50,115 nucleotides of DNA from Candidatus Altiarchaeota archaeon (GCA_043800255.1 JAZDNF010000012.1:1-50115), one strand, 5' to 3'; numbered from the stretch's first letter, positions 1 through 50,115 are shown. Translations and numbers: made by a program. The notes: generated by a model from the letters alone, not told the origin.

Positions 1-129
1 AAGCTGATAATCCCTAAAATCAACACCAAAACCAGCACCCTCCAAAACAGAAGTCAAATAAAGAGAACCAAGCGGGACAGTCTTCTTCGACTCGCTCAAA
101 TACAAATTAACCAACGTAATATCTTCCAT
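1..129 (-). CDS. 5' part (runs off window) of a probable cobalamin-binding-domain radical SAM protein
   Basis: Hand translation MEDITLVNLYLSESKKTVPLGSLYLTSVLEGAGFGVDFRDYQL matches the 'I.LVN...PLG.LYL.S.L..AG..V...D' start of B12-binding radical SAM proteins; not in ORF track. Confidence 0.65.
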   Translation of the reverse strand, partial: MEDITLVNLYLSESKKTVPLGSLYLTSVLEGAGFGVDFRDYQL

Positions 130-228
130 CCATCAAACCCCGCTCACCATCGATAAATTATTATTGTGGATTATATCTCTTAAAGATGATTATATGCTAG
201 GAAAAATACTTTGCCAGACTCAATCATG

Positions 229-2646
229 CTAAAGGCTATCTGTGTCACTGACTATTTTGTATATCCATATTGTTGGGCCAGGATGGCTCTCTTGTTGGGG
301 AATATCGTATTTGCCTATTAACATATTCTCGGAGAATATTTCGATAGTCCGGTTTCTGTGGAAACTTGAGAGTTCAAGGCCTACTTTCGCCTGAATCGAA
401 ACATTTAATGGATTGTATATTGAGATGGTAGCGTTCTGTTTCATCCACCTAATACTCCCGTCATCTTCAATATACCAGTAATTCTCGTAGTGTGGACTTA
501 GATTAGCAAAGTATTCAACAGACAAAACAGTGAAATTTTCAAGGTATATGCTGAGGCACCGAGAATCACCTGAGAGAGGGTCCACCTCTGAGGGAATGTC
601 ACAACCAACAGAAGAAAATCTCAATACATTATCACCAAGAGACAAGTTAACAAGAGGGAAATGGTAGTACATGTGACCAGTATCAACAATAAAAGACTCC
701 GGCTTTTCATCTCCCGCAAATACCTCTAGAATCCTCTCCTGGTGGAAGCTCCTGGACCTAAAACCAATTTTCGCATTAATGGACGAGTTATAGGGATTGT
801 TCACGATTATCTCTGCGTTCTGATTCATCCACCTCCAAGGTTCCCCATCCCTCTCCTCCTCAGGATACCAGCCGGAATAATTAAGTGTGAAGTTGTGAGG
901 GGTTGTAGGTATATTCCGAGAGTGAACCAGTAGGTTTGAATAATTTAACGCTATGACGGATATGTTCCTGAATTCGAAACTTAAACACCTGACATCAGTA
1001 CTATCAATGACATGGATAGGGACAGTACAACCATCAAGAGAATGGAACATTATGGTATTCTCGCCAGGGAGGAGAGTAACGTATACTGACTCATACTCTA
1101 AACCACTTGGCGCGAACATCTTTATCAATTCCGCATTCATATTTAGACTTAGAAAATACTTGTCCAAAACATCTCGGACGCCCAAGAACCGTCCGTATTT
1201 AACATAAGGTAAATCACTAAATACTGCATAATGCACGTTCTGGTCAAGTAGCCAACCATAACCCATACTAAGGAGGGACATCTCATCTGCACCACGGTAG
1301 GATAGTACGGTATAGTTCTTCTCAGAAAACTCTAGGTCAGGTGTTAAATCGCCTCTGACAACTACTGCATCTGATGGTACGTTCTCCTCAAACCATTCAA
1401 ATGCCAATGTCCGAGTATCCGTCTCGCCGAAAAGAAAATTATTGATCCATGTTGTTTTATAGAAGGTTGTTTGGAGACTGCTCCAAGGATATAAAAGTAT
1501 AGATAACAGTAGAATCAACGCGAATATTGTAGTGGTTGACTTGCTAGAATATTTTTTGAAAAATCTCGAAAAAGTATTTACTATTTCCAAAAGGAGCATT
1601 GACGCAAATAGCAGAAGGGGGGGGACAATGGGCAGAATATAGCGATCATACTTCAGGGATAATTGAGAGATGCTGAGGTAGTAGGGAACTGCCCAATATA
1701 GTAATACAAGATACTCTCTCCTGAAATGTAATAGCGCATATAATAATCCCAGGATTGATAGAAGTTCAAGTTTGATGCCCAGCCCCTCGCTTAATGGGAT
1801 GCCAAGATAAAAAAACAAACCGGGAGTTTCATCGCTTATCAATGCTCCAGCATCACTAGTCGCAAAATCGAACTGCCTATTGAAATCCTCGAAGAAACCG
1901 TCATAGTCCAGTAGTGTATAGGGCGCCAAAAATAAGTAAGACGCTATAGGCAGAACCAATACAATAAAAATAAGAGAGAGATGTTTCAGGTTCTTTGAGC
2001 CATCAAATTTAATTGAAAAAAGACGCTCTAAGAAGAATGTTATAACAATAGGAATCAGGAGAAGCCCTCCAACGTAGCTTGTTGACGCAGCGAGGCCGGC
2101 TGACACACTAGCCCCCACATAATAACGCACCCCACCTCGTCTGATTGCTAGAACACAAAAATACAAACACAAAGTTATGAAAAAAGTAACGGGCACATGA
2201 ATCACAGCATAATGAGAATGCTCGACATGCAACGGCGCAACAGCCAAGAAGAGCGCGGCAACCATGCCCGTCTTCTCATCAGCTGATTCCTTCCCCAACA
2301 GATAGACCACAAATATCGTTAATGTGCCGAAAAAAGCAGACAAAAAGCGGGAAGTGAGGTATATCAAGGGAGTATCTACATGAACGATACCAATGTGCTC
2401 AAAGAACAATAATGCCTTGTAAGCGAAAGCTGTCAGATAGATCATGAACGGCGGATAAACGAAAAAACGAGGATTCCAATCACCAGATTCAACCATCCGG
2501 ATGGCATTATCCACTATCCTAGGCTCATCCCGATTAAAAATCAGCGGCAAACCAAAACCCAGATTATCAACCCTCAAATAAAAACCAAACAACAGTATTA
2601 GTAAAACAAAAATAACATTTCTGTCCTTCAGATAAAATCCAGTCAT
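229..2646 (-). CDS. Multi-pass GT-C glycosyltransferase (ArnT/PMT family) with large extracellular C-terminal region
   Basis: N-terminal TM, 'RDEP' acidic motif, 'F.YPP', 'SRFLSAFFG.LTI..VYLLG', many TM helices, 'RYILP' motif. Confidence 0.85.
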   Translation of the reverse strand: MTGFYLKDRNVIFVLLILLFGFYLRVDNLGFGLPLIFNRDEPRIVDNAIRMVESGDWNPRFFVYPPFMIYLTAFAYKALLFFEHIGIVHVDTPLIYLTSRFLSAFFGTLTIFVVYLLGKESADEKTGMVAALFLAVAPLHVEHSHYAVIHVPVTFFITLCLYFCVLAIRRGGVRYYVGASVSAGLAASTSYVGGLLLIPIVITFFLERLFSIKFDGSKNLKHLSLIFIVLVLPIASYLFLAPYTLLDYDGFFEDFNRQFDFATSDAGALISDETPGLFFYLGIPLSEGLGIKLELLSILGLLYALLHFRREYLVLLYWAVPYYLSISQLSLKYDRYILPIVPPLLLFASMLLLEIVNTFSRFFKKYSSKSTTTIFALILLLSILLYPWSSLQTTFYKTTWINNFLFGETDTRTLAFEWFEENVPSDAVVVRGDLTPDLEFSEKNYTVLSYRGADEMSLLSMGYGWLLDQNVHYAVFSDLPYVKYGRFLGVRDVLDKYFLSLNMNAELIKMFAPSGLEYESVYVTLLPGENTIMFHSLDGCTVPIHVIDSTDVRCLSFEFRNISVIALNYSNLLVHSRNIPTTPHNFTLNYSGWYPEEERDGEPWRWMNQNAEIIVNNPYNSSINAKIGFRSRSFHQERILEVFAGDEKPESFIVDTGHMYYHFPLVNLSLGDNVLRFSSVGCDIPSEVDPLSGDSRCLSIYLENFTVLSVEYFANLSPHYENYWYIEDDGSIRWMKQNATISIYNPLNVSIQAKVGLELSSFHRNRTIEIFSENMLIGKYDIPQQESHPGPTIWIYKIVSDTDSL

Positions 2647-2685
2647 GTTTCATTAAAAAGTAATCTTACTATTAAATAAGCTCCG

Positions 2686-3795
2686 ATGGCATCGATTACA
2701 AACCTCACGCGAGAGCAAACGTTGATTTTGACTCTGATAAATGGGGATGAAAAGGCAATCCTAGAATCGAGAGGGAAATTAGAAGATGGTGTTAATTGGG
2801 AGTGGATGCTAAAATTCTCAGCGAATAACATGATAGTTCCCATTTTGTACCAACGGCTAAAGGGATGTGAGTCTAAAGATGTGTCTGGACATGTCATCCA
2901 AAAACTAAGGGTTCAAACAGCCTACACAAGCATGAAAAACATTCTGATTGAAAAAGATGTTAGGACAGTGCTCACGGCATTGAATGAGAAGAAGCTGGAC
3001 GTCATACTCCTCAAGGGGTTGATGCTGCAGGAAAAAGTTTACGCGAACAACATAGTCAGGCAGATGGCAGACGTCGACTTGTTGATAAGAGAGGGGGATC
3101 TGGACAAAGTCGAGAACGTGCTTTATAAAAATGGTTTTACGTTTGATACAAACACGTTGGACATAGGAAGGACCTCTAGAGAAGCATGCCTGAAAAATGG
3201 CGACCGAGATTTCCCCTACATAAAAAAGTCAACAGGAACGAAGATAGAACTACGCTGGCACTTTCTAGAACAGTATGATCCGTTCAAGATAAAAATGGAG
3301 GAGATCTGGAGAAGGGCCGAAAAAACGAGGATATGTGGAACAGACACTCTGATCTTGAGTCCGGAAGACCTTGTGATATATCAATGCTTGCACCTCTCAT
3401 ACAAACACATATACTATTCGACTCCATTCAGGGGCCTGATGGACGTGTCAGAGAGCGTTAAAAGGTACTCCAAAGAATTAGACTGGAACCGTCTCGCAAA
3501 AACTTGCAAAGAATGGGAAGTAGCGTCCTTTGTGTATCATCCACTGAAACTTGCAAAAGAATTGATGAACGCACCAGTGCCAGATGAAACGCTTAATTTT
3601 TTGGAGAAAAACAGCTCCAAAATCCAACTAATCAGTCAGGAGTATATTGCAAAAAGAAACTTGTTTAAAACTGAAAGCAGTTATAGGATGGATAGCATCT
3701 TATACGTGTCATTACGGTTGCTGTGGACAGATAACATACATGACAAATTTAGGATAATAAAAAGAGTTGTTCCTAAGATGTTTAGGGACGTTTGA
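2686..3795 (+). CDS. Nucleotidyltransferase family protein (NTP_transf_5-like)
   Basis: 'ILLKGL.L...Y.....R.M.DVDLLI', 'IELRWH' and 'LSPEDL.IY.CLH' motifs. Confidence 0.8.
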   Translation: MASITNLTREQTLILTLINGDEKAILESRGKLEDGVNWEWMLKFSANNMIVPILYQRLKGCESKDVSGHVIQKLRVQTAYTSMKNILIEKDVRTVLTALNEKKLDVILLKGLMLQEKVYANNIVRQMADVDLLIREGDLDKVENVLYKNGFTFDTNTLDIGRTSREACLKNGDRDFPYIKKSTGTKIELRWHFLEQYDPFKIKMEEIWRRAEKTRICGTDTLILSPEDLVIYQCLHLSYKHIYYSTPFRGLMDVSESVKRYSKELDWNRLAKTCKEWEVASFVYHPLKLAKELMNAPVPDETLNFLEKNSSKIQLISQEYIAKRNLFKTESSYRMDSILYVSLRLLWTDNIHDKFRIIKRVVPKMFRDV

Positions 3796-5290
3796 ATACA
3801 CTCTGATCTTGGACGTAGTTTTTTCCTGTTTTGAGAGCTATTTCGGCCTTCATCAGCTCTCTCCCGAGGTAGGCTGCGTGTTCTGGGCTGATTTTCTCTT
3901 TGAAGCAGATGGTCTTAGAAAGTTCAGCTGCGTTAGCGCCCTCATATACTCTGAGGGGTTTGTCCTTTGAGTACTTCACCGCGAAAATTTTCGAACCTTT
4001 AAGATAAATCCTGTAGGAAGTTGAGTCGAGGTCAGGTTTGCTCTCCTTCACCCTCACGGGTTTCAACTTCCTGGTTCTCGAATCGATGATGGGCTCTATT
4101 TTCTTTTTGTCCTTCAGCATAAGAAGGTCAACTCCCAAATCCTTGGGCTGCTGGCCTCTGACGTCGGCAAGGAACGTCAACTTGGAAGCCTTCTTGAGTT
4201 CGGACACTGAACCCCGGGTCTTGTTGCTGGCCTCGGTCGTGAAAAGGAAATCAATTTTAAGGTCTTGGGCGAAAGCGGCCAGGAGTGCATTTACGCCGAC
4301 AGAGTCTGCATCCAAGAGTTCGGTCACGTTGCCAACGCCCAACATAGTTGGGACATCAGGATACTTTTCCCTGAAAAGCTTATAGCCTAGGAGCGAATCA
4401 GAGAACCCTGAAATAGGCGGCCTCATGATAGGGTCAACGATATAATTTTTGAAACCGTTCTCCTCGCACGCTTGCATCATCGTCTCAAGGACAGCAACCC
4501 GCTCTGGCGCTGCCTCCGGAATCCTCCCGGCGGAGTCTTCGGGTATCAGAACCGCAGGGCACTTAAGCCGTTTAGTAAGACGGAGATTAGGCATTCCGAT
4601 GCTCAGTACCATGTCCGCAATCCCGTTAGCTGCGAGAATCTCACGCTCATCTAGAGTGTCAATGCTGACTGGAGTGAGTATGGAACGTTTGACTGCCGAT
4701 ACCATCTCCGAAACCGACTTAGAGTTGTCCTCTCCCGCTATCATTCCCAGGTCAACTATCGCAGCCCCAGACTTAACAAGGTATTTCGCCCTCCGCCTCA
4801 GCTCTGCCTTGGAAAGCAGCGGAGCATCAGGTATTTCGGCGATGATTCGGAAAGGCCGCCTACCGCCCACCAGGACCTGGCTCTTTTTCCCTATTGCGAA
4901 ATGAAAATCCGCTGAAGTATGTGCAGCAACCTCGGACTCTGCCTGCTCTGCATCCCTAAGGGCTAGGAGGTCATCCGCGGGCTTTTTTGTTGAGAGTTCT
5001 ACTGAATCTATGACCTTCAAAAGCTCTGGCAAGTCTGCGACATTCTTCGTGCCCTTGTAGCAGGGAACACCAAGCTCTTTTGAGATCACTGAAATGTCAC
5101 CGCTAACATATCCTGGGACCAGGATCATGGAAACCCCCCTCAGATTCTCATTCCGCAGTTCCTTAAGGATTCTGGCGGGGGATAGCAGCGCAGCCACGCT
5201 AACCATGCAGACGTGCACCTGATGGCCAGCAGAAACGCCTCTGACCCGTCCTTCAGCCTCTCTCCCGGTCACAAGAAGTATCCTATCCAT
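3782..5290 (-). CDS. Archaeal dihydropteroate synthase-like (pterin-binding) protein with C-terminal DUF4346-like domain
   Basis: 'ILLVTGREA', 'IIAEIPDA', 'GAAIVDLG', 'PVSIDTL', 'GVGNVTELLDADSVGVNA', 'HAAYLGRELMKAE..L..G..YVQD'; start taken at MDRILL. Confidence 0.85.
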   Translation of the reverse strand: MDRILLVTGREAEGRVRGVSAGHQVHVCMVSVAALLSPARILKELRNENLRGVSMILVPGYVSGDISVISKELGVPCYKGTKNVADLPELLKVIDSVELSTKKPADDLLALRDAEQAESEVAAHTSADFHFAIGKKSQVLVGGRRPFRIIAEIPDAPLLSKAELRRRAKYLVKSGAAIVDLGMIAGEDNSKSVSEMVSAVKRSILTPVSIDTLDEREILAANGIADMVLSIGMPNLRLTKRLKCPAVLIPEDSAGRIPEAAPERVAVLETMMQACEENGFKNYIVDPIMRPPISGFSDSLLGYKLFREKYPDVPTMLGVGNVTELLDADSVGVNALLAAFAQDLKIDFLFTTEASNKTRGSVSELKKASKLTFLADVRGQQPKDLGVDLLMLKDKKKIEPIIDSRTRKLKPVRVKESKPDLDSTSYRIYLKGSKIFAVKYSKDKPLRVYEGANAAELSKTICFKEKISPEHAAYLGRELMKAEIALKTGKNYVQDQSVFKRP

Positions 5291-5341
5291 CCACTTACTT
5301 TTTAGTAGGCTGAGCATATTATTATAACTTAGGGTGATGTG

Positions 5342-5584
5342 ATGGAATACGACGTCGAAGTGCGGATAAACCTGAAAAAAGGGGTTCTTGATGCCGAGGG
5401 GGAGACCATTGAGAAGTCGCTGAAGCTTCTGGGATATGATGTCAAAAAGGTTGAGACAGTGAAGGTCTACAGGATAAAAATTGCAGCTAAGTCGAAAAAA
5501 GATGCTGAGGCGACGATAAAGGACGCCTGCGAAAAGCTTCTGGCCAACCCGGTAATACAGGAATATGATATCAGGGTGGAGTGA
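5342..5584 (+). CDS. purS: FGAM synthase subunit PurS
   Basis: '[10 protein letters not shown]' and '[10 protein letters not shown]'; directly before purL. Confidence 0.95.
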
Positions 5585-7890
5585 TGTACGAACGGATAGC
5601 AGAAGGCGTTGAAGCCTTCGAAGTCAAGATTCTCGATGCGGACAAGAAAACCCTGCTGAAACTGAGCAGGGACAGGATGCTCGGACTGTCTCAGGATGAG
5701 ATGGTCAAGCTGCAGGGTTACTTCAAGAAGGAAGGCAGGAATCCGACTGACGTTGAGGTTGAGGCGCTGGCCCAATCGTGGAGCGAACACTGCTGCTACA
5801 AGACGTCGAAACCGATACTCAAGAGGACAGTCTTCAGCATAGAGGCTCCGCAGAACATCTGCGTTATTTCTGAGGATGCCGGCGTTGTCGACTTCGACAA
5901 AGACCATGCGTACGTCGTCGCCCTGGAATCCCACAATCATCCGAGCGCGTTGGACCCCTACGGCGGGGCGGCGACCGGCATCGGAGGCATACTCAGGGAC
6001 GTGGTCTGCATGGGAGCCCAACCTATCGCACTCATTGACCCGCTGTTCTTCGGGCCGCTGGACTACAAGTACGGGAAGCTGCCTGAGGGGACAAAACACC
6101 CCAAATACCTCCTGAAGGGAGTAGTGAGCGGCATAGCGGACTACGGCAACAGGGTCGGAATCCCAACAGTCGCTGGGATGGTGTACTTCGATGAAAGCTA
6201 CGTCGTGAACTGCCTCGTGAACGTGGGATGCGTTGGCATGATCAGAAAGGAGAACATCGTAAGAAGCAGAGCCGGAGGCGTGGGCGACGTTTACATAATG
6301 GCTGGAGGTAAGACCGGCAGAGATGGAATCCACGGAGTCACATTCGCGTCTGCTGAGCTGACGGAAAAGAGCGAGCAGGAGAGCAGGCCTGCCGTGCAAT
6401 TGGGTTATGCTATAATGAAAGAGCCGCTCATCCACGCCTGCCTCGAAGCCAACGAGAGGAAACTTCTCACAGGGCTGAAGGACTTCGGCGGAGGCGGGCT
6501 CTCGTGTGTGTCAAGCGAGATGGCCCACGCCGCAGGGCTTGGGGCGACAATATACCTGGACAAGGTGCCGTTGAAGGAGGAGGGCCTGGCACCGTGGGAG
6601 ATATGGGTATCAGAGTCGCAGGAGCGGATGATGTTCACAGTAAAACCCGAGAACGTTGACAAGGTCTTGGAAATATTCGAATTCTGGGACGTGCCTGCGA
6701 CAGTCGTCGGCAAAGTGGATAACAGCAGGAGGATGAGGGTAGAGTACAAAGGAAAGATTTTATTGGACCTTGAACTCGAGTTCCTCACGGCAGGAGTCAT
6801 GTACAACAGGCCTTACAAGTACAAGAGGAAGAAGGTTGCTGAGAAGAAGTTCAGCATGCCCAAACTCGAGAAGACTGCCAAATTGATTCTGGCAGACCAT
6901 AATGTTGGCAGCAAGGAGTTCATAATCAGAAGATACGACCACGAGGTGAGAGCGAGTACTATATTGAAGCCCATGCAGGGCGTGGTGAACAGCCAGACGC
7001 ACGGCGACGCCGCGGTCCTGAAGCCGCTGACAGACAGCTTCCAAGGCCTTGCGATAACATCCGACGTCAACCCCACATACTGCAAGATGGACCCATACTG
7101 GGGCTCAGCATCTGCGGTCGATGAGGTGATAAGGAACCTCGTTGCAGTAGGCTCCAGGCCGCATTCGATGGCAGACTGCCTGAACTTCGGCAACCCTGAG
7201 AAAAAGGAAAGGCTCGGAGACTTCGTAAAAGCGACCGAAGGCCTGCATTATGTCGCAGACTACTTCAGGATACCATTCGTCTCAGGGAACGTCAGCCTTT
7301 ACAATGAGAGCAGCCACGGCAGCGTCGCGCCCACGCCAACACTGCTTGGCGTAGGCATGGTCGACGACGTGAGGAAGACTGTCACCGTAGACCTGAAGGA
7401 GAATGGCAGCCTAATCTACCTGATAGGGAAAACAAGGAGGGAGCTTGGCGGTTCCGTCTACTACAAGATAATGAAAGCAAGGGGCGGGGCAGTTCCGAAG
7501 GTTTACCCAGAGGAGACGAAGGCTAACATGGAGGCTCTGCTGAAGCTGATGGCGGATGGCACCATAAGAAGCTGCCACGACCTTGCGGAAGGCGGCTTGT
7601 TTGTAACGCTGGCTGAGATGGCTTTCGGAGGCAACCTTGGATTAAGGTTGAACCTCGCGGGTATGGAAAAACTGAGAGCAGACGTCAAACTCTTCTCAGA
7701 ATCAAACGGCAGATGGGCCATAGAGGTCAGGAAAAAAGACGCTGACAAATTAGAAAAAAGTCTGGATTGCAGACTCCTGGGGGAGACGACATCAGAGAGG
7801 AAGTTTGAGTTTACAGACGGGAAAACAAGGTTGAACCTTGACCTAGAAGAGCTCAGGAATATCTGGAAGAGGAGTGTGGAGGAGGAATGA
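5581..7890 (+). CDS. purL: FGAM synthase subunit PurL
   Basis: 'WSEHCCYK', 'ESHNHPS', 'TGRDGIHG', 'SESQERM', 'LNFGNPE'. Confidence 0.98.
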
Positions 7891-8696
7891 AAGCTGCTGT
7901 CTTGAGGATTGAGGGCACCAACTGCGAGGATGAGATGAAAGTCGCGCTGGATTCTGTCAACATTGAAACCGAGATAATACACCTGAAGCAGGTTACAGGA
8001 GACTGCAATGAGAAGCTCAGACGGGACATATTCGACTACGACGTGATAATGCTGCCAGGAGGATGGTCTGCCGGAGACTACGTCCGAGCTGGAGCCATAT
8101 TCGCAGCCAGGATGAAAAGCAAGCTGAGGCCGAAATTCGAGGAATACGTCAAAGACGGCAGACTGCTTGGAGGCATATGCAACGGCTTCCAGGTGCTGGT
8201 AGAATTCGGGATACTCCCAGGACTGAACGGCATAAGCCCGAAGCCTGAGGCAGTGCTGACCAATAACAGCAACTCAAGATTCCAGTGCAGGCCGGCATAC
8301 CTGAAGCACATCAGCAGATGTGCGTTCACGGGGAAGATGCCCAAAGGCGCGATAATTCAGGTGCCAGTCGCGCACGCAGAAGGCAGGCTGACGTTCGGGT
8401 TGAAGGAAAAAGAATACGTGAAAATACTTGAAGAGAATGGACAAATCGTCTTCAAGTACTGCAAAGATGATGGAAGCGAAGCAGATGGAACTTTTCCATG
8501 GAATCCGAACGGCAGCGTCTCAGACATCGCAGGAATCTGCAACCCTGATGGGAATGTCCTGGGCATGATGCCACACCCCGAGAGGGTCATCTCCAGCATA
8601 CAGCAGGCTGACTGGACTCGAAAAGACTACAAGACTGGAGACGGCAGAGCATTCTTCGAAAGCATAGCAGAATACCTGAAAAAAAGAGGTAGATAG
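7887..8696 (+). CDS. purQ: FGAM synthase glutaminase subunit PurQ
   Basis: 'GTNC', 'GICNGFQ', 'AHAEG', 'NPNGS', 'GMMPHPER'. Confidence 0.98.
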
Positions 8697-8697
8697 T

Positions 8698-9102
8698 TTA
8701 CCTGCTCTTTCCAGCAGACTCTAGAGTGGAAAGCAGCTTCCTAGGGTCTGTGCCGGAGGGACTGCGAGTGACGACGTCCAAGAATGCCTTGATCTGTCTT
8801 TCAGAGAGGTGATCAGCATCCAAAGTCGGACTGAAAGACAACGCAAGCAACAGCCCATTAGCCCAACCAGTCCCACTCCTCTTGTCTGCGAGGATTCCGA
8901 CAACACGTTCCCTCTCATCGAGGTCGAACTTTAGAAGTGAGTTCTCCAATCCAGTAAGGAAAGGAGAGCCCTCGCCGAGATTCTGATCTCGTTTAAGCTC
9001 CTTGACAAAGTAGCTGTCGATGATTTTCCCCCTGAGCTCCCTGAGGAAGGGTATCGGCTCAGGAACCTCATCAGATCCTTTGATTCTACTAAGGACTTTC
9101 AC
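8698..9102 (-). CDS. Hypothetical protein
   Basis: 134-aa ORF filling the gap between pcn and purQ, co-oriented with pcn; no motif recognised. Confidence 0.5.
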   Translation of the reverse strand: MKVLSRIKGSDEVPEPIPFLRELRGKIIDSYFVKELKRDQNLGEGSPFLTGLENSLLKFDLDERERVVGILADKRSGTGWANGLLLALSFSPTLDADHLSERQIKAFLDVVTRSPSGTDPRKLLSTLESAGKSR

Positions 9103-9116
9103 AGGTCAAACAAATT

Positions 9117-9848
9117 TTAGACGCTTTCTATCCTGGGGGCGAGGTAGTAGACTACCCTGCCCTCTCCGAGAGCGTACTCTACCTTAAGGGGCGCGTCAGA
9201 TTTCATGCTGAGGATGACAACGCTCGGAATCTCGGCAGCCTTCAGCAGGTTATTGAGGTGCTCGAGCGAGAAGACGGCTCTAGCCTCCTTCTTGACGTTC
9301 ATGCCGAGGATGCTGTCCTCGGCGAATGATATGTCAGCGGAGCCTGTGTCGCCGTCGGACTTTATACTCAAACCGCCGTTAATCTTCAATGCCACGTGGT
9401 TGCTCACGAGCTCAGCGTCCTTCAGAGCCTCCTTTATCACATCCGGGGCGATTTTCACCTCAGCAGTGAAGTCGATTTTCGGCTCCTTTGGGGGAGTAGA
9501 CGTCGAATCTATGATGGAGATGTTGAACGTCCTCTTGGTGCTCCCATTGAACACGATGTTAAGCCTCTTGTCAAGCGACAGATCGATCTTATCCTCAGAC
9601 CTGGACCGCTTCGTAATCTTAAGCAGGTCTGAGAAGTCAACTCCGATGCTGGTATGCTTGTCAAGCTCGTACTTCTCGAACGCCTTAGCCGGGAGGAAGA
9701 AGTCTATGAGCGCTATCTGGGAGGGGTCCATGGCCCTCAGCTTTATACCATCAGACTCCAGCTGGAGCGTGCCCTCATCAATCAGTGCGGAAATCGCCTC
9801 AATACTGTTCTTCCACGACTTAGTGTCGGATATTGCAGCCTTGAACAT
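9117..9848 (-). CDS. pcn: PCNA sliding clamp
   Basis: 'LRAMDPSQIALID' and C-terminal 'YYLAPRIE'. Confidence 0.98.
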   Translation of the reverse strand: MFKAAISDTKSWKNSIEAISALIDEGTLQLESDGIKLRAMDPSQIALIDFFLPAKAFEKYELDKHTSIGVDFSDLLKITKRSRSEDKIDLSLDKRLNIVFNGSTKRTFNISIIDSTSTPPKEPKIDFTAEVKIAPDVIKEALKDAELVSNHVALKINGGLSIKSDGDTGSADISFAEDSILGMNVKKEARAVFSLEHLNNLLKAAEIPSVVILSMKSDAPLKVEYALGEGRVVYYLAPRIESV

Positions 9849-9902
9849 ATCACATCAACCCACGTGTATATCTATTGACCCTAGCATTATAAAAGGTTAC
9901 GG

Positions 9903-11480
9903 TTAATTTTTGGCGAACCTCGCCTTCACATAGGCTTCATCCAGCGCTAAGATGAATGACGCAGCCTTCGGGCCTCTTTCCCTGCCGATAAGGGTAGTAT
10001 AGATGGCCTTGAAAAGCTCAGGAGGCTTCAGGTTGCTAGCCCTTGCTATATCGTATATCCTCTTGTGGAAATCCTCATCCCGCCAGCTTTTCCCCAACTC
10101 AGACGCTATCATAGACAGCGCCTTCCCCTCTGCTCCGGTGACGTTAACCGGGGCATTTTCATCCAACAGCTTGAACCTCAGATGATCCGGACCATACCGT
10201 TCAACCCATTTCCTGGCGACAAGCACCCTCCTCTCAAGCCTCTCAGCGCTATAATCTGCATAGCCCATCAAGTCCACCTTCCTCTGAATCAGCTGCATAT
10301 TGGTGTCTGGGATGACCTGCGCCAGAACAGCACACAAGGTGAAAGGAACGCTAAGCCTCTCAGGTCGAGAGACCTGAGACAGCTCATACATCAGCTTCAA
10401 TTTAGAATCCCCACCCCCTGAGAAATACTCGAACTCGGCGCCATCGTACTCGTCAGTCATGTTAGGAATCTTTGACAGATCAATGTCCCGCTGCTTCTCA
10501 ATCCTCTTGTACATGAAAAACTTCAGCACCTCAGCCTCCCCGATCCGAAGCCACTCATCCAAGGTTATCACATTGCCTGCGGAGCTTGAAATCTTCTGCC
10601 CGTTCAAGGTGAAGAACTCATAGACTACTGGGACAGGAGTAGGCCAGTTGAATATCTTTTCGGAAATCAGTCTGCTGGTATCATACGAGCCGCCCACCGT
10701 AGCATGCTCCTTGCCGAACGGTTCACAGGTCACGCTGAAAAGCTTCCACCGGGCAGCCCACTCAACCCTCCAAGGAAGCTTACCCTCGCCCGTTCTTATA
10801 TTGGATTCACCCTTGTGCCCACAACCAACAACATCTTTCAACTCCTCTGACTGTGTTGACGGGCTGACAGCAGTACAACTATATTTGACTATGTCACCCC
10901 CATCCCAATTTTTTGCATGAGTAGTGGAAATTCTATGGCATTTTTTGCAGATAGGAGTCCAAGGGAGATAACTCTTAGGAAGTGGAAATTCTCTAAACTT
11001 ATTCAAGATATCAACAATCTCCTCAGAACTTTCCAACGCAACCTTGATGAGAGGATAAAATTTCCCGCTTCTGTAAAGCTCCCTCCCAGAATAATGCTCA
11101 GGCCTGACGCCAAACGCCTCCAACTCCTCCAAAAAGCTGCTGACAAAATGGTCGACGAAATTCTTATGCCCGCCGCATTCAGGCAAATCCGGAATATCAT
11201 AAACCGGCTTCCCCAGATGCGCAGACAACCACTCCATCCCACGAGGAGCCTTCCTCAACGGATCAGAATCATCAGCCACCCAGACAAGCCGCGCCTCCAA
11301 ACCCGACCTAGAAAGAGACTTCCGAACAGCATCACCCCGGATAACATCAGACGCATTCCCAATATGCGGAATCCCCGAAATACTGGTCCCAGTCTCGATA
11401 ACATGAGAACCCCCACGCCCCTCCAAAGACCTGGCAACCAGCTCAGACCAATGCTCCCTCGAACCCTCAGCCTCTCCCAT
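9903..11480 (-). CDS. lysS: Lysine--tRNA ligase, class I
   Basis: 'SGIPHIGN', 'GKLPWRVEWAARW', 'EPFGKEH', 'KISSSAGN', 'RGPK'. Confidence 0.97.
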   Translation of the reverse strand: MGEAEGSREHWSELVARSLEGRGGSHVIETGTSISGIPHIGNASDVIRGDAVRKSLSRSGLEARLVWVADDSDPLRKAPRGMEWLSAHLGKPVYDIPDLPECGGHKNFVDHFVSSFLEELEAFGVRPEHYSGRELYRSGKFYPLIKVALESSEEIVDILNKFREFPLPKSYLPWTPICKKCHRISTTHAKNWDGGDIVKYSCTAVSPSTQSEELKDVVGCGHKGESNIRTGEGKLPWRVEWAARWKLFSVTCEPFGKEHATVGGSYDTSRLISEKIFNWPTPVPVVYEFFTLNGQKISSSAGNVITLDEWLRIGEAEVLKFFMYKRIEKQRDIDLSKIPNMTDEYDGAEFEYFSGGGDSKLKLMYELSQVSRPERLSVPFTLCAVLAQVIPDTNMQLIQRKVDLMGYADYSAERLERRVLVARKWVERYGPDHLRFKLLDENAPVNVTGAEGKALSMIASELGKSWRDEDFHKRIYDIARASNLKPPELFKAIYTTLIGRERGPKAASFILALDEAYVKARFAKN

Positions 11481-11519
11481 GATAAAAGATAGGATTTATT
11501 GATAAAAACCAAGAATAAT

Positions 11520-11547
11520 ACGGCAGTGTGATGACGCGAACAACCAC
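11520..11547 (+). repeat. 28-bp exact direct copy of the 5' part of the C/D sRNA (11622-11649)
   Basis: acggcagtgtgatgacgcgaacaaccac occurs at both 11520 and 11622. Confidence 0.95.
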
Positions 11548-11550
11548 CTG

Positions 11551-11594
11551 CAACCTTTTTCTTTAAAAAGAAAAACGTTGACGAAAAAGAAACT
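11551..11594 (-). repeat. Palindromic dispersed element, copy 1
   Basis: Reverse complement agtttctttttcgtcaacgtttttctttttaaagaaaaaggttg; related to copies at 11687, 11814, 14523, 14701, 42597, 42668, 42848. Confidence 0.85.
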
Positions 11595-11596
11595 CT

Positions 11597-11608
11597 TAAA
11601 CTTATAAT
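11597..11608 (+). promoter_or_regulatory. Probable TATA box of the C/D sRNA
   Basis: taaacttataat about 15-25 nt upstream of the sRNA terminal stem. Confidence 0.45.
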
Positions 11609-11623
11609 ACGCAAATAACTAAC

Positions 11624-11683
11624 GGCAGTGTGATGACGCGAACAACCACTGACACATGATGACTGATGGGCGAGCTGACTGCC
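11624..11683 (+). ncRNA. Box C/D methylation-guide sRNA
   Basis: Terminal stem GGCAG/CTGCC; box C GTGATGA (11630-36), 12-nt guide, D' CTGA (11649-52), C' ATGATGA (11656-62), 12-nt guide, D CTGA (11675-78); canonical archaeal spacing. Confidence 0.92.
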
Positions 11684-11877
11684 ACGAACCCTTTTCTTTG
11701 GAAAAGAAAAGCGTTCACGGAAAAGAAATTGCAGTCAGTGCTGGTGAGCGAAGCGAAATCCAGCACATTTGATCAACCTTTGGAAAAGGTTGTGAGGTGA
11801 GCTGACTGCCACGAACCCTTTTCTTTGGAAAAGAAAAGCGTTCACGGAAAAGAAATTACAGTCGTGCTGGTGAGCGA
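11672..11877 (+). repeat. About 80-bp near-exact direct repeat (11672-11751 and 11799-11877) holding the sRNA 3' end and a palindromic element; short palindrome caacctttggaaaaggttg (11774-11792) lies between the copies
   Basis: Direct comparison: one substitution and a 1-nt indel. Confidence 0.92.
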
Positions 11878-11878
11878 G

Positions 11879-12757
11879 ATGAAAGAGGAGATTAACAGAG
11901 CGTTGGAGCATATGATGGAGACCAACAGCATACGGAAGGTCTTCTGGCACATGGATGAGAAAGTGGACAGACTGCGGTTCGGGATACGACAGGGGGATGA
12001 CGCAGTAGTGGTTGACAAAATGGTCGTGAACATGGAAGGCCCGTATCCTCTCAAGATAGGCAGGAAGGCAGGTCTGGTCCACACATGCAGCGACATCGTC
12101 ATCATGGGCGCTAAGCCGCTGTTCGCGTTGAACAGCATGCAGGTCGACTCCATCAGAGAAGCTAAGGAGGTTTCAGAGGACGTTAAAAAACAGAGCAACG
12201 GCTTGGATGTGCCGGTAATAGGCGGGAACACGCAGATGGAAAACGACCTGAAACCGTGCATATCTTTCACCGTGTTCGGCAGACTCCAAGGCAAGCCGAT
12301 ACCGGACGCAGGATGCGAAGCAGACGACAGGATACTGATGCTGGGCGACATCGTCGAAGGCTCAATCGGGGAGAGAGTCTACCGGGCCACGACAAAATTC
12401 AACACCTACCTTGAGATTTTGGAAAAGAAAATCATCGTGAATGCTTCAAAGGACGCCTCACGGGGCGGCTGGTTCGGAAACCTCGCTGAGATGCTCGTCA
12501 AAAGCAAAAAAGGCGTCAAGATCACAAGCATACCCTACCCCAGGTTCACAAGGTACATGGGCACTTACCTGATCAGCGTCCCCGCAAATGATGTTGACAA
12601 CATCATCTCAATCGCATCAAAAAACAAGTGCCCGGTGGTTGAGATAGGAACCATATTGAAGGAACCTAAGATGCTGATCGGGAGAAAAGTCGTCGTGTCC
12701 AAACAGAGAATGCAGCAGATGATACGACAATTCCCATTCAGAACAGGAAAGATTTAA
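11879..12757 (+). CDS. AIR synthase (PurM-like superfamily) related protein
   Basis: 'GDDAVV', 'SDIVIMGAKPL', 'VIGGNT', 'KDASRGG'; ATG at 11879 follows GGTGA, and the track's upstream extension lies in repeat DNA. Confidence 0.8.
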   Translation: MKEEINRALEHMMETNSIRKVFWHMDEKVDRLRFGIRQGDDAVVVDKMVVNMEGPYPLKIGRKAGLVHTCSDIVIMGAKPLFALNSMQVDSIREAKEVSEDVKKQSNGLDVPVIGGNTQMENDLKPCISFTVFGRLQGKPIPDAGCEADDRILMLGDIVEGSIGERVYRATTKFNTYLEILEKKIIVNASKDASRGGWFGNLAEMLVKSKKGVKITSIPYPRFTRYMGTYLISVPANDVDNIISIASKNKCPVVEIGTILKEPKMLIGRKVVVSKQRMQQMIRQFPFRTGKI

Positions 12758-12777
12758 CAGCAAACAACTTGCTTAAC

Positions 12778-13014
12778 TCAGTGAAATTCTTTATCGTATT
12801 CTCGCTTAAGCCACCACTGGTTTTGTCTGCCTACTTTTCGGTATCTTATCTTTCCTTCCGCTTGTAATTTGAATAGGTGTATTTGAGCGGTCTGCCAACT
12901 TATGTTTGCCACTCTTGCTATGTCCTCTGTTGTACTAGGCCATTCTAATGTCAGCATGTGTGACAGTATTTTTTCGTCTATCTCTTTGCCCCGGGGTTGT
13001 TTCACAGTAAACAA
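12778..13014 (-). CDS. Small winged helix-turn-helix protein
   Basis: 'STTEDIARVANISWQTAQIHLFKLQAEGKI..RKVGR..QWW' wHTH pattern; start uncertain. Confidence 0.8.
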   Translation of the reverse strand: MFTVKQPRGKEIDEKILSHMLTLEWPSTTEDIARVANISWQTAQIHLFKLQAEGKIRYRKVGRQNQWWLKREYDKEFH

Positions 13015-13116
13015 TTGCAGTCTTTACATATAAAGTTATCATACAAAGTTATGATATAACGTAATATATGTCTCACTTTTAAAGCTTAGCCATTCATATT
13101 TAATCAGGTAGTTTGG

Positions 13117-13782
13117 ATGAATTATCGAACATATCTAACACTAGTCTTCTCTCTTCTAGTTTTTTCTTCTGGATGCATTACAACACCAGAAAAGACCAAT
13201 GTCCTGTATGAATGTCCTAACGGCCAGCTTGTTGAAAACCGGAGTAAATGTCCGACAATTGGTGAAGAACCTAAACCTGTGACTACCATTAGGCAAACTA
13301 CGGCAGCAGCTACAACTACACCCACTACGGTTAAAGAGGTCGTCGTTAAGACCCCAAAAACTTACGAGATTGGAGACACCATAAGTGGCGGAAATCTGGC
13401 CGTTAAAGTTAACTCAGTGAGGAAAACGGATAAACTCACTACAACCATGGACTTAGGAGAGACGTATACATATGAGCAAGAACCCGAATCAGGATTTCAG
13501 TATTTAATAGTCGATATTAGCGTGGACAACATTGGCGACATAAGTGAAGCTATCAGCACTCTGATGCAAATGACGGTTCACGACGGGGAGGGATATACTT
13601 ACGACCAGGACATTATGACTGCGGGATTCCTAAGCAAATCATTTAAAGGCGGAGAGTTATCGCCGGGTATGAAAATGAGGGGGGACGTTGCATTTCAAGT
13701 ACCTAAGACCGCCACTGATTTACAGTTCATTTTCGATTATGAGTTCTTTGGCGTTGGTCAAGCGATAATCGATTTAGAGTAG
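13117..13782 (+). CDS. DUF4352-type Ig-like lipoprotein
   Basis: Lipobox 'FSSGC', Thr-rich linker, 'YEIGDT', 'GELSPG...RGDVAFQVP'. Confidence 0.8.
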   Translation: MNYRTYLTLVFSLLVFSSGCITTPEKTNVLYECPNGQLVENRSKCPTIGEEPKPVTTIRQTTAAATTTPTTVKEVVVKTPKTYEIGDTISGGNLAVKVNSVRKTDKLTTTMDLGETYTYEQEPESGFQYLIVDISVDNIGDISEAISTLMQMTVHDGEGYTYDQDIMTAGFLSKSFKGGELSPGMKMRGDVAFQVPKTATDLQFIFDYEFFGVGQAIIDLE

Positions 13783-13792
13783 GGAATAATTC

Positions 13793-14488
13793 ATGAGTTT
13801 AACAAAATCCACTAACGAAAAAGAGAGTGGGTTGAGCCTAGAGAAATTAATTGCTGTCATTATTTGCAGTTTTGTGTTAAGTTTAGGTCTTACGCTATTG
13901 TTAGTTTACATACACAATCTGCTGGCAATTGTTGGTTTTTTTATCGGGATAGTTGTGTTCACATATTGGTTATACCATTCCACTAGTGTAAAACGGATGA
14001 TTGGTAAGGGTTTGATAGTGCTCGCTATTGAATCATTCTCTCTCCCCATAGTTATGTTGATTTTCACAGTGATTTTTGTTTCAACAAAAACTGAGGGGGC
14101 GGCTGAGGGATTAGGAGCTGCGATCGGCGGTAGCATAGTCACGTTATTTGCAGTAGTTGTTGGTTTCTTTCTGGGAGTAATATTTTTGATTGTTGGTTAT
14201 TTCACCCTAAAAAGCAGTTCCAGCGAAACACAATCTACCCCCAAAAAAAGTTTAGATGCGGAATATGGATCAAAATCTGTCACCCCGGCTAAATCAACAA
14301 CACAACCCTCAGAAGAATTTACGAAAGGTACATTCTTCTGGCTTGTGATACTTGGTTCGTTATTATGGATTGTTATGCCCATAATAACACTCTACAAGTG
14401 GGTGAACCATAGTAAACACACGAGAATTTATGTGGCAGCAACAATCCTAAGCTTCTTCTTAATGCTCTTTTGGGCGATTATCCTCTAA
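13793..14488 (+). CDS. Hypothetical multi-pass membrane protein
   Basis: About six hydrophobic segments with a Ser/Thr/Lys linker. Confidence 0.7.
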   Translation: MSLTKSTNEKESGLSLEKLIAVIICSFVLSLGLTLLLVYIHNLLAIVGFFIGIVVFTYWLYHSTSVKRMIGKGLIVLAIESFSLPIVMLIFTVIFVSTKTEGAAEGLGAAIGGSIVTLFAVVVGFFLGVIFLIVGYFTLKSSSSETQSTPKKSLDAEYGSKSVTPAKSTTQPSEEFTKGTFFWLVILGSLLWIVMPIITLYKWVNHSKHTRIYVAATILSFFLMLFWAIIL

Positions 14489-14522
14489 CTTACTCGAACC
14501 CGCCCACTCAAGTATCCGTGAA

Positions 14523-14577
14523 ATTTCTTTCTTTTTCGTACACGTTTTTCTTTCTTTGGAAAAGAAAGAAAAAGGTG
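14523..14577 (+). repeat. Palindromic element abutting the tRNA-Phe 3' end; may double as a U-tract terminator
   Basis: atttctttctttttcgtacacgtttttctttctttggaaaagaaagaaaaaggtg. Confidence 0.85.
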
Positions 14578-14651
14578 TGCCGCTGGCGTGATTTGAACAC
14601 ACGACACCCAGGTCTTCAGCCTGGTGCTCTCCCAATCTGAGCTACAGCGGC
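14578..14651 (-). tRNA. tRNA-Phe (GAA), CCA not encoded
   Basis: Reverse complement GCCGCTGTAGCTCAGATTGGGAGAGCACCAGGCTGAAGACCTGGGTGTCGTGTGTTCAAATCACGCCAGCGGCA folds to a cloverleaf. Confidence 0.97.
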
Positions 14652-14700
14652 GAATATTAACAATTAATTCGCACTTAAGTAATGAGAGTATTAGGTTATA

Positions 14701-14810
14701 AGTTTTCTTTTCGTCAATGCAAACGAGACTTTGTCTCGTTGCGCACGAAGACCTTGGTCTTCGTTGCGTTTTCTTTTTTAAAAGAAAAGGTTGATGCTGA
14801 GCTACAGCGG
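14701..14810 (+). repeat. Palindromic element with two internal hairpins, followed by a 14-bp copy (14797-14810) of the tRNA-Phe 5' region (14637-14650)
   Basis: agttttcttttcgtcaa[..aacgagactttgtctcgtt..acgaagaccttggtcttcgt..]cgttttcttttttaaaagaaaaggttg atg ctgagctacagcgg. Confidence 0.85.
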
Positions 14811-14869
14811 TTTCGTGTAAGCGGGGGTGATGTCAGCGAGACTCTGTCTTGCGCTGACAGCCGCGGAGA

Positions 14870-15130
14870 TTAGTCAACAATCTCGAGTTCCGTGCCCAGC
14901 GCCTGCCCTGGGAGGCCCTTCTCGAATTTCACCAGAACCTGGCCTTTGCCGCCGTGGGTTTTCGAGACCTCGCCGTTTATCTTGTTGCCGCCTGGCGTCG
15001 TCCACACCGCCTTCTTCTTCATCAGCTTTTTCGAGTCCTCTTTCGTCTTAACGCCCTCAACATGGACTACGAGCTGGTTGGGTTTCTGCGTGTGCCTTCC
15101 TCCCCGGTAGTTTACAATCGTTCCCTTCAT
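14870..15130 (-). CDS. rpl35ae: 50S ribosomal protein L35Ae (eL33)
   Basis: 'IVNYRGGRHTQKPNQ', 'KTHGGKG', 'F..GLPGQALG'. Confidence 0.95.
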   Translation of the reverse strand: MKGTIVNYRGGRHTQKPNQLVVHVEGVKTKEDSKKLMKKKAVWTTPGGNKINGEVSKTHGGKGQVLVKFEKGLPGQALGTELEIVD

Positions 15131-15198
15131 AGTGCATTAATTATTTCAGTCAAGTATAATAAGCATTTATATTAGCGATTTCTTAATAGAATACCTCG

Positions 15199-15756
15199 AT
15201 GAAGGAGATAAGATTTCACGGACGGGGAGGCCAGGGTGCTGTGACCGCCGCGTATATATTGGCTTCGGCGGCGTTCTTGGACGGCAAATACACGCAGGCT
15301 TTCCCCAAATTCGGCGTTGAGAGGCGCGGCGCCCCTGTTGAGGCTTTCGCAAGGATTTCTGACAAATTCATACGGGAGAAATCGCAAGTATACCAACCAG
15401 ATTACATTGTGATACTGGATTCAACCCTGCTGGGGCCGAAGGAGTCGGCAGATAAGGGCATACTTTACGGCCTGAAGGAGGAAGGGACCATCATAATAAA
15501 CACGAACAAATCTGCTGAAGACCTCGGACTGGGAGGATACGATGTTAGGAGCGTTGACGTGTCACAACTCGCAATCGAGGTCCTTGGCAGGGACATAGTA
15601 AATACCGCGATGCTCGGGGCGTTCGCAGGATTCACCGGCGAGGTGAGCAAGGAATCGATACACGAAGGTATCAAGGAGCAGTTCAAGGGCAGCCTGGCTG
15701 AGAAGAACATAACACTGGTGGATAAGGTATATGAAAGAGCAAAAGGGAAAGGTTGA
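15199..15756 (+). CDS. porC: Pyruvate/2-oxoacid:ferredoxin oxidoreductase gamma subunit
   Basis: 'EIRFHGRGGQG', 'FGVERRGAPV', 'NTAMLGA'. Confidence 0.95.
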   Translation: MKEIRFHGRGGQGAVTAAYILASAAFLDGKYTQAFPKFGVERRGAPVEAFARISDKFIREKSQVYQPDYIVILDSTLLGPKESADKGILYGLKEEGTIIINTNKSAEDLGLGGYDVRSVDVSQLAIEVLGRDIVNTAMLGAFAGFTGEVSKESIHEGIKEQFKGSLAEKNITLVDKVYERAKGKG

Positions 15757-16054
15757 CTTCAATAAGCTAAAAAGCAGGCTGGGGACGGCGGAGATAACGT
15801 TTGGCGGAGTGCTCCCAAGCAACGGCTCAACCGCATTGAACAAGACAGGCAGCTGGAAGTCGATGCGGCCTGTCACAGACCACAGCAAGTGCATAGCATG
15901 CGGGATGTGCTGGAGCGTCTGCCCTGAGGGTTGTATCTACGTCAGGGAGGAGGACGGGAGATTCCAGTCGAACTACGACTACTGCAAGGGCTGCGGCATA
16001 TGCCCGACAGTCTGCCCGGTCAAGTGTATAACAATGGTTATTGAGGAGAAATGA
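15731..16054 (+). CDS. porD: Pyruvate/2-oxoacid:ferredoxin oxidoreductase delta subunit
   Basis: 'KTGSW', CxxCxxCxxxCP and 'YDYCKGCGIC...CP'; start uncertain. Confidence 0.95.
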   Translation: MKEQKGKVDFNKLKSRLGTAEITFGGVLPSNGSTALNKTGSWKSMRPVTDHSKCIACGMCWSVCPEGCIYVREEDGRFQSNYDYCKGCGICPTVCPVKCITMVIEEK

Positions 16055-17223
16055 AGACTGTAATAGAAGCATCACATGCTATTGCAGAGGCTGTGAAGCA
16101 GGCAAAGCCAGATGTGATAGCAGCCTATCCGATAACTCCTCAGACGCACATAGTCGAAAAGCTTTCGGAAATGGTTGCCGACGGGGATCTTGATTGCGAA
16201 TACATCAACGTTGAATCTGAGTTTAGCGCAATATCGGCATGCCTCGGAGCATCCGCGACAGGCACCAGGACATACACTTCGACATCATCGCAGGGTCTCG
16301 CGCTCATGCACGAGGTGCTGTTCATAGTCTCAGGCATGAGACTGCCGGTCTGCATCTCCTTGGTCAACAGGGCGCTGTCAGCTCCAATCAACATCTGGAA
16401 CGACCACCAGGACAGCATATCAGCCAGAGACGCGGGTTGGATTCAGATGTACGTCGAAACCGCGCAGGAAGCATATGATATGAGCCTTATGCAGTTCAAG
16501 ATATCGGAAGATCAGAATGTCATGCTGCCGTCGATGGTGTGCATGGACGGTTTCACCCTCTCGCACGTGTACGAGCCGGTGAACTTTTACGAACAGAAGC
16601 ATGTTGATGAATTCATACCAGAATACCAGCCGTACCATGCTGTTTTGGACCCGCAGCAGCCTATCACACAGGGACCAATAGGATTCCCGTCACATTACAT
16701 GGAATTTAGAGGCGCGCAAGAGAGAGCCCTAAAAGAGTCCTTAAAGGTGATTGGAAAGGTTTACAAGGAATTCTCAACTAAATTCCCAATGCAGATAGCA
16801 GACTCGCGCCCGAAAAAGTACGGACACGTGGAAGAATACAGGACAGATGATGCGGACATCGTCTTAGTTGCCATGGGATCGGTCTGCGGGACCATAAAAG
16901 TCGTCATAGACAGACTGAGGGAGAAGGGAGAGAAGGTAGGGCTTCTGAAGCTGATAACTTACCGGCCGTTCCCAGCCGACGTGCTCAGGGAAGCCTTGAA
17001 GGACGCCAAAAAGGTTGCGGTTGTCGAGAAGGCCTTTTCCGCGGGGTTCGGCGGCGTCCTCTACAGTGAGCTGGCTTCGGTCCTGTATGAGAACGAGAGG
17101 CAACCAGAGCTGAGGAATTTTATAGTAGGCTTAGGGGGGAGGGACGTCACACTAGAGCACGTGAAAAAGATAGTTGAGAAGACGAAAAAAGGCGAAGGAA
17201 ACAGGGAGGAGTGGATGTTCTAA
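16051..17223 (+). CDS. porA: Pyruvate/2-oxoacid:ferredoxin oxidoreductase alpha subunit
   Basis: 'AYPITPQT', 'VESEFSA', 'TSSQGLALM', 'GLGGRD'. Confidence 0.96.
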   Translation: MKTVIEASHAIAEAVKQAKPDVIAAYPITPQTHIVEKLSEMVADGDLDCEYINVESEFSAISACLGASATGTRTYTSTSSQGLALMHEVLFIVSGMRLPVCISLVNRALSAPINIWNDHQDSISARDAGWIQMYVETAQEAYDMSLMQFKISEDQNVMLPSMVCMDGFTLSHVYEPVNFYEQKHVDEFIPEYQPYHAVLDPQQPITQGPIGFPSHYMEFRGAQERALKESLKVIGKVYKEFSTKFPMQIADSRPKKYGHVEEYRTDDADIVLVAMGSVCGTIKVVIDRLREKGEKVGLLKLITYRPFPADVLREALKDAKKVAVVEKAFSAGFGGVLYSELASVLYENERQPELRNFIVGLGGRDVTLEHVKKIVEKTKKGEGNREEWMF

Positions 17224-17224
17224 C

Positions 17225-18136
17225 ATGGCTATCGCAGGACTACCGGAGGAGGAATACTTTTCAAAAGGCCACAGAGCCTGCGCAGGATGCGGGGCGGCGA
17301 TAGCGATGAGGCTGCTCACAAAAGCGGCCGGTCCTGACACCGTACTGGTCGAGTCAACGGGCTGTATGGAGGTTATCAGCACACCCTACCCTGAAACCGC
17401 ATGGAAGCTGCCGTGGATACACGGCGCCTTCGAGAACAACTCGTCAATAGGCACCGGCGTCGAGGCAGCCCTGAAAAGGCTCGGCAGAAAAGCTAATGTT
17501 GTCGTCTTCGGAGGAGACGGCGCAACATACGACATAGGATTCGGTGCCATATCAGGCATGTTCGAGAGAGGAAACAACATAACCTACGTGTGCTACGACA
17601 ACGAAGCCTACATGAACACAGGGATACAGAGGAGCAGCTCAACGCCGTTCGGCGCGTCGACAACAACCTCACCCTCAGGAAAGAAAAGCATAGGGAAGCC
17701 CCAGTGGAAGAAGGACATCATACACATCATCGCAGCACACGGTTCACCTTATGTCGCAACAGCAAGCATAGCATACACGCAGGACGTGTACAAGAAGATA
17801 AAGAAGGCCATTGAGACTGAAGGCCCGACCTTCGTCAACGTCTACTGCGGCTGCGTTCCAGGATGGAAGTACCAGCCTGAGAAGACAATCGAACTGTCAA
17901 AACTGGGGGTCGAGACCGGAGTAACGCCAATATTTGAGATAACAGGGGGCAAACACAAGCTGAATATGCCTCGGAATGTCGACAAACTGAAGCCTGTTGA
18001 GGACTACCTTAAGCCTCAGGGAAGGTTCAGACACCTCTTCATTCCCGAGAAGGACGAGAAAAACCTCGCTTTTATACAGGAAAAGGTTAAGGATAACCTC
18101 AAACTCCTGCTGAAGTACGAGGAGTGCGACTTATAA
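17225..18136 (+). CDS. porB: Pyruvate/2-oxoacid:ferredoxin oxidoreductase beta subunit
   Basis: 'GHRACAGCG', TPP motif 'GGDG...DIG', 'YDNEAYMNTGIQRS'; ATG at 17225. Confidence 0.96.
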   Translation: MAIAGLPEEEYFSKGHRACAGCGAAIAMRLLTKAAGPDTVLVESTGCMEVISTPYPETAWKLPWIHGAFENNSSIGTGVEAALKRLGRKANVVVFGGDGATYDIGFGAISGMFERGNNITYVCYDNEAYMNTGIQRSSSTPFGASTTTSPSGKKSIGKPQWKKDIIHIIAAHGSPYVATASIAYTQDVYKKIKKAIETEGPTFVNVYCGCVPGWKYQPEKTIELSKLGVETGVTPIFEITGGKHKLNMPRNVDKLKPVEDYLKPQGRFRHLFIPEKDEKNLAFIQEKVKDNLKLLLKYEECDL

Positions 18137-18226
18137 AAGGGTAGGCTCCGACTTATCTTTTTAAATATGTGTTCATAATTTTACAATAGGGGGTTAATTA
18201 ACGATAAAATTTGAGGTTGAGGGGTT

Positions 18227-19363
18227 ATGGATTCTATAGTTCATGATGCAATGAAACAGGTCGAATGGCAGGGTAGCCCGCGCTCGACTGAGAAGAAGAA
18301 GTTCTCTGACACCGACGAGGAGCTGAAGAGGATAGTAGACGGCATCGCCACGAGCATAAAAATCATTGGAGCAGGCGGGGCCGGAAGCAACACGATCGAG
18401 AGGCTGCAGGACATGGGCGTCCATGGCGGGGAGATAATAGCTGTGAACACAGACGCCCTCGACTTGTTGAACACGCCAGCTAACACGAAGATTCTCATAG
18501 GCACCAGCATAACCGGCGGAATCGGAGCAGGAAACGACCCAGAGGTTGGAGAGCAGTGCGCGGAAGTTGATGTTGAGAAGATATCCAACGCCCTGAGCGG
18601 GGCAGACATGGTGTTCATAACATGCGGCCTAGGAGGAGGGACGGGAACAGGGTCGGCGCCGGTCATAGCTGAAGTCGCAAAAGACCTTCAGGCTCTTACT
18701 GTTGGCGTCGTGACACTTCCGTTCTCTGTTGAAGGCAGGGTGAGGGCTGCCAACGCCCTGAAAGGCCTGAAAAAACTGCGAAAATACGCTGACACCGTCA
18801 TAGTCATACCAAACGACAGGCTGCTTGACATCGTGCCAAACCTGCCGTTGAACGCGGCATTCAAGGTGGCTGATGAGCTGCTGGCGAACGCAGTAAAAGG
18901 CATAACAGAGATGGTAACAAAACCTGGCCTGGTCAACCTGGACTTCGCCGACGTTCGTACCATACTAAAGGATGGCGGAAACGCGATGATAGGCCTTGGC
19001 TCATCAACAAAGGAGACCGCCATGGGAGAGCGCTCTAAGGAGTCTGTCGAAAAAGCCATACAGTCACCGCTTCTTGACACTGACATAAGCGGCGCGACCG
19101 GAGCTCTCATAAACATAATAGGCAGCAGGGACATGACACTCGAAGAGGCTGAGGAGATCGTCAGGATAGTGGCTGAGAGGATAGACCCCAACGCGGAGAT
19201 AATATGGGGTGCCCAGATTGACGAATCCTTGGACAGGAACATGATCCAGACACTGCTAATACTCTCTGGAGTCAGAATCCCCGGATATGAGGAGGACTTA
19301 GAAGAAAAAGTAGAGAAGGAATCCAGCGAACGACATTTTGACATGGGATTGAAGAGCATATAA
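18227..19363 (+). CDS. ftsZ: Cell division protein FtsZ
   Basis: 'GAGGAGSN', 'GLGGGTGTG', 'NLDFADV'; conserved ftsZ-secE-spt5 context. Confidence 0.98.
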   Translation: MDSIVHDAMKQVEWQGSPRSTEKKKFSDTDEELKRIVDGIATSIKIIGAGGAGSNTIERLQDMGVHGGEIIAVNTDALDLLNTPANTKILIGTSITGGIGAGNDPEVGEQCAEVDVEKISNALSGADMVFITCGLGGGTGTGSAPVIAEVAKDLQALTVGVVTLPFSVEGRVRAANALKGLKKLRKYADTVIVIPNDRLLDIVPNLPLNAAFKVADELLANAVKGITEMVTKPGLVNLDFADVRTILKDGGNAMIGLGSSTKETAMGERSKESVEKAIQSPLLDTDISGATGALINIIGSRDMTLEEAEEIVRIVAERIDPNAEIIWGAQIDESLDRNMIQTLLILSGVRIPGYEEDLEEKVEKESSERHFDMGLKSI

Positions 19364-19364
19364 A

Positions 19365-19544
19365 ATGGGGCTACTCCAGAAGATTGACAGAGCCTACTCA
19401 GAGACTCGTAGGATACTGAGGCTGACGAGGAAGCCGAGGAAGTCCGAATTCAACGAGACTGCCAAGATAACTGGGTTGGGCATAATAATAATAGGGGTAA
19501 TAGGTTTCCTAATATTTTTTATAGCATTGTTGATTAGAAGATAA
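19365..19544 (+). CDS. secE: Protein translocase subunit SecE (Sec61 gamma)
   Basis: Hand translation MGLLQKIDRAYSETRRILRLTRKPRKSEFNETAKITGLGIIIIGVIGFLIFFIALLIRR (59 aa); below the ORF-track cutoff. Confidence 0.95.
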   Translation: MGLLQKIDRAYSETRRILRLTRKPRKSEFNETAKITGLGIIIIGVIGFLIFFIALLIRR

Positions 19545-19548
19545 GAAC

Positions 19549-20067
19549 ATGACAATTTACGCAGTAAGGGCGACCGCGGGACAGGAGAGAGTAGTCGCTG
19601 AGATAATGTACCGTGAAGCTGTGAACAAGGGAGATGAGATAAAGGCGCAGGGCAGGAACGTAAGCGGCGTACTGTACACGACAGGGCTTAAGGGTTATGT
19701 CCTTGTTGAGGCAGACAGTCCGGGAACGGTTGAAGACCTGGCCAGGAACGTCCCCAAGACCAAGGGACTCCTCCTGAAGAGGAAGGGCGACCTCGCGTCT
19801 GCTGGCATAATATCCATAGAGGAGCTCGAGGAGACGCTCGAACCGACACCAGTAATAACAGAGGCGTCCAAAGGAGACATGATCGAACTGATATCAGGCC
19901 CCTTCAAGGGAGAGAAGGCAAGAATCGTGAGGATAGACGAGGACAAGAACTCCATCACAGTAGAACTGATAGAGGCCGCGGTTCCGATACCAGTTATCGT
20001 AAGAGGAGATGACATAAAGATAATAAAGCGCGAAAGCGATGCAGAGGAGGATAAGAAAAATGGCTGA
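19549..20067 (+). CDS. spt5: Transcription elongation factor Spt5
   Basis: 'YAVRATAGQE', 'LKGYVLVEA', KOW 'GPFKGEKA'. Confidence 0.96.
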   Translation: MTIYAVRATAGQERVVAEIMYREAVNKGDEIKAQGRNVSGVLYTTGLKGYVLVEADSPGTVEDLARNVPKTKGLLLKRKGDLASAGIISIEELEETLEPTPVITEASKGDMIELISGPFKGEKARIVRIDEDKNSITVELIEAAVPIPVIVRGDDIKIIKRESDAEEDKKNG

Positions 20068-20536
20068 ACAGACAATAGAAGTCCTAGTTGACGGCGGAAA
20101 CGCGAATCCTGGGCCGCCGCTCGGACCTGCATTAGGGCCCATGGGCGTTAACACCGCCCAGGTGGTTAAGGCTATAAACGAGAAGACCAAAGGGTATGCG
20201 GGCATGAAGGTTCCAGTGAAGGTCAAAGTCGACACAAGCACGAAATCATTTGAGGTTACGGTCGGAAGCCCGCCAACTTCAGCACTCATAAAAAAGGAGA
20301 TAGGCCTGGAGAAGGGGACGAAGGACGGGCAGCCTGTTGGTGACATAACACTCGAAAAGGTGATTGGGATAGCCAAGTTGAAGAGAGACAGCCTGCTCGC
20401 TAAAGACCTGAAGGCTGCGACCAAGGAGATTGTGGGAGTCTGCAAGACTCTTGGCGTGACGGTCGACGGCAAAAGTCCGAAAGAGGTTACTGCCGCAATA
20501 GCAAAGGGAGAATACGACACGTCCTTCAAGAATTAG
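20060..20536 (+). CDS. rpl11: 50S ribosomal protein L11 (uL11)
   Basis: 'GGNANPGPPLGPALGP', 'PPTSALI'; ATG at 20060. Confidence 0.97.
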   Translation: MAEQTIEVLVDGGNANPGPPLGPALGPMGVNTAQVVKAINEKTKGYAGMKVPVKVKVDTSTKSFEVTVGSPPTSALIKKEIGLEKGTKDGQPVGDITLEKVIGIAKLKRDSLLAKDLKAATKEIVGVCKTLGVTVDGKSPKEVTAAIAKGEYDTSFKN

Positions 20537-20565
20537 TTTTTATAGTGGTTTTGCATATAATATAA

Positions 20566-20606
20566 GACCCGTTTCACTATCTGCCTAAAGCAGATAGGAG
20601 GATGTC
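20566..20606 (+). promoter_or_regulatory. Hairpin leader overlapping the rpl1 Shine-Dalgarno; candidate L1 autoregulatory site
   Basis: ctatctgc-ctaaa-gcagatag stem directly joined to GGAGG; TATA-like tttttata at about 20537. Confidence 0.55.
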
Positions 20607-21239
20607 ATGGAAAAGAATGAGATAACAGCCAAGGTATCAGAGGCTATTCAGAAGTCGAAGAAGAGGAATTTCGTGCAGACCGTAGAGGTTAACTTTAACT
20701 TCTCCAACATCAACATAGAAAGCGCAGAGCACAAGCTGAACCTGAACATCTTCCTTCCGAAGGGCAGAGGCAAGGATATTGAGATCGGAGTGTTCGCCGA
20801 CGGCGACATGAACGTGAAGGCGAAAAAGCACTCAAAGCACGTTATGGACCGGAAGGATGTCGAAGCGCACACCAAGAACAGGAGGAACATGCGAAGGTTC
20901 GCAGACCAGTGTTATGGTTTCATAGCGCAGGCTGACATGATGTCACTCATCGGTAAGAATTGGGGCGTTGTCCTAGCTCCGAGAGGCAAGATGCCGCAGC
21001 CGGTTCCGCAGAACGCTGACATAAAGACTATCTTAGAGCGCCAGAAGAACACCATAAAGATAAAGTCGAAAAAGAACCCGTGCGTGCATGTTCCAATAGG
21101 AACGGAAGCCATGACGCCAGACGACCTGGCTGAGAACTTCATGACGGTCTACAATGCCATCGAGCAGAAAATAGGGAAAGAGAACATAAAGTCAGTTCAC
21201 GTAAAGACAACGATGGGTGAGGCGGTGAGCATATGGTAG
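20607..21239 (+). CDS. rpl1: 50S ribosomal protein L1 (uL1)
   Basis: 'KKRNFVQTVE', 'LPKGRGK', 'PRGKMP', 'VKTTMG'. Confidence 0.97.
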   Translation: MEKNEITAKVSEAIQKSKKRNFVQTVEVNFNFSNINIESAEHKLNLNIFLPKGRGKDIEIGVFADGDMNVKAKKHSKHVMDRKDVEAHTKNRRNMRRFADQCYGFIAQADMMSLIGKNWGVVLAPRGKMPQPVPQNADIKTILERQKNTIKIKSKKNPCVHVPIGTEAMTPDDLAENFMTVYNAIEQKIGKENIKSVHVKTTMGEAVSIW

Positions 21240-22108
21240 CTGAGTGGAAGAAGGGCTTCACAAAGGACCTTAAGAAGGAGATATCCTCCAGCAAGGTTGT
21301 TGGCCTAGTAAGGATAACTGGGATTCCCTCAAAGCAGCTGCAGGTCATGAGGAAGAAGCTGACAGGCAACGCCAACCTCAGGATAGTTAAGAACAACCTC
21401 CTCAAGAGAGCTCTTGAGCAGGCTAACATCAAAAACCTCGGGGAGCATGTTGACGGCCCGACAGGAATAGTCTTCTCCGAACTGGACCCGTTTAGGTTGG
21501 AGAAACTCCTGCAGGAGGGTAAGACGCGGGCGAAGGCAAAACCGGGGAGCATAGCGCCGTCAGACATAATAATACCAAAAGGGGACACGCCATTCCCGCC
21601 TGGCCCCATTATCGGAGAACTGCAGACCGTCGGCGTGAAGGCGAGAATCCAGGGCGGGAAGATAGTCATTACAGAAGACTCAAAAGTCGCCTCAGAAGGC
21701 GATGTCATATCACAGGAGCTTGCCAACGTGCTCGGCAGGCTAGGATTGGAGCCGTTCGAAATAGGGCTGAAGTTGAATGCAGCCTACGACGGCGAACTTA
21801 TATACGCAGGCGACGTGCTCAGGATAGACGCCGAGGGCACTCTCACGAAGTTAAGACAGGCTTACGGTTCATCGCTGAGCTTAGCGCTCAACGCCAATAT
21901 TTTCAACAGCCTGACTATGCCCTACTTCATAAGGGAGGCGTCAGCCAATGCAAAGGCTCTTGCATACAACGCAGAGATACTGACAGAAGAGACTGTGGGA
22001 TACTTCATGGCCAAGGCGAACGCGCAAGCAGCCAAGATATCTGCAATGATTCCAGAAACCGCGCCAGAACCTGAAAAGAAAGATGAAGGCCCTCAGGAGT
22101 CAACATAG
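21233..22108 (+). CDS. rpl10: 50S ribosomal protein L10 (P0, uL10)
   Basis: 'VAEWKK', 'KNNLL', 'G.IAP.DI.IP.G.T.FPPGP'. Confidence 0.96.
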   Translation: MVAEWKKGFTKDLKKEISSSKVVGLVRITGIPSKQLQVMRKKLTGNANLRIVKNNLLKRALEQANIKNLGEHVDGPTGIVFSELDPFRLEKLLQEGKTRAKAKPGSIAPSDIIIPKGDTPFPPGPIIGELQTVGVKARIQGGKIVITEDSKVASEGDVISQELANVLGRLGLEPFEIGLKLNAAYDGELIYAGDVLRIDAEGTLTKLRQAYGSSLSLALNANIFNSLTMPYFIREASANAKALAYNAEILTEETVGYFMAKANAQAAKISAMIPETAPEPEKKDEGPQEST

Positions 22109-22371
22109 TATTCTTTTTCTGAGCCTCTAGGTTGAGAAGGCATGTTTTTGGCTATGCGATACGCATCGCCTGCCGCGACTATGCTAACGGCAATATTCAA
22201 GACCGTCCCAGCATCAGACACCATGCCCTGGAAGCTGTAAGCGACGCCGGCTGTCAGAATCTCAAGGGCGAAGAACGCTAGCGCCCTCCGGTTTCTGCCT
22301 GCATAGAGCTGCCCCAGACCCGCGACCACAAACGACAGTACCGCAGCCAGCCAGGGATTCCTTGATGCCAT
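22093..22371 (-). CDS. Small membrane protein (TM2/DUF5683-like)
   Basis: 'NPWLAAVLSFVVAGLGQLYAG' motif. Confidence 0.75.
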   Translation of the reverse strand: MASRNPWLAAVLSFVVAGLGQLYAGRNRRALAFFALEILTAGVAYSFQGMVSDAGTVLNIAVSIVAAGDAYRIAKNMPSQPRGSEKEYYVDS

Positions 22372-22401
22372 CCTGTTAAAATATACAGGTAATAAATTAT
22401 A

Positions 22402-23193
22402 ATGGCAATGGAAGTCGAGATAGACCTCAAGAAGACAGTGGTTGAAAACGCGAACACGTATTATGAGAAGGCCAAACAGTGCAGGCGGAAAATCGACGGG
22501 GCAAAAAAGGCGTTGTCTAACACTGAGAGCAGGCCATCCAAGAGGAAGGCAGAAACCATCAGGATAAGGAAAAAATCAGACTTGAGATGGTATGAAACTT
22601 TCAGATGGTTCACAAGCTCGGACGGCTTTCTGGTTGTCGGAGGAAAAGACGCGACCTCCAATGAAACTCTGATAAAAAAGCACACGAACGCTGCAGACAT
22701 GGTATTCCATGCGAACGTTCAAGGCGCGCCCTTCTTCGTGGTGAATAATCCGGACGAGAAGGACATCCCTGCAACGACCTTGGAGGAGGCTGCACAGGCC
22801 TCAGCCGCCTACAGCAGCGCTTGGAAGGCTGGCGCAGGAAGCTGCGACGTATATGCTGTGAAACCCGAACAGCTATCAAAGACCCCGGAAAGCGGCGAAT
22901 ACCTTGCAAAAGGGGCGTTCGTCGTCAGAGGCACGCGAGAATGGCACAAGAACGTTGCGCTCAGAGTCTGCATAGGATTCTCATCCAATGACTGTCGAGT
23001 GTTCGGTGGACCGGAGGGGATAAGCGGAACTCTTAACGCCTACATCATCCTTGAGCCAGGAGACAGAAAGACGGCTGATACGGCGAAGGATATAAGAGAA
23101 TATCTGAGAAAGAAGATTAACGTCGACCTTCCTCTCGAAGAAATCCAGAGATGGATTCCGTCAGGAGGGTCGCACATACGCGAAAAAAGATGA
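22402..23193 (+). CDS. NFACT-R (DUF814) domain protein, short RqcH/NEMF homologue
   Basis: 'ENANTYYEKAK', 'WYETFRWF.SSDG.LVVGGKDA..NE', 'SKTPESGEYLAKGAFVVRG'. Confidence 0.88.
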   Translation: MAMEVEIDLKKTVVENANTYYEKAKQCRRKIDGAKKALSNTESRPSKRKAETIRIRKKSDLRWYETFRWFTSSDGFLVVGGKDATSNETLIKKHTNAADMVFHANVQGAPFFVVNNPDEKDIPATTLEEAAQASAAYSSAWKAGAGSCDVYAVKPEQLSKTPESGEYLAKGAFVVRGTREWHKNVALRVCIGFSSNDCRVFGGPEGISGTLNAYIILEPGDRKTADTAKDIREYLRKKINVDLPLEEIQRWIPSGGSHIREKR

Positions 23194-23813
23194 GGAATAC
23201 CTTAGTATACGTTGCGCTCATGGTTTTGGTCGGAGGATGCCTGACGGGTGAGAGCTGCAGATACGAGACGATAAACGTTACATCAACCGAGCTCACCGTC
23301 GACATGGTACCAAGGAACCAGACCAGGATGGCAGGAGACTGGGAACCGTACGTGAAAAAGGATGTGATAGCCTACCCGCTCTCCCATGAGATTGTCGAGC
23401 ACACAGCTGGCAACACAAAATGGCCTGTCAAGGACGAATACTCCGAGCACTTCGACTACAGGAACTTCGACCAGAACATAACAGCGAACATAAGGGCTAA
23501 AGTGAGGAACACTGACAACATCACAGGAAACTTCACTGTCATCGCTACAATAGATTTTGATGATGGTTCTTCAAGCATTAACAGGACAGTAGAATTGGAT
23601 GCTGGAGAAACAAAGGAGGTTCTGTTCGAGTTTAACATCAGCCGCGAGCAGGACTGGGAGTATACTCTCAAGGTAACGCCAGACGTGAGGGAGGTTGAAG
23701 TCTACAATTTGGATAAGGTCATGTCTGATAAGCCGACGACATACGTTGACTACGATTACGTGAAAAAGGTAACTGATGTTATAAAAAACCATACCATAAG
23801 GAGATGCGACTAG
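23190..23813 (+). CDS. Hypothetical lipoprotein with beta-rich domain
   Basis: ATG at 23190, hydrophobic signal and lipobox 'VGGC'; 'NTDNITGNFTV...LDAGETKEV.F' Ig-like segment. Confidence 0.7.
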   Translation: MRNTLVYVALMVLVGGCLTGESCRYETINVTSTELTVDMVPRNQTRMAGDWEPYVKKDVIAYPLSHEIVEHTAGNTKWPVKDEYSEHFDYRNFDQNITANIRAKVRNTDNITGNFTVIATIDFDDGSSSINRTVELDAGETKEVLFEFNISREQDWEYTLKVTPDVREVEVYNLDKVMSDKPTTYVDYDYVKKVTDVIKNHTIRRCD

Positions 23814-24832
23814 TCCTTCAGAAAAAAGCGCTTGAACTTAAATAACAGCCAGAAAGCTACCATAGCTGTCAGGGAAAAAGCTATGACAGTCTCAGACCGG
23901 ACGTACTCTGCCCGCAGGTTAGCAAGATACAGTATTATTGGAACTCCGAGAACGATGACACGCTCCAGCATCCTCAGCTCAGAAAGCTTAACGGAGACGA
24001 ATACCACTGGAAGAGAGACCAGCAGTACAACATTCGAAGCCAATAGTATGACGACGAGGCCTCTAAGCACGGCAGATATGACGCCAGAAAGAGGGTAATA
24101 CCCGAGGACTATGTCGCTCTCCGAGAGAAAAAAGACCGCTAGCAATAGGATTATTGAAAAAAGGGAGCTTAGAGGATGGCTTACCAGGGAATGGAGGACG
24201 TTCTTTATGTCGTGGGATGAGGGAGCTGAACCTAAAGCCATGCAAAACTTGAGATATAACGCTAGAAGCGCGACTGGCGCTGAAACCTTGAAGAAAGCCT
24301 GCCAAAAATCCTGCAAGAGCGATAATATGCTGCCAACAGAACTGAACTCAACGTCATGGAATATCAGAGTAGAATTACCCTGCAGAGCATCAAGAACAAG
24401 GAGGATGAGCCCGCATCCGAAGAAAGGCGAGAAACCGATGAGAAGGTCCCTTATTGCAGACCACTTGTCCCTCGGCTGCGAATAATCAACATATCCCAGG
24501 ACGCCTCTCTGAGGATTGAACGTGAAAAGCGACGCCTCGACAAGAGTCGCGCCAGACAAGACGACAGCAAAGAGGTGGGATATCTCATGCACGATGGTGC
24601 CTGGAGCTATTACCAGGTTGAACAATCTGCGCTTCATCCTGAAACCGTAGATCAGATAGAGCTCGAGGATGTCGTTCAAGAAAACCTGGACCCCGAAGAG
24701 GAACAAAAGCATCACAACATACTCCCTGACCATGAAACCATCAAGCCCGTGCCATGCGACCAAGGAAAGCAGGAAAAACGCGATGATATAGCCCAGACGC
24801 GTGCGGAATATCATAGATGGCAGACCAGACAT
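23810..24832 (-). CDS. Membrane protein with HEXXH motif (M50-like metalloprotease)
   Basis: 'APGTIVHEISH', 'LGYV', 'LIGFSPFF', 'APSSHDI'; many TMs. Confidence 0.75.
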   Translation of the reverse strand: MSGLPSMIFRTRLGYIIAFFLLSLVAWHGLDGFMVREYVVMLLFLFGVQVFLNDILELYLIYGFRMKRRLFNLVIAPGTIVHEISHLFAVVLSGATLVEASLFTFNPQRGVLGYVDYSQPRDKWSAIRDLLIGFSPFFGCGLILLVLDALQGNSTLIFHDVEFSSVGSILSLLQDFWQAFFKVSAPVALLALYLKFCMALGSAPSSHDIKNVLHSLVSHPLSSLFSIILLLAVFFLSESDIVLGYYPLSGVISAVLRGLVVILLASNVVLLVSLPVVFVSVKLSELRMLERVIVLGVPIILYLANLRAEYVRSETVIAFSLTAMVAFWLLFKFKRFFLKD

Positions 24833-24864
24833 CATTATAAATTAAGCGAACCTGAAATAATAAG

Positions 24865-25956
24865 ATGGTCTCGGCAGAGGAGAAGATAAAACAGATCGAG
24901 GAGGAGATAAGCTCGACACCCTACAACAAGGCCAGCCAGCATCACATAGGGAAGCTGAAGGCAAAGCTCGCCCAGCTCAGGGAAAAAACAGAGAATGCGA
25001 AAAAAGGCGGGGGCGGATACGGCTTCGGCCTGAAGAAGGAGGGCGATGCAACAGCGGTTTTGGTCGGCTTCCCCTCAGTCGGAAAATCCACACTCCTCAA
25101 CAAGCTCACGAACGCGGAGTCGAGGGTTGCAGCCTACGAGTTCACAACGCTTGATGTCATCCCAGGCATGATGGAACACCAGAAAGTGAAGGTCCAGATA
25201 CTGGATCTCCCCGGGGTTATATCAGGGGCTTCGATAGGGAAGGGGAGAGGCAGGGAGGCCCTATCGATCGTCAGGAACGCTGACCTGGTGCTTATAATGG
25301 TTGATGTGATGAGCCCTGGCAGGTTCTATGATATAGAAAAAGAGCTGTACAATGTTGGTGTCAGGATGAACCAGAACCCCCCGAAAATCAGGATAGAAAA
25401 GACGTCAAAGGGGGGAATACTGGTGACCTCAACCATAAAGAACAATCTCGAGAAGGCGACTGTCAGCGCCATCTTAAGCGCCTACGGCATCCACAACGCA
25501 AACGTTACAATGTATGAGAACGTCGACGAGGACACCCTGATAGACCATATGATGGGAAACAGGGTATACGTTCCGTCACTGACAATCGTCAACAAAATCG
25601 ACAGAGCGCCTGAAGAGCAGGCTCATGCCATCGCGGCCAAGCTGCCGGACTGCGTACTGATTTCCGCGGACTCAAACAGGAATCTCGAGGTCTTGAAGGA
25701 CAGGATAATAGAAAAACTGAGTTTCATAAGAGTCTACATGAGGCCGCAAGGAGGAGAACCAGACTACAAGGAACCCCTCATCATAAGGGAGGGAGCGACC
25801 ATCAACGACCTCTGCGAAAAACTGCACACATCCTTCAGGAAAAAACTGAGATATGCGCTGATATGGGGGCTGTCAGTAAAACACGACGGCCAGAGGAAGG
25901 GGCCGACTCACAGACTAAGGGATGGCGACGTTGTGACACTGATTCTCAAACGATGA
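24865..25956 (+). CDS. drg: DRG-family Obg-like GTPase with TGS domain
   Basis: 'VGFPSVGKST', 'YEFTTL', 'DLPG', 'NKID', C-terminal TGS. Confidence 0.95.
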   Translation: MVSAEEKIKQIEEEISSTPYNKASQHHIGKLKAKLAQLREKTENAKKGGGGYGFGLKKEGDATAVLVGFPSVGKSTLLNKLTNAESRVAAYEFTTLDVIPGMMEHQKVKVQILDLPGVISGASIGKGRGREALSIVRNADLVLIMVDVMSPGRFYDIEKELYNVGVRMNQNPPKIRIEKTSKGGILVTSTIKNNLEKATVSAILSAYGIHNANVTMYENVDEDTLIDHMMGNRVYVPSLTIVNKIDRAPEEQAHAIAAKLPDCVLISADSNRNLEVLKDRIIEKLSFIRVYMRPQGGEPDYKEPLIIREGATINDLCEKLHTSFRKKLRYALIWGLSVKHDGQRKGPTHRLRDGDVVTLILKR

Positions 25957-25957
25957 G

Positions 25958-26110
25958 CTAGCCCTTCTCAAAGTATTTGCACGCAGAACAGTACCACTGG
26001 GACTGCAGGGAATCGTTCACTATCGGACCGTGCGCGACCATCTCGTTAGAACATCTGTCGCCGCTTCGGAAACGACAGACACGATTGTTTTCGTTCAGAG
26101 AGAGGTTCAT
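25958..26110 (-). CDS. 50-aa four-cysteine microprotein, possible Zn finger
   Basis: Hand translation MNLSLNENNRVCRFRSGDRCSNEMVAHGPIVNDSLQSQWYCSACKYFEKG; stop abuts the drg stop. Confidence 0.55.
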   Translation of the reverse strand: MNLSLNENNRVCRFRSGDRCSNEMVAHGPIVNDSLQSQWYCSACKYFEKG

Positions 26111-26182
26111 ACCGTAGAGTATGCGAATAAAAAAATAAAAAAGACTTTTTATTTTTAAATGATAACGTCCTTATATATTGTT

Positions 26183-26235
26183 CGTTGTGGGTGCCTGGGA
26201 AACCAACCACACCCCCCTTCCCAGGCATTCCAACG
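26183..26235 (+). other. Strong hairpin with 16-nt C-rich loop; candidate small RNA or leader
   Basis: gtgcctgggaa / ttcccaggcat stem extended by cgttg/caacg; loop accaaccacacccccc. Confidence 0.5.
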
Positions 26236-26275
26236 TACATCTTGCTTTTTACTGTCTAATCTCTTTCTTAACATC

Positions 26276-27448
26276 ATGCCAGAGGACGTAATGCGGGTCG
26301 AGTTGGAGGACAAGACTGTTTTTCTCGTTGGAACAGCCCACATATCCAAGACGCGCGCGGAAACCGTAATATAAGTAATCGACTCTGAGAAGCCTGACGT
26401 CGTCGCCGTCGAACTGTGCGAGCAGAGGAAGAACGCACTGGTCGACGAGAAAAAATGGGATGAGACTGAGATAACTGATGTCATAAAATCAGGCAGGACG
26501 AGCCTGTTCCTAACACAGCTATTCCTTTCCAACTTCCAGAGGAAGCTGGGCGACGAAGTTGGAGTGAAACCTGGCGCCGAGATGCTGGAGGCAGTAAGGA
26601 TGGCGCAGGAGAGGGGCATACGGGTTGAACTAGTGGACAGGGACATCAAAGTGACATTGAACAGGGCGCAACGGCGTCTAGGATTTTTCGAGAAGATGAA
26701 ACTGTTTTACGGCCTACTCGAGGATGTTCTAGGGGGGGTGAAGATAACTGAGGAGACGATAGAGGCGCTTAAAAAGAAGGATATGATAACAGAGCTGCTC
26801 GACGAGCTTTCCAGAGAGGTCCCAACGCTCAAGGAAACCCTAGTGGATGAGAGGGACAGGTACATAGCCTACAGGATTCTGACGCTTGAGGGGAAGAAAA
26901 TCGTCGGCGTTGTGGGGGCAGGACACGTCAATGGGATAGCGAAAATCCTCATGCAGGTAAAAGACAGGTCCGGCTTGGATGAGAAGGTATCAGCCTTAAA
27001 CGCCGTAGACGAAAGGAAAAGCAAAATCCTGTACTTGGGGTACATTATGACTGCATTGTTCGGGCTGATCCTGATTTGGGGCTTCCTGAAACATGATATT
27101 GGGTTTACGTTATCCCTCTTCCTCAAGTGGTTTTTGATACACGGGATACTGTCTGCAATTGGAGCGGCCATAGCATTCGGACATCCGCTAACAATCCTGA
27201 CCGCCTTCCTGGTCGCGCCATTCACGTCGCTCAATCCCACAATAGCGGCCGGATGGTTTGCAGGGGCAATGGAACTCAGGATGAGAAAGCCCAGGGTGGC
27301 GGACTTCAAAGAGCTTTTCAAGCTGAATTCAGTAAGAGACTACTGGGGCAACAGGGTAACGAGGATATTTCTGGTGATAGTGTTCGCAAACCTCGGCAGT
27401 TCGATAGGGACATTCATAGCCCTGCCATACCTTGCAGCATTAATTTAA
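26276..27448 (+). pseudogene. traB: TraB/GumN (pheromone shutdown) family gene with in-frame TAA at 26372-26374; pseudogene or sequencing error
   Basis: One frame reads 'LVGTAHIS....ETVI*VIDSEKPDVVAVELC' and continues into 'PGAEM', 'DRDI', 'LVDERD', 'VVGAGH'. Confidence 0.85.
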
Positions 27449-27467
27449 AAAGAGTTATAAGATTACC

Positions 27468-28304
27468 ATGAGATTCGGTCTTGTCGGACACCCTGTCGGA
27501 CACAGCCTCTCGCCTGCGATGCATAATGCATCATTCAAGAAGCTCGGCCTAGACTACGATTACGTTCTCTTCGACGTCGAAAAGAATGACCTTAAAAAGT
27601 TCATAGAGAACGCGAAAAAGCGGGAGATGGTAGGAGTGAACGTGACAATCCCCCACAAGGTTGAGGTGATAAAGTACGTTGACAAGCTCAGCAGGGAGGC
27701 TGAGCTTATCGGGGCTGTCAACACCATAAAATTCGGCAAGGAGACGGTAGGCTACAACACTGATGGCATAGGGTGCGTAAAGGCCCTGGAGGAGGCTGGA
27801 GTGAAGGTCAAAGACAGGACAATACTGCTGATAGGGGCCGGAGGCGCTGCTAGGTCTATAATCTTCCAGTGCACGCTGGAAGGCGCCACAGTCCTGATAT
27901 CGAACAGGAAGGCTGAGAGGCGGATGGCAGTCGATCTCAGCAGGGAAGTCAAGAAAAAGCTGGGCAAAACTTGCGAGGTTGTCAACCTGGAGGAGGACAG
28001 CCTCTCGAAAGCGCTTAAGGAGGCCGATATGATGATACACGCAACACCTGTCGGGATGCACCCGAACACGGAAGAGAGCATAATATCTGCTGATATCATC
28101 CCAACAGATGTTACGGTCATGGACATAGTATACAACCCCATGGAGACGAAACTGCTGAGGGAGGCGAAGGCGAAAGGCTGCAAGACCGTCAGCGGCGTGG
28201 GAATGCTCGTCCACCAGGGAGCTGAGTCGGAGAGGATATGGCTTAACGTCAACCCGCCGGTTGACCTGATGAGGGACGCCGTCCTGAAGGGGCTTAAGGC
28301 TTAG
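27468..28304 (+). CDS. aroE: Shikimate dehydrogenase
   Basis: 'GHPVGHSLSP.MHN', 'NVTIPHK', 'GAVNT', 'NTDG', 'GAGGAA'. Confidence 0.97.
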   Translation: MRFGLVGHPVGHSLSPAMHNASFKKLGLDYDYVLFDVEKNDLKKFIENAKKREMVGVNVTIPHKVEVIKYVDKLSREAELIGAVNTIKFGKETVGYNTDGIGCVKALEEAGVKVKDRTILLIGAGGAARSIIFQCTLEGATVLISNRKAERRMAVDLSREVKKKLGKTCEVVNLEEDSLSKALKEADMMIHATPVGMHPNTEESIISADIIPTDVTVMDIVYNPMETKLLREAKAKGCKTVSGVGMLVHQGAESERIWLNVNPPVDLMRDAVLKGLKA

Positions 28305-28309
28305 GAGGG

Positions 28310-29377
28310 TTAGGTCTTAGGGGATAGTCTCCGCATTACCCTCTCCCTGACATCCTTCAGGGGGATTTTATGCTTTTTAGCAATCCTCTTAAGGTCTTCG
28401 AACTCCGGCTTGTCGCAGTATTCTGAGAGCTTGACTGAGACCTCCTCAAAACTGCTGCCAAACTTCACCCTCACAGTCTCTGCCCTCCTCTGCGATTCGA
28501 AACGGTACGCTATCGGATGAACCCTGACTCCAAGCGTTCCAGTCTCCTGCATCATAATCTTAGAGTGGACTTTAGGCCTGTCTGTCAGAACCCTGAACAG
28601 GAAGCCAAGTCTGCCCTTCTTCATGATACAGGGCATTACGTGCGCGTCCAATGCTCCCTCTTCCATGAGCCGTTCAACAGCATAGGACAGCGTCTCCGGC
28701 GTGCAGTCGTCTATGTTAGACTCCAGCATAAGCAGATCTGAAGTCAACGTGGCTGTGAGAACATTAGAATAGGTGAAGTTCTTATCCCCCGCCCCTTTAC
28801 CAACCAGCCCATGCCCCCTCCCCTGACCGTAAGATCTTGCTATGTTCGCCAGTATTGCCGCCCCCGTGGGCGTTGTTATCTCAGCATCTGACCTGCTCAC
28901 CGTAGGGATAGAATGCTTCTTTATTATGTACTCTGTCGCTGGGGCGAGCCTGCCGACAGCGACAACAGACGATGAGACTTCATGCCAGCCCAGCTCCTCG
29001 AGTAGTATCGACGCGGCGGCAGCGTCAACGATGATGTCAGCCGCCTCATGGAGGTGCAATCTGCCCGTAGGAATCTTATGAATTCTGGCCTCAGCCTCCG
29101 CCAGAGTCTTTATTATTTCAGTTGTGAGAGCCTCCGCACGCTTCGAAAGCTTCAATGATTTCACAACCCTTAACATGCTTCTCACGCTACGGTCCCTTCT
29201 GGTGTATTCAACACTGAAGTCTGTCGCAGCCACCCCCCGCTTCTTCACCTTACTGACTTTCAGATGCGCTATGCCCCCAAGCCGGTCCTCCAGCAGCGTT
29301 GGGCTGATTCCAAGATCGAGCAGCGCCCCAACTATCATGTCGCCTGATGCGCCATTAGAACAGTCGATGTGCAGCAT
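28310..29377 (-). CDS. larC: LarC family nickel insertion protein (DUF111)
   Basis: 'GASGDM..GALLDLG', 'AEAEARIH', 'LHE', 'EITTPTGAAI', 'LESNIDD', 'MKKGR', 'KPEFED'. Confidence 0.9.
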   Translation of the reverse strand: MLHIDCSNGASGDMIVGALLDLGISPTLLEDRLGGIAHLKVSKVKKRGVAATDFSVEYTRRDRSVRSMLRVVKSLKLSKRAEALTTEIIKTLAEAEARIHKIPTGRLHLHEAADIIVDAAAASILLEELGWHEVSSSVVAVGRLAPATEYIIKKHSIPTVSRSDAEITTPTGAAILANIARSYGQGRGHGLVGKGAGDKNFTYSNVLTATLTSDLLMLESNIDDCTPETLSYAVERLMEEGALDAHVMPCIMKKGRLGFLFRVLTDRPKVHSKIMMQETGTLGVRVHPIAYRFESQRRAETVRVKFGSSFEEVSVKLSEYCDKPEFEDLKRIAKKHKIPLKDVRERVMRRLSPKT

Positions 29378-29378
29378 T

Positions 29379-29855
29379 TCAATCAGCGAGGCTTTTTATG
29401 AGGCCCTCCAGCCGGTCATACTTGCCTATGTTCTGGGGGTCGAACTCAAGCAGCTTATCGTATTCCATCAATGCCTTACCCTTCTGTCCTGTGAACGCAT
29501 AGAGCAGCCCAAGATCGTAGCGCGCGTCCAGATAGTCTGGCTTCAGCTCCAACGCCTTCTCGAAGCTTTCTATCGCCTTACGTAGGGTCTGCTCGTCCTC
29601 GGCCAGCAGCTCAGGCTCTGAGTAGAGGCAACCTAGGTTGTAGTATGCTTCAGGCATCTCAGGCTTCAGTTCAACGACCTTTTTCAGCAGTTTTTCCACA
29701 TCCTCAAGGTCAAGCTCCTCCTTTGCCAGGAAGACAGCATAGTCGTTCAAGGTGATTATGAGCTTCTCCCTGTTTTTCACGTCGTCTGCAAGCTGCAGCG
29801 CGCCGTCAACATTCCCAGACTCCAGAAGCTTCTCTATGTCCTTAAGCTCGGCCAT
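29379..29855 (-). CDS. Tetratricopeptide repeat protein
   Basis: 'PEAYYNLG', 'FEKALELKPDYLDARYDLG'. Confidence 0.85.
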   Translation of the reverse strand: MAELKDIEKLLESGNVDGALQLADDVKNREKLIITLNDYAVFLAKEELDLEDVEKLLKKVVELKPEMPEAYYNLGCLYSEPELLAEDEQTLRKAIESFEKALELKPDYLDARYDLGLLYAFTGQKGKALMEYDKLLEFDPQNIGKYDRLEGLIKSLAD

Positions 29856-30507
29856 TTTTCCTCAACATCTTGTATGCCAGTATAGCCGCCCCGTAGCCGT
29901 TGTCGATGTTGACTACGGCGACAGGCGTGCACGAGTTCAGCATCGTATACAGTGCAGTCTGGCCTCCGAACGACGTCCCATAGCCGACTGACGTCGGAAC
30001 GCCTATGACAGGTATGTCAGTCAACCCAGACACTACCGAAGGCAGGGCTCCCTCCATGCCAGCTATCACGATCAAAGCTCCAGCATCTTTCATACGCTCG
30101 AGCGCAGGATATACCCTATGGATGCCTGCGACGCCGACATCGTATTCTGCTACAGCCTCCAGACCAAGCTCCTCCGCGATGACTCTAGCCTCCTCTGCTA
30201 TGGGGATGTCAGACGTGCCTGCCGTTAGGATGCCGACGGTTGCGAATGATTTAATCTTGAAACCCTTCTTCTTGATTACGAGAACGCTTCCCCGCTGATT
30301 GTACGCTGTCCTGTAGCTTCCTGCCCTGAATTTTTTCCTGAGTTTCCTGACCTTGCCCTCATCGACTTTAGTCACTAGAATCCTGCCACATTTTTTCAGC
30401 AGAGTGTCTGCTATTCCAACAAGGTCTTCGACCGTTTTTCCGGCGCCGTAGACCACCTCAGGTATGCCGCACCTGCCCTGCCGCTCGTAGTCTAGATTGT
30501 AGTTCAT
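29842..30507 (-). CDS. larB: LarB (AIR carboxylase-like) nickel-pincer cofactor biosynthesis protein
   Basis: 'G.PEVVYG.GKT', 'TAGTSD.PIAEEA', 'DVGVAGIHR', 'AGMEGALPSVV', 'VVNIDNGYGA'. Confidence 0.93.
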   Translation of the reverse strand: MNYNLDYERQGRCGIPEVVYGAGKTVEDLVGIADTLLKKCGRILVTKVDEGKVRKLRKKFRAGSYRTAYNQRGSVLVIKKKGFKIKSFATVGILTAGTSDIPIAEEARVIAEELGLEAVAEYDVGVAGIHRVYPALERMKDAGALIVIAGMEGALPSVVSGLTDIPVIGVPTSVGYGTSFGGQTALYTMLNSCTPVAVVNIDNGYGAAILAYKMLRKNGRA

Positions 30508-31166
30508 TTTATGATGCCAGCCATCCTCCTGATTTCATCGATTGTGAGCTGGCCTGCGGCAGACTCTCTGCCCTTCGAAGCTGAGGCAAAAGTCAGGTAA
30601 GCTCCCATGACAGGCCCCATTATCCTGGATATGCTGCCCAACTCTCCCATCGAGAGCGCTATGATAGGGATTTTAACAGGCTTATCAACCAGCACCTGCA
30701 TGACCCTCAGAACATCGCCGTAGTTGGCTGGCATGTAAGCTACCTTAGCGATGTCCGCCCCGGCTTTGACCTCTTCCTCCAGAGTCGCCCTTATCTCTGT
30801 CTCCCCTGGAGTGCGCTTGAAATCGTGGAATGCTATTATCACCTTGACCTTGGATTTTTTAGCCTCTTTTATTAGGCTATCCCTCAGGGCGGATTCAGTC
30901 TTAAGCTCCACTGTGACATAGTCTGCGAAGTTCAGGGTTCTCTTGAGAAGAGCCACCCGATCCTCTTCGCTTCCCTGGAATTTTCCGCCCTCCCACTTTG
31001 GCATGCAGGTTACGATTTTCGGGGTTTTTATTTTCGAGAGTCTGTCCAAGCCGCCAGTATCCTCCAGGTAATCCAGCCTGAGCTCCACCAGGTCCGCTTT
31101 CAAACTTTTGGCAGACTCCACCATAGCTTCTACGCTTCTGTCAATCAGCGGGACGCATACTCTCAT
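30504..31166 (-). CDS. aroD: Type I 3-dehydroquinate dehydratase
   Basis: 'ADLVELRLD', 'EGG', 'HDF..TP', 'DIAKVA', 'MGELGSISR', 'AAGQ'. Confidence 0.93.
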   Translation of the reverse strand: MRVCVPLIDRSVEAMVESAKSLKADLVELRLDYLEDTGGLDRLSKIKTPKIVTCMPKWEGGKFQGSEEDRVALLKRTLNFADYVTVELKTESALRDSLIKEAKKSKVKVIIAFHDFKRTPGETEIRATLEEEVKAGADIAKVAYMPANYGDVLRVMQVLVDKPVKIPIIALSMGELGSISRIMGPVMGAYLTFASASKGRESAAGQLTIDEIRRMAGIIK

Positions 31167-31199
31167 GTAATATAATCTCGTTTATAAACAATTAATAGG

Positions 31200-31568
31200 G
31201 TGAAGATTGTAAACACGTCACGTAGGGAGGTCATCAGCGGTGATGCTGAAATCAGGCGTTCCTTCACAGGCAGGCTCACCGGCCTTATGCTCTCAAAGAA
31301 AAAGGACATAGTGCTTGAGTCTATGAGAGAGGATACGGTATCAGCCACAATCCACATGGTACTTATGCGATATCCTATCGACGTCATATGGCTCGACTCG
31401 CAGAAGAGGGCTGTTGACTTTCAAAAGGACGTCAAACCCTTCAACCCCCTGAAACCAGGAACATGGAGGACCTGCAAGCCGAAAAAACCCGCAAAGTATG
31501 TTGTAGAGTTGGGGAGGAGCAGGTTAGGGGAGATCGAAGTTGGGGACGGCTTCCGGTTTGTCGGCTGA
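31200..31568 (+). CDS. DUF192 domain protein
   Basis: 'SF..RLTGLM', 'IHM..MRYPIDVIWLD', 'YVVEL', 'GD' at C-terminus. Confidence 0.85.
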   Translation: MKIVNTSRREVISGDAEIRRSFTGRLTGLMLSKKKDIVLESMREDTVSATIHMVLMRYPIDVIWLDSQKRAVDFQKDVKPFNPLKPGTWRTCKPKKPAKYVVELGRSRLGEIEVGDGFRFVG

Positions 31569-31569
31569 A

Positions 31570-31896
31570 TCATTTATCGCATTCGGTATAGTCCAAGCCC
31601 ATATCTTCGCAGCTTATCCGCTGGCATCTGCCGCCGACGCACTCGCATCTTTCCTGTTTAAACCACGGCCGAGCCTTGCACACGATGCTAGGGTCAACTT
31701 CCGGCTTCTCGTCCTTGTGATAACATCCTGGACTGCACTGGCCCTCCTTGATCACACAATTGGAATCAATGCTGCAAGAGAACCCGCCAACCTGAAACTG
31801 CTGCCCGACATCCTGAACGCAACCGGTTACCATCACTATGAAAATTAGTAGGAACAGCGTCAGGTTTTTCTCAGATTCTGAGGGGAGTATTTTCAT
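31570..31896 (-). CDS. Cysteine-rich small lipoprotein
   Basis: Hydrophobic signal, 'VTGC', then 10 Cys including 'CSIDSNC' and 'CECVGGRC'. Confidence 0.7.
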   Translation of the reverse strand: MKILPSESEKNLTLFLLIFIVMVTGCVQDVGQQFQVGGFSCSIDSNCVIKEGQCSPGCYHKDEKPEVDPSIVCKARPWFKQERCECVGGRCQRISCEDMGLDYTECDK

Positions 31897-31919
31897 CTGT
31901 GAACATTAGGTAGTAGGGT

Positions 31920-33239
31920 TTACATTCCCACGAGGCCGCCGAACCGTTTCATCATCTTCTCCAGCTTTCTGCCTGAGCCCATGGACTTCATCATCTTCCG
32001 CATCTTCTTATAATAGTTCAACAACTCCTTCACCTCGGCTGTTGACGTCCCAGAACCTGCGGCAATCCTGTCAACCCGCGAACCCTTAACCTCCAGAGGG
32101 TTCTGCATCTCGTAATCTGTCATCGAATCCATGATCACCTTGAACTTCTTCACCTTCCCCTCCTGCAGGTTCACAACATCCTTCGGGATGGAACCAGCTC
32201 CAGGAATCATCTCCATGACCTTGTCCATCGGGCCCATCTTCGCCATCTGGTCAATCTGATGGTAAAGATCCTCTAGAGTAAACTTGCCAGACATCATACG
32301 CTTCACAGACTCCTCGTCAACATCAACCTCCTTAGCCTTCTCCAAGAGGCCTTCGATATCACCATAACCTAGGACCCTTGACACGAACCGCTTGGGATCG
32401 AACACCTCAAGATCAGGGATATGCTCTCCCATGCCCAAAAAGTAGACTTTCGAACCGGTCTCAGCGCATGCTGAGAGCGCGCCGCCGCCCTTAGCGCTGC
32501 CGTCCAATTTGGAGAGGAGGATACCATCAACCTTGCAGGACTCCTTGAACGCCTTAGCCTGCTCGCCAGCCTGCTGGCCCATCGTGCCGTCCAACACCAT
32601 CAGCACACGGTCAGGCCTGATTTCCTGGTATACTCTGTTGATGTCGTCCATCAAGCTCTTATCCAGCTTGTGCCTCCCTTCGGAGTCTATTATGATAAGG
32701 CTCGAATCCTTGAACTCCCTCATCCCGTTCTTTATTATTTTTAGAGTGTCCTTCTCATTGTTCTCACCGTAGAAGGGGGTGTGAATTTCGGCAGCCAGCT
32801 GCTTAAGCTGCTCGTATGCCGCAGGCCGGAACGTGTCAGCGCATATCAGCTTAGGGTTCAAACCCTTTTTCTTGTAAAATCTAGCCAGTTTTGCAGCGGT
32901 CGTCGTCTTCCCGCTGCCTTGAACTCCAACCAGCAGAACCTTGTCACCGTCCTTCAGAGCCAGCTCGCCGCCCTCTCCAAGGAGGTTCACAAGCTCGTCA
33001 TAGGTTACCTTTACGACGTTCTCGCTCCTGGAGAGCATGCCAGGCGGCTTCTCCAACAAGGACCTTTCCTCTATCTTCTTGGTCAGGTTGAGAACAAGGT
33101 TTATGTTAACGTCGGATGCGATGAGCGCCTTCTGTATCTCCTTCGTGTACTCGCGTATGGCCTTCTTGTCCAGGACAACCGCCTTCCTAAGACCCTTCAC
33201 CGCCACCTGAAGGCCGCTTTTAAGCTTCTCGAACGCCAT
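31920..33239 (-). CDS. srp54: Signal recognition particle protein Srp54
   Basis: 'GVQGSGKTTT', 'DTFRPAAYEQL', 'KLDGSAKGGGALS', Met-rich M domain. Confidence 0.97.
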   Translation of the reverse strand: MAFEKLKSGLQVAVKGLRKAVVLDKKAIREYTKEIQKALIASDVNINLVLNLTKKIEERSLLEKPPGMLSRSENVVKVTYDELVNLLGEGGELALKDGDKVLLVGVQGSGKTTTAAKLARFYKKKGLNPKLICADTFRPAAYEQLKQLAAEIHTPFYGENNEKDTLKIIKNGMREFKDSSLIIIDSEGRHKLDKSLMDDINRVYQEIRPDRVLMVLDGTMGQQAGEQAKAFKESCKVDGILLSKLDGSAKGGGALSACAETGSKVYFLGMGEHIPDLEVFDPKRFVSRVLGYGDIEGLLEKAKEVDVDEESVKRMMSGKFTLEDLYHQIDQMAKMGPMDKVMEMIPGAGSIPKDVVNLQEGKVKKFKVIMDSMTDYEMQNPLEVKGSRVDRIAAGSGTSTAEVKELLNYYKKMRKMMKSMGSGRKLEKMMKRFGGLVGM

Positions 33240-33282
33240 TTTATATTAAACAATTGGAGTGAATAAATAAGAGGTGTAAGCG

Positions 33283-34518
33283 TTGATAGACACTATCATA
33301 TGGGCGATATACTTTTTTTCACTGTATGTCGCGGTGTTCTGGATCCTCGTTCTGGTGGAGAGGATGGTAAACGTGTCGGAAGAGAAGAACGTAGGTTACA
33401 GTCCGTACGTTTCGGTCATAGTGCCTGCCTATAACGAAGAGAAAGGCATAGCAAAGTGCATAGACTCGCTCCTGAAGCTGGATTACCCAAATGAGAAGCT
33501 TGAGATCATAGTAGTGAACGACGGTTCAAAGGATGATACCAAGAGCATATGCGAATCATATGGCGACAAAATCAGGTTCATACATCTTGAGAAGAACAGC
33601 GGCAACAAGGCTGTGCCGCTCAACATAGGTCTGAAAAAGGCGAGAGGTGGGATAGTAGCCTGCCTGGACGCTGACTCCATCGTAGAATCCGATACTTTGA
33701 AGAAGATGCTACCCTACTTCAACGAGGACAGGGTTGCCGCCGTCACTCCGGCGCTGAAAGTCTACAGACCTAAAACGTTGATACAGAAGATGCAGTGGTT
33801 CGAGTACCTGTTCGCCATCTTCCTCAGGAAGGCCATGTCACTAATAGACTGCATCTATGTGACGCCTGGACCGTTCAGCCTATTCAAGAAGGACATCGTG
33901 ATAAAACTCGGAGGATTCGACGAGAAAAACATAACAGAGGACATGGAAATCGCATTAAGATTGCAGGCAAACGGTTATATCATAAGGAACGCCATAGACG
34001 CGTACGTGCACACCATAACCCCCGTCAACCTTAAGGAGCTTACGACACAGCGGAGGAGATGGTATCAGGGCCTCATCTACAACAGCATGCTCTACAGGAA
34101 GCTTATATTCAACAGAGACTACGGTGACTTCGGCATTTTCATGGGATTGAACGTCATAGGCGTTCTGGTGCTGGTCGCATCAGCTTCGCTTCTGATGTAC
34201 CATCTGGTCAAGCCGATGCTGAACGACATATACAACCTGTTTCTGGTCGACTTCGACATAATGACGTATGCTAAGGACTTTAGCATAAACGTCAACCTGC
34301 TGGACATAGACTACACGATGCTCTACATACTCGTTGTTGTTGTGATGTTCGGCTTGTTTGGGCTGCTCATAAGCCACAGGTTCTCGCATGAGAGGATTAG
34401 GAAATATGGTCTGGGCAATGTGATAGCGTTCACGATGTTCTACTTCATCCTGTTGGGCGTCCTTTGGATAGAGGCGCTGGCAAACTATGTCAGCAACGGC
34501 TCCAGGAGAACGTGGTGA
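33283..34518 (+). CDS. Membrane GT2 glycosyltransferase (PgaC/IcaA-like)
   Basis: 'VSVIVPAYNEE', 'NDGS', 'LDADS', 'TEDME', 'QRRRW'. Confidence 0.9.
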   Translation: MIDTIIWAIYFFSLYVAVFWILVLVERMVNVSEEKNVGYSPYVSVIVPAYNEEKGIAKCIDSLLKLDYPNEKLEIIVVNDGSKDDTKSICESYGDKIRFIHLEKNSGNKAVPLNIGLKKARGGIVACLDADSIVESDTLKKMLPYFNEDRVAAVTPALKVYRPKTLIQKMQWFEYLFAIFLRKAMSLIDCIYVTPGPFSLFKKDIVIKLGGFDEKNITEDMEIALRLQANGYIIRNAIDAYVHTITPVNLKELTTQRRRWYQGLIYNSMLYRKLIFNRDYGDFGIFMGLNVIGVLVLVASASLLMYHLVKPMLNDIYNLFLVDFDIMTYAKDFSINVNLLDIDYTMLYILVVVVMFGLFGLLISHRFSHERIRKYGLGNVIAFTMFYFILLGVLWIEALANYVSNGSRRTW

Positions 34519-34522
34519 GAAA

Positions 34523-35206
34523 ATGAGCAGGAAAATAAGCGGCAGACTGTACCTGGTCGCGTTCGTTATCACCGCTGCGATATTCATCCTCGGATTGCTG
34601 TTAGGGGTTATCATCGAGAGCAAGCGCCTGCAGTACGTAGACCAGCGCGCCAGGGAGGAGAGGATAAACTACGAAAGCGTGCAACTGCAGTACCTATACC
34701 TCTCAGCCATCCCGGAGAAGACAGGATGCAACGCGTTTACGGCAACGCTGAACAACTACATAGAGAAGACCGAGCAGACCAGAGCCAGGCTTGAAACATA
34801 TGCGAGGGAGAGCGAAGTCCACAAACCTGAATTCGGCCTCCTCAAGCGGGAATACGTGATATCCCAGATAAACTACTGGATACTGGCAGAAAAGACGAAA
34901 GACCTCTGTAGTACAGATACCACGAGCATACTGTTCTTCTACTCAAGCGACTGCCCCAGATGCGAAGACCAGGGCTTCGTGTTGGACTACATAAAGAAGA
35001 GGTTCGGGCGGAAGGTTCTGATATTCGCGCTCGATGCGGAGTTCATCGACGAACAGATGATCCCCATACTCAAGCAGACGTACAATGTGACCTCGACGCC
35101 AACAGTGATAGTCGACGACGAAACATTCAATGATTTCACAGGCAAGGACGCCCTCACATCCATAATATGCTCCAACCTAGATGAGGAGCCGGAAGAATGC
35201 ACTTAG
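34523..35206 (+). CDS. Membrane-anchored protein with C-terminal thioredoxin-like fold
   Basis: N-terminal TM; 'FFYSSDCPRC' and 'YNVTSTPTVIVD'. Confidence 0.75.
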   Translation: MSRKISGRLYLVAFVITAAIFILGLLLGVIIESKRLQYVDQRAREERINYESVQLQYLYLSAIPEKTGCNAFTATLNNYIEKTEQTRARLETYARESEVHKPEFGLLKREYVISQINYWILAEKTKDLCSTDTTSILFFYSSDCPRCEDQGFVLDYIKKRFGRKVLIFALDAEFIDEQMIPILKQTYNVTSTPTVIVDDETFNDFTGKDALTSIICSNLDEEPEECT

Positions 35207-35775
35207 AACCCCAACTTCTCCAAGAGCTGAAAAGGCAGAGCGTCCATATCCTCGCAGGCCTGTTCATGGCTGCCGCAGTATGGCAGGTTAAACCTATGAT
35301 GGGTTTCTACATTCTGGTTCCGATGCTGATCATAATATTCCTGCTCTGGACTCTGCCGAGGATGGCGCCCAACTTAATGCCGATAAAGCATGTGATAGCC
35401 CACTTCGAAAGGGAGAAGGACATCAAGGAGTTCCCATTCAAAGGCGCCTTCTGGTACAATGTTGGCATAACGCTCCCAGTTACTCTCTTGGACAGGGACA
35501 TGGCGTGCGCGATCATAATAATCCTGAGCCTAGGCGACGGCATGTCAACGCTTGTCGGCAGATTCGTTGGAAAGCACAGGATAGGGAGGAAAAGCATCGA
35601 AGGGTTCATCGCATTCGTCGTATTCAGTGCCCTGGGATCAAGCCTGCTTCTAGATCCGATAAGGGCACTACAGTTCTCGCTGGTGGGAGGTCTCGTAGAG
35701 ATGATTGAATTCTTCGACGACAACCTCATGATACCTCTGACTCTGACGCTCGCAGCCTACTTAGTGGGAGCCTAG
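35197..35775 (+). CDS. Dolichol/polyprenol kinase family (SEC59/DGK1/VTE5)
   Basis: 'RQSVH', 'LGDG...LVG', 'KSIEG', 'DDNL.IP'. Confidence 0.85.
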   Translation: MHLEPQLLQELKRQSVHILAGLFMAAAVWQVKPMMGFYILVPMLIIIFLLWTLPRMAPNLMPIKHVIAHFEREKDIKEFPFKGAFWYNVGITLPVTLLDRDMACAIIIILSLGDGMSTLVGRFVGKHRIGRKSIEGFIAFVVFSALGSSLLLDPIRALQFSLVGGLVEMIEFFDDNLMIPLTLTLAAYLVGA

Positions 35776-36594
35776 GACTCTGTCCAGCAGCCGTATAACC
35801 CCTACATTCTCTTTAACGTCATGCACCCTGAGGACGTCAACTCCATTCAAAGCACAGTATGCTGTAACGCCCAAAGTCGCAGGAAGCCGGTCTTCGACTG
35901 GAATGCCAAGGACGTTGCCTATGAACGACTTGCGCGAGTGGCCCACAAGGAGTGGAAGCCCGATTTTCTTGAACTCTCTGATATTCTTTAGTATCGCAAG
36001 ATTATGCTCAGTGGTCTTGCCGAATCCTATGCCAGGATCCAGTATGATCCGGTCATCTGCTATTCCAATCGATCCTGCGAACTCTACCCTCTCCTTGAAG
36101 AATCCGACAATGTCGGATACGATGTCAGTGTATTTTGGACTGTCCTGCATGTTTGAGGGGGTTCCCTGCATGTGCATTACCACCACCGGCAGGCCTGAGC
36201 TTGCAACAGCCTCTGCCATTCCCTTGGACCTGAGCCCGTAAATGTCGTTCACCATCGACGCACCAGCCGTTATGGCAGCCCTGACGACCTCAGGCGTGTA
36301 GGAGTCTACGGAGAGCGGGATGTCAAGGTTGGATGAGAGCGCCTTGATTACCGGCACTATCCTCCCAGCCTCCTCCTTCGCTGAGACTGGAACAGCCCCA
36401 GGACGGGAGGATTCCCCTCCGACGTCGATGATGTCAGCCCCTTCTGAGGCCAATCTCATGGCATGTTCGACAGCTGCATCATAATTCAGGTTACGTCCGC
36501 CGTCATAGAACGAATCTGGCGTGACATTCAGTATTCCCATGACAAGAGTCCTGCCCAACCGAAGGGTGTAGTCGCCGCACTCTATCTTAGCCAT
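35761..36594 (-). CDS. folP: Dihydropteroate synthase (bacterial type)
   Basis: 'MGILNVTPDSFYDGG', 'GGESSRPG', 'DPGIGFGK', 'SRKSF', 'RVHDV'. Confidence 0.97.
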   Translation of the reverse strand: MAKIECGDYTLRLGRTLVMGILNVTPDSFYDGGRNLNYDAAVEHAMRLASEGADIIDVGGESSRPGAVPVSAKEEAGRIVPVIKALSSNLDIPLSVDSYTPEVVRAAITAGASMVNDIYGLRSKGMAEAVASSGLPVVVMHMQGTPSNMQDSPKYTDIVSDIVGFFKERVEFAGSIGIADDRIILDPGIGFGKTTEHNLAILKNIREFKKIGLPLLVGHSRKSFIGNVLGIPVEDRLPATLGVTAYCALNGVDVLRVHDVKENVGVIRLLDRVLGSH

Positions 36595-37882
36595 CATTCT
36601 CCAGCAGCAGCTTTCTTATGTCTCCGACAAAGAATATTGAGCCTGAGAAGACTAAAATGTCATCTTCTCCGGAGAGGCTTCTCGCCGTCTGTATGGACTC
36701 TTTGGCAGAAGCTGCGGCAGTGCACTTCGCTCCCATGCGCTCTATCTTATCGCGTAACACGTTAGGGGAGGCGGCCTGCGGATGGTTTGACCTGGCTACT
36801 ATAACATGCTTTGCGACAGGCAGCAATTGGGAGAGTATGCCATCAATGTCCTTATAGTCTGATACGCCGATTGAGAGTATGAACTTCCTGTCTCCGAAGT
36901 GCTGTCGCAGTGACTCCTTCAGCGTCCTTGCCCCATCAGGGTTGTGGGCGCAGTCTAATACAGTCTTAGGTCTAATGTCCAAGACTTCGAACCTGCCAGG
37001 CCAGACCGCGGAGACAAGCCCGGACCGTATCGCATCCTCAGGCACATCAACTCCACCAGCATTCAGGACATCCAATGCTGTGACAGCAGCGGCGGCGTTT
37101 TTTATCTGATGCACGCCCATGAAGCGTATGGCAATATTCTCATGTAATCTGATTCCATCAACATCGAAGACCTGCTTCAAGTGGCTGATTTTCTTAATTT
37201 TATAGCTGACATCCTTCCCGACAACATGCAATTTTGAGCTCCTCTGACATGTTCTTTCAAAAAGGGAGAGTGTCTTAGGATCCTCCTCGGAGGTTACGAC
37301 AGGCACCCCCTCTTTTATTATCCCAGCCTTCTCTCGTGCGATGTCAAGAACGGAATCGCCGAGCACCTCCCTATGGTCCATCTGGACATTGGTTATTACC
37401 GAAACCAGGGGAGTCAATACGTTAGTGGAATCAAGCCTCCCGCCGAGGCCGACCTCAACCACCGCAAGGTCAACGCCATTATCTGCGAAATACTTGAAGG
37501 CTATTGCCGTGATGACCTCGAAAAATGAAGGCTCGCCTACCGACTTATCATCCTGCATCCCGTTGATTAGGGGTATAGTCTCATCAAGCATCCTGGCAAG
37601 AACATCAGGGGGTATCTGGCTGCCGTCAGCCTGTATCCTCTCCGTGAATTCCATCAGATGAGGGGAGGTGTACATTCCGACACTGTGACCAGCCTCCATC
37701 AGGGAGGAGTATATCATCGCGCAAACCGAACCCTTCCCGTTGGTGCCGCCCACATGCACTGACTTAAATCGCATATGGGGGTTGCCCATCAGCTCCAAGA
37801 GATGCGCCGTATGCGACAGACGGAGTTTTATGCCGCTTTTCCTCAACGTGTACAAGTAGTCTAAAGCGCCGCCATAGTCCAT
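36587..37882 (-). CDS. folC: Folylpolyglutamate/dihydrofolate synthase
   Basis: 'VGGTNGKGS', 'YTSPHL', 'EVGLGGRLD.TN', 'WPGRFE', 'DCAHN'. Confidence 0.97.
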   Translation of the reverse strand: MDYGGALDYLYTLRKSGIKLRLSHTAHLLELMGNPHMRFKSVHVGGTNGKGSVCAMIYSSLMEAGHSVGMYTSPHLMEFTERIQADGSQIPPDVLARMLDETIPLINGMQDDKSVGEPSFFEVITAIAFKYFADNGVDLAVVEVGLGGRLDSTNVLTPLVSVITNVQMDHREVLGDSVLDIAREKAGIIKEGVPVVTSEEDPKTLSLFERTCQRSSKLHVVGKDVSYKIKKISHLKQVFDVDGIRLHENIAIRFMGVHQIKNAAAAVTALDVLNAGGVDVPEDAIRSGLVSAVWPGRFEVLDIRPKTVLDCAHNPDGARTLKESLRQHFGDRKFILSIGVSDYKDIDGILSQLLPVAKHVIVARSNHPQAASPNVLRDKIERMGAKCTAAASAKESIQTARSLSGEDDILVFSGSIFFVGDIRKLLLENDG

Positions 37883-37915
37883 GCCAGTTCATAATAAGAA
37901 CGTTGGCTATAAAAG

Positions 37916-39454
37916 CTAGTGTTTGAAGCAGCGGACGCCTGTGAAAACCATCGCCATCCTGTGCTCGTTTACAGCATCTATGACTTCAGCGTCCCGTATG
38001 GACCCGCCAGGCTGTATTACAGCCGTCACTCCTCCTTTAGCAGCCTCGTCAATGCCGTCCCTGAACGGGAAGAACGCATCAGACGCCATCATAGAACCCT
38101 CAGCCTTAGAGCCAGCCTTCTCGACCGCTATCTTCACAGCGTCAACCCTGCTCATCTGGCCTGCCCCGACCCCGACAGTATGGGTGTCCTTTGAGAGCAC
38201 TATCGAGTTCGAAGTGACGTGGCAGTTCACCTTCCACGCGAACAGCAGGGATCTTATCTCATCCTCCGACGGCTTCCTGCTGCTGACAACCTTAAGGCCC
38301 TTGGAGGAGACTGCCGCCTTTCCGGATGTCTGAACCAGCAGGCCGCTTCTCACCCTCTTCAAGTCAAGCATGCCGGGATTTGACCGCTCTATCGGAACCT
38401 CCAGCAGCCGGATGTTCTTCCTCTCCCTCAGCTTTTGCAATGCATCCTCATCGAAGCCCGGAGCCACGATAGCCTCTATGAAGTGGCCTTTCATCCTATC
38501 AACCGTCTTAAGGTCGACTTTTCTGTTGAATGAGACTATGCAGCCATAGGCTGATATTGGGTCGGAATCGTGTGCGAGAGAATAGGCTTCATCAAGGGAA
38601 TCCGAAGACGCAACCCCGCAGGGGTTCATGTGTTTCAGGACAGTTGCGGTGGGGTCGCTGAAGTCAGCCGCGACTTCAAGCGCGTCATTTATGTCCAGTA
38701 TGTTGTTATATGACGGCTGCTTTCCGTGGAGTTGTCTTGCGTTTGGAATCGAACTCCCAGCTGCCATGAGATCACTGTAGAATGCAGCAGACTGGTAGGG
38801 ATTCTCCCCATACCTCAAGTCGTACAGCTTCTTGAACTTTAATGTGAGGATGCCGGGAAAGATGCTAGCACTCTTGGATAGGTAGGCGTATATGGCAGCA
38901 TCATAACTTGATGAGTAGTCGAACGCCCGTACAGCGAGATTTCTTAGGGTTTCATGCTCGAGAGAGCCTCCGTTCTTCTCAAGCTCAGACGCTATCATCC
39001 CATAGGAGCCTGGATCCACGACAACAGCAACGTCCTTGAAGTTCTTGGCTGCCGCCCTTATCAGGGTTGAGCCGCCGATGTCAATCTGCTCGAGAGCGTC
39101 CTCCAAAGTTGCGCCCTTCTTCCGTATCGCCTCGGCGAAGGGGTAGAGGTTGACGACGACCATGTCAATAGGCTTTATCCCATGTTTGGAGATTTCGGCC
39201 ATGTGTCTTTTGTTTTCCCTTAAAGCCAGCAGGCCGCCGTGTATTTTCGGGTGCAGCGTCTTGACCCTGCCGTCGAGTATCTCCTCAAACCCTGTGAGAG
39301 AGGAGACCTCCTCAACCGTGACTCCGTTATCTTTCAGAAATTTGGCAGTGCCGCCGGTGGAGACAATCTGCACGCCAAGTTTGGCAAGGGTCTTAGAGAA
39401 GTCTGGCAAACGGGTCTTGTCCGAACAGCTTAGTAGGGCGCGCTTAACCTCCAT
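37916..39454 (-). CDS. purH: Bifunctional AICAR transformylase/IMP cyclohydrolase
   Basis: 'RALLS.SDK', 'STGGT', 'GRVKTLHP', 'LRYGENP.Q', 'KH.NPCG', 'ASDAFFPF', 'QPGGS.RD'. Confidence 0.97.
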   Translation of the reverse strand: MEVKRALLSCSDKTRLPDFSKTLAKLGVQIVSTGGTAKFLKDNGVTVEEVSSLTGFEEILDGRVKTLHPKIHGGLLALRENKRHMAEISKHGIKPIDMVVVNLYPFAEAIRKKGATLEDALEQIDIGGSTLIRAAAKNFKDVAVVVDPGSYGMIASELEKNGGSLEHETLRNLAVRAFDYSSSYDAAIYAYLSKSASIFPGILTLKFKKLYDLRYGENPYQSAAFYSDLMAAGSSIPNARQLHGKQPSYNNILDINDALEVAADFSDPTATVLKHMNPCGVASSDSLDEAYSLAHDSDPISAYGCIVSFNRKVDLKTVDRMKGHFIEAIVAPGFDEDALQKLRERKNIRLLEVPIERSNPGMLDLKRVRSGLLVQTSGKAAVSSKGLKVVSSRKPSEDEIRSLLFAWKVNCHVTSNSIVLSKDTHTVGVGAGQMSRVDAVKIAVEKAGSKAEGSMMASDAFFPFRDGIDEAAKGGVTAVIQPGGSIRDAEVIDAVNEHRMAMVFTGVRCFKH

Positions 39455-39502
39455 GAGAAAAAGCACCGTTTAAAGACTAGGACGGGGATGCTTAAAAGTG
39501 GT

Positions 39503-40198
39503 TCAGATGACGCCGAACAGTTTCTGCTTCGGCAGCAGTTCTATGCCCTGGCTTATCATGAAAGGCACGATCTTCGTCACATGGTTTGTGCCCCTCATCT
39601 TCAGTATTTCTATGGCCCTGTGCCTCGCGCTCTCCCTCCGCAGGTTGTACAACACGATGACGCCGTCCACTATGAATTCTATGACTCCGTGCCTCGAGTA
39701 GGCGTTGATGTTCTGCTCAGCCTCGGCTATCATCAGGGTCGTGCACTTGTGGTTCCTCAACCATCCTATCAGGCTCAGGATGTGCTTCCTGCGCTCGAAC
39801 TCGTCCTGTATCATCATCTCGATGCTGCTGATGGAGTCTATGATGACCCTCTGGGCGCTGATGTCGCTTATGCCGTCGACGATCTCGCCGTAGTCCTCCT
39901 TCACGACGTGCATGACATCCTTCGGGTCTATCCTGAGAATTTCGAGTTTCTTGTCCTTGATCAGCTTGTCAAGGTCCCAGCCGTGCCTCTTCATGTTCTC
40001 CTTCATAGGCTCGACGTCCTCCTCGAAGGTTATGTAGATGCCAGGCTCGTTTTGCTTTGCGCCTTCGACAAGGTACTGCATGCAGAAGGTAGTCTTCCCG
40101 CTGCCGCACCCGCCAGTAATAAGAATGTTGCTGTGCTTCCTGAAACCGCCCTCAATCATCTCATCGAGGCCCGGAATCCCAGAAGGTATCCTCTCCAT
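39503..40198 (-). CDS. KaiC/RAD55-like single-domain ATPase
   Basis: 'SGIPGLDEMIEGG', Walker A 'GGCGSGKT', 'YITFEE', 'IIDSIS', 'KMRGT.H'. Confidence 0.92.
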   Translation of the reverse strand: MERIPSGIPGLDEMIEGGFRKHSNILITGGCGSGKTTFCMQYLVEGAKQNEPGIYITFEEDVEPMKENMKRHGWDLDKLIKDKKLEILRIDPKDVMHVVKEDYGEIVDGISDISAQRVIIDSISSIEMMIQDEFERRKHILSLIGWLRNHKCTTLMIAEAEQNINAYSRHGVIEFIVDGVIVLYNLRRESARHRAIEILKMRGTNHVTKIVPFMISQGIELLPKQKLFGVI

Positions 40199-40236
40199 CA
40201 AATCACCCAAAACACTGTTTCATATTGAGCGAACAG

Positions 40237-41079
40237 TTATAAATACTGAAATTCTGCAGCAGAGACGGTATTCTGCAGCAGCATCGCAATCGTCAATGGG
40301 CCAACGCCGCCAGGAACCGGCGTTATCGCCTTCACCTTATGCTGCACTCCGCCGAAGTCGACGTCTCCGACGACCTTGCCGGCTTTCTTGCTTATGCCAG
40401 CATCTATAACGACCGCACCCTTTTGTACCATGCTGGCCGTTATTAGATTGGGTTTGCCAACCGCGGTGACAAGTATGTCAGCCTCGCGCGTATGGCTTCC
40501 GAGATTTCTTGTATGGACGTGGCACACTTCAACGGTCGCGTTGCGGTTTAGAAGCATCAGCGCCAGAGGCTTGCCGACGACAATAGAATGGTTCACTATG
40601 ACAACATTCTTGCCTTCCAGATTGGTTGTTTTCTCCAGCAGGTAGATTATGCCCTTCGACGTAGCTGGAGCGAAACTCTCATCAGAATACGCAAGCCGCC
40701 CTATGTTCGCAGGGTTGAAACCATCCACATCCTTTTCAGGCGAAATGCCTGCCAGAATCTCATAGACGTCGAACTTTTTCGGCAGGGGAAGCTGAACAAG
40801 TATCCCATTCACCTCGGGGCGTGAATTCAATCTGCCAATCAATTTCAGAACATCGCCCTGTTTAGCAGCCGAGGAAAGATTAAAATGCTCGGAGTAGATA
40901 CCAACCTCCCCGCAGGCGTTCTGCTTCAGTTTCAGATATAATTTGGAGGCAGAATCAGAGCCTACCGATACTGTGGCAAGACCTGGCCTGAAGCCCAGCG
41001 CAGTCAAACGTTTAACACGCGATCTAACCCTGCTCTTTATCTTCGAGGCATAAGCCGCGCCGTCGATAATCCTTTTCAT
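40237..41079 (-). CDS. folD: Methylene-THF dehydrogenase/cyclohydrolase
   Basis: 'GILVQLPLP', 'KDVDG', 'S.VVGKPLA', 'TPVPGGVGP'. Confidence 0.97.
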
Positions 41080-42320
41080 TCTAGGGGATAAAGCGGGAAC
41101 TTCGACGTCATATCCAACACCTGCTTACCCACCTTCTTCTTAACTCCAATATCATCAACGTTTTTCAGGACGTCAGATATCATGTCAGCGATTTTGACCA
41201 TCTCAGGCTCCCGCATACCTCTAGTCGTAACACAGGGAGTCCCGATCCTGATCCCAGAGGTCACGAACGGACTCTCAGTCTCGAACGGGATGGTGTTCTT
41301 GTTCAAGGTTATGTTAGCCTCCTCAAGCGCGTCCTTAGCAACCTTGCCGGTCAGCCCGTTAACCTTCACATTAACCAACATCAGGTGATTATCAGTCCCG
41401 CCGGAGACTAACGTGTATCTTTCCTCCAAAAGCCTTTTCGCAACAGCTTTGGAGTTTTTGACAATCTGCTCCTGATACTTCCTCCACTCGGGGGCTTCAG
41501 CTTCCTTAAAGCAGACCGCCTTGCCCGCGATTGAGTTCATGAAAGGTCCGCCCTGAGTACCTGGAAAGACGGACTTGTCAACTAACTTAGCATGTTCTGC
41601 TCTGCACAATATCATCGCCCCCCGCGGGCCTCTCAACGTCTTATGGGTTGTTGTTGTTACAAAATCGGCATACCCTATAGGAGAGGGATGAACGCCGGCT
41701 GCGATTAAACCTGCGATATGCGCGATGTCAGCCATCAGGTAAGCACCGACCTCATCGGCAACCTCTCTGAACCCCTTAAAGTCAATAATCCGGGGATAGG
41801 CGCTCGCACCGCACACGATAATCTTCGGCTTCGACTTCTTAGCTATGGCGGAAACCTCGGAAAAGTCTATCCGCTCATCATCCCTGCTGACGCCGTAAGA
41901 GACGGAATTGAAAATCTTCCCGGAGAAGCTAACCTGGGCGCCATGCGTCAGATGCCCGCCGGAATTCAAGTCCATGCCAAGTATGGTATCACCCGGCTTC
42001 AGAACGGCAAAATAGACCGCCATGTTCGCCTGGCTACCGGAATGCGGCTGAACGTTCGCATGCTCAGCCTTGAAAAGCCTCTTAGCCCTCTCAATGGCCA
42101 GAACCTCGGCTTCGTCAACGAACTCACAGCCCCCATAGTATCTCTTGCCAGGATAGCCTTCGGCGTATTTGTTAGTCAGAACCGAGGCCACAGCCTCGCT
42201 CACAGCGAAGCTCACATGGTTCTCAGAAGCTATAAGCTGCAGCTTACTGTTCTGCCGCACAGTCTCCTTCCTGACGATATCCGCAACCTCAGGATCAACA
42301 TCAACCAACGCAGCCAACAA
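41076..42320 (-). CDS. glyA: Serine hydroxymethyltransferase
   Basis: 'LIASEN', '[16 protein letters not shown]', 'GGHLTHG', '[13 protein letters not shown]'; TTG start. Confidence 0.97.
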
Positions 42321-42426
42321 ACCCTTCCTCGAGATTTAAACCACCTGCAATGACTTAGATATTAGCATAAAGTATAAAAGAATATACTATTTATCTAATG
42401 ATTCTATACTATTATCCACGATTTTT

Positions 42427-42533
42427 GGGCCCGTAGCCTAGCCTGGATAGGGCACCGGACTTCTAAGAATCCCCAAGAAAAAGAATGGGGCGGAGAAATC
42501 CGGAGATCGTGGGTTCGAATCCCACCGGGTCCG
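42427..42533 (+). tRNA. tRNA-Arg (TCT) with 32-nt intron (42466-42497) at position 37/38
   Basis: Acceptor GGGCCCG/CGGGTCC, anticodon stem CCGGA/TCCGG, TTCGAAT loop; BHB core helix CUUC/GGAG with two 3-nt bulges. Confidence 0.95.
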
Positions 42534-42596
42534 TTCGGCTGGAAATCCAGCCGGCAGATTGTGCTATCTTCGGCTTCTACCTCGATAGCACGTACT

Positions 42597-42661
42597 GTTT
42601 CTTTTTCGTGCACGTTTTTCTTTCCCAAAGAAAAAGGTGCTTCACAATCCCACCGGGTCCG
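42597..42661 (+). repeat. Palindromic element followed by a 16-bp copy (42646-42661) of the tRNA-Arg 3' end (42518-42533)
   Basis: gtttctttttcgtgcacgtttttctttcccaaagaaaaaggtgcttcac aatcccaccgggtccg. Confidence 0.88.
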
Positions 42662-42667
42662 CTTCCG

Positions 42668-42764
42668 CCCTTTTTCTTTAGACGCGAGGGAACTTCGTTC
42701 CCTGCGCCCAAGGAGCTTCGCTCCTTTGGGAAAAGAAAAAGTGCAGGTTGCCCAGAAAGAAAAC
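42668..42764 (-). repeat. Opposite-orientation palindromic element with two mini-hairpins in its loop
   Basis: ccctttttcttt..gggaacttcgttccc..ggagcttcgctcc..aaagaaaaagtg..gaaagaaaac. Confidence 0.75.
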
Positions 42765-42847
42765 ATTTGGGCGGCATTCGGCGGCTCGGCCGCCTCAGCC
42801 ACTTATTGCATCCTCCTCAGCTTTCTGCCTAAATGTCAAGTATTGCC

Positions 42848-42887
42848 TCTTTTCTTGTGTGTTTTTCTTTTCCAAAGAAAAACGTGC
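42848..42887 (+). repeat. Degenerate copy of the palindromic element
   Basis: tcttttcttgtgtgtttttcttttccaaagaaaaacgtgc. Confidence 0.65.
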
Positions 42888-42938
42888 TTAACAATTTTGT
42901 ACGGCGGATATTTTATTAGAACTTTTCATACTATTACC

Positions 42939-43673
42939 ATGGGGAACCACATAGAGCGAGATATGCCCTCACAGAAATCAAATGATTCTGTCTTTCCAAT
43001 ATTAAAGAATATACCATGTTTTGGGTCCAAATCTTGGTTGGGAGAGGGCCCACTCACGAAACAGATGAACAACATCAAGTCCATAAGCAATAAGCTCCAA
43101 CGCGATGGCTTGGAGAGCCTGTATGAGATTAGAGATTGGATATCGACAAACTTAGAAGATTATGGTGGTCCAAAAAAGAGGGCTAAGATTAAGGAAATTG
43201 TGGGTAAGGAGGTAACAGATTTGCTAAGAAAACGAGGTGCTGCGGACATAATCAATGACGGCTTTACAACTGGTTGTGGTGACGTCGCTATAGTATTTGC
43301 TACATTGGCAAGGAGTAAGGGCATGCCAGTCCAGTTTATTGAAGCGGTCCAAGAGGATTGTTTAAGGGAATTGAGTTTGGGTAGCAGGCATCAGTCGATG
43401 AAGGGGCATGTTTTCCTTAGGGTTAAAATCGGTGGAAAGTGGGTTCTTCTCGACCCTATGCAAAAATCCGCCGATGGCAAACGCCCAAATATTGACTTTT
43501 CAGATAAATGGTGTAACGAGTTTAAACCAGGGGGGATAATCAATGAACCCGAATCGAAGCAGGGAAGGTACATAATATACGGTATTGGCCTTGACAGTCA
43601 TGATATCGGGCTTCGTAGTTTTGAGGATATGAGGGAGAAATTCTTAGCATTCAGTAGAAGAATCTATCCATAG
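42939..43673 (+). CDS. Transglutaminase-like (Cys-His-Asp) domain protein
   Basis: 'GCGDVAIVFATLARSKGMP', 'GHVFL', 'WVLLDP'; ATG at 42939 because the track's extension is repeat DNA. Confidence 0.85.
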   Translation: MGNHIERDMPSQKSNDSVFPILKNIPCFGSKSWLGEGPLTKQMNNIKSISNKLQRDGLESLYEIRDWISTNLEDYGGPKKRAKIKEIVGKEVTDLLRKRGAADIINDGFTTGCGDVAIVFATLARSKGMPVQFIEAVQEDCLRELSLGSRHQSMKGHVFLRVKIGGKWVLLDPMQKSADGKRPNIDFSDKWCNEFKPGGIINEPESKQGRYIIYGIGLDSHDIGLRSFEDMREKFLAFSRRIYP

Positions 43674-43691
43674 AATATCGCCGGGTTCGTG

Positions 43692-43718
43692 CAACCTTTT
43701 TAGGAAAACGGTTAATCA
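43692..43718 (-). repeat. Short palindrome related to the 11769-11792 mini-element
   Basis: caacctttttaggaaaacggttaatca versus caaccttttccaaaggttgatca (reverse complement of the 11.77 kb copy). Confidence 0.5.
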
Positions 43719-43777
43719 GGGGGCATGGCATGCAATCCTCTTTCAGTTGATTAACTGCTAGAAACGCTGATTTTGGG

Positions 43778-44506
43778 TCATAAATTGGGATTGTCTCTCA
43801 CAAAAGTGTCAAATTTTTTCATGAACTCCGTTAGGTTATGTACCCCCATTTCATGACTATCATGACCTATTTCTATTATAATGTATGGCCCTTGTTTAGA
43901 TTCTGGTTCGTTGATTCTTTCTCCAACTTTCACTTCACGGCACCAGTTATGTTCTAAATCCACGTTTGGACCCCCTTCAGAATGATACCTTCTTCCTTGG
44001 TCAACTAAAATCCAATCACCTCCAATTTTTACCTCTGTAAATACATGGCCGGTATAATCGTTTACTTCCATTTTTTCGCCGGTATTTAACATGTTATATG
44101 CACTTTCGGTCATTGTCCTAACAAATCTCGTGGGAACACCTTTTGCCCTCAGTAGAGCGATATAAAGTGTTGCAAAGTCATTACAGTGTCGTGTGAAATG
44201 CTCGCCATCAATTTCATCAGTTAATATCCTATCAGCGGTTCTCTCCCAATCACTGATATGGATATCTCTTCTCCTTAGTTCATCATTGCCTTCTTTGCCA
44301 CCTAGGCTTGTAAAATTGCGTTTAATCCATTTGTGCACGTTTTTTACTGCATCCATTCCTTCCCCCGGTATTTTCTTGGCAGATTCTTTCACTCTGGGAG
44401 TCAGTTTGGTTGCAGGGCCACCTTGAAGCCAGTATTCATCAGACTCTAGGGGGGTTATCCCATCAAGCTCTGTTTGAGATGCTTTACGAAAGAATCGAAA
44501 TCTCAT
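43778..44506 (-). CDS. Transglutaminase-like domain protein, paralogue of 42939-43673
   Basis: 'HCNDFATLYIALLRAKGVP', 'GHVFT', 'WILVDQ'; shares 'INEPESKQG.YII..IG.DSH'. Confidence 0.85.
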   Translation of the reverse strand: MRFRFFRKASQTELDGITPLESDEYWLQGGPATKLTPRVKESAKKIPGEGMDAVKNVHKWIKRNFTSLGGKEGNDELRRRDIHISDWERTADRILTDEIDGEHFTRHCNDFATLYIALLRAKGVPTRFVRTMTESAYNMLNTGEKMEVNDYTGHVFTEVKIGGDWILVDQGRRYHSEGGPNVDLEHNWCREVKVGERINEPESKQGPYIIIEIGHDSHEMGVHNLTEFMKKFDTFVRDNPNL

Positions 44507-44709
44507 ATCAAGTCATAACATTTTATACTAACAGAGTATAAAACATTCCTTTCATCGCTTGACCATGCCAGTTGTAGAATTATGGGAATTCCCTGGTTGA
44601 CGACATGTTGTAGGTCTGGATGACGTTGAGAACTGTGTGGAATGTATATAAAAAGGCCTGTTTCCGTGTTTGATTTTTAAATACTGGTTTTAATAGATTA
44701 GGGATTAAA

Positions 44710-44880
44710 ATGGCCGAACTATTGGTTGTTAAGGCAAAAATCAAGGACTACGCCGGCGGTTTGAACGTCTCAGGCGACCTTGCTGAAGCGCTCAGCAAGA
44801 AGGTCGAAAGCGTCCTATCGGATGCTGTTGAGAGGGCGAAAGCCAACGGCAGGAAAACACTCAGACCGTGCGACCTTTAA
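44710..44880 (+). CDS. Short archaeal histone-fold protein (DUF1931/face-to-face type)
   Basis: Hand translation MAELLVVKAKIKDYAGGLNVSGDLAEALSKKVESVLSDAVERAKANGRKTLRPCDL (56 aa); 'RA..N.RKT...DL' signature; T-tract downstream. Confidence 0.92.
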   Translation: MAELLVVKAKIKDYAGGLNVSGDLAEALSKKVESVLSDAVERAKANGRKTLRPCDL

Positions 44881-44905
44881 GCTCTTTGCGGGGTGTGGAG
44901 GTCGT

Positions 44906-44920
44906 CTTTTTTTATTTTTT
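44906..44920 (+). terminator. Oligo-T terminator after the histone gene
   Basis: tctttttttattttttt tract about 25 nt past the stop codon. Confidence 0.5.
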
Positions 44921-44996
44921 AAACCTACTACCTAATTAGGATCCTGTGACCGCCTAAAAACAACTATTTTTTATATCCGCGAGTATTAGTATAATA

Positions 44997-46148
44997 ATGG
45001 ACAGAAGAACGATTTGGAAGCGCCTGGAGTCATACGATACTTCTAAAATCAGGATAGGGGCAATAGCATCCCATTCCGCGCTTGATATCGCTGACGGAGC
45101 CACAGAAGAAGGCTACACGCCAGTCCTATACTGCCAGCGTGGCAGGGAAAGAACATACACCAGATACTTCAGAACCCAGAAGATGGGCAGTCAGGCTCTC
45201 AGAGGATGCGTCGGCGAATACAAGGTCTATGAGAGATTCTCGCAGCTGATGCAGAAGAGAGAGCAGCAGAGCATGAGAGAGGACAACGTGTTGTTCATCC
45301 CTAACAGGTCGTTCACTTCCTACATAGACATCAACAGAATCGAAAAAGAATTCGAAGTGCCCATCGTCGGGAGCAGGAACCTGCTGACGTCAGAGGAAAG
45401 GGGAATAAAGAAGGACTACTACTGGCTGCTCAAGAAGGCGGATATGCCGTACCCGAAACAGATAAAAAAACCGGAGCAGATCAACAAGCTGGCTATCGTC
45501 AAGCTCCATCATGCGAAGAAGAGACTGGAGCGGGGATTTTTCACCGCAGCATCCTACGAAGAATACCTGGAGAAATCCAACCAACTGGTTAAACAGGGCG
45601 TGATAACAAAAAACGACCTCAAGAACGCGAGAATAGAGGAATATGTTATCGGACCGGTCTTCAACCTCGATTTCTTCTACAGCCCAATAGAAGATGAGAT
45701 GGAAAAGCTCGAGCTTCTGGGAGTGGATTGGAGGTTCGAGACAAGCCTTGACGGGCATGTCAGACTGCCAGCGCCGCAGCAGATGACAATGCGGGGGGCG
45801 CAGAAGATACCAGAGTACACTGTCTGCGGGCACAACTCCGCAACGCTCAGGGAATCGCTGCTGGACAATGCGTTTGAGCTTGGGGAAAGATACGTTAAGG
45901 CAACGCAAAAACACTATGAACCAGGCATAATAGGTGCATTCTGCCTTCAGACGTGCGTTGACAAAGACCTTAAGTTTCACATCTACGATGTTGCACCTCG
46001 TATTGGAGGAGGCACTAACGTCCACGTGTCCGTAGGACATCCCTACGGGAACGCCCTCTGGAGGAAACCAATGTCAAGCGGGAGGAGAACCGCACTAGAG
46101 GTAAGGCGGGCCGTAAGTCGGAACAGGTTAGGGGAGATAGTGACATAA
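44997..46148 (+). CDS. PurP-family ATP-grasp protein (FAICAR synthetase-like, DUF1246/DUF1297)
   Basis: 'IASHSALDI', 'IPNRSF', 'ERGFF', 'GH...TLRESLL', 'DVAPRIGGGTN'. Confidence 0.9.
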   Translation: MDRRTIWKRLESYDTSKIRIGAIASHSALDIADGATEEGYTPVLYCQRGRERTYTRYFRTQKMGSQALRGCVGEYKVYERFSQLMQKREQQSMREDNVLFIPNRSFTSYIDINRIEKEFEVPIVGSRNLLTSEERGIKKDYYWLLKKADMPYPKQIKKPEQINKLAIVKLHHAKKRLERGFFTAASYEEYLEKSNQLVKQGVITKNDLKNARIEEYVIGPVFNLDFFYSPIEDEMEKLELLGVDWRFETSLDGHVRLPAPQQMTMRGAQKIPEYTVCGHNSATLRESLLDNAFELGERYVKATQKHYEPGIIGAFCLQTCVDKDLKFHIYDVAPRIGGGTNVHVSVGHPYGNALWRKPMSSGRRTALEVRRAVSRNRLGEIVT

Positions 46149-47230
46149 TGGCGAGAATAGACGTCAAAGACGCTGTTAAAGGGTACGACAGGAGGAGGAT
46201 TAGGATAGCAACCATAGGAAGCCACTCAGCCTTGAACATATTCAAGGGAGCGAAGGATGAAGGCTTCAAGACGTTGGGCCTCTGCCTGCCTGGCGGCGAC
46301 AAACTCTACAGAAGATACGACCTCATTGATGACGTAATCTTCGTTGAAAAATACGAGGACATAATAAACGAGGAGGTTCAGGAGCAACTGAGGCAGAAGA
46401 ATGCCATCATAATCCCACACGGCTCCTTCAACGCCTACATCAAAGACGGCCTTCTTGAGGAAAAATTCAACGTACCGATATTCGGCAACAGGTCATTATT
46501 GAAGTGGGAGACGTCAAGGCAGCTTCAGCGGGAGTGGCTTAAAAACGCGGGACTCAACGTGCCAAAAGTCTACCAGACCTACAAGGACATAGACGGCCTA
46601 GCGTTTGTGAAATTCCCAGGCGCCAAAGGCGGTAAAGGATACTTTATCGTGGACTCGCCAGAAGCCTACGAGAAGAAGATGAGAGACATGGTGAAGAGGG
46701 GGCTTGTCACAAAAGAAGACGCCAAGAGGCCGTACATCCAAGAGTACATTGTAGGCGTAAGCACCTACCCGCATTACTTCTACTCCCCCCTAAATGAGGG
46801 GATAGAACTGTTGGGCGTCGACAAAAGATATGAATCAGCTGTCGACGGCATAAGCAGGATACCTGTCCCAGAACAGCTCGAGCAGAAAATCAACCCATCG
46901 TTCACAATCGTCGGGAACTTTCCGATGGTCCTGCGGGAGTCGCTGCTCTCAGATGTCTTCGATATGGGAGAGAGAATCGTCGAAGAGTCGAAGAAGATAG
47001 CCCCTCCGGGAGTGATAGGGCCATTCTGCCTTGAGACGATATGCAAGGAAAACCTGCAGCTCATAGCATTCGAGATATCGGCGAGGATAGTAGCAGGCTG
47101 CAACGTTAACATAGGATCATCGCCGTACACTTACCTCAAGTACAAGGAGAACATGTACATGGGAAGGAGAATCGCACGGGAGATAAAAGAGGCGATAAAA
47201 TCCGAGGAACTGGACAGAGTATTGACATGA
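46148..47230 (+). CDS. purP: Formate-dependent FAICAR synthetase PurP
   Basis: 'IATIGSHSAL', 'IPHGSF', 'GAKGGKGYF', 'LRESLL', 'FEISARIVAG'. Confidence 0.92.
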   Translation: MARIDVKDAVKGYDRRRIRIATIGSHSALNIFKGAKDEGFKTLGLCLPGGDKLYRRYDLIDDVIFVEKYEDIINEEVQEQLRQKNAIIIPHGSFNAYIKDGLLEEKFNVPIFGNRSLLKWETSRQLQREWLKNAGLNVPKVYQTYKDIDGLAFVKFPGAKGGKGYFIVDSPEAYEKKMRDMVKRGLVTKEDAKRPYIQEYIVGVSTYPHYFYSPLNEGIELLGVDKRYESAVDGISRIPVPEQLEQKINPSFTIVGNFPMVLRESLLSDVFDMGERIVEESKKIAPPGVIGPFCLETICKENLQLIAFEISARIVAGCNVNIGSSPYTYLKYKENMYMGRRIAREIKEAIKSEELDRVLT

Positions 47231-47287
47231 GTTTTTAAGGAGCCAGCTAATATATTATAGATTAGATTCAACATTTGAGGTGCTATT

Positions 47288-47563
47288 ATGGGCGAAAAGA
47301 AAGAAAAACTTGGAGAGGATGCAGGAATAAACCCTGACAGAGTTGGAATAAGGATGGACGTCTTGGACGACATCATCAGCGACATGAATGATAACCCTGA
47401 ACTGCAGAAGATATTCGGCGTTCCGGTGTCAAAATACTTGGTGATTGTCGCAGACAACAACGACCTCCGCATAGAAGACGGCGGTGTGGCTGAACTGTCA
47501 GACAAGGACACTGAGAAGTTCCTGGGCATTCTGGACAAAGTCATAAGAGACAATTCCATGTAG
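47288..47563 (+). CDS. Small acidic hypothetical protein
   Basis: GAGGTG Shine-Dalgarno before ATG; co-oriented with neighbours. Confidence 0.7.
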   Translation: MGEKKEKLGEDAGINPDRVGIRMDVLDDIISDMNDNPELQKIFGVPVSKYLVIVADNNDLRIEDGGVAELSDKDTEKFLGILDKVIRDNSM

Positions 47564-47842
47564 ATGGTAAAACCAGTAACCCAACGCAAAGGGGGGTTGC
47601 TCATTGCAGTCCGCGTCACACCAGACTCTGACAGGGATGAACTGGTGTTTGCGGACGGCCTGATAAGACTGAAACTCAGGGAGCCTGCCGAGGATGATAG
47701 GGCCAATAAGGCTGTTCTTGCCATGTTCAACAGGAAATTCGGCAAAACCACCATCCTACGGGGCCTGAAAACGAGGAAAAAAACGCTATACGTAGAAGGA
47801 CTGAGTGAAGGGGAATTTAACGAAAAAATCGGGGAAAATTGA
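47564..47842 (+). CDS. DUF167 (YggU) family protein
   Basis: 'VRVTP', 'L.EPAEDDRANKA', 'ILRGLKTRKK'. Confidence 0.85.
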   Translation: MVKPVTQRKGGLLIAVRVTPDSDRDELVFADGLIRLKLREPAEDDRANKAVLAMFNRKFGKTTILRGLKTRKKTLYVEGLSEGEFNEKIGEN

Positions 47843-47880
47843 TTTATATTCGATGGTTACGTAGTAATAATCTCAAAATA

Positions 47881-47992
47881 CAGGATATTTCGTCACTACA
47901 TCAAGAATCACATCTCATAGCAAGAGATCATGCTTATGAACTGAAACACGCCGAAGTGTAGGTTTACTGTTTTCTTGATGTTCTGACACCTG
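47881..47992 (+). ncRNA. Candidate structured 5' leader RNA upstream of dnaG
   Basis: Nested pairings cagg/cctg, gtca/tgac, acatcaagaa/ttcttgatgt enclosing small hairpins; TATA-like tttatat at 47843. Confidence 0.55.
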
Positions 47993-48014
47993 AAAAAAAA
48001 ATTAAGGTGATATT

Positions 48015-49256
48015 ATGGCAAAAGCGCCAGCAGATACGATAAAATACAATGTTTACGCAGACATTATGATTGACGGTGTGGTTGAGAAACCAGATGTCGT
48101 AGGAGCCATATTCGGGCAGACTGAGGGATTGCTCGGAGAGGACTTGGAACTTAGAGACCTGCAGAAGACAGGCAGGATAGGTAGGATAGAGGTTGACATA
48201 AAGACAAAGGCAGGGAAGTCAGCAGGAGAGGTCATAATACCCTCCAGTTTGGACATGGTTGAGACGTCGATAATCGCCTCAGCAATCGAAGGCGTTGACA
48301 GGGTAGGGCCATGCAATGCAAAAATAAAGGTCAAAAACGTTGAAGACGCCCGATTCGCGAAGAGGAAAGTGATGGTTGACCGGGCTAAGGACATACTGAA
48401 GAAGCTGATGGACGAGCAGATTCCGGAATCCGACGCCCTCACTGAGGAAGTGCGGAAGTCGGTCCAACTGAGCGAGATAGTCTCCTACAACGGCCTGCCA
48501 GCAGGTCCTGCAGTTGAGACCGCAGACAGCATAATAATTGTTGAAGGCAGGGCTGACGTCCTAAACCTGCTCAAAGCAGGGATAAAAAATGCAGTGGCTG
48601 TTGGAGGAACCAACATACCAAAGCAGATTGTCGAGCTCAGCAAGATGAAGACCACCATCGCCTTCGTAGATGGCGACCGAGGGGGAGAGATGATACTGAA
48701 GGAGCTTAATCAGGTGGCTGACATAGACTTCGTCGCGCACGCGCCCCAGGGGAAGGAAGTCGAGGAACTCGGCAAGAAGGAGATCATCATGGCGTTGAGG
48801 AGGAAGATGCCGCCAAAACAGACCCGAACATCGGGCCAAATGCTGGAGAAAAACGGGTCGGTTATGGAGAGAGACATTCCTGCGGTAGAGCAACGCAGCC
48901 CCATGCTAGAGAGAAGCAACCCGCTGTTAGAGCGACGCAGTCCTATCGTCGACAGACGAATGCCGTCTGCCGATTCGGTTTCAGGCGGAAACTTGCTCAA
49001 GGAGCTTGAGGGCGTGAAAGGAAAGCTAAGCGCGAAACTCTTCGACAGAGACCTGAACACGATAGCAGAGGTTGAGATAAAGGACCTTGTGAACACACTC
49101 AAAGATGTGGAACCAGCGTATGTCGTCCTTGACGGGATAATAACACAGCGCCTGATAGATGCAGCATCAAAGAGCAACGTCAAGGAAATCGCGGGAGTCA
49201 ACAAGTCCGCTATCTCGAACAGCAGAGGCATCAGAATCGTGACAGGCAGCGCATGA
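48015..49256 (+). CDS. dnaG: Archaeal DnaG (TOPRIM, exosome-associated)
   Basis: '[35 protein letters not shown]', 'VEGRADV', 'DGDRGG'. Confidence 0.97.
48843..48968 (+). repeat. Six degenerate 21-bp (7-aa) tandem repeats in the DnaG linker
   Basis: [42 protein letters not shown]. Confidence 0.7.
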
Positions 49257-49284
49257 TTTTAACACCCACGTAATATAGTATATT

Positions 49285-50115
49285 ATGCGACTGCCTGAGA
49301 TTGAGTCGACTAGGGAGATCTTCGTCCCCACAGACCCAATCGAGCGGGTTATAGGCCAGAAGACTGCTGTCGAAAAAGTCAAGCTCGCGATAATACAGAG
49401 GAGGCATCTCCTTCTTGTCGGACCGCCCGGCATCGGGAAGTCCATGCTAGCGCAGGCGCTGGCCCTCCACCTGCGCAAGCCAAAATTTCAGGTAAGCATT
49501 CTACCAAATCCGACGAATTCGCACAAGCCTGTTGTCGAAGTTCTCACCAGGGAGGAGCTTGAGCGAGAGAGGAACACTATAAGCACCGGCTTCGGGCAGA
49601 TGCTAACACCGAAAGACGTTCCCAGCTTCGTCGCAGAAAGGCTTGGCTTCAGGTGCACCCTATGTGGGGAGCTGAGCGACTATAAGGAGAGGATATGCCC
49701 AAAGTGCGGCGCCAACAAATACAGCAGGATAATGCCAGAAGGCAGGCAGAGCCCATTCACTGACATAATAACAGACGTCTTTGACGTGCAGGGAGGCACG
49801 CCGGAACCTGAAATCCAGACGACTCACATCAGAAAAGATGGTGTTGAGGAGCTGGTCATCTACCAGAGGCTTGAGAACCAGAGGATACGCATCTTGAACC
49901 AGGACGCGATAGTGGAAATGCAGAAGCTGAGGGATAAAAGGATAAAAAACGTCATAGTGCCTGTCGACAGGAGCACGTTTGTGCATGCTACTGGTGCGTC
50001 TGAGACTGAGTTGTTGGGTGATGTGCGTCATGATCCGTATGGTAGTCATCCTGAGATTGGCACTCCGGCTTATTTGAGGGTTGTGCCGGGTGCCATACAT
50101 GAGGCGCATGAGGGT
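49285..50115 (+). CDS. Archaeal Lon-like (LonB family) AAA+ ATPase, truncated by the window end
   Basis: Hand translation: 'VIGQ', 'RRHLLLVGPPGIGKSMLAQA', 'CTLC...CPKC', 'LLGDVRHDPY', 'GTPAYLRVVPGAIHEAHEG'. Confidence 0.9.
   Translation, partial: MRLPEIESTREIFVPTDPIERVIGQKTAVEKVKLAIIQRRHLLLVGPPGIGKSMLAQALALHLRKPKFQVSILPNPTNSHKPVVEVLTREELERERNTISTGFGQMLTPKDVPSFVAERLGFRCTLCGELSDYKERICPKCGANKYSRIMPEGRQSPFTDIITDVFDVQGGTPEPEIQTTHIRKDGVEELVIYQRLENQRIRILNQDAIVEMQKLRDKRIKNVIVPVDRSTFVHATGASETELLGDVRHDPYGSHPEIGTPAYLRVVPGAIHEAHEG

Follow-up and report, generated by a model that had tools for sequence, protein, structure and literature searches.

A triplex-type hairpin repeat joined to truncated copies of conserved genes in an Altiarchaeota genome, and its possible spread by homology-anchored integration

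Introduction

Homology-facilitated illegitimate recombination, reportedly described by de Vries and Wackernagel in 2002, Meier and Wackernagel in 2003 and Prudhomme et al. in 2002, is said to combine one homologous anchor with one non-homologous joint, the joints falling at short microhomologies and the events tending to delete resident DNA. The element described here would share with it the single homologous anchor, the single non-homologous joint and the capture of foreign DNA beside a conserved gene, but its joint is fixed at the foot of a stem, and the process would leave an orphan gene end and propagate a repeat.

The intrastrand triplex repeats BoxC/PIT/TM-ECO are reported to make bacterial genomes unstable (Holder et al. 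2015, PMC4666352); in the main text of that article, 'tRNA' and 'duplicat' each occur 0 times. Like these repeats, the element is short, intergenic and without a gene of its own, and in it, too, a purine tract is common to the hairpin and a mirror third arm, making it class IV on the pyrimidine strand and class II on the purine strand. TM-ECO proper is bacterial and has G/C-rich class II sequence, whereas the element is archaeal and its tracts are A/T-rich; compared with that text, the element alone occupies tRNA introns, forms duplication joints and has a co-varying tail that contains a G.G mismatch.

The hairpins of REP/BIME with TnpA-REP (RAYT), and of IS200/IS605, are, in the accessible text of PMC3333891, non-autonomous, arranged in composite arrays, presumably processed as single strands and associated with flank capture, TnpA-REP being able to cut and recombine at a distance from the hairpin. 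The element resembles them in these points and is likewise an abundant extragenic hairpin with facing pairs (36 copies in this genome), but no flanking Y1 gene was found for it, its joints have no constant dinucleotide, and it possesses a third mirror arm and a homology anchor. IS200/IS605-derived elements have a fixed tetra- or pentanucleotide, two ends and no duplication, in contrast to the varying joint bases found here. The Ssn/SRM-NTS system (PMC11893778) also has a polar hairpin repeat, cut by SsnA a few bases outside, and ssDNA in transformation; its accessible text concerns bacteria ('archae' occurs 0 times), and none of 30 GIY-YIG loci scanned here is flanked by the element.

In archaea, a 5' tRNA fragment, a 1.8-kb recombinase-encoding element and an intact gene have been reported in succession (Sugahara et al. 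2012, PMC3293823, accessible part). The fragment upstream of an intact gene is shared with our loci, whereas the inserts described here are 60-300 bp long and carry no gene. Intron transposition in Thermoproteales, with related introns in different tRNAs, is described in bioRxiv 10.64898/2026.10.13.758758, which states that intron arrival remains open and in its accessible part mentions no Altiarchaeota, DPANN or triplexes. No Rfam family matched the element, and no description of the family was found in the literature covered, which excludes most subscription papers.

Results

The element and its copies

Ten related copies of the element were found in the window, the whole 50,115-nt stretch of Altiarchaeota DNA that was analysed, as a first-pass annotation had estimated. 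The strand given below for each copy is its pyrimidine strand.

11520-11550, + strand: truncated sRNA 5' copy (28 nt identical, one extra base, two further matching bases)
11551-11592, - strand: element copy 1, with the CGT-NN-ACG loop; stem foot adjoins the sRNA 5' fragment
11626-11680, + strand: C/D-box-like sRNA (Rfam sR2, E=3e-5, 31.8 bits, below the gathering score of 42)
11687-11728, - strand: element copy 2, C/C/G variant, at the sRNA 3' end
11768-11792, + strand: element copy 3, mini form in opposite orientation; stem foot adjoins the sRNA 3' fragment
11793-11857, + strand: block with the second copy of the sRNA 3' end and element copy 4
11814-11855, - strand: element copy 4
14524-14578, + strand: element copy 5; its final tail base is the tRNA-Phe discriminator position
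14578-14651, - strand: tRNA-Phe(GAA)
14703-14793, + strand: element copy 6, carrying a 51-nt inner double hairpin at 14718-14768
14794-14810, - strand: truncated tRNA-Phe 5' copy (tRNA positions 2-15, one extra base, two further matching bases)
42427-42533, + strand: tRNA-Arg(TCT); its canonical intron, 32 nt long, is not the element
42536-42597, + strand: unrelated second hairpin module between tRNA-Arg and copy 7; 3 copies in the genome
42598-42640, + strand: element copy 7; stem foot adjoins the tRNA-Arg 3' fragment
42641-42661, + strand: truncated tRNA-Arg 3' copy (16 nt identical, preceded by T-loop bases with one change and one extra base)
42668-42763, - strand: element copy 8, composite, facing the natural 3' end of the tRNA-Arg fragment
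42849-42887, - strand: element copy 9, degenerate, about 0.3 kb from tRNA-Arg
43691-43713, - strand: element copy 10, degenerate mini form between two convergent transglutaminase-like genes, 1.2 kb from tRNA-Arg

The three RNA genes of the first-pass annotation are real, and its four direct duplicates were reproduced with their coordinates: sRNA 5' (11520-11547 = 11622-11649), sRNA 3' (11796-11818 = 11669-11691, with one mismatch, falling within a 59-nt exact repeat, 11672-11730 = 11799-11857), tRNA-Phe (14797-14810 = 14637-14650) and tRNA-Arg (42646-42661 = 42518-42533). The sRNA is conserved at orthologous loci across the order, and its 5' fragment is preceded by an AT-rich upstream region of its own. 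The tRNA-Arg(TCT) intron was found in 6 of 29 loci examined. Two facing inverted pairs of copies are present (11768/11814 and 42598/42668), and copy 8 has a near-identical counterpart behind the 5S rRNA gene on contig C16.

The element is non-coding and is laid out as a mirror tract, a short loop, a hairpin and a paired tail with GG; a simple palindrome was rejected as its description, the architecture being a hairpin plus a mirror tract. The tract lengths match between the hairpin arms and the third, mirror tract, and among 210 copies, collected with a search pattern that permitted 8 combinations, the three tracts read T/T/A in 105, C/C/G in 104 and are discordant in 1. This co-variation in 209 of 210 copies is as a triplex requires and, with the hairpin arms and mirror third tract that characterize the intrastrand triplex class, suggests that the element may form one, the folding tools giving the hairpin only. 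Beyond the G.G mismatch of the tail, three unconstrained positions are paired in 205, 208 and 207 of the 210 copies, and the position next outside the stem foot pairs in just 68, which marks the end of the element. A classical MITE would have terminal inverted repeats and a fixed-length duplication, whereas the element is asymmetric, with only one defined end and no ORF, and its duplicates are variable and diverged.

Chance does not account for the family, since folding of six window copies gave z values of -3.4 to -5.2, a generic element detector (score >=12) returned 29 matches in the genome as against 4 on the reversed genome, and 33 of 36 copies genome-wide have a tRNA, sRNA or 5S gene no more than 300 nt away, compared with 10% of non-ORF DNA (p=5e-30). 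The enrichment at RNA genes that had been proposed for checking thus held in this genome, and the statement that every window copy lies at or near the three RNA genes was loose for copies 9 and 10. The element was also found in records titled as DPANN-type phyla, Altiarchaeota and Halobacteriota; of 22 Halobacteriota-titled loci, 1 adjoins a tRNA and 9 follow a stop codon.

Junctions between the element and gene fragments

Homology to the gene begins flush at the element's stem foot, 3 nt beyond the GG, often with one extra base, and the register is fixed relative to the element, not to the RNA. The first-pass offsets of 6, 6, 6 and 8 nt correctly pointed to a constant register at the AAAAGG end, but a fixed 6-nt rule was rejected, because the offset is made up of the 3-nt element tail and target-matching bases broken by one extra base. 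Of the 210 copies, 57 have a duplicate at their GG side, a number in which the self-matches L044 and L068 are still counted. The automated duplicate starts are concentrated between -1 and +6 relative to the element end, with 19 at -1/0. In all 6 fragment junctions with an automated start of +3, 'linker' bases 1 and 2 are the gene's next two bases and base 3 is extra (chance about 6e-8, computed by hand with equal base use assumed); the joint classes 'fragment' and 'natural end' were assigned by eye. The tRNA-Arg 3' fragment joint recurs in L106, L248 and L489. The truncation point within the target varies (ahcY codons 8, 23, 23 and 25; tRNA 5' pieces of 12-34 nt). Target bases at the joints vary as well, with no constant dinucleotide, and the duplicates are 9-85 nt long. 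The single extra base at the joints counts against the reading that we favour below, which does not account for it.

Coding-gene targets carry allele-like differences

The 5' ends of ahcY, tyrA, gatB, gatE and ribH show the same element-duplicate junction, and targeting of ncRNA genes only was rejected because the starts of these five coding genes are also duplicated. Ten coding fragments are in frame and without stops, and set against the intact gene they show 15/10/48 differences at codon positions 1/2/3 (p=1.5e-8), a count that leaves out L303, which is not a coding pair, and L024, which has an N gap. With 48 of 73 differences at third positions, fragment and intact gene differ like alleles of two lineages, and their upstream regions are unrelated. 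The first-pass view that each piece was copied from nearby DNA, about 100-160 bp before it on the same strand, was not borne out for these genes, whose copies diverge like orthologous alleles. At RNA genes, orphan and gene are mostly identical. Among the ten coding pairs, L260 and L281 are nearly identical, which local duplication would also give, and the sites are not independent, coming from related genomes and including L260/L355.

In genome G017, comparison with the congener G019 gives 43/62 for the ahcY fragment and 37/62 for the intact start, so that the fragment is the nearer of the two. In the genome under study, G000, the ahcY fragment is the nearer one to a genome from another family (53/62, against 48/62 for the intact start), which leaves the polarity uncertain there. 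In a whole-protein ahcY tree the element-bearing genes group with their kin (G017 and G019, 100/99), and only short tracts or close donors are therefore permitted. The geometry and the allele-like divergence fit homology-facilitated illegitimate recombination, with mixed polarity; no donor or intermediate was found, and transfer between cells is putative, as is the assignment of the incoming copy.

A possible route of spread

On balance, and going by sequence comparison, we consider it somewhat more probable than not that the element is a structured ssDNA whose integration is one-ended and anchored by homology, and that it spreads in this way. Incoming DNA of another lineage would bring the element, a promoter or leader and the first part of a conserved gene; at a gene 3' end the arrangement would be mirrored. 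This DNA, presumably passing through a single-strand intermediate, would pair with the resident conserved gene, and the homologous side would be resolved by ordinary homologous recombination, while the free end, set at the element's stem foot, would be joined into the resident gene, whose start (or end) would be left as a truncated orphan. Only products that leave a whole gene would survive selection, namely those at orphan ends, in flanks and with the joint at tRNA position 37, which would turn the element into the opening part of a spliceable intron. Conserved genes (tRNAs, sRNA, 5S, ahcY and gatB/E) would be hit because these anchors are shared between lineages. Within this model, a dedicated trans-acting ssDNA nuclease and a host exonuclease or repair activity halted by the structure appear evenly matched.

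If true, the model would offer a testable DNA route for archaeal tRNA intron gain, would mean that promoters and gene starts of core genes are swapped between lineages, and would help to explain how triplex-type repeats spread, the literature compared giving no explanation of their mobility. The element scars in coding genes offer a countable divergence that points to allele replacement. A bolder version, which we put forward only tentatively, is that of a gene-less selfish DNA without a dedicated transposase, whose folded ssDNA cap would fix a transferred free end; cross-lineage recombination at the neighbouring conserved gene would install the cap with a new leader, and the element would 'half-home' across archaeal phyla via tRNAs and core genes, as a direct source of tRNA intron gain and replacement.

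Search for a mobilising enzyme

The first-pass annotation had attributed the family to a REP/IS200-type HUH enzyme. A trans-acting HUH (Y1/RAYT-like) or similar enzyme that nicks the hairpin at a fixed offset, homes to tRNA and sRNA ends and copies a local piece would suit the constant polarity and register at the GG end, the reported cutting and recombination by TnpA-REP at some distance from its hairpin with flank capture (PMC3333891, accessible part) or by SsnA a few bases beside its repeat (PMC11893778, accessible part), and the presence of Y1 genes in 17 of 49 genomes of the order. However, G000, which is 93% complete, gave 0 matches to Y1_Tnp and to GIY-YIG, and none of 67 order and 13 other nuclease loci (DUF559, Y1 or GIY-YIG; five element-rich genomes) has the element on both sides, three generic element matches lying 0.5-1.3 kb away. 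The 0 matches to Y2_Tnp in G000 carry no information, since the control matched nowhere either. The element brackets no Y1 gene at 30 order loci (30 of 57 matches) or at 10 loci from five other genomes, a result limited by the incompleteness of the MAGs, and flanks no GIY-YIG gene at 30 order loci (30 of 45 matches, including 11 of the best-scoring ones, which have short open frames) or at 2 more. Matches to PF04480 (DUF559) were weak or partial, in 8 of 49 order genomes and 1 of 5 others, with no element beside the 8 scanned loci from other genomes, and no DUF559 gene between inverted triplex repeats was seen in the loci scanned. The single DUF559 match of G000, 155 aa long and far from any element copy, is presumably a Vsr protein.

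Pfam searches of ORFs near elements (84 of 201; 69 of 137 plus 16 rescans) returned housekeeping genes, two integrases and one LAGLIDADG-like ORF, and no mobiliser; the 17 ORFs with a copy on each side appear to be housekeeping genes or spurious frames. No mobilising gene was found in the window. The inserts, 60-300 bp long, contain no ORF, none of the 48 ORFs scanned in the window is an integrase, and integrases adjoin just 2 outside loci; the element is unlike an integrase att-site scar, as had been proposed. Viral contigs gave 0 matches with the full pattern (42 loci, 25 of them distinct, matched a loose pattern, but none had hairpin and tail), and plasmids and phages gave no element match. 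HUH involvement is unsupported, and an enzyme of this kind is also at odds with the hits in coding genes, the varying cut points and copies that diverge like alleles, not like target-site duplications; we regard it as unlikely. Specific homing to tRNA and sRNA ends likewise fails against the coding 5' ends, the varying truncation points and the single tRNA neighbour among the 22 Halobacteriota-titled loci. The earlier view of a non-autonomous family with a constant register at the AAAAGG end and no mobilising gene in the window is supported, and the family has been active recently.

Passive instability, orientation and tRNA introns

Several orphans, e.g., L004 and L081, lack a recognisable element at the joint, and many adjoin other hairpin families, so the element is not required. 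Such similar scars at several hairpin families, the mostly identical RNA orphans, the failure to find an enzyme and the reported instability of bacterial intrastrand triplex repeats (PMC4666352, accessible part) would agree with a hairpin or triplex that passively stalls replication, template switching making local duplicates and high transcription plus selection giving the RNA enrichment. The third-position bias without frameshifts, the unrelated upstream regions and the occurrence of the element across phyla are not expected from local copying with later decay, and we hold this explanation to be as improbable as the HUH enzyme.

The RNA strand of the usual orientation, seen in 49 of 57 tRNA-adjacent copies, opens with a U-tract, and a stop codon precedes 29 of 210 copies at a distance of no more than 8 nt, as would suit a host cis-acting signal (a U-rich terminator or RNA-processing aid) kept by selection, with the duplications as recombination scars. 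However, 8 of the 57 copies are reversed, most orthologous loci lack the element, copies lie inside introns and before promoters, and the flush joint is unexplained; a purely cis-acting role seems somewhat less likely still, and such a signal may be a secondary use compatible with homology-anchored integration.

In G000, 17 of 25 tRNA introns, two thirds of the total, begin with and are filled by the element, which starts 0-3 nt after position 37, at the splice site. All 25 introns are of the canonical archaeal position 37/38 type with 3-4 of the 4 central bulge-helix-bulge pairs (a C5 tRNA-Gly match, belonging to a neighbouring tRNA, and the doubtful tRNA call C8:195233 were left out), and the genome has a splicing endonuclease gene; the element-containing introns are predicted to be spliceable. 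These introns, the endonuclease gene and the flank copies at tRNA 3' ends would also fit ligation of element RNA to processed RNA ends followed by reverse transcription into the genome, but G000 has no RVT_1 match, the orphan cuts in tRNAs and mRNAs are arbitrary and the inserted block includes promoter-like DNA from upstream of the transcript, making an RNA route very improbable.

Comparison of strains and orthologous loci

Independent orphans with different cut points occur at orthologous loci of the sRNA (9/28), tRNA-Phe (5/20), tRNA-Arg (11/29) and ahcY (3/41), with the chance matches L386, L387, L393, L410 and L424 left out, and tandem units at L007, L281 and L362 may represent repeated rounds at one locus. 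The sRNA 5' junction is spanned by independent contigs of related strains (X1 record 3 and X3 record 15), and the tRNA-Phe 5' fragment joint by X2 record 12. Although this is a short-read MAG, hairpins break assemblies and one outside locus, L024, ends in an N gap, an assembly artefact is scarcely credible given the diverged copies, the intact splice motifs and the two window joints spanned in related strains. Empty sites in strains had been suggested as a check, and related strains show two absences. X2 lacks the inner double hairpin 14718-14768 of copy 6. The X1 contig skips the 137 nt of 11742-11878 and has 11 other letters there; since the block of the sRNA 3' duplicate and copy 4 (11793-11857) lies in this stretch, that duplicate is absent in a related strain.

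Element Copies and RNA Genes of the Window

The element, a small repeat combining a hairpin with a mirror tract, and its joints with duplicated gene pieces are real: the ten copies and four duplicates reported by the first-pass annotation were all found in their places, and its tRNA-Phe and tRNA-Arg(TCT) were confirmed. The RNA genes of the window are as follows:

11626-11680 (+), C/D-box-like sRNA
14578-14651 (-), tRNA-Phe
42427-42533 (+), tRNA-Arg(TCT)

C, D', C', and D boxes are present in the sRNA, which matched sR2 at E=3e-5, below gathering; sequence resembling it was found throughout the host's order. The window is contig C13 of the archaeal genome G000 (1.75 Mb, 93% complete). It contains housekeeping genes, and none of the 48 ORFs scanned proved to be a nuclease or an integrase, in agreement with the earlier statement that it holds no mobilising gene. 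The literature searched yielded no published description of this element family.

Behind tRNA-Arg lies a convergent pair of transglutaminase-like ORFs (42960-43673 and 43778-44506), the first of which is flanked on both sides by element copies of the same orientation and is possibly cargo. Between that ORF's stop and element copy 10, 13 nt (43677-43689) resemble a tRNA T-stem/T-loop piece, for which no parent tRNA was identified.

Architecture of the Element and Register of Its Joints

On the pyrimidine strand, the element consists of tract Y1, a loop of 8-10 nt, tract Y2, a variable loop that can contain additional hairpins, purine tract R, and a tail, where Y2 mirrors Y1, R complements Y2, and the tail pairs back over a G.G mismatch. 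In a set of 210 distinct copies, taken from 247 loci and G000, the last base of Y1, first base of Y2, and last base of R read T/T/A in 105 copies and C/C/G in 104, with a single discordant copy, which is the covariation that a three-stranded fold would require. The tracts correspond to class IV/II of the intrastrand triplexes in PMC4666352. By its predicted structure, the element belongs in this intrastrand-triplex class, the folding model covering the hairpin alone and the triplex being putative, from covariation. At the tail's three free positions, 205, 208, and 207 of the 210 copies can pair, against 68 at the next position, and the end of the element (the stem foot) was therefore placed 3 nt past GG.

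A duplicate was detected on the GG side of 57 of the 210 copies, two being self-matches. The automated duplicate starts clustered from -1 to +6 relative to the element end, with 19 at -1/0, and the matches on the non-GG side were scattered across 0-56 nt; with a broader detector (79 rows), many joints were flush with the element end. Of the non-tandem rows, seven started at +3, and one of these represents a natural tRNA end. In each of the remaining six, which include three joints of the window, the first two linker bases match the two bases that come next in the gene, and a single extra base follows, G in four of the six joints. The tRNA-Arg joint has its extra base at about +5, likewise in loci L106 and L248, and is flush, without the extra base, in L489. 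The offsets of 6, 6, 6, and 8 nt in the first-pass annotation thus reflected a constant register at the element but not separate spacings: they reduce to a single rule, homology from the stem foot onward, in some joints with a single base inserted. The cut position within the target is not fixed, and the joint is exact at the element end.

Duplicated Ends of RNA and Coding Genes

Recovery from G000 was limited to about 29 tRNA genes; for 13 of 29, a truncated duplicate lies on the matching side (5' end, 10; 3' end, 5); the wrong-side control gave 1, a neighbouring tRNA. At orthologous loci, independent truncated duplicates (orphans) with different cut points were found for the sRNA in 9 of 28, tRNA-Phe in 5 of 20, tRNA-Arg in 11 of 29, and ahcY in 3 of 41, so that the majority of these sites are empty.

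Ten coding fragments were found, all in frame and stop-free (ahcY, 5; tyrA, 2; gatE, gatB, and ribH, 1 each; the labels other than ahcY are partly our assumption, from translations). With L303 and L024 removed, differences between fragment and intact start numbered 15/10/48 at codon positions 1/2/3 (p=1.5e-8), and this third-position bias suggested that the copies are two working alleles of separate lineages rather than a decaying local copy. The differing codons, among 168, were 35 synonymous and 23 non-synonymous, and 2 of the 10 pairs were near-identical. In genome G017, the ahcY orphan scored 43/62 and the intact start 37/62 against a congener, and in G000 the corresponding values against a genome of another family were 53/62 and 48/62; which copy was incoming appears mixed between the two genomes. 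Since element-bearing genes group with their kin in the whole-protein ahcY tree, the replaced tracts would be short or the donors close.

tRNA Introns

The element opens 17 of the 25 tRNA introns of G000, starting flush with position 37 in 8, at +1 in 5, at +2 in 3, and at +3 in 1. All 25 introns retain 3-4 of the 4 central bulge-helix-bulge pairs, and G000 has a splicing endonuclease gene. Several intron-bearing tRNAs were mislabelled by ARAGORN; identities with the intron set at 37/38 are Gln(TTG), Lys(TTT), Asn(GTT), Ile(GAT), Met(CAT), and Ser(TGA). The intron of the window tRNA-Arg is not the element and is carried by just 6 of the 29 loci examined. A preprint on Asgard tRNA introns calls intron arrival an open question (bioRxiv 10.64898/2026.10.13.758758, 2026).

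Distribution of the Element

Excluding window copies 3, 6, 8, and 10, 33 of 36 genome-wide copies are no more than 300 nt away from a tRNA, window-type sRNA, or 5S rRNA, compared with 10% of non-ORF DNA; the exceptions are window copy 9, at 327 nt, a C5 copy with no identified neighbour, and one copy in the ahcY start. At C5 7732-7774, an element copy has no recognised RNA gene or duplicate near it, and Rfam was blank.

The strict pattern occurred in 29 of 49 genomes of the host's order and in no genome of the 12 from two further families of its class. A species-genome scan gave at least 114 loci, and all 80 titles among the matches listed were archaeal (among them Altiarchaeota, Micrarchaeota, Iainarchaeota, Aenigmatarchaeota, Nanoarchaeia, Methanophagales, Methanosarcinales, and Methanomicrobiales); no copy of the element was detected among the viral contigs, plasmids, and phages searched. 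A tRNA exon directly adjoins at least 57 of the 210 copies (control, 0), versus 1 of 22 Halobacteriota loci, grouped by title, 9 of which lie behind a stop codon, suggesting that the RNA-gene preference is lineage-dependent. In ANME-1-type genomes (L014, L023, L033, L053, L055, L072, and L077), the tail overlaps or trails stop codons, terminator-like. The element has the opposite orientation in L068, L069, L027, L082, L065, and L086 (some with Iainarchaeum titles), its GG end pointing towards tRNA 5' starts and 3' exons.

Variation among Related Strains

Positions 10500-15800 of the window were compared with contigs of three groundwater runs of one study, which come from strains somewhat different from G000. 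The sRNA 5' joint is crossed by two of these contigs and the tRNA-Phe 5' joint by one, all with few differences. Positions 11742-11878, comprising the sRNA 3' duplicate and two element copies, are absent from one contig, and in one the 51-nt inner module is missing from element copy 6, each presence/absence case coming from a single short-read contig. These contigs argue against an assembly artefact and for recent change.

Between an AIRS-domain gene and tRNA-Phe, 12577-14523 holds a DUF4352 ORF and a hypothetical ORF and is mostly uncovered by related-strain contigs, one of which links 12577 to 14578 through other intervening sequence; the region is possibly a variable island lying behind the tRNA-Phe gene.

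Formation of the Joints

Unrelated modules of hairpin or pseudoknot-like form, at least four in number, also adjoin orphans, and at certain orphan joints no module was recognisable; the orphan-forming process extends beyond this element. We lean slightly towards integration anchored by homology on one side, with joining at the stem foot on the other, as the simplest account of why one end is fixed, the target position varies, leaders are foreign, copies are allele-like, and targets are conserved. Homology-facilitated illegitimate recombination works likewise, but here a structured repeat would set the joint. The free end might be made by a cognate single-strand nuclease or by host nucleases halted by the element fold, the latter being slightly favoured because many repeat families occur at joints. 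The former would resemble, by analogy, the cutting a few bases beside its repeat by SsnA (PMC11893778) and beside REPs by TnpA-REP (PMC3333891). No mobilising enzyme was found among the inspected part of the candidate matches from incomplete genomes.

By their defining tests, the element did not qualify as IS200/IS605-derived, as a MITE or, within the nuclease loci inspected, as REP/RAYT or Ssn, nor did its joints qualify as att scars. PMC3293823 describes in Caldiarchaeum a 5' tRNA fragment upstream of the whole gene, as here, together with a 1.8-kb recombinase element, which is present only there.

A second family (L381, L392, L299, L318, L483; G000 C8 near 133330) appears to be an H-type pseudoknot whose arms covary and is flush at its end with truncated 3' copies of sRNA, 5S rRNA, and tRNAs. 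A third, hairpin family (G000 C16 32900-33150; L007, L267, L362, L488, L493, L498) lies ahead of truncated copies of tRNA 3' ends, some of which share the T-loop extra base. In L179 (G022:C116), a small GIY-YIG gene has a different palindromic repeat upstream, Ssn-like and unrelated to the element.
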